In this document: in pieces, positions 1 to 64,000 of the stretch
How positions within the stretch are numbered: the first letter of the stretch is position 1
How the letters are laid out: every line of letters begins with the position of its first letter
From: Penicillus capitatus
Lineage: Eukaryota; Plantae; Chlorophyta
Direction of reading: 5' to 3'
DNA: 64,000 nucleotides
Assembly: GCA_965649825.1 (NCBI GenBank)
Contig: OZ287700.1
Coordinates: 1,302,001 to 1,366,000 of the forward strand
Translations under genes and position numbers: made by a program
The notes under the pieces: generated by a model
Told to the model about the DNA's origin: nothing
The model's input: only the letters and a program-made list of their open reading frames with translations
The model's database searches: none

Positions 1-576
1 CCCCGACGAGTAACGAGGGTCTCTGTCCTGGAAGCTGTGAAAGCGTTCGTCGTACGTGAAGCGCACGAAGTAGTCCGTGTCCGTCGGAATGCTGTCCGCG
101 TTGCAGAAGGCGACCTTCACCTTTCTGTGTCCAAACAGTCAACAGTCAAACAGCGAAGGGCGGCTGTACGCTCACACCTGTAAATCGTGCCGACCGGAAC
201 GACATCATTCTCTCCGTTGGGTTGCAGAAAAAGCTCGCGTGCGTCGAACGAAATGGCTTCCAGCGTCGGAAGCTGATCTCCGCCGAAAACGTCGTTAGCG
301 ACGCAGAACCACTGCGCGATAAACTCCTCGTTCTGACATGCATACGGAAATACGGTTGGGTAGGTTCTGGGGAAAACGAACGCTGCGAATCTCGACAACG
401 CGGCACACCCAGACGCGATTGTCGTTGCGCTGCAGACCGCCGTACTCCGCGAAGACCTCGACGCACTCTCCGACTTCAACCTGGACCACAGTACGTTCGA
501 CTGCCTCGAGTTCCGAGTCCCTTACCTCGAATGCCAATGAAGGATCGTCGAAGTCGACCAAAAACACGCGTTGCAT
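1..576 (-). CDS. 5' exons (BAH domain) of a second copy of the CMT-like methyltransferase, running off the window
   Basis: Mirror of 59053-59628 (VEVGECVEV..WVCRVVEI, FIAQWF..DARELFL, YFVRFTYD); the remainder lies outside the window. Confidence 0.8.
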
Positions 577-2073
577 TCCAACCTCGGTAATTAAAACGGT
601 CAGAACATCGATGAGCGCTCATTTCTGCAAAACGAATTGTCGCGTCATTCGACGCAAGATAATGAGCGACTGGCGGCAGATGGGTCGACAAACCCATCGC
701 GGTGCATCGCAACTCGCGCGCCACTCTGCAGTGAGCGCGCAGAGTTCAGTTAAACGGCCAGTGTCTCTGGCCGTCGATCAAAACCCGCCCGAAATGACCC
801 GTGTATTCGGCGCCGAACGGGAAACAACCGAACAACGGCGCCAGAACGCCTATCAAACACGCAGCGAAAGCTCTGTCTGACAATAAACTTTAACACACAC
901 TTCTGCACTGTGTCCGCAAGCGCCTTTCTCTTGTAATTCACACTTAGAACAAATGTACGCCTGCCTTTAGCAGCAGACCGTGCTGATGCGGTTTTTGAAC
1001 GACGAAATCCGGTGAGCGCGAACGAAAGGGGCAGAACTCGGAGGCCTGTTGCAATCCATCGCCGCGGATTCTGAGATCTTGGGTTCTTAGACCATCGCAG
1101 CAGAACGATCATGCCTTTGTGTTCTCGATGAGAGCAAAGTTGCGAGCACGATGGGTGCTAGTGGAGCCAAATCGAATCGAGTCTGGGTGATAGCGAGCCT
1201 CTCTGTATCCAACGAAGGCGCAGTCCACGATGTGATGTCGGTCACTTATTCTCGGGGTCTCTGTTCGAGCACTTGCTTGCCTTATCGTCGTCGCGGAAAT
1301 GGATGCATGCATCGATCAACCAAACTACTCGCCCTTCTTGAAGTGTGCCACAGCGATTCTCTCGAAACCCTGAATGCCCAATTAACTGCATGCACTGTCC
1401 GGGATGAAGGATTGGTTCGAGGTGAGAACGTTTGCTCAACCTCTGCGCAGGATGACCCGCGAGCGTCGACTCGGTCATCAGACCGTCGCTGTGATGCGGA
1501 CACTCACGAGAGAAGGCCGATCAGCGGTTCGACTGGTCGGTAATCGAGTTCCGCGATACAGACAGGGATTCAAGCACCTACGAGGCCTCCTCGAAGCAGC
1601 CGGCAGAAAGGTCGGACTCCCCTCGTTCCGAGGCCTCGCTCGATGCGGTCGGAGCAGGCGTCGACACCTCGACCCCAGTGGTTCGAGCTCTCTGTTAAAT
1701 TCTATGCAAGAGACGTTTTTGGTTCTGTTGCATCCTCGCGTGTCGTCGGCGGGCGCAAGGACCGACTCGATCGGTCGACTTCAACGGTCCATTCGGCCGG
1801 TGATCGATGTTCTGTATTCTCGCGGCGGTGCGACGCCGAGTCGCAGTCGACCAGAGTCACAACGACGCCACGCACCTCGCAGCCTCCACATCGACGAGCA
1901 GTCTGTCCGACGTCCGCCAGCAGATCTCTGCAGACTCGGAATACTCGGAGACGGATGGCGTCGACAATTGTGCGCCTTCCGGCGTCGACGCTGCAGATTC
2001 CGCGCGCACTCGACGATTATACCCGGCGGTCGTGCTCGGACTCAATCGTCCATTCTTTCGTGGTGCATGACTC

Positions 2074-3026
2074 ATGATGGAGTACCTCTCTGACAACGAA
2101 CTCTGTCTGATTCTGACACGCCTCGACGGGCAGAGCTACGCGCTCGCGAAGGTAAGCACTCTCCTCGGCCGGCGCTGATTCGAACGCGGCTCTCGTCGTG
2201 GACAGTCCGTCAACCGGCAGTGGTCGCGCGTGTCGCGTGCGCTAGAGGTGAGCGGCCCTTCCTTCTTCTCTCGAGCCCGCGCGTCTGCGCTCCTCCCCAG
2301 GTCCGCAAGGAGCGTTTCATGAGGCAATGGGGACTGATTCGCGTGAACGGCACCCCGAGAGGACCCACCTTCCTCGAAGTGCGACGGTCCCCTTCCTCGC
2401 ACTCGATGCGAGCTCGCTCCTGTGTGCAGACCGCCAGTCTGAACGACTTCGTCCGCCGACACGTCCTGCAGAAGGGAGATTCGCTGGCTAAGCTGGCTGT
2501 GAAGTACAGCTGCTCGGTCCTGGATCTCAAGGTCACGAACAACATCCTGACAGAGCACGCCATCATGTCCCGGAAGGAGCTGCTCGTTCGAGGTCGCGTC
2601 CCGCAGTCCCGCCCCCACGTTCCAGATCGCCGTCTGCAGTCAACTCTAGGGAGGAGATCGGAGGCCAGGTCGGCCGGATCTACTACTCCGCCGAGGCCAA
2701 GCGCGAGTACATGCTGCTGTACCCTCCCGATCACGTCTTCGAGGACGAAGACGCCTCCGCCGACGCCGCGTCGGCCTCGCGGTCGTGGCTCGGCGGCAGC
2801 ACCAGTCCGAAGGCAGAACGCGTTCGCCGGCAGCTGGTTCTGATGCTGACGCGCAGGTTCAAGATCCAGGCGCTCGTGGCCGAAGCCTACCTGGCCGTCG
2901 CCGACTGGGATCCGCTGAGGGCGATCGACCAGTACCGTGAGTTCCCCTCCGCCGCCCCGCGCCGCGAGACGCTGTGTGGTGTGGCCAGAGCAGGACGAGT
3001 ACTGGCAGGAGCACGGACAGCGGTGA
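2074..3026 (+). CDS. F-box/LysM protein (At1g55000-like architecture), left copy, multi-exon
   Basis: MMEYLSDNELCLILTRL..VNRQWSRV is F-box-like. HVLQKGDSLAKLAVKYSCSVLDLKVTNNIL is a LysM motif. GT-AG introns of about 50 bp; inferred stop TGA at 3024-3026. Confidence 0.8.
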
Positions 3027-3080
3027 TCCTCGCCGCCCCTTCTTCCTTGTCTGTTTGTGTACAACGCTCACTGTAAGACG

Positions 3081-4169
3081 TCACTGCCAGAAGTTAATCG
3101 TCCCGTCTGTCGAAGAGGTCAGCAGCGAGTTCTGTTCCGGGTGGACGGTGCAGGAGCAGACGGTGTCCTCGTGCGCCTGGAGCCGCCTCCTGACCACCGC
3201 GTCGACCATCTCCCAGAGGAAGATGCATCCGTCCTCCGACCCCGCGAAGACGTGGGCGTCCGAGCGCGTGAATCCGCACTCGATCTTGAGGCTCCTGTGG
3301 CGATGGCCGGTGTACGTGGCCAGAACGCTCCCGTCAGCCTTGTCCAGCAGGACCAGGGCATCCGACATGCAGGCGCAGAGCACGGAGGCCCCGTCCCTCG
3401 CCAGGGCAAAACCTGAACCTCCCACCTGACGCACTGAGGATCGCCCCGGCCGAGACGGACCTGTGATGGGCTCTGCGAACTGGTCCATGTAGGCGCGCGC
3501 CATCCTCAGGTCGAACCTCTTCAGCACTCCGTCGACGCTCGATGCGAAGATCTCGCACCTCGACGCCGCCACGCACGTCACGCTGTCCTGCACCGCGCAC
3601 CGTCCCTCCCGGCCAGTCGGGAGGGGACGCGACCTTGAAGCCGGTGAGCTGCTGGATGGCGGACGCGCTGCGCGATCGACAGTCCCACACGTTGGCCACC
3701 CTGTCGTAGCCGCCGCTCACCAGGACCTCCTCGTCCGCCGCGTAGACCACCGAGTTGACCGTGCTGTCGTGGCCCCGCATCCTGCGGATGGTGTTTCCGC
3801 TGGCGACGTCCCAGAGGAATATCTGACGGTCGCCGCCGCAGGTCGCGAACTTCGCGTTGTCTCCGGCGATGCAGGCGTCTCGCACCTCGTAGCCGTGCCC
3901 GGCGTACGTCTTGATCAGCAGCCCGCGGTAGGGGTTCCACAGACGCGCCGTCCGATCCTTTACGACGCCTCGCTCGACGAGGCCTGTGCGACGGTGCCTA
4001 CCTTCCCGCAGGAGATGCAGTAGGAGCCCTGGGCGTTGAACCGGACGGCCAGGACCGGTCCCTCGTGGCCCCGGAGGCCGCGCATGAGGGTGCACGGCAG
4101 CTCGGCCTGCGCCTGCGCGTCGGAGTCGTCCTGGGCGTCGTCCGCGTTCGAAGACGTTCCGAAGTCCAT
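3081..4169 (-). CDS. WDR83: WD40-repeat protein WDR83/MORG1-like, left copy
   Basis: LRGHEGPVLAVRFN..CGKDRTARLWNP..IKTYAGHGYEVRD..GHDSTVNSV..SSTDGTINFW; three GT-AG introns. Confidence 0.88.
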
Positions 4170-4187
4170 CGGACGGCGAAGGGAGGA

Positions 4188-6296
4188 TTAGAACAGGAAG
4201 TCCGATGTGACAGTCATCGCCCAGCCGAACTTTTGCAGCAGCGTGTTGGTGTAGATCTTCTCGATCGGCATCTCGTGGCGCTTGCACCAGGCGACGGAGA
4301 TGCGGGGATCGAGGTAGTTGATCTTGGACGTCCCGAGGGCGACGGTCTTCAGGCTCTCCTTGTTCTGCATCTGCACCTGGACCCTCTCCCTCTGCGCCGC
4401 CTTCTTCTCGCGGCGCTTCTGCAGAACGGCGAGCTGCTTCTGGTCCCTGGAGCTCGCTGCCCCCTTCAGATCGCCGATGGCGTCGTCGATCTCGCGGATC
4501 TCCTGCTCGAGCTGGGAGACCTTCTCCGTCAGACGCTCGATCTGGTTGCCGTGCGTCTTGGGCACCGCCCTCTGGTGGTTGCACAGGATCGCCACCTGCG
4601 CACACGGAAGTCCCGGATCTCGGCGCGCCGATCGGGTTCGCGGACCTGCTTGTTGGCCTCGTCGTAGGCCGACCGCTTGCGCTCGACCGGGAGCTGTGCG
4701 TCGAGTTCGGCCTCGAGCTGCTGCTGCAGCGTGATGGACGCGTTGTACGTGCGGAACACCTTGGCAGAGAGCCCGTCCATCAGCTCCTTCAGCTCCCTGT
4801 TCAGGTCCTGCGCGTCGAACAGGTCGAACAGCTGGTCGCCCGGCTGCTTTCCTGCACACAGAGCCCGGGTGGTCGTCGAAGAGGCGTCCATCTGTCCCCT
4901 TACGCGTCCCGTTCCTCCGACAGGTGCAGAAGCCGGCGACGTTGTTGTAGACCTGCTCGTCCACCTTGACCGTGTTCTCGTAGCGGATGGAGTCCTTTCC
5001 GAGGAAGTCGAACCTGATGCGGTTCGGCTGGATGCACTCCACGTTCTCGACCTGCAGGGAATCGCCGCCGCCGCGGGGACGGGTCCGGAGGAGCGGACCT
5101 TCAGCGTGCAGCAGCCGACCGTGTCCGCCTCGTCCTCGTCCTTCTCGTGGCCCGCCCTCAGCGCCAGGCGGTCGATGAAGTACAGCGCCGTGCCCATCTG
5201 CCTCTTCTGCGGATCCTCCGACGTCCAGTCGGCCCGATACTTCTCGCGGATGCGGTCGATGTGCTCCTTCAGCTTCCTGGCCTTCTCGTACTTGGCCATG
5301 TCGTTCTCGCTCTTAAAGGTGCTGTTCGCCGCCAGGAACACGTACTTGAAGTCCTTCGGCGATATGGGATCCTTCCAGAAGGCCAGCCAGGTCACGGCGT
5401 CGTCGTGGCGGACGGCCTTCCAGGACTGTCCGGGATATGGGTGCTCCGGGATCGGCGCGTCTGGACCTATGTTGATCGTGATGTCCCGCGGGTAGATGCG
5501 CCTCTTGATGCGCCCCATCTTCGGATGCTCGCCGCGTCCGCGGAACAGACCCGGGGGCTCCACGCGAAAGTTGCCAACCTAGACGGGCATCCTCGGGCGC
5601 GGCCGCCCTCGAAGACGTTCCGATGCCCACCTGCTCTGGCTGTCCGTCGACCAGGGCCGTCTTGTACTTCTCCTCCGCCTCCTGTTTCCTGAGGCGGATC
5701 TCCTTCTTCTCCTCCTTCGACAGGGCCTTGCTCTTCTGCTTCTCGGCCTGGTGCCACTCGTGGATGGGCCCGAAGTCGATCCTGTCGAACTCCTGGATCA
5801 TGTGATCACCGCCCAGCAGTGCCCGGAAGTCTTCCCAGAAGTTCTTGACGAAGACGGGCTTCCCGGCGTAGTCCGTGTCCAGCATGACCGCGAAGAACGT
5901 CGCGGCCTCCTCCTGCTCCGGCGTCAGATCGACAGGGCGGCCGTCGTAGAGCGGCTTCACGCCGTGGGGCTCGTACTCCGGCGGAAACATGACGCCGTTG
6001 TGCTGCAGCGTGTTCCACCTCTTCTTCACCTCTGCGGACGGGAACTCCTGGAAGGGGGTTGGGAGGGTGTCGAGGGGACTACCGGCAACGCGCTTCTTCC
6101 TGTCGGCCCCGCGCTCTTCGGAAGCCTCGCGCTTTCGCGTCCTGCCGGGGGCTCTGCGTCTGTGGGAGGAGGGGGTGGACTGGCTCGACATCGCGGTCGA
6201 GCTCTTCCGTCCGCTGTACCGCGCACTCAGAGACAGCTCGTCCTCGGACTCGTCGTCGCTGAGCGACATATCCGCCGAGCTCGAAGCACTCGACAT
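4188..6296 (-). CDS. TOP1: DNA topoisomerase I (type IB), left copy
   Basis: WxTLQHNGVMFPPEY, EPPGLFRGRGEHPKMG, YFIDRLALRAGHEKD..ADTVGCCTL, FDFLGKDSIRY, AKVFRTYNAS, and catalytic GTSKINYLDPR; introns about 50 bp. Confidence 0.97.
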
Positions 6297-6663
6297 ACTC
6301 GCAGGGATTCTGCTGCCACCGAGTACGGACAGGCAAGGCAGTTGTGAGTGGACGCGCAAACGATTGGCTGAATTCGCATCATTACAGGGACAGCGATACT
6401 GACAGCGACAGCTGCCGCATATAGGTAAGGAGGCTGTTTATGACTTATTGTATGTACGTTGAATGTGAAAAGGCAGGATTACAGCATAGGCGAACAGTCT
6501 CTGGAAAGATCTTCTCGAGTTGACTTAACTTGCTTCAGAAATCATCGAGACGGGACTGAGCAACAGATGTTCCAAGATATCCACGCCAAGATCTACTAAG
6601 CCATCCACCCTCTTGGTTGTCTGAAGAAGATCCTTCGTCCATACTAAAACACAAGACACTGCA

Positions 6664-7832
6664 TTAAGTGCCAGAGTCGACAGGGTGTTGCACGATTGCA
6701 GTTCCAACAAAGTGGGAACATTGCCCATCGTTGGACTTGCTGAATCGCTTGACATCAGAGGACACTGTCTTCCAATCTTCACTCGAAAATCTTGCATCAA
6801 CTGTTATGCACGAGACCTCTGTTAGATTGCGCGAATTGGATGGGTCACACCTGTTCTGTAGCTGATTTCTCTTCATCTTCCGATCTCTCGATATCAAGTT
6901 CGACAGAACTGCTCTCTCCCATGTCTCTCTTAGTCGTCCACCTTCTGTGAAAGGTATAGAACACAAGTGGGACAGTATACCAGGCCACCACGATGTCCAC
7001 AGTGTAATGCTTGCGTGAGGCAATGATAAGCAGCGACAAAATGGCTCCCATGATCCATGAGAGTATCTTGAGAATAAAAACGCTCCCATACGTTGTGTAT
7101 GTTAAGATCCCCACTAAGATAAACGTTGTGTGTGAAGAAAAGATCAGATCTCCGCAGCCGTAAGCAGCTTGTTGCACTGGGTCGTAGACAATATGTCCAT
7201 ACCAATGCTTTGGCCAGTCCAATGTCGCCGTGTTCTGCCCAGTACGGCAGTGATAGTTCGGAGACGGCAACTGCGTCGATAAGAAGGAGATGATGCGCAG
7301 CGCCTGACACGCAGCCAGAACGGTAAGCAGGCGTGATGCGAGGACAACTGTATAGAATCGTTTTCGGCTCAGTACGAATGGCGAAAGGATCCAGAGAACG
7401 AATGAAATGAAGAGCGTGTAGAAGATACTCTCACTGACCCACGCATTCTCCTCTCCCAATTCCTGCGGCACGTAATCTCAAAAATTTGGGAGAAGGAATA
7501 GGAAGAGTTGACATGCGTGAGCTCGAATCCAAGGTCTCCCAATGGCCGAGACTGAGGCTCGTGCAGGCGCTTTTCCAGTTGGGTGAAGATTCCATGGATG
7601 TATTGAAAGACGATGCCGAAGAGAATCGTCTTCCAGCGATACTTGAGCATGGGAAACTAAAGAAAGGAGAAAGAGCTGAACCAGTTTGTCCGTCTCGGAG
7701 ACCTACTTCCACTACAAACTCCATACGGATACGCCTCCAGATATCTACAAGAAAAGCAGAACAACGCGTCGACGACGCTGAGTCTTCAGGAGTGAAACGT
7801 GCATCGGGCTCGACGCGGATGATACTACTCAT
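6664..7832 (-). CDS. Inositol phosphorylceramide synthase / sphingomyelin-synthase family
   Basis: WKTILFGIVFQYIHG..DLGF, TQLPSPNYHCR, GCGDLIFSSH, IIASRKHYTVD motifs; two 50-bp GT-AG introns. The last exon and stop are uncertain (6845 or 6664). Confidence 0.88.
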
Positions 7833-8402
7833 GGTGGTCTCGACGATGAAATATGTATGTTCGTTCGTCGACTTTCGTTTTAATGGACCATAAATTGACG
7901 GAGACGGTTGGAAGTATTACAGTAGCCGCTCGTGCTGTCAGGCAGTAAGGTCACTTTTTCAGTGATGACGTGACAAAGGCGTTTCGGTTGATGAACTGAA
8001 TCTGTCTTGAGGGCGCAATGAATGGTTGGGAGTGAGCTCATCGAGATCGGTTAGAAAGTAGGGGTCGTCGGATGACGATAGGCGTATTGACTGATCACTA
8101 TTAAGGACGGCTGGGGCATAGATCGCGAGCATGTAAAACTAGAATTGCTCATCCATCCGCTGTTTTGAGCCGTACCCACAATTGTGGATACCGTCCGCTT
8201 AAGATTCGTATCGGGGGGCCTGTCGCAGAACGAAAACGAGTGGCACGACAAAAATCGTCAAAGTTCGCCTACCAAAGATCGACCGTTGTCCGTCTTGCCT
8301 TCAAAAAGTGCCAGTCGGCAGTTTTCGCAACGTAAGCGGCGGAGTGTATTCCTCACAGAAAGAGTATTGATTGAGACCCCCTGTTTTCATAGTTCGAGCA
8401 GC

Positions 8403-9698
8403 ATGGGCTCCGCCATGTCTCGTCCTGAACCACCACGCTCTGAACGTGTGTGTACCACCATTCTGAAATACTCGACTATCGGTCTCTGTGGACTGCAATT
8501 TGTTGTCCGCCGTCTACGTCGACCCGGTAAGCGAACGGCTGTCTTGCGTTCCCCGCGCCCCTCGACAATGAAACTCGTCGGGGTGAATCCGATTGCGCTT
8601 GACTGTGACGTGGTTACCTTATTCCCGAATTCTTCGCGAGAGATTAAGGAACTGCAAGTGCTGGAATCAAAGATGTGCCCCACATTTTTCAACTCGTTGG
8701 ATGCGCTTCTGAACTTGAGCGTCCTCGAACTGAGGGGTGTCGAGGTCGATGATAGAGTTGATCTTTCGTTTCTGAAGAGATTACACAATTTAAGAACTCT
8801 TGTTATTGATGACTGCTTCGAGTTGACGAGTGGCGGCTTGGATATTCTATTACAGTTGCCTCAGCTCGACCGACTGGAACTCGGAATTGAGGCACTGGCG
8901 CAACTCAGTTACGAATTCTGCGCTTCATGTTCGTTTGAACTATCGCTCATTCTTTACGGTCCTCGTTGTTTGAACGATTTTCTAAAACTGATGGCGATTC
9001 AGAATCTCGTGAGTATTTGTTTTATCGATTTTTGGACACTTGTGTATCCAGTGTGGATGAGGGAAATGCCAAAACTTAGATGTTTGTCTTTCAAGAACGG
9101 TATCGTGAAGAATGGTCAAGACAACGACACTGCTGTTTTTCCACCGTCCTTAAAACGCGTCTCCTGCGTTTCTTGTTCTATGGATCGCCAAATCCTAGAA
9201 GCGACGCTTCGCAGTGCAGATCGACTAACCGAATTGGAGCTGGATCTTCCTTTCTTTCCGGAAGACATTGCGATTTCGCACTGTACGAATTTGAATGTTT
9301 TGAGTATTTCAGCAAAGGAATGCGACGGGGAGATGCTTGAACAACTGACGTCGAATAAAGCTCTTCGTGTCATCGAACTCTCTGGGTGTTGCAACTTATC
9401 GCCGCAGCATTTTGTTGCTCTTGACCACTGTCACAGTCTAGTCAAGATATCAATCTCGTGCTCATATCTCAGTCCGGGAGTTTGCGAACAGTTAGCCGCA
9501 CTTAAAGGACTTCAGTACCTCGAGTTTCATTATTGCCTCGGAATTCACCTGAGCGAATTCCGTAATACACGAGGACTCCGATGCCTCATTCTTAACAAAT
9601 GTCACAAGTTACAGGGAGACGTAAACGCATTTCTTACATCACTTCCCGTTCAAGGACTCGATTCGTTCTACTTTGAAGAGATCTCGCCTGGTTCTTAA
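8403..9698 (+). CDS. Intronless LRR protein, paralogue A (N-terminus MGSAMS)
   Basis: Long ORF with LxxLxL repeats (LSVLELRG, LRTLVIDDC, LRVIELSGC). Aligns by eye along its full length with 51174-52451 and 11500-12783. Confidence 0.85.
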   Translation: MGSAMSRPEPPRSERVCTTILKYSTIGLCGLQFVVRRLRRPGKRTAVLRSPRPSTMKLVGVNPIALDCDVVTLFPNSSREIKELQVLESKMCPTFFNSLDALLNLSVLELRGVEVDDRVDLSFLKRLHNLRTLVIDDCFELTSGGLDILLQLPQLDRLELGIEALAQLSYEFCASCSFELSLILYGPRCLNDFLKLMAIQNLVSICFIDFWTLVYPVWMREMPKLRCLSFKNGIVKNGQDNDTAVFPPSLKRVSCVSCSMDRQILEATLRSADRLTELELDLPFFPEDIAISHCTNLNVLSISAKECDGEMLEQLTSNKALRVIELSGCCNLSPQHFVALDHCHSLVKISISCSYLSPGVCEQLAALKGLQYLEFHYCLGIHLSEFRNTRGLRCLILNKCHKLQGDVNAFLTSLPVQGLDSFYFEEISPGS

Positions 9699-11499
9699 TC
9701 CTTGCAGAGTATGAAGTGATGTTGGTGATCTCTTGCACTGATGATGACGTTCTGGTACTGTGTCCTTGCTCAGAGACGTTAACATAGCGTCCACAAACGT
9801 CTTTTGTCAGGAATTTAGTGCTGGCTGAATTTTACAACACAGAAATAATGTCTTCTCTGCAGACACTGCTCCAGTCTGCGGTGTCCGCGAGAAGCGCATT
9901 TCATAGACGTGTTTATGTTCGCATTACCCAATCTGTTATCAACAAGACTCTCTCGTTCCTATATTTCGTAACACAGAGATCTAGAGTGAGACGCGTTACT
10001 GCTATTAGTTTATCCTGTTGGTATTTCATTGCAGCAAAAGTCACTGTTTGTGCCGTCCTTGTGTTTCGCAGAACTGGACATCTGCTGTGCTTCTCCAGTC
10101 CCCGTGCAACGAGGTGGTTTCTTATTCAAAGATCTAACGCACGTTTTGACTTCTTTTTTCCGACCGTCGATTGTATTCTTGACGTATGTATTGTTTGTGG
10201 ATTGTTTGTATCGGAGAGGATTTTGTGGACGGATCGTCGTCAAAATGGCGTTCTCCAAATGTTCTACAACGATCCCAAAAGGAATCCGCACACAGCCTTT
10301 GACATTGCGGTTATATTTGACGCAAAACAGCGGAGAAGTTGAAGATTGACACTCAAATCTCTCACATACATTCATGAATCTGTTCAACTCAAAGCTGATG
10401 GGCGCCCCAATAAATGTGCTCAATGCTAGAGGCAGATATCAACGCGTTTTCACTACTCGTTTTCAACAAAAGACAGAAAATCGAAGAAGAAAATACAAAT
10501 CACATTCGAAAATTCCATAGAGACGTTTCAGTATGCTTGTGTTTCTAATACCTGTTGTCGCACTTTGTTAATTTCTCTTTGTTTGTGTTTTACACACGGT
10601 GTCTCGTCAGAACATACAATGCGTCATGGCTCACGCCCAACACTCATTGTACCACTACTGATCGTGCAAAGCGGACAGAGACTTCACCATCTTCGTCCAC
10701 GGATGCTGCATTGAATGGCGGGTGTACTGACCGATTGCTAAGAACAGTGTCGCGCAGGGCCTTCTTTTCACTGGAATCTCAATGGTGACGTCTTTCAGAT
10801 ATTGCATCGATCGTATCCTCAAGGGTCGTCACCTTCAACTCAGTGGCCGGGAGAATTGGCAACGGCGAAGCCTGCAATCTTCAAACGCGCCGCGGTCTCG
10901 GCGCAATGATTCTCACAATCGTCGCCGGACTGCACTGTCAACGGGACGACGTGTGTATCCGTGCGCCGTCTTTTGTTCGAGACGCAACTGTTACGATCAT
11001 ACGGTTAACAATGCATGCAGGTACATGGCGTTTTTACGTGTCAAGACGCGAATGACCTTTCCTTGCAGATATCGACAAAAGAACACTCTCAGCCGAAGTC
11101 TGATGACACGACGCCGCATCAAAATCCCGTCCTTACGTGGACGGCATTCGTCACGGGATATTTACAGTACACTCCTTAAGATGACGGACGTTCTATCTTT
11201 TCGACACACGACGATTAGAGGTGCGCCGGCGCTTGATTCGCTTGAATGCAAACGAGATTTTGTTCATTCGATTGACGCTAAGCTTTTCGCCTTCAAGGAC
11301 AGTCTTTCCTTTGAGCCACGTGACGGAATCTTAACGTTTGTCGGACGCATCGCAAAGGAATTCGCGCTGTGTCTCTTCGAGTACAAAACTGTCCTTTGCG
11401 TCTCGGACCCACGCATCTGCCGCCTTTGCAACGTAAGCGAACGGGAATATACCGCGTAACACACATTCTTAAGGCCAATACCCTTGCGTTTTCAGGACC

Positions 11500-12783
11500 A
11501 TGGGTTCTGCCATTTCCCATTCCGCAGGTTCGTCCACGTCGACAGGGTGCACGGCGAAATGCCTCTGTAACAAACTACCAAACTTGCGCCGTCGTTGGCT
11601 GGAAAGCCTCGCTGCGATGGGCGGACAGTCTAGCGCTATCGTCACGGAAGCAAGACGGATGGATCTAGATGGCATCAGCAACGACGCTCGCACCGTCGCT
11701 CGGCAACTGAACCAAACATATCTACGCTGGGAGGAGTCGAATGTTTATCCTTCGGTCTTCGATTTCGTGGCGATGCAGACGCGTCTGCGATCTTTGACGT
11801 TAAGAAACATCGAAAACGACGCGCAGGTCGGTATCATCCTAAAAACGATTCCATATCTCGACACTCCGGCGACGGACGACTACGACCAATTGGTGACTGG
11901 TGGTCCACATGTCTTGCTGGCATCGTTTCGCCTTAGACGCGTGGTGCTCGGGATCGGGACAATCGATCGCTTGATCCATAGTCTTTTCCTAGAATGCACG
12001 GCCAATGTGTCTCTGACACTTTATGGGCTGCGGCGTATGGATGATCCGCAGAAGATAAGAGCCATCAAGAATCTCGTGAGTTTGAAGTTCGTCAATTTTT
12101 TGACGATGGATTATCCACTCTGGGTAAAGTGCATGGGAAAACTACAGAGCTTGTCGTTTGACAACGGAACAGTACGGGAGACTCACGAAGACTACACCGT
12201 GTTCTTCCCGAGAAGCTTGACGCATTTTTCATCCCGCGTCTGCAAAATGGATCAACGCATCGTGGATGCTATTCTTTACAACGGATATCTGCTGCATGAA
12301 CTGGAGCTCGATCTCCCGTGCCTCACAAAGGACATTCCCATTCGTTTCTGCTCGGGTCTGCGTATTTTGAAGATATCCGCTGTAGAATGCGATGGAGATG
12401 CCCTCCGCCAACTCTCTGTTAACAAGCATCTTTGCAACATCGATTTATGTGGATGCTTGAGAATGGAAGCAAAAAATCTATCCGCCTTCCATTCGCTGAG
12501 CCAACTCCATACAATTGCGATTTCCAACAGTTCTCTTGGGCAAGGGTGTTGTCATCTTCTTACTTCGTTGCACTGTCTTCGGTCTTTAGAGTTTTATGCC
12601 ACAAGGGGAATTGATCTTACAGAACTCGCAGGCGCGAATAACATCCGGAAACTCTCTTTAGTGAAATGCATCGATCTACTGTCTAAGGAGTTGGGTGATG
12701 ATCGAATGTCTGAGGAGTTGGATGGTTTTATGGCATCGGAACTTGTCGTGCAAAAACTTGATTCGCTTGCGATCGAGTTCTAA
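11500..12783 (+). CDS. Intronless LRR protein, paralogue B (N-terminus MGSAIS)
   Basis: 427-aa ORF sharing blocks with paralogues A and C (LTLYG.R, ELELDLP, ISAVECDG, LEFY..GIDL). Confidence 0.85.
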   Translation: MGSAISHSAGSSTSTGCTAKCLCNKLPNLRRRWLESLAAMGGQSSAIVTEARRMDLDGISNDARTVARQLNQTYLRWEESNVYPSVFDFVAMQTRLRSLTLRNIENDAQVGIILKTIPYLDTPATDDYDQLVTGGPHVLLASFRLRRVVLGIGTIDRLIHSLFLECTANVSLTLYGLRRMDDPQKIRAIKNLVSLKFVNFLTMDYPLWVKCMGKLQSLSFDNGTVRETHEDYTVFFPRSLTHFSSRVCKMDQRIVDAILYNGYLLHELELDLPCLTKDIPIRFCSGLRILKISAVECDGDALRQLSVNKHLCNIDLCGCLRMEAKNLSAFHSLSQLHTIAISNSSLGQGCCHLLTSLHCLRSLEFYATRGIDLTELAGANNIRKLSLVKCIDLLSKELGDDRMSEELDGFMASELVVQKLDSLAIEF

Positions 12784-13809
12784 CTCGATCGAAAACAAAC
12801 TTATGGGAGGGGTAGAAGTATTTGTTTGTGGTTTGAACGACAGAACTGGGATGTGTGTTTTGGACGTCGGCGTGGAAGAATAATCCGCTCAAGTTCGCTA
12901 CCGATACACAATTTTAGAGCTGTCTTTCTCGAAGTCGAAAATACCTCCTCTATGTTTACCGTACGTCACAAATAGACGGACATCGTGCACCAAATCCAGT
13001 TCCATTAGCTCTTCGGTGTATGCTTCTATGACTGGTTCTATGTAGCTCTAGAACGAAGCCATGAAGTTAAATCATGTAATATATATCATTTACGACTGCC
13101 ATGGGATTTGATTTTGATACAATTGCTTTTTTGTTTTAGCATTTTTCGGTGATTCTACTAGTTTTCTCTCCTTTGATGGGTGGACGTGCGCATCCGAGAA
13201 GAATCATCCCGTTGTATCACTTTATGAACTGTGTCGTCTGTTTTGGACGTCACTTTTCTAGCGGATTGGCTTTGACAGTGCAGAGAATGTGTATCCAAGA
13301 TCAGTCAGTACATGCATGCCTAATATTCTCTCTTTGACTTTCTTCTGCCCACATGCAGTAGCAGAATCTCTGCTGTTTGCAGTTTCCCTCTATTCCAATG
13401 ATCTCTGCACTAGTTTCGCTTGGAAAGAAGCCCTTTGATCGCTAGGCAGAAGACAGACGAGTGACTGCCAACCAGCCTTGGAAGACAACAGCAATGCCGT
13501 GCCAATGGGGACACGTGAACGAAGTCTTTGCTCACATGATATGTTGTTGCATTCAGACGATCGCACACAGACAACGTTCTTATATCAGGCAATCTGAAAT
13601 TTCATTTGTTGAACTCATCGCTATCTCTGGTTTACTTAATTCCTTGGCAAGCACTACAGTTCACTCTGTCCTGTTGTTGACACATTCTGTAGAGTTTCTG
13701 TCATACATGTGTGAAATCGATCAGTATCGGGATGGAGGGATGCTCATGCCCTTCCTTCACCGATACGTTGTACGACAGAGCGACGACGAAACACCTTCTG
13801 GCAGAGACG

Positions 13810-15016
13810 ATGCGTATATCGCGTTCATCACTAGGATCCTGGCCGAAGACGTTGTTTCGCAACGCCGTCAGCACGATACGTCAGGACTACCGTTTTCTGT
13901 ACACCGTCCAGGCAAGCTGACAGAGATATCACATCCGATGAGATGTACCTTGTTTGCAACTAGGTTCGGACGACGGAAGAATCTCGGGACATAGTGACCG
14001 ACACACAGTCCTTTCTGCGCAATCCAACAAACGGGGCAGAGATATTTCTCGTGGGAACCGCGCACATCTCCAAGCGAAGTGCCAGAGAAGTCATATCTTC
14101 GGGAAGGGCACGGTGATAGAAATGGCTGGCTGGTTGTTCAGGTCCAAAATGTCATCCGGTCTGTGAAACCCGACACCATCTTTCTCGAACTCTGCGATGA
14201 ACGCGCCAAGAGACTCAAGTATATAGACCGACCTTCTATAAACAGGGTAGAATATGTGGTACCTGACAAGGGATGAAGACAAGGGCGATAAATCCATCAT
14301 CGATGAGGTGTTGAAGATGTTCTCTTCTCCACCGGGAACCTTTGGAGAGCTCTTCATGAGGAGTATGTACAAGTGAAGACGCTATCGATCGTGCTATCTC
14401 TTTTTGATGTGACGTGCGTTGTGGTTTAGATATCTAGAGGTTGTTGGTTTTAATCCGGGGGCGGAGTTCAGGGTCGCTCTAAAAGAGGCAGAAGCCCGGC
14501 AGGCAAAAGTCGTTTTGGGTGATCAACCTGTCGGCGTCACGATGCAAAAGCTTTCAGATGCGATGACATTGTCAGAAGTCTTCTCGCTAATGACGGGCAG
14601 TCTGCAAGTACGGCATCTCACTCTTGTCAAGTGTGACATTTGAGCGAGTCCTTAGCCTCCGCCCAAAGAGCTCCGAGAACTCTTCAGAAATATGAGCTCG
14701 TTGGATACGTACGTGTTGCTCTATGTGTCATCACATCTGCTCGACATGTTGTTGCAGCCTTGTGGAGGGAATAAAGAGGCGGCCATTGGTGAAGGCGATG
14801 AAGGATAACTTGGAAGAAACGAATCCAAATCTCGTCAAGGTTCATTCCCTTCTCTTTCGCTTTCTTGAAATCGCGGTTCAGATTCTGGTCCATGAGAGAG
14901 ATGCGTATATGGTGGAGAAACTCTATCAGTTAGAAGGCCGCGTCGTGGGCGTGGTTGGACTGGGACACCTGGATGGAATCGAGCGTTTGTGGGAGAGCAA
15001 ACAGGGTTCATTGTAA
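13810..15016 (+). CDS. TraB/PrgY-domain protein (TRABD-like), probable organelle-targeting N-terminus
   Basis: IFLVGTAHISK, VKPDTIFLELCDER, PGAEFRVA, VLGDQP, HERDAYM, VVGVVGLGHLDGI. First intron inferred as GC-AG (13912-13963). Confidence 0.88.
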
Positions 15017-15032
15017 CCGTGGCTGTCTACAT

Positions 15033-17398
15033 CTACATCGCCTTATGATGTGACTGTAACTTGGAATTTTCCCGCGATGTCGTTTGGACAGAGCCTTCCA
15101 AGAGTTTGCTCCAGTATGACCGGACATTCTTTCCTGCTTGAGTCGGTGAGGCAGCGATGAAAGATTCTCCGTATCCAGCCACAAAAGAGACGCGGACGAG
15201 GCCCAGTTTCCGCAACTGACGCAGTGCATCGTCAACATCAAATGTGATCTGCACTGCAAAATTGGAAAGAGAGGATGGTTGCTGTGAGGACCTTGTCTTC
15301 GAGAGTCCTCAGCATGTCTGTCAGCTTCTGTTTGATTTCATCTTTTCGCAATGCAGCTTTGCTTGAGAACAGCAGAGAATATGCCAATGCACACTACGAC
15401 CAGTATTTTCAGCAGCAGTGACACGATAGCCGCTTGCCTGTTTGAATTGCTGAAGATAAGCAGAGTGTGCCAGATATGCCAATGCTCCTTCTTGGCCGGC
15501 AATCGTGCGTCTCCTCAATAGATCGTTCAAGAAATTGTCATACCTGCGATACAGATATGAGAATCTCTGTTTTCAGCTGCTGTCATCACTGACCTATCGT
15601 ACATCTTCTTGTAGCCCATGATAACGCGGATACCATAAACGACAAGAGTCGTGATGGTGACAATGTCAAAGAGAACGGATGTGAATCGAGCATGAGCAGC
15701 CAATGCTACACAGTCGCTGTGTTTGATATCTGACCACGAATCGGTAAAGAATACTCACAGACGACCCCAACAAGTGTGATGAGATCGAGGCGCAGTCCAT
15801 CCAGTGGACGAAATTGCAACAGCTTGGCTGGCACCACCGCTTTCCAGATGGGAATCTGTACTGGCAAGAGCCATGCGGTGAAAACCGACAACGTGCGTCC
15901 TGGCTTACAGGGATTTCACTGTAGATTCGGATCTGGATGTTTTTTCGCTCCTCAATTCTCGGAGGATTTGGACCTTTGATTTTCTAAAAGCCTTTCTAAC
16001 AATCCTGGATCGTCGACAGTTGCAGAGGCACCTGTTTGAGTTGATCAATCGGCGATTCTTTGTCTTGGTATCGATAGACGACAACGAGATGCTCGAAGGT
16101 GGGCTCCTGCAATTCGACCTTTCTGAGCAGTCCTGACGGTCCATCCTTGATCACGCCACCTATACACATCATTCAGATCTGCATGGTTGGGAGTATACAT
16201 TGGTACCAATGGTGTTCGGCAGGGCGATTCTGCTGAGATAGACAGGATCTCCTCCCTCCTTTACCGGCCACACCGCATCAAAATGTTCGATTGGCAATGC
16301 ATCTAACTACAAAGTCGTTTTTCTTTCCGTCGATAACATACAGACGTATCTCACTCTTGGAATATATCCCCAATCGGCAAGGGTGACTAACGTGCCGCCT
16401 CCAAATGCCATCATCTAAACAGAGACCGCTGTTCGACAGATACACGACTGAAATCACGACTCTTGGAGAGATTCCCCATTCGTTCATAGAGACAAGGACA
16501 TCTTTGCCTGCGCGTTTGATCTTTTTCCATGATCTTCGATCAATTTGCAGCTGCCGACTCATGATCCCCTCTGCCACATAGAGAGATCCAAACTGCTCAG
16601 TTAAGCTCGGATCTGTCTCATCCTTCACTCCGATCTTTTTCAACACCAGCTTAATTGCGTTCGTTAAGAACATCCAGAGGTACAGGATTCCATCCTTCAA
16701 AGTACTGAAGGCAGACTTCACGACGAGCAGTTGCAGATAGTCCATCATTGGCAAGAACAGTCTTCTGAATTCTGTCTTCACGCCGTAGCTACACCACACA
16801 GCAGACATGAGAACTGGATGTTTCATGAACTTCTGCACATCCGGGAAGAAGACAATGATCACGGAGAAGGCGCACCTTACCCTCTCTTGAAAGTAAGCAT
16901 GGGACGAACTTCGGCTGGCAGATCATCACTCACTTCTCCCCGAACAAACCCAGCTAGAGCACACACCGTGCAGGCACTGGACTGGACAAGTCACCATTCG
17001 ACTTACCATCCATCTTGGATGTATCTGCCTTGATGAAGATCTGCGAGAGGTAGTCTGAGTTTAGACTGCGGGACAATGCCACGTCTCGGACATCCAGTTG
17101 ATCATAATGCGCACGCGCCAAGAGCTTCTTAAGACATTGAACGAACTCCCTAGATGTTGGATGATCTTCATGGAATGCCTGATGTGCGCAGACGATATGA
17201 CCAGTCGGCTTCTCTTGCTTTCTTGTTGATCTTGTGGTAACGTAGTTTCTTTTGCCTTTCCTGGAATTCTACCTCCAAGTTCTCACTTGGTTGTCTTTGT
17301 TTGCCGAACAGAGGTAACAGTCCATGGAGCATTTCTGGAAACCCATTCGAATCGCTCGCCTTTATCTCTTCCATGGACGATTCAACAATCGATTCCAT
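15033..17398 (-). CDS. DUF3754-family membrane protein, multi-exon
   Basis: SLNSDYLSQIFIKADTSKMD, hydrophobic central segments, and C-terminal FDVDDALRQLRKLGLV resemble plant DUF3754 proteins. Exon map not fully resolved. Confidence 0.6.
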
Positions 17399-17418
17399 AC
17401 TCTCCGACACCTGTATGT

Positions 17419-18210
17419 CTACAGTGCAGTATTTCTCTCACTCTTTTGCTGTGAAGGGACCTCGTCTGTATCAAGCTTGCCGATGACATGTTCCAAATCA
17501 TTCGCCTTCTGAAAAGCATTCAGCGCCTCGTCGGCATCCAGCTGACATTCAAACCTGAGCCAGTTACACTGTGTTCACAATCGAGTTGTTGCAGAGGCGT
17601 TACTGAAGGATGCACTCCATTCCTGCCAGAACAGGGCGAATGCTGTTCCAGTCGTTCTTACACATATCCTAAGCACGGCATCTTGAATCTTATGCACAAG
17701 AATACTGTCCATGGCAGAAGGACCTCGCAGAGAGTCCAGATCTGATCTTTGGGGACTGGAATGTGCGTCTGATGCTTCACTTGGATACGAGATACCGAAC
17801 TGACAGCTGTACATGGCACGAATACATCCGTCGATGTCGTTTCCACAAGGCATACGTTGTTCTTTCTCTTGCTTCTGCGCTCTTATGATGAAGACTGTAT
17901 CTGAGATGCGTTTTTGCCTCTGTCGCCCGAGGCCTTTTCGCAGACACGGCTGTCGCAGGGATAGAAGACGACGTTTCATGGAGAGTGGCCAAATCGGATG
18001 GGGTGACTGCAGCAATGAGGTTGGCCAGAACATCCGAGTGCAGCAACGCGGCATTGATGGAACTGCACCGTGAGATGATGTGACGACCGATACCACATAT
18101 AACATGCGCTACACACACGCCGTCTTCAAATGAAGGACACTCGGTAAGGTACGTCTTTACGATAAGAGCGAGAAAATGTGCAGCGCGTTGCAATATTTCT
18201 TGCTCCAAGT
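17419..18210 (-). CDS. Hypothetical multi-exon protein (5' end unresolved)
   Basis: Open exons joinable by GT-AG introns (..IWTLCE|DMCKNDW..ILQ|FECQLDADEAL..NTAL*); stop at 17419-17421. Confidence 0.45.
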
Positions 18211-18982
18211 AGTCATGTTAAAGATTGACTTGAGCACAGGGCGCGCCGAACGAAGAACGAACGAACTCTGTGTCACATCAATGCGAAATGCTTTTGCTCT
18301 TTGTCCAGACGAGATTTGACTACTGTAAGATCTTCTAGCTGCTCGTGATTGGTCGAAAATTAAACGATTGTTTTCATGTTATCAGACAGCGACGACGCCA
18401 GGGATGTGACGTGGAGAGGAACTGTTAGAACATGGAACGTCACTGTCGAATGACGTGACGTTATTCTATATACTCACGTACAGACTCACCTGTAAGAATA
18501 CCCGACCGTTTCATCTCTACTCGCGGCCTCGACGCGCGTATACCTCTCGCGGCACCCCTCGGTCCTAACAGAACATTGATGCATTCGGTCTTCGAAATGG
18601 TGTCATTCGGAATCCCTACAGCGTCCTTGGCATTCCAACTTCCGAGATCCATCGCAGATCGACTGAGAAATCGCCATCTCGAGACGAAACTAATGACGGT
18701 TCGCGCAAAAAACCATAAAGAAAACCGGTATGCAGGCAAATCGTTTCTCGACAATGCAATGTTCTTTTTACGGTTACCGCATCCCGAACTGCAGAACTCA
18801 GTCGGCTATCAGACGAGAACTTTTCCACACTATCGACCAAAGCAAGGCTTCACCAAAAACGGGGACGCCTGTGCAAGTGACCGATTGTCTCACGCATCTC
18901 ACAAAAATCATGTTCGACATTTCAGACAGCCCAAGGAAAAGGCCCAAATGGTCTCACTGTGCATCAGGCCATGAACAAAGTG

Positions 18983-20338
18983 TTACTTCGATAGCGATGA
19001 GAGTATAGATGACTCTGGAGAATGGGTTCTTGCAGTTCTTGGTGGCAGACTTCTTTTTGTCTTGCTTGCTTTGATTGGATTAGGTTTCGGTATCACCGTG
19101 GAGTCTATCTTCCACTCGTTGTATGCTCGCCACCAATGCCTCTCGTCTGTAGGTCTTTACGTCACATCATTTACAGCAGTTACCGTTCGAAGATGTGTCG
19201 GATCGATGCTCTAGAGAGACTGTTGCACATCTTGGAGGTATTGTGTTTCCTTCCAGCTTATAGTTGTTTGTGATGCCCTCGATGGCGTAGCGGCCATTTG
19301 GAAGGGAAGGATCATCCAACACACAAAAGACCCATGGAAGCTCCGATACATAGTTTCCAGAACCGTCTTCAGTTCTGGAGCGATCCAGAGTGCCGGAAAC
19401 CTTCTAGTCTCCAATCCCAGACAGATCTCCACCGACTCACCTGGACAGCAGATGATTGATTGCCTGAAAGAGAAACGATGCTGACCTGCGAGGGTCTTTA
19501 ACGAACAATGGCTCAAGATCTTCACGAATGCATCCTTGGAGATGTCCAACTCGCGGACGACGTCCACAGCCTGAAGGAAATCTTGTGTGTCGTCTGGAGT
19601 CTCCGCTCGAGATGCTTCTGCCTCTTCTGCCTTCTCTTCTTCAACTTCGTCTTCTGCCTTTTCCTCTGCCTCCTCTACCTTTTCTTCAGTCTCTGACTCC
19701 TAGGGAGCCGGAACGGAGGCATCTGAAAGACTGCTCGGCTGCCAGGGCTCTAGAGAGACACAAACGGGATGTTTCTTTCGACCGACATTCTTCGAGGGAG
19801 ACCGAAGGCGGTGCGCTCCGAGAAGTTGTTCAGCTCCAGTCGGATCTCTTCTTCGTATGCGCGCTGTATAGCCACATCTTCTGCAAGCTCGTCCCGCTGC
19901 TGTTCCTCATTGTTAGCAGCCGTGTTCGGAGGCAGTTCAGATGCAGCGGCCGGTGCCAAGGGCACTGGTTCAGCAGGCGTCGTTGCCAGATCTCCTTCCT
20001 GACCCGGTTCGTCGTCGTAGATCTGATGCTCCATATATGTCGAGTAGCTCGAATCCAAGGCCGAGGCGGCATTGACAGTTTCCGAGTCCGCAGGCGAGAG
20101 CATCATTTCCGAAACCACGGGACCCAGAACAGACGACTGGATCTCGTTCTGCACGCTCTCATCTCCTAGACCCGCACAGACATTGCTGCAATGCCAAGGG
20201 ACCAAAGCGAAAACGTGTGTAGGTCTGGGCGACGGAGATCGTGTCGATCTGTCCGGGCGGGAAGTAGCACTGGTAGGCGGAGAGAAATCCCCCGTCGGAC
20301 GAAATCAACGTCAGCTGCGCAGCAATTTCCACGACCAT
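18983..20338 (-). CDS. Hypothetical acidic/low-complexity multi-exon protein
   Basis: Joinable exons: MVVEIAAQ..RFRF|GDESVQ.., an E-rich tract (EKVEEAEEKAEDEVEEE), and ..ELPWVFCVLDD..WWRAYNEW..SLSK*. Confidence 0.5.
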
Positions 20339-20498
20339 CGAACGAGCGAAGGCGTTCCAGACGAACCTGGAGAGGATAGTGCACCTCGCGTTCCTTCAGG
20401 TCTCCTTCAACGATGACGTGCAGAAGGATACCACATCGACCAGGGTTGATCACGCTTTCGACCCAGAGGTCCTGCTTCATCTGTGTGGAGAGAATCTG

Positions 20499-21532
20499 AT
20501 GCTCCGGCGTGTGGTTTCCGCCGTACTGCGAACGCCTTTCGTCCGAACGCGAATCGACGCGGCCTCGCGTCGCGGAATCGCGAGGGCGACGGCGCATGAC
20601 CGTTTGCTTTACTGGGGGTCGGGATCTGTCTACTGCTGGCGAGCGATGATCGTCTTGGAAGAAAAGGGGCTTCCGTACGAGGGCAAACTTCTCGAATTTT
20701 CAAAGAGTCGCATCCTTCTCCCCATCTCTGTCACAGACAACATGTTGTAAAATCTAGAGGAGCACAAATCACCAGAGGTCATGGCGTTGAATCCGAGAGG
20801 ACAACTTCCAACGTTTAAAGATGGAGATGTCGTGCTGAACGAATCGGGTGCCATCGTCATGTACTTGGAGAACCAGTATCCTGAAAAACCGCTTCTCCCG
20901 TCGACTCCGGTCGAAAAAGCAAAAGTCGTTGTTGCACGCACATCCCCTATCCTTCGACGGATGCTCGGCCCAGGTGTTACAGCGATGCTTCGAAGCCATC
21001 GTAACAGACATGAAGCAACGAAACTACACTTATTCTATGGTAGGGTATCGATCTGTTAACCAGCAGGAAGCATCCGAATCGTGTCACAGAGGAAGGAACT
21101 GGAGAATCAACATGCTCAGCAGCAGATCGAAGAAATCAAGGTATGGTCGACCGACTGGAACATCAGATCAGCACTGCGTGCCTCCAGGCAGAGATGGCCC
21201 TGTGGGATGCATATCTGGGTGCGCAGAGATACGCAGCAACAGACGCATTCACTCTCGCAGGTACTGCTCCTCGGCAACTGTATCTTTCTGCAAGTGCCAC
21301 GTTTCGCTAGATGCGATGTTGGCGCCGATGCTCTTGATTCTGGCAAGGTTTGGAATGTCATTCAAAGACTATCCTAACGTAAAAAAGTACTGCGAGATGA
21401 TACGGGCAAGCACGGATCTCGCTTGTTCGTCCCTGAGCTGTGTGTGTTCAGGACTATCCATCTGTGACGAAGACCTCTCCCCCACACTGGGTTGGCGCCG
21501 AACCTGCATATTCGTTCATGAATTTTCTGTAG
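20499..21532 (+). CDS. Glutathione S-transferase, rho-class-like, with Arg-rich targeting peptide
   Basis: LYWGSGSVYCWRAMIVLEEK, EHKSPEVMALNPRGQLPTF, LNESGAI, FTLADAML, ending PSVTKTSPPHW; final intron inferred as GC-AG. Confidence 0.9.
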
Positions 21533-21761
21533 TCTTGGATATTCTTTCTTCGATTTGAATGACACTCGGCAAGAGATGCCATTGGGGTGGCAGTAGTATA
21601 CAATGAAACTTCTTTGTGGTTTTCTGAGTCCTGCATGTTTAAAGCGAGTCGATCGAACACACCTCTAGCAACCTGGACTGGGATGCATAAGGGACGTCTT
21701 ATACTGATCTTCGACGCGTTCGTTATCGCGAGCTACATCGTCTACTCTGTCTGTACAGTCG

Positions 21762-21925
21762 CCACAAATGAGATGGCTAAACAGCTTAACAGGTGTCTGT
21801 ACAATTGCCACAAATGAGATGGCCTAAACAGCTTAACAGGTGTCTGTACAATTGCCACAAATGAGATGGCCTAAACAGCTTAACAGGTGTCTGTACAATT
21901 GCCATTAATGAGATGGCCTAAACAG
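21762..21925. repeat. 47-bp tandem repeat, about 3.5 copies
   Basis: CCACAAATGAGATGGCCTAAACAGCTTAACAGGTGTCTGTACAATTG starting at 21762, 21808, 21855 and 21902. Confidence 0.95.
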
Positions 21926-22139
21926 AGAATCCCTCTTTTTATTAAACAGAACGGGACAGAATGCAATCGAATCAGCACTACATCACCAAGGTTATAAAAT
22001 CTAGTTTGTTTAAGTCCAGAGTTTTTAAATGCCCAAAAGATATGCAAAAACGCCATATAATTATTCGTCCAGAGGTAATTGATAATACCGCCCAACAACT
22101 GAAATGCACGGGATCGGCTTGATAAAAGGCTGTCTGCTG

Positions 22140-22555
22140 ATGTCAGATCGAAAACTATATGCTGCTGGAGGCTGCTGGAGGCTTCATCTCAGGTAAGTCA
22201 TCCCCATCACATGCTGTTGGATGTCGGATCGAAAATGTTGTATGCTGCTGGAGGCTGCTGGAGGCTTCATTGCAGGTAAGTCATCTTCGTCATAGCTGTT
22301 GGATGTCGGATCGAAAATTATATGCTGCTGGAGGCTGCTGGAGGCTGCTGGAGGCTGCTGGAGGCTTCATTGCAGGTAAGTCATCTTCGTCATAGCTGTT
22401 GGATGTCGGATCGAATAGGTTGTATGCTGCTGGAGGCTGCTGGAGGCTTCATTGCAGGTAAGTCATCTTCGTCATAGCTGTTGGATGTCGGATCGAAAAT
22501 TATATGCTGCTGGAGGCTGCTGGAGGCTGCTGGAGGCTGCTGGAGGCTTCGTCAT
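22140..22555. repeat. 80-100 bp minisatellite with internal (GCTGCTGGAG)n, 5 units
   Basis: Units begin GATGTC(A/G)GATCGAA at about 22140, 22220, 22302, 22402 and 22484; decamer copy numbers are 2,2,4,2,4. Confidence 0.93.
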
Positions 22556-22862
22556 TAGATATTGGACGCTCGATCGCAGGTCCTGGTCTTCATCGCACGC
22601 TCTCGGATGTTCGATCTGATAGGTGGTCGTCTTCATCAAAGCCCTCGGATGTCCGATCGAATGGTTGATCGTCTTCATCGATGTCCTGGTCTTCTTCGCA
22701 AGCTCTCGGATCTCATATTTGATAGGCAGTGGTCTTCATAGCAAGCTTTCAGATCTCGTATTTGATAGGCAGTGGTCTTCATCGCACGCTCTCGGATGTT
22801 CGATCTGATAGGTAGTCGTCTTCATCATAGCCCTCGGATGTCCGATCAGAGGCTGCCAATGT

Positions 22863-23440
22863 TTCATCGTCGGTCGTCGTCTTCATCGATGGGCTGTCCG
22901 ATTCCGGATCATAGATCAGAGGCTGCCAGTTGCTTCATCGTCGGTCGTCGTCTTCATCGATGGGCTGTCCGATTCCGGATCATAGATCAGAGGCTGCCAG
23001 TTGCTTCATCGTCGGTCGTCGTCTTCATCGATGGGCTGTCCGATTCCGGATCATAGATCAGAGGCTGCCAGTTGCTTCATCGTCGGTCGTCGTCTTCATC
23101 GATGGGCTGTCCGATTCCGGATCATAGATCAGAGGCTGCCAGTTGCTTCATCGTCGGTCGTCGTCTTCATCGATGGGCTGTCCGATTCCGGATCATAGAT
23201 CAGAGGCTGCCAGTTGCTTCATCGTCGGTCGTCGTCTTCATCGATGGGCTGTCCGATTCCGGATCATAGATCAGAGGCTGCCAGTTGCTTCATCGTCGGT
23301 CGTCGTCTTCATCGATGGGCTGTCGAGTTTCGGATCGTAGGATGTCTGCTGCCAGATGCTTCATCGTCGGTCGTCGTCTTCATCGATGGGCTGTCGAGTT
23401 TCGGATCGTAGGATGTCTGCTGCCAGATGCTTCATCGTAG
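22863..23440. repeat. 71-bp tandem satellite, about 8 copies, preceded by degenerate related units (22560-22860)
   Basis: TTCATCGTCGGTCGTCGTCTTCATCGATGGGCTG.. starts every 71 bp from 22863 to 23431; the last two units are a variant. Confidence 0.97.
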
Positions 23441-24063
23441 GTTGTCGGATGTCGGCTTCGTCACGTGTCGTCTCTTGTCAATACAGCTGATCATGAGAGA
23501 ATATACAGTAATTCTCTTCAACGACGCCCTTTTGGCCAGCATAATGAGATTGCTTCCTCGGCACATTTCTCCAGGTCTCTCAGAGCTTCACAGAATTCAC
23601 TGGCTGATGAACTAACACTCTGACCTTGTAAGACATCTCTTCTTGATGGGCAACACTTGTGCCAATAGACCAGCTTTTGACGCAAGTGAAACCCTTTGCA
23701 TCGGCTGTGTTGGATTATGTTGAGCAGAGATCAATCGATGAACTGATCTCTACAGGCGATGCAGTGATGCTGATCGAGGCAGTCATCTGTGTTGCCTTCT
23801 GTCCGTATCAAATCTCGGTGACCAGCTAAATCCTCTCAAACGGTAATTGATCGATCTTCCACGACAAGACTTCACACATCAATTCTCCACAGTGTCCTCC
23901 ACAAGGATCCGAATCTTCTGGCCTGTCTGGAACATCACATTCAGCTTATTTGCATTCTAAGGTTCCATACCTTTGGCATTATATATCAGGGGAAGAACAG
24001 TTGCTTCGCATTTGCGGAAGACGACTCGGGTAGGCGCGTTGCTTTAGGCTTGGATAGTTATGC

Positions 24064-24275
24064 CATGTGCAGGACTGCGCCGATCTGCATCAAGGCAGAT
24101 CGACGGCAGACTCATGCACATGGCAGTAGCTATGGCCTCTTGAGCCGCCTCCATGTGCAGGACTGCGCCGATCTGCATCGAGGCAGATCGACGGCAGACT
24201 CATGCACATGGAGTAGCTACGTACAAGGTCTGCGTCGATCTGCATCGAGGCAGATCGACGGCAGACTCATGTACA
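24064..24275. repeat. 88-bp tandem repeat (two full copies plus one partial) with an internal hairpin
   Basis: CATGTGCAGGACTGCGCCGATCTGCATC.AGGCAGATCGACGGCAGACTCATG at 24064 and 24152, partial at about 24232; GATCTGC..GCAGATC forms a stem. Confidence 0.9.
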
Positions 24276-26799
24276 CGCCCCTTGTTACCATGGGTTGACT
24301 GACGTCTGCATGCTTCATGCGTCTCCTCTTCGACTGGCCATGTCGCCGGTTTCCAGCAGCGTCGTGTCTACGTTGTCATCATATCCACCGTCTCCTGTCA
24401 CAGGCGTCGCGTCGCTATTGACGATGGCATGTCGCTCGGCGACGGCTATCTTCTCATCAAACCATCGAGAGCTTCCAGCCCGTCAATATCCGTCCACTGT
24501 TGCTGTAGTCCTGGTCAGGACGGACGACCAATCATCTCGTCCATAGCTACATCGAAACACAGGGTTCTGAAAAATGAACGGCGTCCCTCTGCACTTACCA
24601 TGGTTGTCTGACGGTCGACGGACAACCATCAGGCGCCATACCACGATGCGGTGCCCATTCCATTGTCGTCTTCTGAAATGTCCCTTGTCCATTGCGCCGG
24701 GGACAGTTTGGTACCTGCATGGCTCACACTGGATTCTCTGAGAAGCTCCATCCTTAGCTACCTCTGTCGATTCAGACGTCAACCGTCCCATGCCGCGCGT
24801 CTCCGAGCCCCCCGGCGGTCCAGAGGACAGCCGCACCGGATTCCATTGTCGAGTCCACCACACGCATGACCCACGTTCTGGACAGTTCCGAGTCGATCCT
24901 TTCGGTCGCGGAGGGCGAGTTTTCGTCGACTGGCGACCTGCAAGACGCAAATGAACGTCGGGTAATGTGAAGGAATTGCCCACGAGGGCAGGAGGAGAGA
25001 TTCGACTCACTATCGAAGGCGCACGCGGACGGAGTGCCGAATGGCTGGAGTCGGCTTCCGATCTCTATCCAGCAGATCCTTCTTGGTGGGCGAGTGCGTT
25101 GAAAGGCAGCGGCTTGGACAGCGGTAGACGAAAATTGTCCAGAGAGCGGCGACCGGGAAGCGTTTCTGCTGGAAAAAATAAACGCAGCGAGAAACGTCCA
25201 AAACTCGAAGAAACGAAAGAAGCAATACAATTCAGAAACGCCCAGGGTTTTGACCGCAAATGACAGTCGCAACCGTGTGAGGCAGTTAGTGATGGCGACG
25301 TAATCACCAACGACGAAGCCGCCGAGCAATAAGCAAGCGCTAGACTCGACTGAAACGCTTCCAGCATCCAAATCTCCTGCTGTGGAACAGACTGTGCCGT
25401 TATCCAGTCACATGTGAAGGAATGTTATTTCTCGAGGATCATGCAGAAGTGGCGGTTATGACTGGCACATGAGAGGCTGCATGCAAAATCGAACCGGATA
25501 TCCATTTCTGGCGTTTAGCAAATCATGTTCTAGAAATCACTCTGTACCTATTGCATCTCAGTACTGGTTTGAGACTCGCTGTCATACAAGTATCAAAGAA
25601 ATGTAACCATTTGTGCTCCTTATCTTCGAGTGATCAAAGGGCGAGGTAAGACCCTCTCAAGGATGTCTTCATTAGAATCGCGATCAATCACTTGACAGCA
25701 CGAGTTGTTGATTTCTCATCTGAGCACTCTTCTGATGATACGACAATGGCCAACATAAATTGATTTAGGATGGTATGAATTGGTTATTGGTTTGATGGTG
25801 ATCACCTGGTGTGCACGTCGAAATATTGGCGCGTAGCTCTCTGAAACGATCTGGCGAACTCTCTACCTACTTGGGCGCCGACCTAACCTCTAAAATCCGA
25901 AAGACGGTCTCCTTTAACGATTCTTGCTTTTCGCGGGCCGGAGATTTCCAATGGATCTTCTCTTGACAGTATGTCGTCAGTGGCAGACCGAGACACCTTT
26001 TCCTCTGGCGCTATCTTGGAAAGATCTACATATTGGGGACAATCACACCTATTCATACAGGATCTATATCTGTCGGGTTTTGTGGATATCATCTGCTTTA
26101 GCATAGATGGTCACACCTTCACTTTTATGAACTCGTTGAATTGTATTGGCGGCGACGAGGTCAAGGAACCAGATGTAACTCGAGAGATATCTGTTGAAGC
26201 CGTTTACCTTATGAATTCTCGCAGCCCTTTACATGTGGAGCTGGACAATCTGTGGGTGTTTTGACCTTTACTAGATCTCCACCTCTTGCCACAGCTGGCA
26301 CTCGGCCTTGTCTGCCAACACATACTACTTGCCTGTACGCTAAACACGATACAAACCCTCTAAAAAGACGGCCTGTCTTTCGTGGACCATCCTAAGGGCA
26401 ATGTGGACGTGCGTTTCGGAGCAACGTAAATGTGACCAAACTTGTTCTCGGCCACCTGAGGTTATCGTTTCATGGTCCTTAAATGGTTAGTGATTTTCTG
26501 GGAGATTCAGAGGTCAGACCGGAAGCGTTCTCGTCGCGTCGAGACGCCTTCCACAGCTCCACTGACGACTCTGAAGATCGTTTGGATCAAGGGGATCCGA
26601 ACGGACGTTTCCAAAAACGGCTCAGCCTGTGGCGGCGAGTGGATAGATCGCTCCAGCGGTCACACCGCAGCGATTTGGGTTCCTGTCTCTGCAACGCGTG
26701 GTTGCATGAGATGGAGTCTGACAATGAATGACAGAAATCCAGGCGTCCAGATGGAGTCGTCTGGTCCATCAAATGCGAGTTACGTTCGTGCGGCGTCCA

Positions 26800-29700
26800 A
26801 TGATGCGCAGTCGACTGCCCTGTCGAGTGCGTTGCGCGCTCAGCGTCCGAGTCGCCCCTCGACGTCCAACAGCTCGACGTCGGCTGTCGTCACGAACGCC
26901 GACGCGTGACGGCCGTCCCGTTCACTGCTCAGAAAAGTACGCGTTGCCCTCTGCATTGTGGGGCTTTCGTGAAGAGGCGTGACAGGAAACTCATCTCCGT
27001 CTCCGTTGTCGAGAATGAAGTCGAGAAAAGCAAAGAAGAGAAACCTAGACGTCGATCTGTGAGTCCAAAATCACGGATGAAGGCCGTGGCCGAAAAAGTG
27101 AGCGCGGCAAGGGAACTGGCACGGCGACTTGCAGAAGAGAAAGAAGCAGCTGTCAAGACCGGAAAACAATACAAGTACTCAGATCGATCCCTCATGTTAC
27201 CTGACATTTAACATGTCTCAGTGAACGGATTCTGAAATCCACAGAGGCGGCTGCTACTGAGGCAGCCATACAAGCAGCTGAAGCAGATGCTATGAACAGA
27301 GCTGTAAGGCTGGCAGAAGCGGGAAAAGAAAAGGTCGCTCCACGATTCTGTCGTACACACCTTCGACAGCTGTTTTCAGGACGCCGAGTTGCGTTATTTG
27401 AAAAAGTTCAACAAAGCTTTGAAGGCAATGGTATTGGATGTTGCCGTGGATAAAGATGAAGCAAGGAATAGACTGGATGAACTGCTTCAGGAGTTCAAAT
27501 CCGCCGAACTGGTGACAGAGGTGCATCGTCTGACCGTCGCTATGCCCGAACTGTTTTTTATCATTCTTAAGGAGGAAAGATTGGCAACAGAGGAGGAAGA
27601 AGCAGAAGAAGTGGTAAAAGCAGCGCCAGAAGTGGAAGTCCCCTCGCCACCCGTCCCGGAGGTCAGAATCAAACTGCCAGGCCGTAGTCAGAAGGAATGC
27701 TGTTCAGGTCCCGGTGGAGGAACCTAAGTTGGATACCCTCAAAGTCGCGGCAGATGCTGCTCTGCAGTCGGACACACCTTTCTTCACCGTGCCTTCTGAG
27801 CCACCGATCGGAAAACCTATTCAGTTTCTATACAATCGTCTGGCCGGTCCTTTGCCAGAAACGGATTCTGTTTCTATCAAGTACGGAATCAACAAGTGGG
27901 AGAACATTGGGCATATCAAGATGAAGCGAAGCGAGACGTTAAGTGACATGGCGGGTGAGTGGTGGGAAGCGGATCACGATTTGGAACCCTTGCTCTATCG
28001 ATTCGATTTTGTCATTGTGGATGATGTCTCTGGACTCGTGGATAACAACAACTCCAAGGATTTCTATCTGAAGCTCAAAGGTGTGCTGACAAAAAGTCAG
28101 CTCTTGGAGAAACGTCTGGCGCTCTTCGATGAGATTGAACAGAAACGAAATGCCGAGTTCGAGGCCAAGATTTCTAGACTCAAGTGACACCACTGATTTG
28201 TCGTTTCGGTATCGTTCATGGAAGATTCAAGGTAAGAAGCCGAAACTAAGGCGGAGGAGGCAGGCAATGAGGCTCGAGAATCTGTCGTTGCTGAATGGGA
28301 GGCAGAGCTGACGGAACGCGTTTTAGAGACGATCGGAGATCGAAGAGCTCAGGCCATCAAGGCACTAGGACGAGAGGAAACGATCAAGGGACCACGAGTG
28401 GCCTGGTTTGGAGATCTGACGCCTGGAAGTCGCGTCCTATTGACCTACAACTCGAACGAAGGGCCTCTGAAGAATGCAACTACCATCCGGGTGCATCTGG
28501 GAACAGACAATTGGTACAAGGAGCAAATTGACGTAAGGGATCTGCCAAATTGTGTGATCGAATTGAGGTGTCGAATTCAGATAAGAGAATTGAAAAAACT
28601 GTCGGCGGAAGAGATACAGAAGAACAGAGTGGCAGAGGAATGTGGACCAGGTAACTGGTGGGGCATCCCGATCGACATTCCTGTAGAGATTGCCGTGATG
28701 AATTACGTATTCGACGATGGAAAATCTGCCGAGTGGGACAACAACAATGGACGTGATTACACGACTCCTATCTCTAATCCCTTAACACACGATCAACTCG
28801 TCGAAAAGAAAAAGGACGATGTGCGAAATGAGTTGACGGAAGAAAGGACACAACGCGTCGAGGGAGCCGCCACAGCCGCCAGAGACCGCATTCTCTCACG
28901 CGTAAGGCCGTCGATAAACGTGGTGCATGGCTGATGTGACGTTGATGTAGTTCGATTCGAGATTCCATCGCTGGCGTTCTCAGTGGCAGTACCTCTACAC
29001 CGATCCCATTCGAGTACAGGCTGGACAGTCTGTCGAAATCTGCTATCGCCCGGATCTGACGGTCTTGCGCGGTCGACCGGATGTCTATGTCCGTGTGGGG
29101 TTCAATCATTGGAGGCATCCAACGGGTATCCGTGCTATTAAGTTGGAGCCGATGATTGCCAATAACGTTGGATTTGAGCGTGTTGTTATCGATGTGCCAG
29201 AGGATGCACACGACATGGACTTTATGTTTTCTGACAATCCCGATCTCCACGGCGGTTTTGTCGACAACAACCATGGCTTCAATTATAATTTTCCTGTCCA
29301 TGGCAGCTCCGTTGCCCCACAACCGTTGAAGATCGTTCATGTCACGGTGGAAATGGCGCCGATTGCAAAAGTGGGCGGGTTGGCCGATGTGGTCACGGCA
29401 CTGGGCAGAGCTGTACAAGAAGAAGGGCACAATGTCGAGATCATCATGCCCAAGTATGACTGCATCGACTACGGCCAAGTGGAGAAGCTGGAGAAGCGTC
29501 GCAGCTTTAATTTTGCTGGAAGCCATGTTCAAGTCTGGGCCGATTTTGTGGAAGGACTGAATGTGACGTTTATCGAACCGGACAACGGCATCTTCTGGGT
29601 CGGGTGCATTTATGGAGAGCAAAATGATGGTCAGCGATTTGAATATTTCTGTGGAGCCGCCTCAGAGTATCTCCGCATTTTCAACCTCTCTCCAGACATC

Positions 29701-30153
29701 GTTCACTGTCACGACTGGCAAACGGCTCCCGTGATCTGGAGCGATCTGGCAGGGGCAAGAACCGTGTTCACGATACACAACATGAACTACGGTGTGGAGT
29801 TGATCGGTCGAGCAATGCATGCCACGACGGTTGCTACGACCGTTTCCCCAACCTATGCCACAGAGATCAGCGGGATGCCAGCAGCGGAGTCCAATTTCGC
29901 AAAGCTCTACGGTGTGCTGAACGGCATCGATGTGGACATTTGGGATCCATCTCGAGATCGGTTCTTGCCCATGAACTACAACGCAGAAACGGCCGTCGAA
30001 GGCAAAGCCGCTGTGCGTCAAGAACTCAGAAAGAGACTCAATCTCGCACAGATCGATGTTCCCATTGTGGGTGTCGTCACCCGCCTCACTCCACAGAAAG
30101 GCATCCACTTGATCAAACACGCTGCGTGGAGGACACTCGAACGCGGAGGACAG
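26800..30153 (+). CDS. SS3: Soluble starch synthase III (three CBM53 modules plus GT5), truncated at the 3' end
   Basis: Transit-peptide-like start and three CBM53-like modules. Contains KIVHVTVEMAPIAKVGGLADVV, HCHDWQ, GVLNGID and RLTPQKGIHLIK. Homology stops abruptly at LERGGQ; the C-terminal half of GT1 (EPCGL..AMRYG) is absent. Confidence 0.9.
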
Positions 30154-32060
30154 TACAGAGATCTCTGGGACTTGCCAGGGACGTAGTACGTCGCCCATGG
30201 ATCGGTGGTTCCGATGACGGTGGCACGTGTCTTGCAGGGGTAGCCGATGTACACCACCTGCTCCTTGAGACTGTCAAACACCTGTCGCAGGAAACAGGGG
30301 AACTGCTCATCCGTCGGTTGGTCGCAGAATCGACCTTCTTGGCACCCCCAGGCCAGTTGTAGCTGTCTCCGGACACTTCGATGACAAGACTCTCGCGCTC
30401 ACACTGTCGAGCGTAGCGGTCACACTTCATTTGCATCATGCAGCACTTCAACTGCACAGAAACTGAGTCGCGCGCCGTTGGAACTGCCATCTGACTTGCA
30501 GGACGGTATCGAGTGTCGGGAAACTGGGCGGGAACGGCAGCGAAGGACCTGATGCAATCGATGGTCGAAGTTCACGACATGGTGCTTGACAGTGCGGAAC
30601 CTTTCTGCCAGGGAGATGTCCTTTCGCGAACAGGCCGTGACCACAGGACTGTAGATCCGCAGGAGCACTTAACATCCTGGTAGTTGTTGATCGTCGACGT
30701 GCAGTAGCTCTTCGCTTTGCTCTCTGCACGAAATCACACGTTTCACACGAGAGGTGCTGCTGCGGAGCGCGACGGTGATTCGGGACGAAGATGTGCTGGA
30801 AGCCGTTGTCGAGGAGGGTCTGATCCGGCCAGATCTTTTTCTGTACGCCCTTGAACCTGCCGATCGTCTTCGTGATCCGATAGTAGTTGAAAGGACGGAT
30901 CAGGAGCTTGTTCTCTTGGTCGTTCCACGCCCCCTCGATGTCGACGGAGAAGTCCAGCTTCGACCTGGAAGCCACACGCGTCAGGGAACATGCAACAGAG
31001 ACACTGTCGACGACAGGGTGTCCTTGTAGAGCTTCCTATAGCAGGACTCGTCGTCTGTGACCATGCACTGGTGCGTTTCCGGCAGAAAAGAAGCATCCAT
31101 GCCGGGGAGGACGCACAGGAGATACTCCAATCGGGTCATGGCCGGCTCCTTCTCCAGTTTAACTGGACAGCGATCGCGTCGTCGACAAGAGAAGCAAGAG
31201 AGCACTCGACCTTCGTGCTCCGAGATGGATGCCAGGTCGGACAGCGTGGGTGCATAGAGCTCGTGGTACGCGCAATCCCAATCCACAGTCTGCTTCGTCA
31301 GGTATTCGTAGTACCAGATCCGGGCACTCGAGAAGTAGGACGCCGCCTCCTTTATCGCCTCTTTGTGTTGCTCCTCGATCTTGAGCTTCATCGTGTAGTA
31401 CCAGTTCTTCCACCACTCATACGGACCGTCGTGGTAGTAGATCAGGATGGCGGCGCCAGGGAGAATGAGAGTGAGATTCCTGGGCGCTTTTCCAGACACC
31501 TGCAGCTTCTCCCGGAAACGAAGACGGTCGAGTTCCTGTTCTCTGTGCCGATGAGGTGGATGAATGCCTCGAAGTTGATCAGATTGATCGTTCGGTCTGC
31601 GTTCGTGGGATAGGGGACGGCCGACTGCCCGCATTCCGTTCCGCTGTAGCCCTGCGAGCAGAGCGTGGGACGCAGAAACTCCTTGTAACAGTCCAGAAGC
31701 TCATCGAGACTCCCCTCCAGCAGATGCAGCGTCGGAATGCCTGCGACACCATCGCGGTGAGAGCGAGACGGTGGATCGGAGAGGGATACGGGGAATGATG
31801 GTCCTGCTTCCAAAGAACGTGTTGAAAAGCAGAAAATCGTCCAGACTGCGTTCCGCATCCACCTCTGCGTTCAGACGCTGGAGCTCCTATTCCCAGCAAT
31901 CCCTGAACAGACTAGCACATCAATGGTAAGATCGGTTGACGTCCTCTTCGGAGACGCGCACTTCAAGTACTGGATGACAAAGTCTTCCTCCTTGAGATCG
32001 TCCCGAGTGGTCTGCGCATCTCGCTCTCTACGAGATCACCGCACAGAATCGAAAGCGTGC
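30154..32060 (-). pseudogene. Divergent XRN1-like 5'-3' exoribonuclease fragment, truncated at both ends, with a probable in-frame TAG
   Basis: ERSLDDFLLFNTFFG, PTLHLLEGSLDELL, WYYEYL..YAPTLSDL, EYLLCVLP, DFSVDIEG, FPPSFPTL and VVYIGYP follow the order of XRN conserved blocks; clean introns of about 50 bp. Confidence 0.65.
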
Positions 32061-32481
32061 ATCAGAGAGTACGACGCTCTTACGACAGAGCACCTTCGAA
32101 CTCTGCAGTTTTGTGTACCTTGTTACATAACTTGCTTTTGTGAGGTCTCAGGTTGCAACTTTCGCGTTTTGCGGTTCTTGATCTTTGTGAAGCCCCATGA
32201 CAGCTGGGTGCCAACTCGACATCGTAGGTCTCCGCGATTTTAGAATCTGCACGACCATTGGCAAAACTAAACCAAGGTCGGAATCTTCAATGTCCTATCC
32301 GGACGGATACAGGGCATTAATTCGCAGCTCCGTGGCGGTATTCGCCATTGCATTTCTTGTTTTTGTTTAATCGACTCTGTCGACGACGCAAACCAACATC
32401 GGTCACGCGAAAGAAAGATCCGAGAACCTTTTTCTACGTCCATAAAGAGCGAAGATTGTCCATGAAAACGTGAAGTTCATC

Positions 32482-32685
32482 ATGGCGATTACGTTTGCCT
32501 TGGCAGTCGCGGTCTGCATCACAGGGCGACGGCTTTGTGAGTTTTACTGTACGGATCGGGGCCCGAAAGTGTACGGGGCTAACTATCAAACCTATAAAAA
32601 CCCATGCCTCGCCGCATGTGACAAAGTTGAAATCGGATGCTGTAAGTGGCACAGAGCACTCAAACAAAAGTCGAGAACAACATAG
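32482..32685 (+). CDS. Small secreted Kazal-like cysteine-rich peptide (67 aa)
   Basis: Signal-peptide-like MAITFALAVAVCITG followed by CEFYC-x7-Y-GANYQTYKNP-C-x3-C..CC, which matches Kazal spacing. Confidence 0.7.
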   Translation: MAITFALAVAVCITGRRLCEFYCTDRGPKVYGANYQTYKNPCLAACDKVEIGCCKWHRALKQKSRTT

Positions 32686-32802
32686 AAAGTGACAAAAAAC
32701 TTCAAGCATGGCCTCCAATAAGGCGAAACAACACATTTCGACACTAGAACTACCGGCAAAACATGCGAAGAGATTTGAACGGAAGATGTAAAAACAAACG
32801 CG

Positions 32803-33637
32803 TCAACAACTCGAGTTTTGTGCAATCCGGAGTCGTCCATCTATGACGTCAGCTTCGTAGCGGATAGAGCGCGCTTCATCAATTCTTCCTACGCTTTCCA
32901 GCCCGAGAGCATAACTTCTCATACACGCGACAAGGTCAACATGATCCGCGCCGCCGTGGATGCGCCCGCACATCTCGTAAGCTCTTTTCTTCATCGGCAA
33001 GGCTTCGTCGTGCCTTTGCATGTTCTGTAGTAGTATTGCATAACTATTCATGCAAGCGACGAGGTCCGAATGATCCACGCCGCCGTGGTGGCGCAGATCA
33101 ATCTCGAGAGCCTTCATCCTAATCGGCATTGCTTCGTGGCGTCTCTCCAGTCTTTCGAGTGCAACGGCATAGCGCCTACAACACGCTACAAGGTCCGGAT
33201 GGTCCGCGCCGCCGTGGATTCGCTCGCACAACTCGAGCACTCTTTCAGAGTTGGAGAGATATTCACGGCCGGCGCGGACTATCTTCGTAGGCTTTCGCCA
33301 TGTGTTCGACCAACTTCATCTCCGCGCTGATGTTCTCGCATTTCCTGCAGTGTTCGAGTAGCAACATTCCGTTTAGTGCAAGTAACGTCCAGAGTTCTCC
33401 GTTCGAGACATCGGTTGGGAAGGTACCGACGTATCGGTTGATTGAATCTGTCGAAGCGTCAAGGATATTCGGTTGAACGTCCACAAGGAGGTGTTTCGCA
33501 AGAAATTGCGTCTCGGCGTGAGGGTGAACCGAGTTCTCTTGTCTATTCCATGAGACATGCATTCTACAGCTCGTGCGCTCGCCTTCTTGCGAAGAACTTG
33601 CTTTCGCGGAAACCAGTCCAAAGAAGCCGGACGACAT
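32803..33637 (-). pseudogene. TPR-repeat (kinesin-light-chain-like) gene remnant with frameshift
   Basis: Three ~42-aa repeats IHGGADHPDLVAC..YA..L.. at 32803-33240; frame break near 33260. Confidence 0.7.
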
Positions 33638-33849
33638 CGCAGGCTGGCATCTCCCAAAACTAGAATCTTCAAGACGACCGCGCGGGGAACAATTTCTGTT
33701 CTAAGCCATTCGTATGCCGCCGGAGACAGTTGTATACGTAGTCACCGGAAAGCAGCCACCTCAAAAATTCGATTGTTTCTTCGACTGTTAGACGTGGTCA
33801 GGCTTCCTTCCAATCGTCGTCGGAATTCGTGGTACGAACCATCGGGCAG

Positions 33850-34030
33850 AAAAACATGGGAAGAGACAACGAAGCGATGCTGGTAAAGACGACTGCTTTC
33901 GTGATAATCTGCGCCCCGTGGCGGCGCAGACAATCCGGATCTCGTCGCGTGCTTCGGGCACTATGCCATCGCACTTGAAAGACTGGGAAGAAACATCGAA
34001 GCGAACTCTATCCGCTATGAAGCTGACCAT
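33850..34030 (+). pseudogene. Inverted, frameshifted copy of the terminal TPR units
   Basis: NMGRDNEAMLVKTTAFVIIC/GGADNPDLVACFGHYAIALERLGRNIEANSIRYEAD matches the minus-strand ..GGADHVDLVAC..SIRYEAD. Confidence 0.75.
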
Positions 34031-34640
34031 GGATGGATGACTCAAGGCTCTGCTGCACTACCATCGCTTTATGCTTCGCCGGATAGTACTCAGCGGCGTC
34101 GATCACTCTTTGACTCCAGTTATCGAACTTGGTATACAGCTCGTCGGGTCTGTTTGGATCTCAGCTGCCCCGAGCCGATGTCAAAGAGGATCCTCAGACA
34201 ATGATGCACAATGTGTAGAGTGCTGCATTGCACTGGGAACATCTCTCTCGAGAAACTCATTTTCCGAGGATCGAACGCGTCCATCAGAAGCTGAGAGAGC
34301 TGGAGAAGGCAGTTCGGATCGTCCTCGAAGACTTCGGCGTCGACACACTGAAGCGTATGCTCCACTGCCTCCATCAGATATCTGCTGTGGAGAGTGTCGT
34401 TGCACATCTTGTCGCAAAGGTTGTCGAAGAAGTCCTTGAAAAGAAGGAGATGCTCGTCGCCCGAGCCGTCAAGTCTGCACATGGCAAGGTACTCTTCGAC
34501 CACCGCCCCACGATTGTCCGTCACTTCTCGGACATACATGCCGTGGAAGATGGTGATGACTTTCCGCATCACCCTGGTCAGACATTCCTTCTCTTGTGCA
34601 TCGTCTGCTTCGTTGTATGCCTTCACCACTTCCTCCAGAC
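34030..34640 (-). pseudogene. Helical protein fragment of unknown family, frameshifted
   Basis: 169-aa ORF 34120..34629 continues in another frame (DPNRPDELYTKFDNW..) after an apparent 1-bp insertion, then abuts the inverted TPR piece. Confidence 0.45.
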
Positions 34641-35576
34641 TACAGCCTGTTTCCCGACAAGTGTTTTTGGATGATCGAGCTGTCTGTGAGGGCCATCATA
34701 CGCACGTTAAAAAGTTCAAACGAATTATATAAGAACGGTGTTTTTTATAGAAAGATTTCGCCTTTTAATGATAAACGTCACTTCGTTCTTCCCATCAATC
34801 TTTTCATCCAAATCAACGGCCTCATAGGCGCTTCCCTACTAACTCCTCAATGCACTTGCAGTACTCAACCATCTGTTTTATGATGTGTATTCGAAAAGCA
34901 GCTAATACACCAATACGTACCAGCAGCTCCTTTGCCATTCCTATATGCAGGTGAATCGTTCTGAATCCTTCAATGCCATGTGCTGTACACGATGTCCCCT
35001 ATCATCACTCTTTCTCTTCTTTTTTCGAGCATCATCCAAATCTATCTTTAAAGCATTGTTCTTCTTCTGTAAGGCAGACAGGCGTTCGATTTCTTCTTGT
35101 TATGTTTGAGATCCGGGCTTCGCATTAAACCGTCCTTTGTCGCAGATCCTCACGATGGCTACTTAATGCAGATGCATGGTCGTTGACTGATCAGTAAACG
35201 ATCAGTTTTATCGTTTATGTGATAACGTGATTGTGTTTCTTTGCAGCGTCGCCGATCTTCGAACACCGCTTCACATTTCTTCACTTCCACCTCTTGTAAC
35301 GAAAATGCACTCAAAGTCAGAAGTACTGCAGAGATATCGTAACGAGATGCGGCAGCTGGATGCGAATGGACCGCAGTATCTGCCCTTCATGCCACTGCAG
35401 GTTCTCTCGGGTCTGTTAGGAAGGCCATCTTCGTCATCCTGGTGACATGATCCAACCTACCTGTCACATCAACATTGTGTGTGTCACCACGATGGACGGA
35501 ATACAACCTAGCGCGAACTTGTTCCTTTTACGCCTCATCGTAACGTCCTCAGCTGTTTTGCTCACCGCGCGCCATC

Positions 35577-38034
35577 ATGACGAATGAAACGCGCGCTTTT
35601 CCCTTGAGTCCCGTCTCTACTCGACGTAGCGTTTTCCTTCGCCTCGTCTTTTCTCGACCCAGGGCTTCTGTGTTTAGGAGGCGGACTAGACATAGGCGTC
35701 GAACGTGCAGAAGAAGCCCTCAGTGTGCGCTACAACGAGTGGCGAACAAAAAACTCCTACCGTCCCTTTCGTATCTACCACTTGAAGCTCATCTTCTTCT
35801 TGGGCCTCCAAGTCTTCGAATGGTTGCTGCAGGGAGCCGTTGCCATCATTTTTTGGCAAGACCCCGATGAAGTGGAAAATGCGGTAGTCGACGAACAGGG
35901 AAACGAGCCCGAAGAACGGCATCGAAACACGGCGGGATTCTTTCTGGCTTTCCTGTTTTGTCCCTGGGCAGTCGTCGCAGTAATTCTGACTGTATATGGC
36001 AATCAGTCTCCAGCACTACCTCCACCCGAGAAGCAGTTCCCAAGATGCATGGCCTTTCCCTTTCTTCTCGTCTACAATTTCATTTGGTACATGTTAACAG
36101 ACATCTACCTGACATTCAGCCGCTTTGGACTAGAGACCTTACGTTATCTCTATTACCTCATCGTGGATCACTGCTGTGTACGAGAAAGCTTCGAGAGACT
36201 GGAGAGAGAATCGTCGATTCCGCCCTATCGCATGCGCAGCTACATTTTCTTCAGGGGTGTCTACCAGTTTATCTTTGAATCTGTTCCTAATTTCCTCATT
36301 CTGATTTTTGTTCTCTTCAAAAATTATCACAAAGATATCAAACCATTGGTAGCAACCTGTCTGGTGGTGACGGGTATCAGCATGATTGCCAACCTGTTCA
36401 AGATGATTCGTTTCCGAACGGAGGCGAAGCTTCCGATCTGGGAACCTGCTGGGTACTCCATGATTGCCTTCAGAAGACAAGGAGCGAAGGAGAAGCAAAA
36501 ACTTTCGACCAAAGTGACAGTCTCTTGTGCCATCGACGAATTTCCCTGGGTCGATTTCTACAACGATGTCTACGTCTCCATGACTTTTAAGCCCGTTCCA
36601 AACGATAGTCTGCATTTTTTCAAGAATGTCTGTCGGTTGGCATCCAGAACTTGGCAGCTGCAGCAGTTGGTTGCCGCCCATTGCAACATTGCAGACGATG
36701 GGCCCCTTTGTGTGCAGCACATTACTGAAGCCCTACGTCGAAATCATGGATTGAAGCTGTTGGATTTGTCACACAATATTATCTCCAATCGTGGATGTGT
36801 CCCGCTGTCAGAGCTCATTGGCCACACAACAACACTGACGGCACTCGATATCAGTCACAATCGCATAGGAGAAGAAGGGTTCTCTTTCCTGTCCAATGCT
36901 ATGAAGGTGAACGTGACACTGAAGATGCTGGATGTATCCAATAACCGTTTAGCTCCAGGGAGCGCATCGGACGTAGGCAATTTTCTCCGACTCAATTTCA
37001 ATCTTGTTGATTTAAGATTGAATAATTGTCGCTTTGATGACGAAGCCATGAAGGGCATTGCAAAAGGTCTCAGAGCTAACCATGTGTTGAAGAAACTCTG
37101 GTTGCGCTTCAATAACATTGGACCGAAAGGAATGGAGCATCTGAGTCAGGCTCTGGCTGAAAACAATAGACTTAATCAGCTGGCTCTCGAAGGAAACCGC
37201 GTTGGAGATGAAGGCGTCCAATATCTCTGTGATATCATTCCACACAATGAATCTCTTTCCACAATTGAGTTGGTGTCCAATATGATCGGCGACGCAGGCG
37301 CCACAGCTTTAGGAGATGCTATTTGGAGAAGCACGATGCTACAGTACGTTTATCTCAGCTCGAATCATATTGGAGATGACGGAATCGGGGGACTGGCTGA
37401 GGGATTAGCACAGGCCAAAGAACTGAAACATCTCAGTCTTGTCCGCAATCGAATCTCAGACAGAGGTGCTGCGATGTTGGCAACAGCATTGAAGAAGAAC
37501 ACATCATTGTCCGAACTGCATCTGGGAGGCAACCAGATTGGAGACAGTGGCGTTTTGGCCATTGCACAAGCACTCTCTCAGAATCAAACACTCGAGGTGT
37601 TGACGCTGGAAGACAATCCTTTCAGAGAAGAGGGTGCTGGGTATCTCTGTGACGTCCTCCGACAGCACGAGCATTTGAGAATGCTGTTACTGGATGGGCA
37701 TTGTTTGAGCAGTTCCATGATCGAGAACTTGAAGGAACTCGGATCGATGAACAATGAAGTTAGAGTCAGTTTCCGTCAGGGGTCTTTGAACAGACCCAGC
37801 GTTCATGCCATCAGTCGACGTCTCGAATCTGAGAGGCGTATGAGCACTCGTATTGAAGGTGCCAACGATGATCCTCAGCCATCCAACGAGAACATCGACA
37901 TACCAGTCATTCCCAGTCAGTTTCAGAACGAGCTGCGAACAACACTCTTGGCTATGGAGAATGTGATGCTGGGTATGGAAGACATGAGCAGTCTGAACAT
38001 CCTAGGGACTGTCACCGAGAAGGGACAACCGTAG
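35577..38034 (+). CDS. Multi-pass membrane protein fused to RNI-like/NLRC3-like LRRs
   Basis: About 5 hydrophobic helices including FESVPNFLILIF, then many 28-aa LxxLxLxxNxIGDxGxxxL repeats. First intron inferred at about 35608-35663. Confidence 0.85.
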
Positions 38035-39408
38035 TACGATCCCTTTTCAACAGTTTGCCTTCGAACCTGTTTTGTGTGGACGGCGGCGCTGTGTCTGATT
38101 TTGGCAACTCTGTGACAAGAAAGATTACATCGCATTATCACAGTGGGGGCTGTTCGGTGTACTGTTACCTCGATGAGTTTCACCATTTCAGAAGACGGAC
38201 CATCGCTGTAAGCATGACATGGTACCGGACAGATTCTTTACTTTTCTGATACGTTGTTTATTAATCGCGATAGAGTTTATGGACTGACTGCCTTACTGAT
38301 ACAAGACGAATTGTTGAGATAACCATGTGCACACTAAAGTTTTCAGAATATAAAGTTCAGGACATGTGCTTGGACGTGCCATCGGATAAATCTTAAGAGT
38401 GGTGCTGTATGAAAAAGTCGTCAAATTTCCGTGGGTAACGACAGGATAATTCTTTTACGTTTTGCGGCGCGCCAAGCGACATGTGCGATGCAGTGAAGTC
38501 CCGGATACATCTCAGAAATATTCCTCCGACTTGGAGACAGGTTTATGTTTGAGATGAAGGTCGAAACGCGTCAGAAAAAATCGTTTTCTCGGATATCAGT
38601 GGCTATTGACTATACTAACAACCAATAATTTCAGCCGGCGACTGCTTGTGGACGAAGACTCTATCATGCTAACATTAATGAAGCCCTCACTCGTCTGGTA
38701 GGCGCCGAAATGTGCCACATTTGTTCTGAGAGGCGGTACAACAAATGTATGAAGATAGCACGGAGAAACCAATAGGATAGCGAAACAGACGAATCAGCAT
38801 CTACCGCCGACATTCGTAGGCGCATTCAAAGCCGAGGTCTGTCAGCGGAATCTCTGCACTCTCTTTTGCCACGATAGCTACGCAGCTTCATCGAAACTGT
38901 TGCCATATCGGATTAATGCTGTTTTCATGGCGATGAACTGCAGACTGACAAGGAGTCGCGTCGCGGCATTCTTGCGAGGAGAGGCGTTCTTGTCCATTCA
39001 TCTCTTCTAACCGCCCTGCTGCGACACTGATCTTCTTGCCAAATTTCCCTGGCTCTTGTCAAGTTTCAAGACCAAAATTTTTCTCGTGCGGCATTATTAT
39101 CAAACCTCAGACACGTTAGCGCCTTTACCACAGGTTGAACGCTTGGTCGGTGGAGTTCCTACAGTTCGTGTCCGCACGTTACTCTTTGCCTTAACTCCTG
39201 TCCTGAGCCGGCGCAGCGTCGGTAAGAAACTCACACACTTCGTCCGCGTCTTGCTGCGATATCCGAGTCGGCGTCTAGAAATCGCTAGACATACAAACCG
39301 TCCCCTGCGGTTGCTGTAGGAAGCACTGTGCGTTCGAGAAGACCTTGAGGCCGCGAGTACACAGGAGGCTGTTGTTTTGCTGTTAGTTGCCTGTCTCGGT
39401 TTGGCGAG

Positions 39409-41430
39409 ATGTCAGTCGCGAAGAAATACATGGAGATTGCTCTGGATGAGCTCCGTATTCAGGAAAATCCCTGTTATGATGCGCAGTGTAGCGCCGTATT
39501 CAAAGGTAAACTGAAAATACAGTGAATAGAACACTCGTGCCAAATGATTCCTAAGCAGGGACGTATTTTCACGAGGACGTTGCCATTAAGTCGCTTGGTT
39601 CTGGGAATTCGTCGCGTACGAGTTTCAGCATGTTTTCTGATGAGCCCCCTCATCCAGATTTGCTGATGGACTTGAAGCATGAAGTGTCGATAATGCGTCG
39701 CTTATCCCACAACAACATCGTTCGATTCAAAGGCACCGTGATAGATCCTCCCAGTATTGTTCTGGAGTACTGTGAAAAGGGCTCGCTATGGAATCTTCTT
39801 CCTGAATCACTCTGTCAACTGAAAGCGAAATGGGAGATCACCCCCGAAGCAGCGTGGATTTGGCGACTGCAAATTGCGATCCAGATCGCCAAAGGAATGC
39901 ATTATCTTCACAGACAGACCCCAGCCATATTGCACAATGACTTGAAGTCACCCAATGTCTTCGTGGACGGGAATTGGTGCGTCAAGATAGGAGATTTTGG
40001 CTCCGCAAGGTGACACGATGTCTCTTTGCTTTCGGCTGGAAACGTGCTGTTTGGCAGTATTGGATCCGAGGCCCCATCAAGGCTGCCAGATAACAATACG
40101 TGGAAGAGCCCAGAAGTCATGAAGGGAGAAAACCCGACTGTGAAATCAGACGTCTTTTCCTTTGCAGTCATTTTATGGGAGCTCTATTCTTTCGAGTAAG
40201 ACGATATCGCTTTTCGAAGTATTCCTTCGAAGAATGATCTTTCTCGACAGACGACCTTGGGATAATTTATGCGATTCTTGGGACTTGCCTGGTAAATTGA
40301 TCAAGTTCAACAAAAACCGCCGGATTCGGGAAAAGATACTGAATGGGGAAAGACTCAAGTTCCCAGACAATGTTATCGGAGGAAAATGCAATGGTGTTCA
40401 AAAGGATTTTAAGAATCTCATCGAGAAATGTTGGAAGCCGAAGCCCAAAGATCGACCAGACTTTGCAAAAATCATAGGTACGACGATGCCATCTCACTCA
40501 CTTTCTCACTCACTCATGTTTTGACAGAGATCTTGATGGCGCTTCTGCAGAAACTCGAGAAGCCGAAAGAGGAAGCTATACACGCACGTTTGGTAAGCAT
40601 GAAGGAATTGAAAGAGGCCAGGACGAATAGCAGTTCACATTCCTTCGCTAAACTATCGAGCCTACCTAACGACCCATTGTGGCCGCCGCTTGCAGTGAAG
40701 CCGCCTTCACATTCACCAGTCGAGCGACAAAGATCTCCGCGTTCACAACGCAAGTGGATATTCTTGAACCTTTCAAGAAAGCTTGTGAGTACCGTTCGGC
40801 CTCTCATGGTGCGTTTTTCCTTTTTCTTTCCAGCTCTCAGATTCGGCGCAGGGGGGTGGTGGTAAGAAGAAAAATATTCGCAGTCATGTGGTGAGTTCGT
40901 TCTCTTCTTCTTCGGATTCCTGGTCGGAAGATCTTTATCGAGGGGGACTGACTGATAGCATTCGTTCGCCGTTCGAGACTGGACCATCCTTCATGAAAAA
41001 CAATGGCAAGGATGTCGATTGGAGCCGTTACCTTGGTGGAGATTTATCGGTAGATTGTTCGGGCTCTTCGACAACAACAACGACTCGAAGCTCGAATGTA
41101 GGAAGCGTAGACCGCCATCAGAGAATACATGGGTGGGAACACGACGATTCAAGAGTGGGTTCGCTGCACACTCCGCCTGGCACGAATGAGGCAGCTTGCC
41201 TGGCAGCTGCAGAGAAGTGTCTCCACGATTGCTTTGCAACCGATTCTTCATCTTTCGATGGGCTCGATGCGTACATTGTACTTTCTCGCGAGTACCATGA
41301 CAGACAGAATCGGTGCCAGAATGCTGCTTCCGCTTCATCTGGACCAGAGCAGAGTGGCCCACATCCATTTGTGCCTTGTCCTCAACTGCTCGAGTTTTGC
41401 CCCGAGTATGAACGCTCTTTGCGTAGGTAG
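39409..41430 (+). CDS. TKL/Raf-like protein kinase (non-RD)
   Basis: VAIK, HEVSIM, LHNDLKSPN, DFG, TWKSPE, SDVFSFAVILWE, CW..P..RP; long C-terminal tail. Confidence 0.9.
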
Positions 41431-42340
41431 AGATTGTATCCATTAAGAAGAGGTTTGCGCCGCTTTACTCGAAACAAAGGTTGTAGCCTGTCGCCTTCTC
41501 GTTTATTCTCTTTCATAAACATCACTCCTCTGATTCAAGCACACTCTTTGACGTTGTCCTCTGTCATCGTCAGCTGCTTGCCTGTGCTGTTGACAGAGGC
41601 CAACGTCTTCGAGCAGAGATGTTCCTGTGCATTGTTGTTCTCCATTCACCGTTTCAGCCGATTGGTTAATCTGTCTGGGTATCCATTTGTCTTGGTTCCA
41701 CAGAGCCGGCAGATAATAAGCTCAATCTCCAATCATCATCTACTGCAACAATAACGCATGCTTTCAATTAGAACTGCATTGGTTTTCAAGAAGATTCCGT
41801 TGATGATGTTGATCTTCACAGTCTCTGTTTTTGATTTCTTGACCCTGGTTTGTTGTGCAGATGACGGGGCGAGTCCTGTCATTGCCACTGACTGAGCCTG
41901 AACCACGCTGTTAAGGACGACAGGAGATAAAGGACATCTTGTAACGGTGCTTCATTTAAATAAGCCATCACCAATTTGAGAAACGTCTTTAAGTGAGGAA
42001 GAAGAAGAAGAAGTGGCTCCTGTGTGTTCATTATCCATGACGTGTGACAAAACATGACATTTTCGTTTTCTAATGAACAAAGGGGCTTGGGTGTCGAGGG
42101 TGTTTTTTGTTGTTGTTTGTTGTTGTTCTTCTGACACAATCATCATCCAACTAGGCGCTACATTTGAAGAAAGCTGTAGACCCTGGAAAACCGAGATGTT
42201 GATGTCCATACATTTAATGAACTCATTTAGTATAATACGCATGTTTTGATACCACACTTTCACGCTTTCCACCCTATAAATAACAAACTCTCCATCAGTA
42301 ACTGTCAGTCCGTCAGTCAATCAATCAATGTACAAATCAC

Positions 42341-43795
42341 TCACACGCTGCTCGATGCTAGCTGGCTGTCTATCTGTCCAAGCTTGCTCACGAGGAGATC
42401 TCTGAGACAGATCCAGGCGTTGTTGTTGTTCATCTTTTCTTGAGTGACCTCAACGATCTCTGACAAAAATTCTGGTGTCCATGATGATATTTTATGCGCC
42501 CATTTCTTATCATCTTTTCGATCCATGAAGACCTGAAGGATCATCAGAACAGATTGCGTCATCCTGGAATCTGGAAAGATGCGGCAGTTCCACAGCATAT
42601 CCTCTTCCAGATCCTCCCTAAACATATCAACGTTTTCTATGACCAACAGATGTTCCAACAAACTCTGCATTTTGGATAAGCTGACTGCGTTCTTTGAAAG
42701 TGGAAGATGGAATGGCTTTCGATACCTCTTCAAGAATGACCTCCTTTTCCAGAAGAACACTGTCGAATGTATTGTCCAACACACAAAAGCCATATTTGCT
42801 TAGGAGTTCTTCGTTGCTCAACTCTCCGTATGTATTGTGTATCTCATGCCCCTTTGTAATGGTCTGTGCTGCGCGGATTTCTAAACCCTCCTCCCCATCG
42901 ACGCAACTGCTAGCGCCGCAAATGGTTATTTCCAACCTCTTCTCAGGAGGGAGAGAAGATACATCACACAAAGAGTGTCTGCTTTCCTCTTCCTCCGCCG
43001 TAGACGAGTCTTCTTGTTCTATTTCAAACTCTTTGTCCACGGCAACGATCGCACATTTATGATTGAAGACATCGGCAAAGGGCACCATAGACTGGCCTAA
43101 AGACAACACGGATGATCTAAAAGGGCAGAGTAAAGAGCAGAGATGCTGCCGTGGTGCTTGTTAACGAAAAAGGCTCGAGAAGAAACAAGGGATGCCGCAT
43201 TGTGGAAGTCTTCCAGTTGTAAAGGCACATCCCCAAATCTATCCGCATACTTTTCCATCATGGGTACCACGTGGCTCTCAAAATCTTCCTCCATGAATAG
43301 CCTGACAGACACACATGTTATCTGGAAGCTTGTCGATGGGCAGCACATCGGACTTGTCTTGAAGGATGTCGTCCAAGAGAGCTGTCCCTTCCAGACACTC
43401 CAGTTCTGCATCAGACCAAAAGACAGGGAGGTTTTCTCTTTCAGGCATGCTTGCAAAGTAACCAGCCCTGCAGTCGTTGTTGGACATGGTTATGTACAGA
43501 GGAACAGAAACCATTTGGAGTGTTGTTTTCTGCATCGCTCGTAGGCTGTGGCAATGACCAGGGCCAATCCTCCTGTCAGTTCCTCTTTTTCAAGCAGATC
43601 TGCGATTTCTGTGTTCTGGGGAGAGATGATCGAAGAGTAAGGAATCCATCCGAGAGAAGAGCCTTCTGAAATTTCTTCCTTTGCAAAGACGCCCCACGAA
43701 GCGTCGACCGAACGAAATTCGATCAAATCATAGTTTGGACAGACACCGTTATCTTCCAGCCACTTCTGAAACGCAGGAAGAGATCGTTCCATCAT
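42341..43795 (-). CDS. SET-domain lysine methyltransferase (SETD6/Rubisco LSMT-like)
   Basis: GVFAKEEI, LVSSRAF, MVPFADVFNH, EIHNTYGELSNEELLSKYGF. The 3' end is uncertain and may extend to about 41950. Confidence 0.85.
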
Positions 43796-43994
43796 CGTCG
43801 ATGACGCGTGGAACCGAATGGCGGCTAATTGAAAGTCAATGATTTGCATTTCTGTTCGTTAACAAGAGAATGGGCACTTTCCCATCTCAACAGCACGCAA
43901 CTTTCTCATTCGTTGATACCTTCCTCGGATGCAACGAGGAAACGATTTGCGAATTGGAGAGAAAAGACTTTTTGTGGAGTCATGACACGACACC

Positions 43995-46900
43995 CTAGAG
44001 CGGCTGCGGTCGGGACTGGACAATGTAGAGATCGTTGTCCTTGATAGCTCCTTCAATATCTTGAGGCACACCGCCAAACTCGGCCTCCAGTATCTTCCCC
44101 ACTTCCAACAGCCTCTTTCCCAGAAGCTCACGGTTCTCATCTTCTGTCGAGAGAGCCAGACTGCTGTAGTCGGCGACTTTAGAAATGAGAGAGCTTTCGT
44201 TATCTTCCTCGAGTGGGGTCCATCCTCGACCACCTGCACCTTTGGGCATCAGGATCGAACTGAAATTGGCAAAAGCTTTCGTTTCAACGACAGACGTTTG
44301 TTTGTTCACAGTCAGTCTCCAAGGAGTTCCTCTTGTTCCAGATGCCAATGTCTCCCCGATGCCTGGCGCGATTTCGGCACTGAGCAGATTGGGGTCCTTT
44401 GACAAAGGATCTGTTGTATGGAGGACAAAAGAGAGAGTGGGGAAAAGCTGTTCCTGAATCAGAATGGCCATTTTGGCATGAGTATGTGGCAATCCAGAGG
44501 CATGACGAGCCATCAATGCTCGACGCGTATGAAGGGATGCCCAGACAGCGAGGATCGCCGCAGCAAGATCATCTGGATCATGTGGATCAGTATTAGAGAT
44601 CGAATCGTGTAATCCAGCACCCGACATGCCAGCCAAGTCCTCCACATTCGCCGAGGAACGTACGATGATTTTCTGATCGTCTTCAAAGGCTGCAGAGATG
44701 GCCTTGAGTATCTTAGAGGTCACCGATTGGCATTTGATGCGTTTATGGATTTCGGTAACCAGCGAACTAATGTTCCCATCGCTATCCAGTTTGTGATTGA
44801 CCTCCATCAGGAGCTGATCGATTTCTTCAAGCGATTCTGCAGATAGGGTCTCCTCCATCACTCCATAAGGAATGCAGATGCCTTTCGGCGACAGAAAAGC
44901 ATTTGTCTTGTTCACAATTTCCTCAATCACAGCACAATTTGCAGCTTTGGCACCACAGCTCTCTTTTGTGGCCTGCTTCTGTGGCAAGACATGATGATGC
45001 GGTTTTGAAAAGTGAGAGAGAATACAAGGCGAGAACGATTTGGGGGTATCAATTTTCCAGTCATCTTCCATATGGCTCTCACCAGCATGCGCCGTGTGAA
45101 CAGTCACTTTATCAGGCAGCGCACTGAGCTCGACATAGTTCCCCACGAGCGGCACGATTTCATCTCGAATCAGATCTTCATCTGTACAGGTTGTGAATAC
45201 CAGATGTTCCTGCCGTGCTCGAACACCAAGATGACTCAAGTGTGGCAACTCCTGGCACAAAATGATGCCCGTCACTTTCATTCCCTTCCCTGTAAACCCA
45301 GATACCAAATGTCCCACGTCTTCATCCCCTGTCGCTCTCTTGACTAAGAGAATGAGCTTTTCATCTGGACGGATATCAGATGGCAGGGCGATGGAATCAA
45401 TGGTGTTCACTTCCAGAAGTCGCCCTCTAGACAGACCAGGCACCAGAGTATCCCATGCTGTCTGTCCAGCTGCATGTCGTGCAGCCTTGAGCAGAAAAGA
45501 TGTCAATTTCGAAACTTGGAATACAACATTGGCACGGATTTCAGATTCAGAATAGACAGAAACGTGATGTCCGGAAACGCCTAAAGCTTTGCCCATGACT
45601 TCGGCATTGGCGGCAAAAACTTCGAGGATCGCATCGCAGAAGTTGGAGGCAAGACGCTGCAGACGCTCCAGCGTGGCTCGCATTCTCAGAGCATTTGCCG
45701 CCTTGGATAGGAAGCCCAGTTTGTGCCACTTCGAAAGCTCATTCTCAATGGCCATGCATTCGTATGGTTCCCATCCCGTCAGCGCAATATTTCGCAATCC
45801 CAGAATCAGTGCACCCAATGGCAGTGCCCAGGCTCTGTCGTTTCCTGAAGACAGCGCATCATAGCTTCCAGATTTTTCCAAAAGATTCATAAATCGACTC
45901 ATCAACACGAATGTGTATTCCTCGCTTCGAATCTCGGCCAGTCGGTAAGACTGACGCATGACCAGTGCCGAATCTGGTGCATCGTTCCGAAGGCCACTGC
46001 TCAGCTTCGACAGCAACAAAGCGCGAACAGATGCAACGGCATGCATGGTCTCCATCAGTTGATTGGACTGCATTTCGAATGATGTGCGCGACTGATAGTT
46101 GGCATCCAGATCTGCCTGAAGCTCCAGAAATCGATTGATAATGTGTACGCCTGCTTCGTCGACACTGTGCATCGAACGACGTACTTTTCTAAGAGTCTCT
46201 GCCAAGTTTCCAGCATTGAAGAATTCGCGCAATTCACTCATGAAGAGACTGTACTCTTTGACAAAGTCTGCATTCAGTTCGTCCTGTTGACTGAGAATAC
46301 GTTCGTACATTAACTCGGCGGCTACCAAATCTTCCGGCCCTGCATTTCGGTGAAGTTTGTTCTGAAGCGTGTGCTTGATTTCGTGTTTCATGTCTTTCGG
46401 AATGTCATTTCTGTGGGCAATATCACGAATACGCGTCAACGGCTCCGCTCTGCGAAACTCGTCTGCAAAGGAAGGGAGCTTGGCATGCAATTCCCTCGAG
46501 AGCCACACAAGCGTATTCTCGTTTCGGTGAATATCTATGTTGCATTCCAACTGGCGAAAAATAGATTTTGCCGTCTCGGCATGGTGTTTTGGCCGGTAAT
46601 GTCCTCCGGCTTCCACACAGGGAAGGACCCCTTGGTTAATCCACGACAGATAAATATGGGCTAATGCCAGCGCTTCGATTTCTGGCTCGTCCGTTGCCTG
46701 ATCGATCAAAACGTTTTTGACGAGTTGCAGCTTCTTAAGCCAACTCCCTGCTTCTTTGTCTTCTTCTACGAAGATCTTTGCCACTCCGACCATTCCAGTA
46801 CTATCCCACGTGCCGCGTCGTTCACGGGGATGCTCGTTGGATTGCATGAACGCGATCTCGCGTCCTACCCATTCTTTTGTTGAAGGACTGGAGAAATCAC

Positions 46901-47075
46901 TCGTCGCCGCCACGAGCGGAAAAGAACGTAAGGAATGACAGAAATCGTGAGTGACGATGGTGAGACTGCGTAGTCTCGGACTTGTGGAAAACGGTCGACG
47001 AGACGATCGAACAACCCGTGGGCGCTGACATCTGGACGTCAGACGGAATCCGCGAACGCGCAGTGTCGTCTGCAT
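43995..47075 (-). CDS. PWD: Phosphoglucan, water dikinase, intronless, 1026 aa
   Basis: Transit-peptide-like start, WVGREIAFMQSNEH, HKLHRNAGPEDL, phospho-His motif QELPHLSHLGVRARQE, VRSSANVEDLAGMSGAGL, VQSRPQP. Confidence 0.95.
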   Translation of the reverse strand: MQTTLRVRGFRLTSRCQRPRVVRSSRRPFSTSPRLRSLTIVTHDFCHSLRSFPLVAATSDFSSPSTKEWVGREIAFMQSNEHPRERRGTWDSTGMVGVAKIFVEEDKEAGSWLKKLQLVKNVLIDQATDEPEIEALALAHIYLSWINQGVLPCVEAGGHYRPKHHAETAKSIFRQLECNIDIHRNENTLVWLSRELHAKLPSFADEFRRAEPLTRIRDIAHRNDIPKDMKHEIKHTLQNKLHRNAGPEDLVAAELMYERILSQQDELNADFVKEYSLFMSELREFFNAGNLAETLRKVRRSMHSVDEAGVHIINRFLELQADLDANYQSRTSFEMQSNQLMETMHAVASVRALLLSKLSSGLRNDAPDSALVMRQSYRLAEIRSEEYTFVLMSRFMNLLEKSGSYDALSSGNDRAWALPLGALILGLRNIALTGWEPYECMAIENELSKWHKLGFLSKAANALRMRATLERLQRLASNFCDAILEVFAANAEVMGKALGVSGHHVSVYSESEIRANVVFQVSKLTSFLLKAARHAAGQTAWDTLVPGLSRGRLLEVNTIDSIALPSDIRPDEKLILLVKRATGDEDVGHLVSGFTGKGMKVTGIILCQELPHLSHLGVRARQEHLVFTTCTDEDLIRDEIVPLVGNYVELSALPDKVTVHTAHAGESHMEDDWKIDTPKSFSPCILSHFSKPHHHVLPQKQATKESCGAKAANCAVIEEIVNKTNAFLSPKGICIPYGVMEETLSAESLEEIDQLLMEVNHKLDSDGNISSLVTEIHKRIKCQSVTSKILKAISAAFEDDQKIIVRSSANVEDLAGMSGAGLHDSISNTDPHDPDDLAAAILAVWASLHTRRALMARHASGLPHTHAKMAILIQEQLFPTLSFVLHTTDPLSKDPNLLSAEIAPGIGETLASGTRGTPWRLTVNKQTSVVETKAFANFSSILMPKGAGGRGWTPLEEDNESSLISKVADYSSLALSTEDENRELLGKRLLEVGKILEAEFGGVPQDIEGAIKDNDLYIVQSRPQPL

Positions 47076-47756
47076 CTAATCGAGGTTCCCGTTCTCGCCA
47101 AATGCTTTTCATTATTTCGTACGCATTGTCGTGAAAAGACAGGACAAGGAAACGAACGCCATGTATGATAAGCACAACAGAGCACTGATGGCCGACAGTT
47201 GTCTGTCGGTATTCACGCGATAGCAACTCAGTATCAAAGTCATACGGACCTGTCTTGAACACTCGGCGCATTTTAACCTGTTGTTGGACTGTCAGCGACG
47301 CTGCCAGAAACGACGTATTTCCTGCGCGCGCCTGGAGAATCATCAACGGGACGTTGACGGTCTTCGACTGCTTGTTGCTCTGACGGTTACTCGACGGCAC
47401 AGTCTCTCCGAAGGAAAGTGACGGCATCCAATGCCAGTGCTCTTTCGGCGAAAGAAATGATACCGATGATAGAGACGCGTGCTCGCAGAGGAACGCCCAT
47501 CGAAAACAGTCAACCTCCAGCAGCAACCATTCATCCTCGGGAAGCATACAACCATCAATACCAAATCGTCGCAGATAAGAATGATGCACAGAGTACAGAA
47601 CCGGCGAAACCATCGCTGCGAGGATGTAAGTCCACCACCAGTAAATACGCAACCGGCGATGGTTGACGGAAAAGGGGGCCAAGTGACCGTTTGATGAGGC
47701 ATACGAATTCTCCGAGATTTTGTCCTCCGTTGATTCGTCTGAGCTATTCGTCCATC

Positions 47757-49183
47757 ATGTCTACACAGAGTCTTGTGGCCGTCTTCGTCCTGTGTCTGGC
47801 GACATGCGTGGTGTATGCGCATCCACCTCATCTCAAGGCAGAGTATTCGTCGACTGGAAAGTAAGGCTGTCGTTTGCGAAGTGCTGCCAACTCTTTACGT
47901 ATGTTCGCCTTTACTATAGGCCACTTATTAAGAGGCGCCCGGGATACTATAGAACAGTACTGGCTTTAGATGGCGGTGGTGTCCGCGTTATTTTTACCGC
48001 CCCCATTCTCGAAGAGCTCGAAATGTCAATAAAGAGATTTCTCCTGCACAAACCGCATCTGTTGGTGCCGCACAAGAACATAAGAACGGTCGACGATTTC
48101 GATATCAATCTCGTCGACTACTTCGACTGCATGACCGCCTTCTCCGCGGGGGCATGGTCGGCTATGTACCTTTCTTCACGTGGAGGCAAGGGAGCTGCAC
48201 TGAAGCTCCTGGAAAAGCCAGATTTCGTGGCCAAGTATGGCAGAATTCCTGCTGGTGGGGCTGCCGCTCTCCGTGCCTTCTACAAAGAGTACAGTCATAA
48301 AATCTATCCGTTCCACACAATCGATATCTCCAATGGCGCCCCCTTTGATTTGACGAATCCTTCTGCTCCTGGTGTCAGCTCTCCGCTATTCTCCCTGGAT
48401 AATGTCGAGAAATCGATCGAAGTTTTGTTGGGCAATGCCACACTGGAAGACATCGATACTTCAGTGCTCTTCCCAGCCGTTGATCTCCTCTCCGGTCTGG
48501 GCGTCTTCTTCGTTCAAAATAAATTCAAGACGCCTTCCGTGACTTCTTCTGCCAGATTGACGGTGCGTGATAGACCACGTCCGGCACCTGTCGACGCATC
48601 TGGATTCAAATCTGATTTCATTTTCGACGAAGGAAAGAACTACTATCTCAAAGATATCGGCACGGCTGGGTCCACACTTCCTGCCTTCTTCCCGGCGAAG
48701 AATGTGTCGGCCGTTGGCAACGATACAGTGGAGTTTGCCATGATCGATGGGTATTTCCCCATCGAAGCAGTCGAACTGCCAGCAAGCGTGTTCGTCGTCA
48801 ACGAGAATGGTTTCAAGAACCTTCGAAGGGTTGCCACACTCTCGTTGGGCACTGGCCGACCTGTGTATGATTTTTCTCGCCTGACACAGGCAGGCATGCA
48901 TGCATGGATGGCAGATCAGAGTTTGCTGAATCTCTATGTCAGAACCTCATTTGATTCCCTCGCGACACTGACGGACTACATGTTCTATGGCAATCCTGAA
49001 GTCAAGCCCTATCAGTATCTCAGAATTCAGGCGTCTGCGCCAGTGACCACTGAAGAAGGAATGGCTTTGACAACGTCCACGGATGCAACTCTTTCTCCCG
49101 TGATTGAAGCTATCGGCGAAAAAACTGCAAAGGAACATCGTGATTCCCTGGATGCATTTGTGAGAGATTATGTTTTTCGTTAA
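47757..49183 (+). CDS. Secreted patatin-like phospholipase
   Basis: Splicing 47861-47919 gives signal peptide MSTQSLVAVFVLCLATCVVYA; motifs LALDGGGVR, AFSAG, IDGY and LSLGTG. Confidence 0.85.
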
Positions 49184-51173
49184 GTGACCTCTTTACCTCT
49201 TATAAATACGTTCTGTGTACTGTTCTTGTCTGCAGTGCTTTCTCTCTGATTTTATGTCTGCCCTAATAATTCTGTCTGTCCATGCTCTTGCATTGATCGT
49301 TGACTGCGATGTAACCGATTTCATTTGGCGAAACGTCTCAAAACGTCCAAAGATAGCGTCTAAGCTCCGATCTAGATCACAGGGCGACAGCATCAGAGTG
49401 TTGTGCTCCCATGGCTACTGAATGCTCCCCACGAGATGTCTTACCTTCAAGAATTCTTGCGTATCCTGCATAGCCTCACGTTCGAGGAAAGCGGTTCGAT
49501 TGCGTTTGTCGATTCGTACTGTGGCACCACGCTGCTCTGAAGCTTTGCGGAGTTAAAATTCGCCAACGGAGTTAGTAGACAAAAGCGACGTACTGTAAAG
49601 CGCCATTCTCGAAGCTGATATATGGCGACCCTGAAACGTTAACCGAACGACATGCCACCATTAGAGGCTAAACTAAGGCTCTTAACTGCGGTGTTCAAGG
49701 GTCCGTCGATCGAATGCCATGGATGGATGATGTTCTCACTAGGTATTGGTAAGATGGCCCAAAACAGAAAGGGTACCACCACTCCGTTCTCCACGCATTT
49801 CGCAATTAGCAACATTGTCTATGATAATCATCGCCCAGGAGAGCGGAAGTCTTTTCACTGCACCTCAAGGATTCATCCGTCTACGCAATCCTGCATGCAA
49901 GCGTGGATGGGCAGGCAGATTTCGCTTCTTATGGGATCTTCCTTGGACAGAACAGCCAGAAGACGGACTTACTTCTAAGTATGGATAATTCTGCGACAAA
50001 CATTGCAATTGTCTTCATTAAATGCGTTTGCATGGCACATTGAAGGCGAGAGTCTTGAGATCGTGATGATTGAATGGACCGTTGTAACGATGGCCTTGAT
50101 GATTGATTACCTGCATTCGATGATTTCGTGACTCGGTCGATCGATCGCCAAAACTGTCTGTCGATCACAGACACTAATAGCGGGCGTGAGATTTCCCTCT
50201 GATCAATAAAGGGATCTTTTTAACACGAGAAAGCTATGTCAAGTTTTCACAACAGGTTCGATTCAACTAAACATGCCTAGCAGAGGCAAGCACAAATGCG
50301 TTCATGCAGTGAAATGTTGAAGCAATACAATTCTAAGTACTGTTCAGCACAGAGTTCTCTTTCCATCCTAGTCGTCTTTAGAAATGTGTGGTGCCACACA
50401 CCATGAGATTGAATCTTGAACCAAACAACGTCCATTGAACAGTCTCCATCTACTCTTCAATTGAACAGCGGTACACGAAATGGAACACGTCTATAAACTA
50501 AAAGATCTTTAAACGGTCTTTAGCAAGATCAAGTTACAATCACTGCAGAAGAAAATCGAAGATGACGCACCAGAGGTAAGGTTAAGGGTAAAGGTTATGC
50601 TTGCAATCGCATACTTGCCCAATTCCAATGGGACCAAACATAATGCCAACAGGAATACAAGCAATCTGTTTGATGATGAATACAAAGAATACAGAGTACT
50701 GTTGCCTCTCTTGAACGAGGAATTGTTCACAGTCGTGCGAATTTCAGAAGCAGATAACTTGAGAAGCGGCTTTCTTGTTTCGCAGAGATGGATTAGAAGG
50801 TAAGAAGTCGTGCGTACTGCTGCTGCTGCTGCTGCAAGCCAAACCTTTCAAATAAAAGTGAATTAATATCCTGTTGAGAGCTTTGGATGTATTCGACAAT
50901 GGGAGAGAGAACACATTGGTGCCAACAGAATACAAAACTTAAGGAAACACGTTGATCAAATCGAAAGACCACTCACTGTACAGGTTTCTCCGCATTCTCG
51001 AAACAGAGAAGCCCCTATCAAAACTTACAGGATAGAACTTCACTTTTGTTGATGATTTAGAGTGAGATTAACCGTAGTCCAAGGTAGAGCACCGTGTTTA
51101 AGTTAAGCACTGGAGTATGGATTGGATCCAGTGATCTGTAAGAGAAGCAATTCTTTTATTATTCGGTAGCGAA

Positions 51174-52451
51174 TTAGAAATCTTCAATGCGCAATGCATT
51201 CAATCCTTGAGTGAGAGGAGATAAAAGAAAAGCGTTTATATCTCCTTGCATGCTCATGCACTTGTCTAGAACGAGGCTTCGAAGGCCGTTTGCATGTTGG
51301 AGTTCATCCAAGACAATTCCCAAACAACAATGAAACTCCAAATGTTGGATTCCACTTAGCGAAGCCAGTTGTTCACAACAGCCGTTGCCAAGGCTAGAAG
51401 ATGAAATACATATCTTTGTTAGATGTTGAAACGAATCAAGAATCACCAAATGCTGCAGAGTGAGATTTTGGCATCCACCGAGTTCAACAACGTGCAGATT
51501 TTTATTGTCAACGAGGCGTTCAAGAATCTCTCCATCACATTCCTTTGCCGAGACTCTTAACACACTCAGATCTGTACAACGCGAAATCGAAATATCTTGA
51601 GCAAAATGGGGAAGGTCGTGCTCAAGTGTTTTGAGATTTCCCGCACTCCCAAGTATTCCGTTCAAAACTTGGCGATCCACACGACAGGAGAGACAAGACA
51701 AGTGTTTCAAACGCGTCGGTAGAGTTATGTCAAAACCTGATTTCCCTCCGTTCAAGTACCCTCCAGCAAAAGAGAGGCTCTCGAGTCGGGGGAGACGTCC
51801 AATCCAAAATGGGTATTCTATTGCCCAAAAATCGACGAACTTCAGATGCGTCAGGCTGTGGATCGCCTGTAGCTTGAGACGATCATTCGAACAACGTGGT
51901 CCATAAAGAATGAGGGTGAAATCGATCGAGCATGCCTCGCAGAATTTATCACTGAGCTGCGTAAGTGCTTCAATTCCAAGTACGAGACGCTTGAGTTCAG
52001 GCAACTCCAGCAAGACATGGAGACCATTGCCCGTCAGTTTGTGGCAGTCGTCTATGATAAGGGTCTCCAGTTTGTGTAAGCTTCTCACAAATGAAAGATC
52101 GAGTTCTCCATCGTCTTCATCACCGATTTCGATATCCTTCAGCTCCAGAAAACGCAGATTCGTTTGCGCCGCTATGAATCGAAAAAACGAGGAGGGCACT
52201 GTTGCCTTGAGGATGCGCAGCTTCGTAAGCTCCTTCGTCGAAGCGGTAAAGAAGGAACCCATTCCACTGGCATCGACAGTTAGATTCACCCCAGCGAGTT
52301 TTATAGAGGAAACGCGCGTCGTTCCGCCGACGACAGTTCGGCAACAGTGTTGCGGAAGACAACGAGAGATAGGTGTCAATCCGACAAAATCCATAGCTGA
52401 TCTGCCATAGGTCGAACACAGGCGAAAAGGGCGAGACATAAAGGAACCCAT
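51174..52451 (-). CDS. Intronless LRR protein, paralogue C (N-terminus MGSFMS)
   Basis: Closest to paralogue A (DLSF, LGIEAL.QLS, LILYGPRC, SAKECDGE, QGD.NAFL); also shares 5'-flank similarity AGTTC.AGC.GCATGGG.TCC. Confidence 0.87.
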   Translation of the reverse strand: MGSFMSRPFRLCSTYGRSAMDFVGLTPISRCLPQHCCRTVVGGTTRVSSIKLAGVNLTVDASGMGSFFTASTKELTKLRILKATVPSSFFRFIAAQTNLRFLELKDIEIGDEDDGELDLSFVRSLHKLETLIIDDCHKLTGNGLHVLLELPELKRLVLGIEALTQLSDKFCEACSIDFTLILYGPRCSNDRLKLQAIHSLTHLKFVDFWAIEYPFWIGRLPRLESLSFAGGYLNGGKSGFDITLPTRLKHLSCLSCRVDRQVLNGILGSAGNLKTLEHDLPHFAQDISISRCTDLSVLRVSAKECDGEILERLVDNKNLHVVELGGCQNLTLQHLVILDSFQHLTKICISSSSLGNGCCEQLASLSGIQHLEFHCCLGIVLDELQHANGLRSLVLDKCMSMQGDINAFLLSPLTQGLNALRIEDF

Positions 52452-53331
52452 GCAGCTGGAACTGCGCAACACATTCGCCTCAGTGCGTTGTGTGCCATAC
52501 GCGATCCCGCGACTTACATTGCGAGAACGGAAAATGAAACGGGTCGTGGACGAGAGGGCCGGCCAAGCCTCACTTAGTCGACCTTCGACGAACAGTTTCC
52601 GTGGTTAACGCTGTTTAGAGGTTAGGGATTGTCAGAGAGGTCCGACACAAATGTTATTCTCGAAAAAGATTGAGCTTGAAGTCAGTTCGTCGATTCGGAA
52701 AAACGTTTGCGATGCTGTGAATGCAGGGACTTGTATGCGCAGTAGATGCACATTACATGAGGTTGTAGTGCCCCCGCATGACATCGAGAATTGCTAACCG
52801 ATTGAGATGCATCACAAGGGTTGACGCGTATCGACTTAAAATGCCGTTCTGATAGTCAGGTGATGGATCCTTTTTGTCGGCGATGACTCGAAGAAGGAGT
52901 GCATGGCGTAATAACACGCAAAGGCTAACTTACATTCGAAAACATAACCGTCCGACACGGTTCGATGTTGCCTGCCATGTCTGACACCGCGTTGACAAAG
53001 AAACGTCACATCACTCACCTGCTGTACAGAAGAAGCAAAATCAGCAACCAATCTCTCAAAGTCAGCCACACGTGTCTCGATGATTACTGAAGGGAGTTAT
53101 GTCTACTCGAGAAGATCTTTCCAGAGACTGTTCGCCTATGCTGTAATCCTGCTTTTTCACATTCAACGTACATACAATAAGAAGCCATAAACAGCCTCCT
53201 TACCTATATGCGGCAGCTGTCGCTGTCAGCATCGCTGTCCCTGTAATGATGCGAATTCGGCCAATCGTTTGCGCGTGCGCTCACAACTGCCTTGCCTGTC
53301 CGTACTCGGTGGCAGCAGAATCCCTGCGAGC

Positions 53332-55440
53332 ATGTCGAGTGCTTCGAGTTCGGCGGATATGTCGCTCAGCGACGACGAGTCCGAGGACGAGCTGTCTCTG
53401 AGTGCGCGGTACAGCGGACGGAAGAGCTCGACCGCGATGTCGAGCCAGTCCACCCCCTCCTCCCAGAGACGCAGAGCCCCCGCCAGGACGCGAAAGCGCG
53501 AGGCGTCCGAAGAGCGCGGGGCCGACAGGAAGAAGCGCGTTGCCGGTAGTCCCCTCGACACCCTCCCAACCCCCTTCCAGGAGTTCCCGTCCGCAGAGGT
53601 GAAGAAGAGGTGGCACACGCTGCAGCACAACGGCGTCATGTTTCCGCCGGAGTACGAGCCCCACGGCGTGAAGCCGCTCTACGACGGCCGCCCTGTCGAT
53701 CTGACGCCGGAGCAGGAGGAGGCCGCGACGTTCTTCGCAGTCATGCTGGACACGGACTACGCCGGGAAGCCGGTCTTCGTCAAGAACTTCTGGGAAGACT
53801 TCCGGGCACTGCTGGGCGGTGATCACGTGATCCAGGAGTTCGACAGGATCGACTTCGGACCCATCCACGAGTGGCACCAGGCCGAGAAGCAGAAGAGCAA
53901 GGCCCTGTCGAAGGAGGAAAAGAAGGCGATCCGCCTCAGTAAGCAGGAGGCGGAGGAGAAGTACAAGACGGCCCTGGTCGACGGACAGCCAGAGCAGGTG
54001 GGCATCGGAACGTCTTCGAGGGCGGCCGCGCCCGAGGCTACCCGTCTAGGTCGGCAACTTTCGCGTGGAGCCCCCGGGTCTGTTCCGCGGACGCGGCGAG
54101 CATCCGAAGATGGGGCGCATCAAGAGGCGCATCTACCCGCGGGACATCACGATCAACATAGGTCCAGACGCGCCGATCCCGGAGCACCCATATCCCGGAC
54201 AGTCCTGGAAGGCCGTCCGCCACGACGACGCCGTGACCTGGCTTGCGTTCTGGAAGGATCCCATATCGCCGAAGGACTTCAAGTACGTGTTCCTGGCGGC
54301 GAACAGCACCTTCAAGAGCGAGAACGACATGGCCAAGTACGAGAAGGCCAGGAAGCTGAAGGAGCACATCGACCGCATCCGCGAGAAGTATCGGGCCGAC
54401 TGGACGTCGGAGGATCCGCAGAAGAGGCAGATGGGCACGGCGCTGTACTTCATCGACCGCCTGGCGCTGAGGGCGGGCCACGAGAAGGACGAGGACGAGG
54501 CGGACACGGTCGGCTGCTGCACGCTCAAGGTCCGCTCCCCCGGACCCGTCCCCGCGGTGGCGGCGATTCCCTGCAGGTCGAGAACGTGGAGTGCATCCAG
54601 CCGAACCGCATCAGGTTCGACTTCCTCGGAAAGGACTCCATCCGCTACGAGAACACGGTCAAGGTGGACGAGCAGGTCTACAACAACGTCGCCGGCTTCT
54701 GCACCTGTCGGAGGAACGGGACGCGTAAGGGGACAGATGGACGCCTCTCCGACGACCACCCGGGCTCTGTGTGCAGGAAAGCAGCCGGGCGACCAGCTGT
54801 TCGACCTGTTCGACGCGCAGGACCTGAACAGGGAGCTGAAGGAGCTGATGGACGGGCTCTCTGCCAAGGTGTTCCGCACGTACAACGCGTCCATCACGCT
54901 GCAGCAGCAGCTAGAGGCCGAACTCGACGCACAGCTTCCGGTCGAGCGCAAGCGGTCGGCCTACGACGAGGCCAACAAGCAGGTCCGCGAACCCGATCGG
55001 CGCGCCAAGATCCGGGACTTCCGTGTGCGCAGGTGGCGATCCTGTGCAACCACCAGAGGGCGGTGCCCAAGACGCACGACAACCAGATCGAGCGCCTGAC
55101 GGAGAAGGTCTCCCATCTCGAGCAGGAGATCCGCGAGATCGACGACGCCATCGGCGATCTGAAGGGGGCAGCGAGCTCCAGGGACCAGAAGCAGCTCGCC
55201 GTTCTGCAGAAGCGCCGCGAGAAGAAGGCGGCGCAGAGGGAGAGGGTCCAGGTGCAGATGCAGAACAAGGAGAGCCTGAAGACCGTCGCCCTCGGGACGT
55301 CCAAGATCAACTACCTCGATCCCCGCATCTCCGTCGCCTGGTGCAAGCGCCACGAGATGCCGATCGAGAAGATCTACACCAACACGCTGCTGCAGAAGTT
55401 CGGCTGGGCGATGACTGTCACATCGGACTTCCTGTTCTAA
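53332..55440 (+). CDS. TOP1: DNA topoisomerase I (type IB), right copy
   Basis: Same motifs as the left copy, including GTSKINYLDPR; intact splice sites. Confidence 0.97.
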   Translation: MSSASSSADMSLSDDESEDELSLSARYSGRKSSTAMSSQSTPSSQRRRAPARTRKREASEERGADRKKRVAGSPLDTLPTPFQEFPSAEVKKRWHTLQHNGVMFPPEYEPHGVKPLYDGRPVDLTPEQEEAATFFAVMLDTDYAGKPVFVKNFWEDFRALLGGDHVIQEFDRIDFGPIHEWHQAEKQKSKALSKEEKKAIRLSKQEAEEKYKTALVDGQPEQVGIGTSSRAAAPEATRLGRQLSRGAPGSVPRTRRASEDGAHQEAHLPAGHHDQHRSRRADPGAPISRTVLEGRPPRRRRDLACVLEGSHIAEGLQVRVPGGEQHLQERERHGQVREGQEAEGAHRPHPREVSGRLDVGGSAEEADGHGAVLHRPPGAEGGPREGRGRGGHGRLLHAQGPLPRTRPRGGGDSLQVENVECIQPNRIRFDFLGKDSIRYENTVKVDEQVYNNVAGFCTCRRNGTRKGTDGRLSDDHPGSVCRKAAGRPAVRPVRRAGPEQGAEGADGRALCQGVPHVQRVHHAAAAARGRTRRTASGRAQAVGLRRGQQAGPRTRSARQDPGLPCAQVAILCNHQRAVPKTHDNQIERLTEKVSHLEQEIREIDDAIGDLKGAASSRDQKQLAVLQKRREKKAAQRERVQVQMQNKESLKTVALGTSKINYLDPRISVAWCKRHEMPIEKIYTNTLLQKFGWAMTVTSDFLF

Positions 55441-55458
55441 TTCTCCCTTCGCCGTCCG

Positions 55459-56547
55459 ATGGACTTCGGAACGTCTTCGAACGCGGACGACGCCCAGGAC
55501 GACTCCGACGCGCAGGCGCAGGCCGAGCTGCCGTGCACCCTCATGCGCGGCCTCCGGGGCCACGAGGGACCGGTCCTGGCCGTCCGTTTCAACGCCCAGG
55601 GCTCCTACTGCATCTCCTGCGGGAAGGTAGGCACCGTCGCACAGGCCTCGTCGAGCGAGGCGTCGTAAAGGATCGGACGGCGCGTCTGTGGAACCCCTAC
55701 CGCGGGCTGCTGATCAAGACGTACGCCGGGCACGGCTACGAGGTGCGAGACGCCTGCATCGCCGGAGACAACGCGAAGTTCGCGACCTGCGGCGCCGACC
55801 GCCAGATATTCCTCTGGGACGTCGCCAGCGGAAACACCGTCCGCAGGATGCGGGGCCACGACAGCACGGTCAACTCGGTGGTCTACGCGGCGGACGAGGA
55901 GGTCCTGGTGAGCGGAGGCTACGACAGGGTGGCCAACGTGTGGGACTGTCGGTCGCGCAGCGCGTCCGCCATCCAGCAGCTCACCGGATTCAAGGTCGCG
56001 TCCCCTCCCGACTGGCCGGGAGGGACGGTGCGCGGTGCAGGACAGCGTGACGTGCGTGGCGGCGTCGAGGTGCGAGATATTCGCATCGAGCGTCGACGGA
56101 GTGCTGAAGAGGTTCGACCTGAGGATGGCGCGCGCCTACATGGACCAGTTCGCAGAGCCCATCACAGGTCCGTCTCGGCCGGGGTGATCCTCAGTGCGTC
56201 AGGTGGGAGGTTCAGGTTTTGCCCTGGCGAGGGACGGGGCCTCCGTGCTCTGCGCCTGCATGTCGGATGCCCTGGTCCTGCTGGACAAGGCTGACGGGAG
56301 CGTTCTGGCCACGTACACCGGCCACCGCCACAGGAGCCTCAAGATCGAGTGCGGATTCACGCGCTCGGACGCCCACGTCTTCGCGGGGTCGGAGGACGGA
56401 TGCATCTTCCTCTGGGAGATGGTCGACGCGGTGGTCAGGAGGCAGCTCCAGGCGCACGAGGACACCGTCTGCTCCTGCACCGTCCACCCGGAACAGAACT
56501 CGCTGCTGACCTCTTCGACAGACGGGACGATTAACTTCTGGCAGTGA
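55459..56547 (+). CDS. WDR83: WD40-repeat protein WDR83/MORG1-like, right copy
   Basis: Mirror of 3081-4169; intact. Confidence 0.88.
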
Positions 56548-56601
56548 CGTCTTACAGTGAGCGTTGTACACAAACAGACAAGGAAGAAGGGGCGGCGAGG
56601 A

Positions 56602-57554
56602 TCACCGCTGTCCGTGCTCCTGCCAGTACTCGTCCTGCTCTGGCCACACCACACAGCGTCGCGCGGCGCGGGGCGACGGAGGGGAACTCACGGTACTGGT
56701 CGATCGCCCTCAGCGGATCCCAGTCGGCGACGGCCAGGTAGGCTTCGGCCACGAGCGCCTGGATCTTGAACCTGCGCGTCAGCATCAGAACCAGCTGCCG
56801 GCGGACGCGTTCTGCCTTCGGACTGGTGCTGCCGCCGAGCCACGACCGCGAGGCCGACGCGGCGTCGGCGGAGGCGTCTTCGTCCTCGAAGACGTGATCG
56901 GGAGGGTACAGCAGCATGTACTCGCGCTTGGCCTCGGCGGAGTAGTAGATCCGGCCGACCTGGCCTCCGATCTCCTCCCTAGAGTTGACTGCAGACGGCG
57001 ATCTGGAACGTGGGGGCGGGACTGCGGGACGCGACCTCGAACGAGCAGCTCCTTCCGGGACATGATGGCGTGCTCTGTCAGGATGTTGTTCGTGACCTTG
57101 AGATCCAGGACCGAGCAGCTGTACTTCACAGCCAGCTTAGCCAGCGAATCTCCCTTCTGCAGGACGTGTCGGCGGACGAAGTCGTTCAGACTGGCGGTCT
57201 GCACACAGGAGCGAGCTCGTATCGAGTGCGAGGAAGGGGACCGTCGCACTTCGAGGAAGGTGGGTCCTCTCGGGGTGCCGTTCACGCGAATCAGTCCCCA
57301 CTGCCTCATGAAACGCTCCTTGCGGACCTGGGGAGGAGCGCAGACGCGCGGGCTCGAGAGAGGAAGGAAGGGCCGCTCACCTCTAGCGCACGCGACACGC
57401 GCGACCACTGCCGGTTGACGGACTGTCCACGACGAGAGCCGCGTTCGAATCAGCGCCGGCCGAGGAGAGTGCTTACCTTCGCGAGCGCGTAGCTCTGCCC
57501 GTCGAGGCGTGTCAGAATCAGACAGAGTTCGTTGTCAGAGAGGTACTCCATCAT
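56602..57554 (-). CDS. F-box/LysM protein, right copy
   Basis: Mirror of 2074-3026; intact. Confidence 0.8.
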
Positions 57555-59052
57555 GAGTCATGCACCACGAAAGAATGGACGACTGAGTCCGAGCACGACC
57601 GCCGGGTATAATCGTCGAGTGCGCGCGGAATCTGCAGCGTCGACGCCGGAAGGCGCACAACTGTCGACGCCATCCGTCTCCGAGCTCTTCCGTGTCTGCA
57701 GAGATCTGCTTGCGGACGTCGGACAGACTGCTCGTCGATGTGGAGGCTGCGAGGTGCGTGGCGTCGTTGCGACTCTGGTCGACTGCGACTCGGCGTCGCA
57801 CCGCCGCGAGAATACAGAACATCGATCACCGGCCGAATGGACCGTTGAAGTCGACCGATCGAGCCGGTCCTTGCGCCCTCCGACGACACGCGAGGATGCA
57901 ACAGAACCATAAACGTCTCTTGCATAGAATTTAACAGAGAGCTCGAACCATTGGGGTCGAGGTGTCGACGCCTGCTCCGACCGCATCGAGCGAGGCCTCG
58001 GAACGAGGGGAGTCCGACCTTTCTGCCGGCTGCTTCGAGGAGGCCTCGTAGGTGCTTGAATCCCTGTCTGTATCGCGGAACTCGATTACCGACCAGTCGA
58101 ACCGCTGATCGGCCTTCTCTCGTGAGTGTCCGCATCACAGCGACGGTCTGATGACCGAGTCGACGCTCGCGGGTCATCCTGCGCAGAGGTTGAGCAAACG
58201 TTCTCACCTCGAACCAATCCTTCATCCCGGACAGTGCATGCAGTTAATTGGGCATTCAGGGTTTCGAGAGAATCGCTGTGGCACACTTCAAGAAGGGCGA
58301 GTAGTTTGGTTGATCGATGCATGCATCCATTTCCGCGACGACGATAAGGCAAGCAAGTGCTCGAACAGAGACCCCGAGAATAAGTGACCGACATCACATC
58401 GTGGACTGCGCCTTCGTTGGATACAGAGAGGCTCGCTATCACCCAGACTCGATTCGATTTGGCTCCACTAGCACCCATCGTGCTCGCAACTTTGCTCTCA
58501 TCGAGAACACAAAGGCATGATCGTTCTGCTGCGATGGTCTAAGAACCCAAGATCTCAGAATCCGCGGCGATGGATTGCAACAGGCCTCCGAGTTCTGCCC
58601 CTTTCGTTCGCGCTCACCGGATTTCGTCGTTCAAAAACCGCATCAGCACGGTCTGCTGCTAAAGGCAGGCGTACATTTGTTCTAAGTGTGAATTACAAGA
58701 GAAAGGCGCTTGCGGACACAGTGCAGAAGTGTGTGTTAAAGTTTATTGTCAGACAGAGCTTTCGCTGCGTGTTTGATAGGCGTTCTGGCGCCGTTGTTCG
58801 GTTGTTTCCCGTTCGGCGCCGAATACACGGGTCATTTCGGGCGGGTTTTGATCGACGGCCAGAGACACTGGCCGTTTAACTGAACTCTGCGCGCTCACTG
58901 CAGAGTGGCGCGCGAGTTGCGATGCACCGCGATGGGTTTGTCGACCCATCTGCCGCCAGTCGCTCATTATCTTGCGTCGAATGACGCGACAATTCGTTTT
59001 GCAGAAATGAGCGCTCATCGATGTTCTGACCGTTTTAATTACCGAGGTTGGA

Positions 59053-62000
59053 ATGCAACGCGTGTTTTTGGTCGACTTCGACGATCCTTCATTGGCATTC
59101 GAGGTAAGGGACTCGGAACTCGAGGCAGTCGAACGTACTGTGGTCCAGGTTGAAGTCGGAGAGTGCGTCGAGGTCTTCGCGGAGTACGGCGGTCTGCAGC
59201 GCAACGACAATCGCGTCTGGGTGTGCCGCGTTGTCGAGATTCGCAGCGTTCGTTTTCCCCAGAACCTACCCAACCGTATTTCCGTATGCATGTCAGAACG
59301 AGGAGTTTATCGCGCAGTGGTTCTGCGTCGCTAACGACGTTTTCGGCGGAGATCAGCTTCCGACGCTGGAAGCCATTTCGTTCGACGCACGCGAGCTTTT
59401 TCTGCAACCCAACGGAGAGAATGATGTCGTTCCGGTCGGCACGATTTACAGGTGTGAGCGTACAGCCGCCCTTCGCTGTTTGACTGTTGACTGTTTGGAC
59501 ACAGAAAGGTGAAGGTCGCCTTCTGCAACGCGGACAGCATTCCGACGGACACGGACTACTTCGTGCGCTTCACGTACGACGAACGCTTTCACAGCTTCCA
59601 GGACAGAGACCCTCGTTACTCGTCGGGGCCGAAGTCGGTGCGTTCAAGGCCTGCTCGCGCGGCCCTCGGAATGAGACCGCGCATGTGTGATGCGCAGGTC
59701 TACAATGTCTTGGAGTTGTACTGCGGATGTGGCGGATTCGGATTCATCTGCGGGGAGTCGGATGGGATCCGAATGGTCCCGACGCATGCCGTCGACTTCC
59801 ATCAGGACAGCTTGGACACGTACCAGCTGAATCACCCACAGACGAAGGTACTGCGTCCGCGAGAAAACCATGACTTATGCCGTCCCCCCAGACGCACGCC
59901 AGAAAGGTGGACGACTTCCTGGCCAACTGCAGGGGGTTTCACGGTCTGTGCGCGACGTACGGAGCCTACCTGCCGAGGGAAGAGCCCGTGGCAGAGTCGT
60001 CCGATGCGAAGATACTCGATCTCACGGGGCTGGAATCTGGGAAGCCCTTGGTCGGCCTCAGATCGCCGAATGGGCCGCCGGCGGAAGAATACGTTCCTCT
60101 CGCCGATGCACTGGAGGAGGGGCGCATCACGGTAGGAGACGTGAGGGGTTACCTCCGCAGAAAGAAGCAGGAGGGCGTCCTCCCCGTCCCGGGAGAGGTC
60201 GATGTCATCGTCGGAGGGCCCCCGTGCCAAGGGGTAAGTGTGGCCGTGGGCAGACTGGGCTGTCATGCTCAGTCGCTGTTCTGGTACCCAGCTGAGCGGA
60301 AAGAACAGGAATGTGGACACGTGGGACATCTTCTCCTGCCAGAGAAACTCCGAGATCAAGAACTTCGTCCAGGCCGTGGAGTTCTTCAAGCCCAGATTCG
60401 TCGTGCTGGAGAACGTCGCTGTGAGACCAGCCCGCAGTGCGACTCGTTGAGCCAAGCTCTCTGGTGCAGGAATCGATGGCGAGAGAAGAAGGCCTGTACA
60501 TGCGCTTCGCGGCGCTCAACCTGATCAAGCTGGGATACCAGCTGAGAATGGGCATCCTCTCTGCCGCCTGCTACGGGGCTCCGCAGGTACGGTGCGATCG
60601 TCCAGGCACACGGGTGGTCGGATCCTGCATTGGCAGATGCGGTTTCGGGCGTTCTTGATCGCGGCCCTCGGCGGCGTGGAACCACTGCCTCCCTTCCCGC
60701 ACCCGACGGTGTGTCCTCCGGAGAACGAGTTCCGGACCCGGGCGAACAACCTGTCGAAGATGGCAAAGGTGAGACCGGCGGTGTCGGCGTTGCCGGTGTG
60801 TTAGCCCTGCTGCTTGCAGCCATGTGTCGTGGATGTCGATGAAAGAAGGAAGGGATTGCTGCCTCCGGCGACCTTGCTCTGGGACGCACTGGAGGACCTG
60901 CCGGAGGTCACCAGCTTTGACCTGACCGAGTCTGTGCCGTACGGGTGAGGTGCCTTCGCCGCGGAATGGATCTGACGTCTTCCTCAGAATGCCGGCGCAG
61001 AGACCCTACCAGTGTTACCTCAGGATGAACGAGCACGACAGCGAGGGCTGGAGGGGCAAGGCGCAGCTCTTCCTGGATGTGCTTTACAGAGACGTCCTCG
61101 CCAGAATCGGCAACCTACGGGCGATATGCGATGCGCAGCACACGCCGAATGGGGCGAACGTAAGACGACGCCCCTCCGTTCTTCCCTCGTCTGATGTTTG
61201 TGGTCAGTTGGCGCTTGGAGAGTACTTCCAGCCATTCGGAGCGCTGAAACAGGAGGTCGGAACATCGTCCACGAGGACCTCCGCGTCGACGGTCTGCTCT
61301 TCAGGTCTGGAACCTCTACGTCAGAGGGAAGTCGCCCGAGGAGATGGCCGCGCTCAACAAGGTCAGAGATCAGGTCGTCCAGGGGGCAGGACAGACGGTA
61401 CTCGAACGCGCATTGCACCGAGGGCGACGGTCCTGCTGCAGATCAAGGCGCTGATGGACGCCTTCAGCACGGAGTACCAAGGCCCCTGCATCAACCACCG
61501 CTGCTCTCCCATCTCCGTCGGGGCGTGGCTGAGAATTCAGATGATTTCGAAGGACGGAGGCGATTTCACGTCCCTTCCCGGCGTCGTGAAGCACGAGGAG
61601 TGTAAGGTCCCGTTCCACCGGATTCCGTCCGGACGGAGCTCTGCCCTCAGACGTCTGCGTGGGACACACGCACGGGTTCAGAAGAAGCACGCGCAACGGA
61701 AAGGAAAGGATCTTGGCGCGGTGTGAGGGATACACCGACGGACAGAACGGGGCGATCTCGCGCCTGAGCGATCGCCGATGCGCTGCGCAGACCTTCATGC
61801 TGCCGACGAAGGAGGTCATGATCACGAGGTGATCGCCATCAGTCACGTCATCCAGTCCGACGGCGCTTCGCTGTCAGGTGGATGGTCAACCAAGTCAATC
61901 GACGGCACGCGAATCCGCGGAGGACGTTCGGCAGGTTGAAGAGAAACGACATCTTCGGCACACTGCTGACGGAAGTGTCGCCTTCATGCGGATACGCCGT

Positions 62001-62542
62001 CATCCATCCGTTCCAAGACAGATACATCTCGGTGCGAGAGGCAGCACGGATCCAGGTGTACCCGTCTCCCGATCACGTGCCCGCCCATGAGTTCGACGCG
62101 CTTGCGGTCGCAGGGGTTCCCCGATGACTACATGTTTGTGGCGCGCGAGCGGCTCTCTTCGTCGACGGACAAGACCGCCAAAAACGTGGCATCGCGATTC
62201 AAGCAGATCGGCAACTCCGTGTCGCCGCCGCTCGCTTCCATGATAGGCGAGACGCGGAGCGGCATCCTGGTTTTCTTCATTTCTGCTTCTGACAGGTCGG
62301 TGCATCAGAAGGAGCGCGCAAGAGAGGAAAGCGGGGAAGCAGCCGGCTGTGATGCACATTCCGGATCCGCGATGGACGGAGGTGCGATCCGCCCTGCTGT
62401 GTGCAGGACGAAGCGTGTTCTGCAGGCCACCAGGAAGGCAACGAAGCCCTGTTTCTTCTACGAAAGCGGAAGAGTGGAGACCGTGATCGAAGTGTCCGAT
62501 TTTTTTGACAGCGACCTCGGCGAAGATGTCGATACAGACTGA
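59053..62542 (+). CDS. CMT: Chromomethylase-like C5-cytosine DNA methyltransferase (BAH + MTase), many short exons; start uncertain
   Basis: BAH domain; motif I LELYCGCGG; motif IV VLPVPGEVDVIVGGPPCQG; VI VVLENV; VIII YGAPQMRFRAF; IX/X IHPFQDRYISVREAARIQGFPD..QIGNSVSPP. Confidence 0.9.
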
Positions 62543-63690
62543 GGAGTTGTTCTGTCTGGATGCTTTTGCTGGGGGCAGACTTTTTTTGTTTCGAGTACTA
62601 CTCGCTGTTCGGCTGTAGCGGATTGCACACGATGTTCAATTGCACTCCTTTTACGCATCGCAATGTCGTAGACTCCGATCGGAGCACCGCGCTTCCAAAG
62701 TTGCAGGTGGCCTGTGAGCGCGACAGAGTCGAGAGAGCGATGCGTGGCAGAATCGTCGGACCTCTGTCGCTGCAGACCGGCGATTGCGAAAAGGACGGCT
62801 CTTGGCGCAAAGCACTCGCACTGCAGTCGACAGAATACGGAAAGATGCCGAAAACCGTGTCATCGAGAAAGAGGAGTGCATTGACAGATCTCGCACTTTC
62901 CCAGGTCGGGACAGACGACCATAGCGACACGACGTTCGTTGATCGCATACTGAGTCGTTCTTCGCGGCGGACAACGCGAATGAAATCTCACACCGGGTCA
63001 TGCCCGCTGCTTCAAAAACGGACGTGACCAGAAATTCTTGTCCATATCGCTCAACAGATGTCCGACTTCAAGCATCGTCTCCTCTATTCTCCTGCCTTCG
63101 AACGTAGATTTCTGAACGGGAGCAGGATTGGACTGCCACACTAACTGCGAAGGAATACCAAACGAAGGACCTGCACAAAGATCAGTCGACTGACTCATCG
63201 TCCCCGAGCGGGAGACGAAGACGAGCCTTGACGGATTGGATGAGACGTCGAAGAACCTGTTATCATCGTTTGACCCAATAGATATCGAAGCCTCGATCTT
63301 TGCGTGTTTCACTTGGTCGTTCGTTCGGTTGCCGATGTCCCTCCCGTCCGACATCCGACACGCCGGCCTCCATCTCGTCTGTTTTTTCCAAACTGACAAA
63401 CCAGCGAAAGCGTAACCCGTCAGTCGGAGGCGACACCGTTCCTTTGTCGTGTAGGAATTCATTCGAGAAGAAACGCGACGTGTGACTGAATTCTTTGAAA
63501 GCGGACTCGAGAATAGAATTTCGGTCGTGCAGCATGTCGGTGAATGGTGGGTGGTGTTACTGCGACAGGGATGACGTGACGCCACACTTGCTGTCCTACG
63601 AGAACAGGCATAATTCAATTAAAGATATCTCATTCGGTTACACACCTCTCTCTACGCACCGACTACTCGCGCTTTTCGTCTTTTGCTGTG

Positions 63691-64000
63691 ATGGGCCAGA
63701 AGTTGACAAAAGAGCCAAAAACCGATTCATGGTCTTTGCCGCCTTTGGTAGTCGATAAAGTCGTTTTCGTACTTAAGCAAACGCGAAGATGGAGACTGGA
63801 CGGTCCGTCGCTGAGATTGCTCAACAAGCAATGGTCTCGCCTCATCGACCAGCACATCTTCGAAGTCCGTCCGCACCCTGTCCGTCGTCTCGTCGTTGAA
63901 GATATCGCGTCGTTGCGAAAGTTTGCACGGCTGACGTCTCTGGATGTTGGACCTTTTATCCTTCCGGACGTCAAACCGTTGATTTCACTGGCATCTGCCG
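63691..64000 (+). CDS. F-box/LRR protein, partial (runs off window), N-terminus MGQKLT
   Basis: MGQKLTKEPKTDSWSLPPLVVDKVVFVL..SLRLLNKQWSRLI..SLRKFARLTSLDVGP; open to the window end, hence absent from the ORF track. Confidence 0.75.
   Translation, partial: MGQKLTKEPKTDSWSLPPLVVDKVVFVLKQTRRWRLDGPSLRLLNKQWSRLIDQHIFEVRPHPVRRLVVEDIASLRKFARLTSLDVGPFILPDVKPLISLASA

Follow-up and report, generated by a model that had tools for sequence, protein, structure and literature searches.

The stretch of DNA that we analysed, 64,000 nucleotides in all and referred to here as the window, holds a large, gene-bearing nuclear palindrome whose arms have very probably been homogenised by recurrent arm-to-arm conversion since before the split of two lineages. 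Self-alignment pairs positions 1-6551 with 53074-59628 in reverse complement, the two being 98.87% identical, with 70 mismatches and 2 indels (1 nt near 1943/57685 and 3 nt near 6442/53183) in a 6555-column alignment, and similarity is lost abruptly past 6551/53074, where 51 differences fall within the following 150 nt. An inverted repeat of this kind cannot be of chance origin, and it lies where the original prediction had placed it. The same prediction was right about a unique interior of 46.5 kb, since the only long self-similarity inside the spacer (6552-53073; 46,522 bp, GC ~0.45-0.52) is that of diverged leucine-rich repeat (LRR) paralogues and tandem arrays. The inner boundaries fall in intergenic DNA, ~255 bp upstream of TOP1. 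Spliceosomal introns, a eukaryotic TOP1 and an LTR-type retroelement mean that the locus is nuclear, and its host, judged from sequence, is a bryopsidalean green alga from the Caulerpa side of the order: in a PWD tree the window groups beside Caulerpa with support of 100/100, and the closest named TOP1 to that of the window comes from Ostreobium.

The left arm (1-6551) stops at position 1 because the window starts there, and the arms were expected to reach past that edge, as indeed they do. In the sibling assembly L010, positions 2919-12298 match window positions 64000-54620, part of the arm included, at 98.5% over 9385 nt, and the portion lying to the left of the window's start (L010 2919-7290) mirrors 59629-64000, the outer continuation of the right arm, so that the arms must be at least 10.9 kb long. 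In addition, a related lineage (~84% identical in nucleotide sequence) shares this palindrome, which lies mid-contig in a 1.68-Mb contig; there the spacer is 30 kb, and the arms, 97.0% identical and no shorter than 23,050 nt, cover the stretch equivalent to 59629-64000. The inner boundaries of the relative agree with those of the window to within ~20 nt. All of these arm sizes are lower bounds, the stretches compared ending before any unique outer flank in every assembly. The sequence L009, representing the source assembly, is 100% identical to window positions 33995-56847. It is of course reasonable to ask whether a haplotype copy or a fold-back chimera was simply misjoined in inverted orientation, which had been put forward as the main alternative, and the 1-2% divergence of the arms is within the range of heterozygosity, while in one assembly the locus lies close to where a contig ends. 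However, the same inner boundaries recur in the sibling assembly and in a lineage ~16% diverged, fold-back chimeras do not yield unique spacers of 30-46 kb, and an arm-specific transposon insertion, together with arm-specific variants, marks two physically distinct copies. Because three assemblies (the window's own, the sibling L010 and that of the relative) carry the structure, an assembly artefact can be excluded as very unlikely, to the point of being scarcely credible.

The arms demonstrably evolve in concert, and arm-to-arm recombination happens. Four-way site patterns, comparing two arms in each of two genomes, comprise 1546 sites that are genome-specific in both arms, 7 that are arm-specific, joining like arms of the two genomes, and 0 that are crossed, joining unlike arms, and the arms are 98.2% identical inside each genome as against 84% between genomes. 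For TOP1, dS is 0.039 and 0.012 when arm is compared with arm and 0.20 between the lineages, while spacer genes compared between the lineages have dS values of 0.27-0.44 and dN/dS of 0.04-0.35. One tract, at 1-1677, was converted recently, being 100% identical to 57952-59628; once the outer sequence of the sibling is added the identical run reaches 2182 bp (P ~7e-14), and across the equivalent stretch the arms of the relative have 22 differences. The three LRR paralogues of the spacer are one-to-one orthologues across the lineages (81, 65 and 83% amino acid identity) and only 37-51% identical among themselves, and since they remain distinct, homogenisation must be limited to the arms. Long, near-identical inverted arms, a unique spacer and concerted evolution with common boundaries are thus all found here, and the locus is another case of a known kind, the large gene-converting palindrome. 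At a finer scale, 9 sites, besides the transposon, separate the left arm of the window from that of the sibling assembly. At sites 3443 and 5576 the sibling carries the right-arm allele, unlike the allele of the relative, which needs either arm-to-arm exchange or recurrent mutation, and at 2266 and 3303 it is the left arm of the window that stands apart, a private mutation being the simplest explanation; such fine detail in the arm variants may reflect assembly-level mixing of reads between arms.

How might such a structure have come about and persisted? We think it very probable that an inverted segmental duplication arose before the two lineages split (dS ~0.2-0.4), and that recurrent gene conversion between the arms has held them at 97-99% identity in each genome ever since. 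This conversion appears to favour GC, and would thereby have raised GC to very high levels at intron and synonymous sites in the inner arms. The gene copies of both arms stay functional yet redundant, so that a transposon can knock out one of them. The same pairing of the arms, if resolved as a crossover, would invert the spacer.

The arms carry recognisable genes, and for two of these the original prediction of an intact copy in each arm has stood up well. The right copy of TOP1 (eukaryotic topoisomerase I; 53332-55440, plus strand), established from Pfam, a gene model and tblastn with Ostreobium, Bryopsis and Chlamydomonas TOP1 queries, has exons at 53332-53997, 54050-54529, 54577-54724, 54777-54982 and 55033-55440, separated by introns of 52, 47, 52 and 50 nt, and the left copy (4188-6296, minus strand) is intact under the same five-exon model. 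Spliced in this way, TOP1 gives a stop-free product of 635 aa in both arms of the window and both arms of the relative, with the N-terminal DNA-binding fragment, the catalytic core and the C-terminal domain in a single frame (Pfam Topoisom_I_N, Topoisom_I and Topo_C_assoc; E 2e-45 to 2e-57). Between the two copies in the window, 16 codons differ synonymously and 8 nonsynonymously (dS 0.039, dN 0.005). In the sibling assembly only, a 5266-bp Ty3/gypsy-type retroelement (L010 12299-17564) interrupts the left TOP1 copy, and the corresponding target site in exon 3, an AAGT at 5005-5008 of the window, is empty. The second gene is a WD40-repeat ORF, identified from Pfam WD40 and the ORF lists, of 423 aa at 55023-56294 (plus strand) and, as an equally long mirror ORF, at 3334-4605 (minus strand); its best match among natural proteins in the PDB is WDR83 (9s2f, E 3e-35). 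Of the F-box/LysM gene that had been expected in each arm, only the LysM part stands: ORFs of equal length in the right arm (56552-57408, minus strand) and, as their mirror, in the left (2220-3076, plus strand) have a weak LysM match (E 0.0025), and a Pfam profile search of these ORFs detected no F-box. Further out, at 59874-62539 on the plus strand (an approximate extent), is a putative CMT-like C5 DNA methyltransferase gene of several exons, whose 5' end may, as originally predicted, lie in both arms. It is marked by three weak, collinear PF00145 matches at ~60.2-62.3 kb, at profile positions 58-92, 123-153 and 284-320, none of which reaches the gathering score (E 8e-4, 0.011 and 0.0018) and all of which lie beyond the arm portion that has its mirror within the window. 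In the PDB, this gene is best matched by 4fsx (E 5e-6 over 33 residues), which we take to be the maize chromomethylase ZMET2. Neither a Chromo nor a BAH domain was found at E up to 1 in plus-strand ORF pieces from 58.5-63.0 kb, a search that intron-split domains could escape.

Base composition sets the inner arms apart. GC3 reaches 0.906 in TOP1, and intron GC 0.71, as against GC3 of 0.46-0.59 in spacer genes and a moderate 0.55-0.69 in the genes of the outer arm. The spacer, at ~48% GC, appears to represent the local background, with the inner arms as the compositional outliers. Young variants confined to a single arm run the other way (151 GC-to-AT versus 81 AT-to-GC), and this bias corresponds to an equilibrium GC of 0.46, compared with an arm GC of 0.61. 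The enrichment fits GC-biased gene conversion, which we infer, and gene-specific codon usage could explain part of it. In the arms of the relative, mismatch between arms and GC are negatively correlated per kb (rho -0.57, p 0.004), a relationship confounded by the higher GC and stronger constraint of coding sequence.

The coding sequences of the spacer are those of ordinary genes, held under purifying selection. First inside the left boundary is a PAP2_C-domain gene (6845-7471, minus strand; Pfam E 1e-19), with a dN/dS of 0.04 against the relative. The LRR genes follow: gene 1 (8184-9698, plus strand) and gene 3 (51174-52472, minus strand), which lie near the left and right inner boundaries respectively, are inverted paralogues of ~50-54% amino acid identity, and gene 2 (11500-12783, plus strand) has 37-41% identity to both. 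The spacer is collinear with the 30-kb spacer of the relative save for one 16.2-kb segment (19132-35378), which the relative lacks there and within which lie tandem repeat arrays (21748-23447; periods 47, 82/182, 42-43 and 71), an SSIII-like starch synthase with CBM53/CBM25 modules and a GT5 catalytic domain (27714-30186, plus strand), an ORF with the helical domain of an XRN 5'-3' exoribonuclease (30981-31634, minus strand; Pfam) and a TPR_12 repeat ORF found by domain match (32803-33240, minus strand). Beyond it are a 769-aa LRR_6 (RNI-like) protein (35725-38034, plus strand; dN/dS 0.06 against the relative), a protein kinase domain ORF that matches as one exon of a larger gene (39630-40013, plus strand), a phosphoglucan water dikinase in a single 1026-aa ORF without a CBM20 domain (43995-47075, minus strand; dN/dS 0.07) and, again from its domain match, a patatin-like phospholipase (47720-49183, plus strand).

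Does this spacer invert? Arm-to-arm recombination is the precondition for inversion and, since its resolution as a crossover inverts the spacer, occasional inversions are to be expected as a passive by-product that needs no regulated switch; we therefore regard spacer inversion as a plausible, predicted consequence of the recombination. A stronger version has both orientations present in the population, or in the nuclei of one thallus, and re-created by arm crossovers, which we consider quite possible, if somewhat less probable than its opposite. The recombination it needs is demonstrably active, given the site patterns and the 2182-bp identical run; recurrent re-inversion accompanies a yeast inverted repeat that is homogenised per species (PMC9731477); and the human Y palindrome P6 inverts, though rarely (PMC3723533). 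Only 11,961 bp separate the window from the end of its contig, a point in or close to where the right arm should end, which is weakly in keeping with graph ambiguity there. Against this, a second orientation was not seen, the three assemblies are collinear, over a compared stretch that ends before any unique outer flank, and the few shared arm-specific variants, of which 2 lie in the outer arm, join left arm to left arm, with 0 crossed. Such passive flipping extends the palindrome explanation and does not contradict it. A regulated switch, in which expression of one or other of two gene sets depends on orientation, as in methylotrophic yeasts, is another matter. It shares the geometry of inverted repeats around a segment of tens of kb, but mating-type-like genes were found neither in the spacer nor at its ends, the inner boundaries are intergenic and ~255 bp upstream of TOP1, no neighbouring silencing element was seen, and in place of short dedicated repeats there are arms that run to tens of kb and carry housekeeping genes. 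The spacer genes being metabolic, LRR, kinase and patatin genes, regulated switching is unsupported, and we hold it to be highly improbable.

The original prediction had also raised a sex-linked or supergene-type block. No mating-type-like genes were found among the Pfam matches in ~50 ORF pieces (metabolic, LRR, kinase, patatin, TPR and XRN), and a six-frame search for RWP-RK and homeobox motifs returned none, though algal sex genes of another type could escape it; this suggestion too is left without support. A related idea is that the types represented by the window and the relative are ancient mating-type or sex-linked haplotypes of one species, with the palindrome in a non-recombining block. 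Indeed, the two types are discrete, each is seen twice, with protein differences of 0.1-0.2% within and ~6% between them, they come from different samples, and the other two contigs that bear them are oddly alike in size (702,701 and 703,994 bp); sex chromosomes of other taxa, moreover, typically carry large palindromes. However, divergence is even (dS 0.2-0.4) over the whole ~80 kb under comparison, all of it palindrome sequence, and no flank of lower divergence turned up there, which is the pattern expected from two sister species; the searches returned no gene connected with sex or mating, and we consider the idea unlikely. Its fuller form, with ancient sex or mating haplotypes of one siphonous alga, the palindrome within a non-recombining sex-determining block and a spacer that flips, is slightly less likely again.

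The preferred reading, a conversion-homogenised palindrome, has good precedents. Large palindromes of this type are best known from the sex chromosomes of animals and some plants, and from one yeast locus, and their location on sex or non-recombining chromosomes is typical but not obligatory. The plastid large inverted repeat, whose gene-bearing copies are kept identical through copy correction and whose flip-flop recombination gives two isomers, is a familiar relative of the theme; here, in contrast, the locus is nuclear and the arms are not identical. In primates, palindromes have near-identical arms maintained by gene conversion that is GC-biased and occurs in multi-kb tracts, with concerted evolution between species and rare inversions (PMC3723533, PMC8981503); for P6 of the human Y, for example, 146 conversion events compare with 3 inversions (PMC3723533). 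The algal locus resembles those of the human Y (P1-P8) and X in its gene-bearing inverted arms, unique spacer and arm-to-arm conversion, and matches them in site patterns, in its 2.2-kb identical tract and in GC enrichment. It differs in that primate arms are >99.9% identical and carry testis-expressed families, whereas the algal arms are 97-99% identical and carry housekeeping genes, and in that the host is a green alga in which a link to a sex chromosome is not known. On chromosome XIV of S. cerevisiae, both orientations of a flip/flop region have been observed, with re-inversion shown on SNP trees (Salzberg et al. 2022, PMC9731477). There, as here, a gene-bearing segment of tens of kb lies between long-conserved inverted repeats of gene pairs homogenised per species, and our site patterns likewise show inverted repeats homogenised inside each lineage; the yeast repeats are 4 kb long and the algal arms at least 11-23 kb, known here from spacer and arm sequence alone. 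In Ogataea polymorpha and Komagataella, short inverted repeats beside the MAT genes bracket an invertible segment of ~19 kb or more, and starvation-induced inversion moves the MAT locus under centromeric repression (PMC5720833). The likeness is one of geometry only, neither MAT-like genes nor signs of regulation nor a silencing neighbour having been found at the algal locus.

What, then, does this locus offer? In the literature that we searched, we found no description of a palindrome in an algal nuclear genome that is kept alike by conversion between its arms. Since this one is conserved in two lineages, conversion, GC bias and boundary stability become measurable against the spacer and the LRR control. 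Within a few kb it presents an extreme compositional contrast (GC3 0.91 versus ~0.5), and the retroelement in one TOP1 copy of one assembly displays the redundancy of duplicates in action. Without inversions, it would be an ordinary, if neat, segmental duplication; if inversions occur, it would act as a natural suppressor of recombination in a coenocytic alga; and were the sex-haplotype reading true, it would be the equivalent, in a green alga, of the palindromes on sex chromosomes, and GC-biased conversion would be preserving its duplicated housekeeping genes.

The inverted repeat described in the original prediction is real and lies exactly where it was placed: window 1-6551 aligns with the reverse complement of 53074-59628 at 98.87% identity, with 70 mismatches and two small indels over 6555 alignment columns, and similarity drops sharply just inside 6551/53074. 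The outermost 1677 nt of these arms are 100% identical, and a difference rate of about 1.3% applies from position 1678 inward. The arms also continue past the window, as can be seen in a sibling assembly that we reached through P0122, a phosphoglucan water dikinase (PWD) homologue 100% identical to the window's own and located in ENA metagenome assembly ERZ25074695, ctg340500_39x_l (1,169,807 bp). Here the sequence to the left of the window (2919-7290 of L010, the fetched left-arm stretch) is the mirror of window 64000-59629, so the arms in this organism are at least 10.9 kb long and all of 53074-64000 is arm. Arm lengths throughout are lower bounds, with every fetched locus ending short of the unique outer flanks. 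The right end of ctg340500 falls 11,961 bp past window 64000, about 22.9 kb from the right arm's inner boundary, nearly the same distance as the lower bound on arm length in a relative (23 kb), and the assembly may have broken at, or within, the outer part of the repeat.

That relative was found through a second PWD match, P0001 (93% amino acid identity), on ERZ26696514 ctg303812_167.69x_l (1.68 Mb), of which 80.7 kb was walked. The two loci are collinear, with 73-88% nucleotide identity over aligned blocks, and the inner repeat boundaries of the two lineages agree to about 20 nt. The relative's inverted arms span at least 23,050 nt, a bound set by the sequence fetched, at 97.0% identity, and their outermost kilobase still shows an arm difference of just 0.6%. 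Its spacer is 30 kb, as against 46,522 bp in the window (6552-53073), and the difference is a 16.2-kb segment, window 19132-35378, that is missing from the relative. The main alternative considered at the outset was a haplotype or assembly artefact, but the same structure in three assemblies and two lineages, once deep within a megabase contig, makes this very unlikely. A further 1.8-kb repeat (~86% identity) sits outside the left end of the relative's mapped arm (record positions 618,030-619,807 of ERZ26696514 ctg303812) and has copies within both arms (626,989-628,747 and 691,549-693,325), so the main palindrome is not the region's only layer of duplication.

Which organisms are these? The 1026-aa ORF of the spacer (43995-47075, minus strand) is an intronless PWD gene, recorded as the 950-aa P0122 with the gene caller having begun at an internal Met. 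In the PWD tree the window groups with an uncharacterised relative; Caulerpa lentillifera joins them next (support 100/100), followed by Bryopsis, while the nearest named topoisomerase (TOP1) to the window's is that of Ostreobium; judged by its genes, the host is a member of the Bryopsidales. These affinities rejected the idea that the sequence might come from a low-GC outlier region of Mamiellophyceae such as Micromonas or Ostreococcus. At JGI, the closest metagenome homologues reach just 46-64% identity for PWD and TOP1. A more distant relative's locus, L002 (75% PWD identity), has only PWD in common with the window and is thus uninformative on the age of the palindrome. According to precomputed Pfam annotation, the PWDs of the window, its relatives and Caulerpa are without the N-terminal CBM20 starch-binding domain, which nearly all other listed PWD homologues have.

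The genes carried in the arms were predicted to be intact, and for TOP1 this holds. TOP1 queries from Ostreobium, Bryopsis and Chlamydomonas (tblastn) let us model the gene in five exons separated by GT-AG introns of 52, 47, 52 and 50 nt (53998-54049, 54530-54576, 54725-54776 and 54983-55032 in the right arm, mirrored in the left), the second being set with guidance from a 5-nt indel in the relative. On this model an uninterrupted product of 635 aa is encoded in all four genomic copies, that is, both arms in both lineages. The window's two copies are separated by 16 synonymous and 8 nonsynonymous codon differences (dN/dS ~0.14), and both are predicted to be functional. An apparent nonsense mutation in the left copy (stop at 5313-5315) was rejected as an artefact of reading one frame across the short introns, which the long 'TOP1 ORF' crosses in the wrong frame. 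Prokaryote-style gene calling likewise ignores these introns and has placed a chimeric 693-aa 'protein' in public collections (P0125 and the gene call on L009, another stretch of the sibling assembly). The WD40 ORFs have the same length in both arms, and WDR83 is their best natural PDB match. The proposed F-box/LysM gene fared less evenly: LysM-containing ORFs of equal length occur in the two arms, but no F-box was detected in them. For the predicted chromomethylase there are weak PF00145 matches (profile 58-92, 123-153 and 284-320), collinear on the plus strand at about 60.2-62.3 kb and so beyond 59628, and the best PDB match of this region is 4fsx, which we take to be maize chromomethylase ZMET2; with signals this weak and no chromodomain or BAH domain found in the region, the chromomethylase identity is only a lead.

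How have the arms stayed so alike? A four-way alignment covering some 10.9 kb of both arms from both lineages has 1546 sites at which the arms agree within each genome and differ between genomes, whereas same-arm links across genomes number seven, five of them in unique sequence just past the boundary, and opposite-arm links number zero. The arms are 98.2% identical inside each genome and 84% identical between genomes, and TOP1 dS between arms is 0.039 in the window and 0.012 in the relative, compared with 0.20 between lineages (0.27-0.44 for spacer genes). Independent duplications with the same boundaries are implausible, and the arms must have undergone repeated homogenisation after the lineages split. 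A trace of recent arm-to-arm activity is visible in the window organism as a 2182-bp run without any arm difference (P ~7e-14 at the mean difference rate), over which the relative's arms have 22 differing sites. Long internal repeats in the spacer are limited to tandem arrays (21.7-23.4 kb) and three diverged LRR paralogues (8184-9698 and 11500-12783 on the plus strand, 51174-52472 on the minus); the latter are one-to-one orthologues across lineages (81, 65 and 83% amino acid identity) yet only 37-51% identical to one another, so homogenisation is confined to the arms. These LRR genes are fast-evolving (dN/dS 0.24-0.35), and the first and last stand in mirror orientation, each adjoining an inner boundary, at ~50-54% amino acid identity, which suggests that the pair may survive from an older palindrome that was once wider and in which the inner part escaped conversion.

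Composition adds a further angle. The spacer is no special low-GC island, its GC of 0.45-0.52 being like that of the outer arms and of other sequence from these algae; the outliers are the innermost 5-10 kb of each arm, at 0.60-0.65. GC3 is 0.906 in TOP1, 0.55-0.69 in outer-arm genes and 0.46-0.59 in spacer genes, and the TOP1 introns have a GC of 0.71. Single-arm variants, polarised by the other three sequences, comprise 151 GC-to-AT and 81 AT-to-GC changes, implying a mutational equilibrium GC of 0.46, near the spacer and far under the arms' 0.61. Per-kb mismatch falls with GC along the relative's 23-kb arms (rho -0.57, p 0.004), a correlation confounded by coding constraint. GC-biased gene conversion acts in primate palindromes (PMC3723533, PMC8981503), with an outcome that the enrichment here resembles, and we infer that it may be the source of the arms' composition.

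Comparison with the sibling assembly catches the left arm in a polymorphic state. Its L009 stretch is 100% identical to window 33995-56847, and no substitutions occur in the spacer and right arm over 24 kb, whereas L010 equals window 1-5008 and 5005-7806 but for nine substitutions, every one within the left arm. L010 also carries, at 12299-17564, a 5266-bp Ty3/gypsy-type retroelement lodged in the third exon of the left-arm TOP1 and absent from the window, with one 1476-aa gag-protease-RT-RNaseH-integrase ORF, the target-site duplication AAGT (window 5005-5008 being the empty site) and no clear LTRs detected. One TOP1 copy would seem to be dispensable, because the element interrupts it, and element and substitutions together indicate that the window comes from the same organism but represents a different assembly or haplotype. 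Five changes occur in the element-bearing copy alone, and each of them replaces a G or C with an A or T. At four of the nine sites the sibling assembly has the window's right-arm allele; sites 3443 and 5576 require arm-to-arm exchange or recurrent mutation, and at 2266 and 3303 the simplest explanation is a mutation private to the left arm of the window.

Besides PWD and the LRR genes, the spacer holds a PAP2_C gene, a 769-aa RNI-type LRR protein, a kinase exon and a patatin-like phospholipase, and the window-only segment (19132-35378) adds an SSIII-like starch synthase with CBM53/CBM25 modules, an XRN helical-domain ORF and a TPR_12 ORF. Within this segment, a cluster of tandem arrays (21748-23447) has periods of 47, 82/182, 42-43 and 71 nt, the 71-nt array running to 8.5 copies at 97% identity. 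tRNA and Rfam scans over the window gave no matches. Purifying selection (dN/dS 0.04-0.35) acts on the spacer genes for which the relative provided a comparison, and on this ground we rejected a centromere-like reading, with a central core between inverted repeats; a giant transposon or virus was rejected too, since the arms hold intron-containing housekeeping genes of green-algal affinity. The suggestion of a sex-linked or supergene block found no support: no RWP-RK or homeobox motif was found in the spacer, nothing marks a mating-type or sex locus, and such a role is unsupported.

Two sequence types have each been met twice, with PWD differing by 0.1-0.2% within a type versus ~6% between types. 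They could represent two sister species or else long-standing haplotypes within a single species, and we favour the former, since divergence is uniform over all 80 kb compared. The second window-type PWD (99.8% identical) and second relative-type PWD (99.9%), P0121 and P0123, lie on ENA contigs of 702,701 and 703,994 bp, oddly alike given the 16-kb indel between types, an observation that bears on the same question.

Does the spacer flip? Its orientation is definable only relative to unique outer flanks, and a segregating inversion polymorphism is conceivable, although we would lean slightly against it. For a regulated switch of the Ogataea mating-type kind (PMC5720833) there is no support beyond geometry, the sole likeness to the palindrome here. 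The mechanism shown is gene conversion between the arms of a conserved nuclear palindrome, one for which our literature search found no algal nuclear example. Such conversion requires pairing of the inverted arms, and when the paired intermediate is resolved by crossover instead, the spacer is inverted. Human palindrome P6 has 146 conversions versus 3 inversions (PMC3723533), and in the flip/flop region of S. cerevisiae chromosome XIV, where repeats are homogenised within species much as the arms are within lineages here, re-inversion is recurrent (PMC9731477). Given these cases, occasional inversion of the spacer would be a reasonable expectation in these algae.

What the first reader, a model, noticed from the sequence alone, without database searches (positions are those of the whole stretch)
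1..9698. Strata of divergence across the arms: apparently identical outside, increasingly diverged inward
Seen: about 1-1670 gives identical translations in all overlapping frames in both arms, although it is largely non-coding. From about 1677 inward there are frequent SNPs and small indels, including amino-acid changes in TOP1. The last ~30 bp (6520-6551) are more degenerate. Just inside, LRR-A (8403+) and LRR-C (52451-) form a much older inverted paralogue pair that still shares 5'-flank sequence. Inference: an old inverted duplication is being homogenised by polar arm-to-arm gene conversion, as described for sex-chromosome palindromes.
Basis: partly seen in the sequence, partly recalled or inferred. 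Interest (0 to 1): 0.7.

Follow-up and report, generated by a model that had tools for sequence, protein, structure and literature searches.

The report
Gene-converting inverted repeat, green alga

Summary
Window 1-1677 is identical to 59628-57952. Further in, the arms differ at 70 bases and 2 indels (1.44%), and the last 30 bp are degenerate.

The window start cuts the left arm. In other contigs of the same species the arms run about 6.4 kb further out, so the identical part lies mid-arm.

A related species has the same inverted repeat with the same inner boundary. Arms differ by about 1% within a genome and by 14.4% between species, whichever arms are compared. That is concerted evolution, so arm-to-arm gene conversion of an old duplication is well supported.

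"Polar strata" is not supported. In the window's right arm, a 2.8-3.2 kb patch of left-arm sequence (about 57960-60772) sits between right-arm-type sequence on both sides. Another haplotype's right arm lacks the patch. The related species shows neither a multi-kb identical block nor an inward gradient.

Both TOP1 copies are intact and under purifying selection (dN/dS 0.15). LRR-A and LRR-C are old inverted paralogues, but their shared 5' flank is not above chance.

An assembly artefact cannot be excluded without reads. This is a new member of a known kind, large palindromes maintained by gene conversion.

The parts
1..6551 (.). Left arm of the inverted repeat, inner half only. The window start cuts it. 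The full arm is about 12.9 kb in conspecific contigs.
   Evidence: alignment to 59628-53074; arm continues about 6.4 kb further out in contigs A and B
53074..64000 (.). Right arm, from the inner boundary to the window end. The outer boundary is inferred about 2 kb beyond the window end.
1..1677 (.). Left-arm part of the block with no differences. It is also identical to the left arm of contig B.
57960..60772 (.). Tract of left-arm-type sequence inside the right arm: 47 markers equal the left type and none equals the right type of contig A. This is the minimum extent; the maximum is 57880-61104. Inferred to be one recent non-crossover gene-conversion tract of 2.8-3.2 kb.
57583..57879 (.). Island of right-arm-type sequence just inside the tract, with 9 markers equal to contig A's right arm.
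61105..64000 (.). Outer right arm of right-arm type. It shares the contig A right-arm allele at all 87 sites where contigs A and B differ (2 nearby private SNPs aside), and differs from the left-arm type of contig B at 0.6-7% per 500 bp.
53359..55440 (+). TOP1 (eukaryotic type IB topoisomerase), right copy. Five exons: 53359-53997, 54050-54529, 54577-54724, 54777-54982, 55033-55440. 626 aa, intact.
4188..6269 (-). TOP1, left copy, with the same five-exon model (left position = 59628 minus right position). It is intact, with 8 nonsynonymous and 15 synonymous differences from the right copy (dN/dS 0.15).
55632..56547 (+). WD40-repeat gene, right copy, with exons in at least two frames. The mirror copy is at about 3081-3996 on the minus strand.
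59877..62542 (+). Probable C5 DNA methyltransferase gene in the right arm. Its 5' part lies inside the conversion tract. Pfam matches are below threshold; motifs I, IV, VI and X are visible in the frame translations.
6520..6578 (.). Degenerate inner edge of the left arm. The right-arm counterpart is about 53047-53105. The ancestral boundary, seen in the related species, lies about 27 bp inside 6551.
6552..53073 (.). Spacer of 46.5 kb at 45-52% G+C. It holds PAP2_C, LRR-A, LRR-B, a starch synthase, an XRN-like gene, an LRR_6 protein, alpha-glucan water dikinase, patatin and LRR-C.
8403..9698 (+). LRR-A, 1.85 kb inside the left boundary.
51174..52451 (-). LRR-C, 0.6 kb inside the right boundary. 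It is the closest paralogue of LRR-A (49% amino-acid identity) and mirrors its orientation.

Best explanation
The window comes from a nuclear chromosome of an unnamed green alga. It holds a large inverted repeat, with arms of about 12.9 kb and a 46.5-kb spacer, that predates the split from a related species. Intrachromosomal gene conversion keeps the arms about 99% alike: a break in one arm is repaired using the other arm as template, mostly without crossover.

Divergence along the arms reflects how long ago each position was last converted. It is a patchwork of overlapping tracts of different ages, and it differs between haplotypes.

The zero-difference block at 1-1677 (right arm 57952-59628) is the visible part of the latest tract. 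That tract is 2.8-3.2 kb, lies mid-arm, and most likely copied left-arm sequence into the right arm.

The degenerate last 30-45 bp fit an edge effect, because tracts need homology on both sides and rarely reach the boundary.

Shown: the repeat, its conservation, concerted evolution, and the bounded tract that is polymorphic between haplotypes. Inferred: the repair mechanism, the direction of copying, and that the tract is biological rather than an assembly product.
For: (1) Arms are 98.87% identical, with no difference in 1677 bp (P=2.9e-11).

(2) Related-species contigs C and D, each with both arms internal to long contigs, have the same inner boundary to within about 30 bp and the same flanking genes (PAP2_C and LRR-A on the left; LRR-C, patatin and GWD on the right).

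(3) Left/right divergence is 0.95-1.13% within genomes. Between species it is 14.4% for all four arm pairings in every 500-bp bin, including the innermost. None of the arm-fixed differences is shared between species.

(4) The window's right arm switches cleanly. It matches contig A's right arm at 93 of 93 informative sites for x<=-1476, matches the left-arm type at 47 of 47 for x=-1143..1677, and matches A's right arm again at 8 of 9 for x=1678-2046.

(5) Contig A's right arm against the left-arm type shows no identical block: longest run 337 bp, permutation P=0.24.

(6) In the C/D quartet, 16 sites are fixed by haplotype and 15 show the crossed pattern. These need conversion or recurrent mutation.

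(7) Both TOP1 copies are intact, with dS 0.037, dN 0.0055 and introns differing at 6 of 201 bases. Both copies are therefore functional and the raw 1.4% understates neutral divergence.

(8) A polishing collapse should hit the least diverged parts first. The block lies where the unconverted left and right types differ by about 1.7% (47 of 2819), more than the 0.6-0.8% seen at x=2047-3500, which was not collapsed.
Against: No reads are available. The window's right side is an exact mosaic of the two haplotypes assembled in ENA ERZ25074695. Only 6 SNPs are private to it, and all lie at the switch points, which is also what a haplotype-switching consensus would give.

The window starts inside the identical block, which might be a contig end.

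The window's own left arm outside position 1 is unseen. The claim that the tract is bounded on its outer side in terms of left versus right relies on contig B's left arm as a proxy (99.86% identical to the window's left arm over 6.5 kb).

The direction of copying is inferred without an unconverted left arm from haplotype A.

A significant inward rise of divergence does exist in this haplotype, so some position dependence is not excluded.
Confidence: 0.75

Rival explanations
1. The identical block is an assembly product. It would come from a collapse, a mis-polish or a path switch between arms or haplotypes in the source assembly. The real right arm would then carry right-arm-type sequence throughout.
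For: The window's right side is a block mosaic of contigs A and B: W=B at 60 sites, W=A at 9, W=B at 53, W=A at 87. All 6 private SNPs sit at the switch points. The window starts inside the block. Both ENA contigs break near this repeat. Contig A starts at window ~9724. Contig B ends about 10 kb past the right arm, in left-flank-like sequence, so assemblers clearly struggle here.
Against: The patch is interior to the contig and flanked by right-type sequence on both sides, so two switches are needed within 3.2 kb. The block lies where the left and right types differ more (about 1.7%) than in the uncollapsed stretch at x=2047-3500 (0.6-0.8%). The window is not a re-read of contig B: it lacks the 5.3-kb retroelement and differs at about 14 SNPs in the left arm and spacer. 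The left arm of contig B, which runs straight through the region, is identical to the block.
Confidence: 0.15
2. Conversion is polar, starting outside and fading inward. It leaves ordered strata whose oldest layer is the LRR-A/LRR-C pair.
For: Divergence rises inward within 1678-6551 in this haplotype (p=0.01 raw, 0.0002 scaled). The boundary is degenerate. LRR-A and LRR-C are mirror-oriented closest paralogues just inside both boundaries and are older than the species split.
Against: The left arm is cut by the window and the block is mid-arm. Further out, the right arm differs from the left type by 0.6-7% per 500 bp. Contig A's right arm has no block. In the related species, differences per bin are 5, 3, 5, 4, 8, 3, 1, 1, 3, 10, 1, with no gradient and with the TOP1 region the most alike. 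The innermost 500 bp are as fully homogenised between arms as the rest, relative to the other species: 84, 88, 86 and 82 differences. PAP2_C has no right-side partner, and the LRR upstream regions are not significantly alike.
Confidence: 0.07
3. The mosaic arose from crossovers rather than non-crossover conversion. These could be crossovers between the arms, which invert the spacer, or between homologous chromosomes.
For: Read outward from the spacer, contig B's right end shows a right-type inner arm, then left-type sequence from x<2046, then the left-type outer junction and left-flank genes (serpin, a 542-aa gene). That is what an inversion isomer produced by an arm-to-arm crossover at x=2046-2327 would look like. 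Rare inversions are known in Y palindrome P6 (PMC3723533, title).
Against: For the window, two exchanges about 3 kb apart are needed, which is formally a conversion-like event. All spacer junctions seen in the window and in A, C and D have the standard orientation. Contig B cannot be one molecule, because it has left flank at both ends, so an assembly path switch explains it as well.
Confidence: 0.1
4. The duplication is young and of uniform age. The uneven divergence would then only reflect coding constraint.
For: Raw divergence is lower in coding parts, and neutral sites in TOP1 differ by 3-3.7%.
Against: Both arms exist in the related species with the same boundary, while between-species divergence is 14.4%. 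After scaling by between-species divergence, heterogeneity remains (chi-square p=0.0002, or 0.013 with the last bins merged). No difference in 1677 bp of the fastest-evolving, non-coding part cannot be due to constraint.
Confidence: 0.01

Closest known systems
Large palindromes of primate X and Y chromosomes, maintained by arm-to-arm gene conversion (PMC8327919; PMC3723533; PMC8600007; PMC8981503)
   Same: Inverted arms over 8 kb around a unique spacer. Protein-coding genes lie in the arms. An orthologous palindrome exists in a related species, with arms far more alike within a species than between species. Conversion tracts are multi-kilobase and polymorphic among haplotypes. Possible rare inversions.
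   Different: Arm identity is 98.5-98.9%, below the 99% criterion used for those palindromes and far below the 99.9% or more of the Y. Conversion relative to mutation is therefore much weaker. With c = 2*mu/d (a formula I recall from the Y-palindrome literature) and d of about 0.035 at neutral sites, c is about 60 mu. The organism is a unicellular green alga. There is no evidence of a sex or mating-type chromosome, and the arm genes are housekeeping genes (TOP1, WD40, a DNA methyltransferase-like gene). GC bias was not tested.
Palindromic repeats on the willow W sex chromosome (PMC7023750)
   Same: Large palindromes in the green lineage (Viridiplantae) that are conserved through gene conversion.
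   Different: Those lie in a non-recombining sex-determination region of a land plant. Nothing here ties the locus to sex determination.
Plastid genome inverted repeat with flip-flop isomers (my own knowledge)
   Same: Two inverted copies flank a single-copy segment and are homogenised by recombination. One contig end hints at an inverted isomer.
   Different: This locus is nuclear: it has spliceosomal introns of about 50 bp, eukaryotic TOP1, LTR retroelements and Mb-scale contigs. Its arms are not identical, and isomers are not demonstrated.
Evolutionary strata of sex chromosomes (my own knowledge)
   Same: Blocks of different divergence lie along a duplicated or paired region.
   Different: Strata are ordered, fixed and shared among relatives. 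Here the blocks differ between haplotypes and species, and no left/right difference is shared across species.

Membership tests
Large palindrome maintained by arm-to-arm gene conversion | Two inverted arms of at least 8 kb flanking a unique spacer | tested here: met
   The window shows 6551 bp of the left arm and at least 10.9 kb of the right arm. Conspecific contigs put the outer boundary about 6.4 kb outside position 1, giving arms of about 12.9 kb. The spacer is 46,522 bp.
Large palindrome maintained by arm-to-arm gene conversion | Arm-to-arm identity of at least 99% (criterion of PMC8327919) | tested here: not met
   98.87% including indels in the window, 98.5% in C and 98.3% in D over 11 kb. 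Counting substitutions only over x=1-6551 the figures are 98.9-99.05%. The locus sits at the threshold rather than clearly above it.
Large palindrome maintained by arm-to-arm gene conversion | An orthologous palindrome in a related species, with arms much closer within a species than between species (concerted evolution) | tested here: met
   About 1% within genomes against 14.4% between species for all four arm pairings. The inner boundary and flanking genes are the same.
Large palindrome maintained by arm-to-arm gene conversion | Conversion tracts that are polymorphic among haplotypes, or site patterns shared between arms | tested here: met
   The window's right arm has a bounded left-type tract that is absent from contig A's right arm. 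The C/D quartet has 16 haplotype-fixed and 15 crossed sites. Caveat: this rests on assemblies, not reads.
Large palindrome maintained by arm-to-arm gene conversion | GC-biased outcome of conversion | not tested
   The inner 10 kb of the arms is 55-67% G+C against 43-52% in the spacer and outer arm. This follows gene density, and no polarised test of AT-to-GC against GC-to-AT changes was made.
Sex-chromosome palindrome | Located in a sex-linked or mating-type region, with arm genes having reproductive expression | not testable with these tools
   There is no linkage or expression data. The haplotypes differ by only about 0.5% in the spacer, which does not suggest a dimorphic mating-type region.
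Ordered evolutionary strata / polar homogenisation | Blocks of divergence with fixed borders, ordered by position and shared among haplotypes and relatives | tested here: not met
   The block is absent in contig A's right arm and absent in C and D (longest identical runs 337, 633 and 635 bp). C and D show no gradient. No left/right difference is shared across species.
Invertible segment (flip-flop between inverted repeats) | Both spacer orientations present in a population or sample | tested here: inconclusive
   All complete junctions have the standard orientation. Contig B's right end joins a right-type inner arm to the left-type outer arm and left flank. That is either an isomer or an assembly path switch.
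Collapsed-repeat or haplotype-switch assembly artefact | Raw reads do not support the identical block | not testable with these tools
   No reads are available. The indirect arguments for and against are given under the rival explanations.

The most novel reading that the evidence does not exclude
The repeat may be an active recombination module in a green-algal nuclear chromosome. Besides non-crossover conversion, arm-to-arm crossovers would flip the 46-kb gene-bearing spacer, and contig B's odd right end would be a sampled inversion isomer. Conversion would also be locally mutagenic, because all six SNPs private to the window's right arm sit at the two borders of the newest tract. If so, this would be a tractable unicellular system in which tract borders, inversion and repair-associated mutation can be read directly from haplotypes.
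Probability: 0.15. Interest if true: 0.6.

Novelty: new member of a known kind. Interest (0 to 1): 0.4.

Why it matters
Large palindromes kept alike by gene conversion are mostly known from animal, and a few plant, sex chromosomes, where their role is debated. This one lies in a unicellular green alga and carries housekeeping genes: two functional TOP1 copies, a WD40 gene and a DNA methyltransferase-like gene. It is conserved across two species and has a conversion tract caught in the polymorphic state.

It shows that the same dynamics occur outside sex chromosomes, at a much lower ratio of conversion to mutation. It also offers a simple case for measuring tract length, edge effects and possibly inversion.

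For the scan, it is a caution. A window edge made a mid-arm tract look like an outer stratum.

Tried and rejected
(1) I first read the left TOP1 copy as a pseudogene because the long frame has a stop at 5313-5315. That was wrong. tblastn with algal TOP1 proteins and a splice-site search give a five-exon gene whose middle exons use another frame. Both copies are intact.

(2) The third homology search used a concatenated query of six window and contig proteins and returned nothing. The search was wasted.

(3) A JGI metagenome scan with TOP1 exon 2 found only distant relatives, 84% identity or less over best segments and none conspecific.

(4) Contig A's left arm does not exist in that contig. 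Look-ups of left-arm ORFs returned only contig B. Cluster membership showed no LRR-A or PAP2_C on A. Contig A starts at window ~9724.

(5) One look-up failed because of a single amino-acid difference between the window and contig B.

I did not pursue it by other means, so the outer boundary in C and D is unknown.

(7) Rfam, tRNA and tandem-repeat scans found nothing in the arms.

(8) The nucleotide similarity of the LRR-A and LRR-C upstream regions is not above shuffles.

(9) The organism could not be named. The best named TOP1 hits are core chlorophytes, at about 55% identity in tblastn alignments of exon 2.


Full report
WHAT IS IN THE WINDOW. The window is nuclear DNA of a green alga. It encodes a eukaryotic type IB topoisomerase, WD40 repeats, alpha-glucan water dikinase, patatin, a starch synthase with CBM53, an XRN-like protein and several LRR proteins. 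Introns are about 50 bp. The best named TOP1 relatives are chlorophytes. An inverted repeat has arms at 1-6551 and 53074-59628, 98.87% identical, around a 46.5-kb spacer of lower G+C.

THE OBSERVATION. A base-by-base alignment gives no difference in 1-1677. The first mismatch is at 1678. Up to 6551 there are 70 mismatches, a 1-bp indel at 1944 and a 3-bp indel at 6443. There are ten differences in 1678-2046 and five in the last 30 bp. At the inner rate of 1.44%, a run of 1677 identical bases has probability 2.9e-11. No permutation reached that length. Within 1678-6551 divergence rises inward. The raw slope is +0.22 per kb (p=0.01). Scaled by between-species divergence to allow for constraint, it is +0.27 per kb (p=0.0002).

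THE WINDOW EDGE. The left arm is cut by position 1, while the right arm continues to 64000. Exact-protein look-ups found the same species in ENA assembly ERZ25074695. Contig A (ctg340425_37x_l, 702,701 bp) covers the spacer from window ~9724, the right arm and 640 kb beyond. Contig B (ctg340500_39x_l, 1,169,807 bp) covers 1.08 Mb of left flank, the left arm, the spacer and the right arm. Below, x is the left-arm window coordinate, negative outward; the right-arm position is about 59629 - x. Homology between A's right arm and B's left arm runs out to about x=-6400. There, A continues into a short-chain dehydrogenase gene that straddles the boundary, and B's left side continues into a serpin flank. 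B's left arm also has a 1385-bp insertion at the edge. The arms are thus about 12.9 kb, and the 'outer' identical part lies mid-arm.

AGE AND CONCERTED EVOLUTION. A second ENA assembly (ERZ26696514) holds a related species on two contigs, C (1.68 Mb) and D (704 kb). Each has both arms internal to the contig. The inner boundary is the same to within about 30 bp. The neighbours are the same: PAP2_C and LRR-A on the left; LRR-C, patatin and GWD on the right. Over x=1-6551 the arms differ by 1.07% (window), 0.95% (C) and 1.13% (D). Window against C differs by 14.4% for all four arm pairings (931, 930, 934 and 933 differences). The same equality holds in every 500-bp bin, including the innermost. 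None of the arm-fixed differences of either species is shared with the other. This is the test used for primate X palindromes (PMC8327919). It shows that the duplication predates the species split and has been homogenised along its whole length in both lineages.

WHAT THE IDENTICAL BLOCK IS. Over 43356-64000 the window is a clean block mosaic of contigs A and B. It equals B at 60 sites (44280-56900), A at 9 (57583-57879), B at 53 (57960-60772) and A at 87 (61105-63994). Take B's left arm as the left type; it is 99.86% identical to the window's left arm. Take A's right arm as the right type. For x<=-1476 the window's right arm is right-type at 93 sites and left-type at none. For x=-1143..1677 it is left-type at 47 sites and right-type at none. 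For x=1678-2046 it is right-type at 8 sites and left-type at 1. So a left-type patch of 2.8-3.2 kb sits inside the right arm with right-type sequence on both sides. This is the signature of one non-crossover conversion tract.

SUPPORT FOR A SINGLE RECENT TRACT. A's right arm against the left type shows no such block. Its longest identical run is 337 bp, as expected by chance (P=0.24). C and D have longest runs of 633 and 635 bp. With B's left arm as proxy, the window's arms would differ by 0.6-7% per 500 bp outside the tract. The profile is therefore diverged, then identical, then diverged. It is not identical outside and decaying inward. In C and D the counts per bin over 1678-6551 are 5, 3, 5, 4, 8, 3, 1, 1, 3, 10, 1 and 7, 6, 5, 3, 3, 4, 1, 2, 3, 11, 0. 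There is no gradient, and the TOP1 region is the most alike. The inward rise in the window belongs to this haplotype lineage, not to the locus. In the C/D quartet, 16 sites are fixed by haplotype and 15 show the crossed pattern, which again points to exchange between arms.

THE BOUNDARY. In the related species the arms stay alike to ...GGCTGACAGATGTCCCC. In the window both arms have drifted over the last 30-45 bp, with derived changes in each arm, and the ancestral edge is about 27 bp inside 6551. This fits an edge effect. It is not an ancient stratum, because the differences are not shared across species.

GENES IN THE ARMS. TOP1 has five exons (53359-53997, 54050-54529, 54577-54724, 54777-54982, 55033-55440; 626 aa). 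The long single ORF the gene callers report is partly accidental. Both copies are intact. They differ at 15 synonymous and 8 nonsynonymous sites (dS 0.037, dN 0.0055, ratio 0.15) and at 6 of 201 intron bases. Both copies are therefore under purifying selection, and neutral left/right divergence in this part is about 3-3.7%. In contig B the left copy is broken by a 5.3-kb LTR retroelement. The arms also carry a WD40 gene and a probable C5 DNA methyltransferase gene whose 5' part lies in the tract. No RNA genes or tandem repeats lie in the arms. The block at 1-1677 has no Pfam hits. It includes the fastest-evolving stretch between species (23-36% over x=500-2000), so it is most likely non-coding.

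THE LRR PAIR. LRR-A and LRR-C share 49% amino-acid identity. Each is closer to the other than to LRR-B (35-38%). They are mirror-oriented just inside the two boundaries. The duplication predates the species split, because the related species' LRR-A is 81% identical to LRR-A and 50% to LRR-C. PAP2_C, which lies between the left boundary and LRR-A, has no partner on the right. The upstream 500 nt are not more alike than shuffles. A former, larger palindrome is possible but not shown.

CAVEATS. There are no reads. The window's right side is an exact mosaic of two assembled haplotypes. Its only six private SNPs (57910, 57951, 60918, 61084, 61271, 61283) all sit at the tract borders. This could be repair-associated mutation (mutagenic break repair is reviewed in PMC7407515; I have seen only its title and abstract), an unsampled donor, or consensus error at switch points.

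Contig B's right end is odd. It has a right-type inner arm, then left-type sequence from x<2046, then the left-type outer junction and about 10 kb of left-flank-like sequence up to the contig end. It is either an inversion isomer, as a crossover between the arms would produce, or an assembly path switch. I therefore did not rest any conclusion on B's right arm outside x=2046.

Several points argue against an artefact for the window. The patch is interior and flanked on both sides. It lies where the two types differ more than in stretches that were not collapsed. The window also differs from contig B: it has no retroelement and about 14 SNPs in the left arm and spacer.

VERDICT. The locus is a new member of a known kind, a conserved large palindrome under concerted evolution, in an unusual host and with weak homogenisation relative to mutation.

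Noticed in passing
window 57910, 57951, 60918, 61084, 61271, 61283: These are the only six SNPs private to the window over 43356-64000, compared with contigs A and B. All lie at the two borders of the conversion tract and none lies elsewhere in 20.6 kb. Possible causes are repair-associated mutation, an unsampled donor, or consensus error at switch points.
   Followed up: partly
L093 1-4940 and L094 1-4931 (contig B), L095 1-7646 (contig A): Beyond the outer boundary, contig B's right end carries left-flank-type sequence (serpin, a 542-aa gene) joined by the left-type junction. Contig A's right arm abuts a short-chain dehydrogenase gene that straddles the boundary. This is either an inversion isomer or an assembly path switch.
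   Followed up: partly
window 5005-5008; L005 13588-18853: In contig B a 5.3-kb LTR (Ty3/gypsy-like) retroelement with a 1476-aa polyprotein is inserted in an exon of the left TOP1 copy, with a 4-bp overlap that suggests a target-site duplication. It is absent from the window. Contig A has another such element in its spacer (L097 9491 onward).
   Followed up: partly
window 19131-35379: This 16-kb spacer segment has no counterpart at that place in the related species, whose spacer is 30.0 kb against 46.5 kb. It holds a starch synthase with CBM53 (~29.1-30.2 kb), an XRN-like gene (~31 kb) and tandem repeats at 21.7-23.4 kb.
   Followed up: partly
window 59877-62542 (+): A probable C5 DNA methyltransferase gene lies in the right arm. 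Motifs I, IV, VI and X are visible in the frame translations, but Pfam matches are below the gathering score.
   Followed up: partly
window 53359-55440 versus L007 5783-7867: TOP1 intron positions differ between the two species. The first intron of the window's gene appears absent in the related species.
   Followed up: no
L094 3546-4930: Contig B's left arm has a 1385-bp insertion, containing a kinesin-motor fragment, about 43 bp inside the outer edge of the arm. It replaces 20 bp that are present in both right arms.
   Followed up: partly
both ENA assemblies: Each sample yields two versions of the locus at near-equal coverage (37x and 39x; 156x and 168x) that differ by about 0.4-1.2%. This suggests a heterozygous diploid or two co-occurring strains.
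   Followed up: no
L004 2943-4514 and L005 2946-4517; window 63691 onward: A 523-aa LRR-like gene starting MGQKLTKEPK lies in the outer part of both arms. It has no BLASTP similarity to LRR-A, LRR-B or LRR-C.
   Followed up: no

Follow-up and report, generated by a model that had tools for sequence, protein, structure and literature searches.

A 9.6-kb GST-SSIII duplicate, probably inserted by break repair, splits an older XRN-like gene fragment in a green-alga-like genome

The window analysed here, a stretch of 64,000 nucleotides, contains the 5' part of an SSIII-like starch synthase gene that meets an XRN-like gene tail to tail, and the two very probably form a nested mosaic of non-processed pseudogene fragments that arose by a two-step duplication at the DNA level, the second step being accomplished by break repair. 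The donor, the acceptor and both junctions were identified, the order of the events was read from the divergence of the two pieces from their parents, the arrangement was found on two contigs, and both fragments carry marks of decay. The coordinates of the features are collected in the table.

The homology to SSIII stops in the middle of an exon, at 30153/30154, at a point where the genes of relatives read straight on. The ORF at 29065-30186 on the plus strand, with the full pre-junction string ..IVGVVTRLTPQKGIHLIKHAAWRTLERGGQ, reads ..AAWRTLERGGQ up to the junction and then YRDLWDLPGT followed by a stop, while the same exon in the closest relatives runs on beyond the junction point as ..ERGGQFVLLGSAPDP... 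In the three closest relatives (P0001-P0003, with identities of 93, 77 and 69%), ..ERGGQFVLLGSAPDPKI..EPCGLTQMIAMR.. lies inside the same exon-level ORF. As the exon is unbroken in these relatives, there is no intron at GGQ, and the SSIII gene was cut in mid-exon. Similarly, blastn alignments with the SSIII loci of relatives (L001 and L002) go no further than 30154. On the minus strand, the XRN-like frame ends with ..YVPGKSQRSLY, abutting the junction, and a match to XRN_M was found at 30984-31700 (Pfam, E = 1.7e-08). The tail-to-tail junction of SSIII and XRN reported in the earlier note is real, and its position is exact to the base. The loss of the essential C-terminal GT1 half of SSIII, also reported there, was confirmed, this half being absent from the entire window. 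The window copy has CBM53, Glyco_transf_5 and Glyco_transf_4 (Pfam) and no Glycos_transf_1 (PF00534), whereas full-length relatives have PF00534 beside Glyco_transf_5 (PF08323). A search for the missing 3' end of SSIII located it at the parent locus (L006, on ctg340460) and nowhere in the window. In the parent, the SSIII exon (P0127) reads GGQFVLLGS...EPCGLTQMIAMRY, and the following exon encodes the remainder of the GT1 half.

The 3' continuation of XRN, which had likewise been proposed as a target for searching, was found both in uninterrupted XRN copies and in the window itself. Locus alignment placed the XRN sequence that follows 30153 in the uninterrupted copies at 20526→19177 of the window, on the minus strand too. 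Since XRN is split around 20527-30152 in comparison with every uninterrupted copy, the window carries a 9.6-kb insertion, and 30153 is its right end. The rearrangement breakpoint that had been ascribed to break repair is a genuine one and corresponds to this right end. The nesting found is the reverse of the one that had been offered as a possible refutation, in which SSIII would continue via a distant exon with the XRN-like gene nested in an intron; here, the SSIII piece sits within the XRN fragment. Continuation through an intron at GGQ to a distant exon was excluded, as P0001-P0003 and the parent L006 have an unbroken exon here and the window holds no C-terminal SSIII sequence.

Table. Features of the nested XRN and GST-SSIII arrangement and of the surrounding window (positions in the window; strand left empty where none applies)
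Feature	Position	Strand	Basis or remark
Inverted repeat, left arm (TOP1, WD40 gene; GC about 65%)	1..6551		arm comparison
XRN fragment, 3' piece, direct continuation of the end at 30153	19177..20526	-	blastn, L007 and L004
GTAC, left copy of the duplicated target site	20523..20526		XRN ..CCGCCGTAC, then TGCGAACGCC.. of the GST/SSIII locus
Inserted segmental duplicate of the GST-SSIII locus	20527..30152	+	donor L006 1549-11090, ctg340460 (blastn)
GST copy without promoter and first 5 codons	20527..21374 (right limit approximate)	+	parent breakpoint, Pfam
Tandem-repeat arrays with 47, 83/182, 42-43 and 71-bp units	21748..23447		TRF
Insert stretch of 1.65 kb without similarity to the parent	24330..25982		blastn: self-match and allelic contig only
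5' part of SSIII-like starch synthase (CBM53 exons and GT5 N-terminal half)	26233..30153	+	cut after ..ERGGQ
Premature stop TAA (CAA = Gln in parent L006 and outgroup L001)	28233..28235	+	in the window and in ctg340425
GTAC, right copy of the duplicated target site	30153..30156		..GCGGAGGACAG, then TACAGAGATC..
XRN fragment, 5'/middle piece (XRN_M region)	30153..32076	-	95.9% to L007 9781-11705, blastn
Inverted repeat, right arm	53074..59628		also in ctg340425

The donor of the insert, a locus on another contig of the assembly to which the window belongs (ctg340460), was identified by blastn, with window positions 20526-24329 corresponding to L006 1549-4632 and positions 25983-30154 corresponding to L006 6918-11090. 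The match takes in introns and intergenic DNA, not just exons, and without gaps the identity to L006 reaches 98.3% over the unique 1.2 kb at the left end and 98.2% over the 4.2 kb of the gene part. The donor segment starts at GST codon 6 and ends midway through the large GT5 exon of SSIII, with its left breakpoint 15 nt past the GST ATG (L006 1534), and both of its ends are thus arbitrary points within genes. The GST copy retains a match to GST_N_3 at 20781-21056 (Pfam, E = 9.7e-08). In the middle of the insert, the tandem arrays vary in copy number in comparison with the parent and between both contigs (ragged alignments to L006, L005 and L011), the segment at 23448-24329 is only 94% identical to the parent, and the parent has 2.29 kb of other sequence in the place of the unmatched 1.65-kb stretch. 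These two anomalous segments (23448-24329 and 24330-25982) may leave room for later events or for a more complex origin. A much greater age of the upstream part of the insert, for which blastn identities of 87-92% could be taken, was rejected as an artefact of the tandem repeats, given the 98.3% identity of the unique left 1.2 kb.

The anatomy of the joins was determined by a three-way comparison of the window, the donor L006 and the uninterrupted XRN copies L007 and L003, all read along the plus strand of the window. The acceptor without insert reads ..CCGCCGTACAGAGATC.. unbroken in the paralogues L007 and L003 and in the gene of another species, L004, and the site in uninterrupted XRN is ..GGTTTCCGCC GTAC AGAGATCTC... 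The left join reads ..CCGCC GTAC and then TGCGAACGCC.., with ..TTGCTC preceding TGCGAACGCC.. in the donor, so that a C is common to both; the right join reads ..GCGGAGGACAG and then TACAGAGATC.., with the donor going on as ..ACAG TTCG.., so that GT is common to both. Depending on how these common bases are assigned, 1-4 bp of the GTAC duplication are certain. The string ACAG-T-ACAG pointed out in the earlier note is present, its first ACAG being derived from SSIII and its second from XRN. The microhomology suspected there exists as well, but it is not ACAG, as the only bases common to both parents at this junction are GT (30153-30154). Microhomologies of 1-2 bp are close to chance expectation.

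The whole XRN fragment corresponds to L007 9781-13066 only and is 94.7% identical to this parent. Its 3' piece, in the same orientation as the 5' piece, is 90.9% identical to positions 11702-13066 of the complete gene L007 and 77.8% identical to L004 11703-13105, and both L003 and L004 show the same split pattern against the window as L007. The fragment begins directly after the XRN_N exons of the parent; XRN_N was not found anywhere in the window, whereas the parent L007 has both XRN_N and XRN_M. Indels were scored where parent and outgroup agree, and 1-nt deletions were found at L007 10320, 11396 and 12891, the first of which lies within the XRN_M exon, near window position 31537, and constitutes a frameshift. 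An 18-nt deletion and small insertions were scored at such sites as well. In comparison with the parent, the 3' piece has lost 18 nt at one site and 1 nt at another and has gained 4 nt. The description of XRN as cleanly spliced could not be upheld, in view of the frame-shifting 1-nt deletions in the XRN_M exon and the absence of the XRN_N exons. Judged by its sequence, the fragment is a pseudogene and not a functional XRN1/2-type 5'-3' exoribonuclease. An intact XRN-like gene is kept on ctg340425 (about 173 kb).

The SSIII-like copy is 83.8% identical to L001 and 98.0% identical to L006, both matches ending at 30154. The differences between copy and parent were polarised with L001 as the outgroup, which placed 27 changes over 4.17 kb in the lineage of the copy and 26 in that of the parent. 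The premature TAA at 28233 follows a ~50-nt GT..AG intron as the first complete codon of its exon. The position of this intron is backed by L002, where a canonical GT..AG intron occurs at the corresponding site and in the same phase; the introns are about 50 nt long. The codon changes in the exons of the copy lineage have a synonymous to nonsynonymous ratio of 13:12, against 79:15 in the L006-L001 orthologue comparison of the GT5 exon (Fisher P = 0.002), and changes private to one contig gave a ratio of 4:9 (P = 0.0001). The premature stop and the ratio of 13:12 against 79:15 contradict the statement that SSIII shows no decay; the copy is young, yet decayed, with relaxed constraint. The SSIII of the window is a pseudogene and not a functional SSIII-type starch synthase (GT5). 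A processed pseudogene (retrocopy) was ruled out, as introns and 5.7 kb of upstream DNA are kept in the copy and no poly(A) was found at either end of the insert. The organism is a eukaryote and green-alga-like: the best named matches of the SSIII exon were from chlorophytes, with identities of 60-63%, and from land plants, with identities of about 50%. An intact SSIII is kept on ctg340460.

The window corresponds to positions 1,093,847-1,157,846 of ctg340500 (1,169,807 bp) in a long-read, metagenome-style assembly (ENA ERZ25074695), with L008 matching at 100% over 21,122 bp. A second contig, ctg340425, overlaps the window from about 15.4 kb to 64 kb with identities of 99.2-99.7% (L005, L009, L011 and L013), differing from it by SNPs (0.3-0.7%), with 66 mismatches and 10 gaps counted in 18.4 kb, and by two additional insertions, a 5.2-kb Ty3/gypsy element at window 18761-18769 and a 4.0-kb TE at window 21530-21534. 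Their sequences give the two contigs the appearance of haplotypes, or of two strains, at a single locus. The right junction was found in ctg340425 as an identical 40-mer (L005), together with a 373-aa ORF (P0126) that has the same ..GGQYRDLWDLPGT end, and the left junction was found as an identical 61-mer together with an identical 143-aa junction-spanning ORF. As ctg340425 is not identical to the window but has both junctions, the joins rest on different reads; both contigs belong to one assembly (ERZ25074695) and were judged at the contig level, and they are independent in reads but come from one sample. No telomere repeats and no N gaps marking a scaffold join were found in the window, and an Rfam scan of the window gave no matches.

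Two other explanations of the junction were both anticipated in the earlier note. A chimeric join of unrelated regions during the long-read metagenome assembly could be suspected, given a tangled assembly graph in this region: the contig ends 12 kb beyond the window, and the window overlaps the beginning of a different contig. Such an artefact is extremely unlikely, as both junctions (30153 and 20526) recur base for base in the non-identical ctg340425 despite the SNPs, the gaps and the two TE insertions, the insertion shows a matching pair of ends along with a duplicated target, and the copy bears derived substitutions of its own (the 27 polarised to its lineage). The second explanation ties the break to the inverted repeat, with a fold-back or a break-induced repair between the arms producing the junction at the centre of symmetry. 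The arms are 98.9% identical and their axis lies at 29814.5, 339 bp from the junction, in agreement with the values of about 29814 and ~340 bp noted earlier. The chance of lying within 339 bp of the axis is P = 0.015 for one point in the spacer and P = 0.057 for four mosaic breakpoints, and the proximity is therefore within chance (1.5-5.7%). The partner junction at 20526, the left end of the insert, is 9.3 kb from the axis, and the axis itself falls in SSIII sequence that is collinear with the parent. The central 40 kb are not palindromic: no inverted similarity was found between 9.7 and 51 kb, including the surroundings of 29814 and 30153, and the only inverted similarity beside the arms is that of diverged LRR paralogues, which lie just inside both arms in inverted order, with 65-67% identity. 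These flanking paralogues suggest an older, larger inverted duplication. Moreover, a fold-back would set the arms at the junction and not 23 kb off. Lying 23 kb off to the left and to the right, the inverted repeat is a bystander to the junction, and a break linked to it is hardly conceivable. Motifs resembling a DNA methyltransferase, seen by eye at 59.5-62.5 kb, were not confirmed by Pfam.

The two-step origin, which is strongly favoured, would have begun with an older step (about 5% divergence) in which a 3.3-kb internal piece of XRN, without the XRN_N exons and the extreme 3' end of the XRN-like gene, was copied to the locus. In a younger step (about 1.8% divergence), a double-strand break at GTAC inside this XRN fragment would have been repaired with a 9.6-kb GST-SSIII copy from elsewhere in the genome, inserted in the opposite orientation; the joins would have used microhomologies of 1 bp (C) and 2 bp (GT), leaving GTAC on both sides. 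XRN has diverged by 5.3% and the insert by 1.8%, a threefold difference that places the XRN fragment first and the GST-SSIII insert later. The joins look as is usual after non-homologous end joining or after synthesis-dependent gap patching, by one of which the repair would have proceeded. The break may have followed the excision of a TA-targeting transposon, which a duplicated (G)TA(C) would fit. Alternatively, a single complex event of serial template switching (MMBIR or chromoanasynthesis-like) could have joined the XRN and GST-SSIII fragments at once, as each piece is a gene fragment with arbitrary limits, joined at very short microhomologies, and the XRN-like gene, present in three copies on one contig about 4% apart, has a record of local rearrangement in this genome. 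Nevertheless, this is improbable, since the divergences from the parents are threefold apart and XRN is taken up again at precisely the point where it broke off, with a short stretch duplicated, as fits an insertion into pre-existing sequence. Capture by a transposon, with the 9.6-kb unit as the cargo of a Pack-MULE, a Helitron or another gene-capturing element, is less likely still. The insert is flanked by a 4-bp palindromic duplication (GTAC), and the genome has active TEs, with two insertions polymorphic between the contigs. Captures of this kind end in terminal inverted repeats with a 9-bp target site duplication, or in 5'-TC...CTRR-3' with insertion at AT. Against such an origin, no terminal inverted repeats were found, the first and last 200 nt of the insert sharing only 7-nt chance matches, and Helitron-type TC...CTRR ends are missing from an insert that begins with TGCGAA... 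and ends with ...GGACAG. The only Pfam matches of the insert are to GST, CBM53 and GT5, and no transposase ORF was seen in it. In addition, the ends of the insert are the exact ends of homology to an ordinary gene locus, and synteny between this donor locus and that of another species holds from SSIII onward.

Since an intact SSIII (on ctg340460) and an intact XRN-like gene (on ctg340425) remain, no starch or RNA-decay phenotype is expected. The insertion says nothing about starch metabolism or about how the inverted repeat arose. It is very doubtful that the arrangement has a role of its own, either through cross-transcription of the convergent fragments (SSIII-sense / XRN-antisense) to dsRNA or siRNAs that would tune the intact SSIII or XRN-like genes or through a short N-terminal, starch-binding (CBM53) protein made up to the new stop. 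The locus presents an annotation hazard, as a gene caller would list a 373-residue "starch synthase" and a 217-residue "XRN", both of them dead fragments of genes that are intact elsewhere. The region of the genome is structurally active, with XRN copies that moved, polymorphic TEs and the inverted repeat.

The arrangement shares features with several known systems. As in non-processed (duplicated) pseudogenes, introns and flanks are kept, and truncation, a stop, frameshifts and relaxed constraint are observed; unlike the usual cases, two unrelated fragments are nested tail to tail. Gene fragments have been relocated and fused with other sequences, as happens in Pack-MULE and Helitron capture, but terminal inverted repeats, Helitron termini and an element backbone are lacking, and the ends coincide with those of the donor homology. 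An inverted repeat lies within the same 60 kb, as in fold-back inverted duplications; however, its arms are 23 kb off, the spacer lacks palindromy, and the loci that meet at the junction are unrelated. Similar repair products are known from plants. In rice, 41 of 56 non-collinear insertions showed microhomology of <10 bp and no TE signature, and one of these insertions measured 17.2 kb (PMC3615480); the "patching gaps" by double-strand-break repair in plant genomes is credited to Wicker et al. 2010 in the accounts given by PMC6097286 and PMC3615480. The present insertion has a donor that can be followed from end to end (with its middle partly diverged or replaced), a continuous acceptor and short microhomology. 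Like the gap-patching insertions of plants, it consists of a high-identity pair of donor and acceptor that includes non-coding DNA, with arbitrary breakpoints, microhomology of <10 bp, no TE ends and a size in the range of kb to tens of kb. Unlike the plant cases, it lies in a green-alga-like genome, its acceptor is an older duplicated gene fragment, and the empty site is known only from paralogues. The process is already well documented in grasses, and the window adds a new instance of it, a kb-scale gap-patching duplication in an alga-like genome that is resolved to donor, acceptor, both junctions and, in all appearance, two alleles.

The middle of the 9.6-kb insert, the copy of the GST-SSIII locus carried inside the XRN-like pseudogene fragment, showed no similarity to its counterpart in the parent locus or to the other loci fetched. 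The adjoining stretch (window 23448-24329) was 94% identical to the parent, against 98% at both insert ends, and the copy number of the dense tandem arrays varied between the window, the parent locus and the second contig, ctg340425, which overlaps the window but is not identical to it. Within window 25983-30154, C:G>T:A transitions predominated among the substitutions that followed the duplication, in the copy and parent lineages alike (16 of 27 and 12 of 25, respectively). In the TPR_12/TPR_10 region beside the XRN fragment, repeats at window 32830-34043 displayed internal similarity in both direct and inverted orientation.

Coordinates of the features discussed (window positions, except in the third column)
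Feature	Window	Other locus	Strand or orientation	Details
XRN-like loci, ctg340425		L003 209.7-230.6 kb; L007 163.5-184.4 kb
IR arms	1-6551 and 53074-59628			topoisomerase I gene and WD40 gene in each
LRR-protein paralogues	8760-9679 vs 52100-51181		inverted	65-67% nucleotide identity
Insertion 1, ctg340425 only	18761-18769	L011 11838-17077		Ty3/gypsy element
Insertion 2, ctg340425 only	21530-21534	L011 5044-9063		4.0-kb element
Dense tandem arrays	21748-23447			units of 47, 83/182, 42-43 and 71 bp (71-bp unit x8.5)
Insert middle	24330-25982 (1.65 kb)	parent, L006 4633-6917 (2.29 kb)
TPR_12/TPR_10 repeat ORFs	32806-33240		-	directly past 5' end of XRN fragment
Alpha-glucan water dikinase ORF	43998-47075		-	1026 codons, no introns; GWD1_pHisD and PPDK_N
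ORFs with cytosine-5 DNA-methyltransferase-like motifs	59491-62542		+	motifs spotted by eye

Of the two insertions, the Ty3/gypsy element retains an intact gag-pol ORF of 1467 aa and the other carries an ORF with a weak NDC10_II-like match. Since both are confined to one contig, the transposable elements of this genome seem to be polymorphic or still active at present.

The inverted-repeat (IR) arms have a GC content of about 65%, compared with about 50% in the surrounding region, and the topoisomerase I gene of each looks complete (Topoisom_I_N, Topoisom_I and Topo_C_assoc). Arm-to-arm identity was 100% over the outermost 1.9 kb and 94% at the inner edge. The arms were closer to each other within the window contig (98.9%) than the left arm was to that of the other contig (98.5%), which hints at gene conversion. 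The inverted LRR-protein paralogues flank the inner side of both arms and may be relics of a larger, older inverted duplication; further family members lie at window 11473-12780 and about 35.7-38 kb. The ORFs with methyltransferase-like motifs contain ..LELYCGCGG.., ..GGPPCQG.. and ..QIGNSVSPPLA.., and two fragments of them gave no Pfam match at E<=0.001.

The SSIII pseudogene and the dikinase ORF, which gives the window a second sequence related to starch metabolism, are 14 kb apart, a closeness that is probably coincidental.

Comparison of L003 and L007 with L004, the locus of a sister species, established that the XRN-like gene is relocated in this genome. The three XRN-like copies of this genome diverge from one another by about 4%. 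The complete gene (L007) adjoins an mTERF gene, about 46 kb from a 1.5-kb internal XRN remnant and in opposite orientation to it; this remnant is all of the gene that survives at the site where synteny with the sister species is kept, in the order DXR - XRN - Kelch - RSN1 - ELO.
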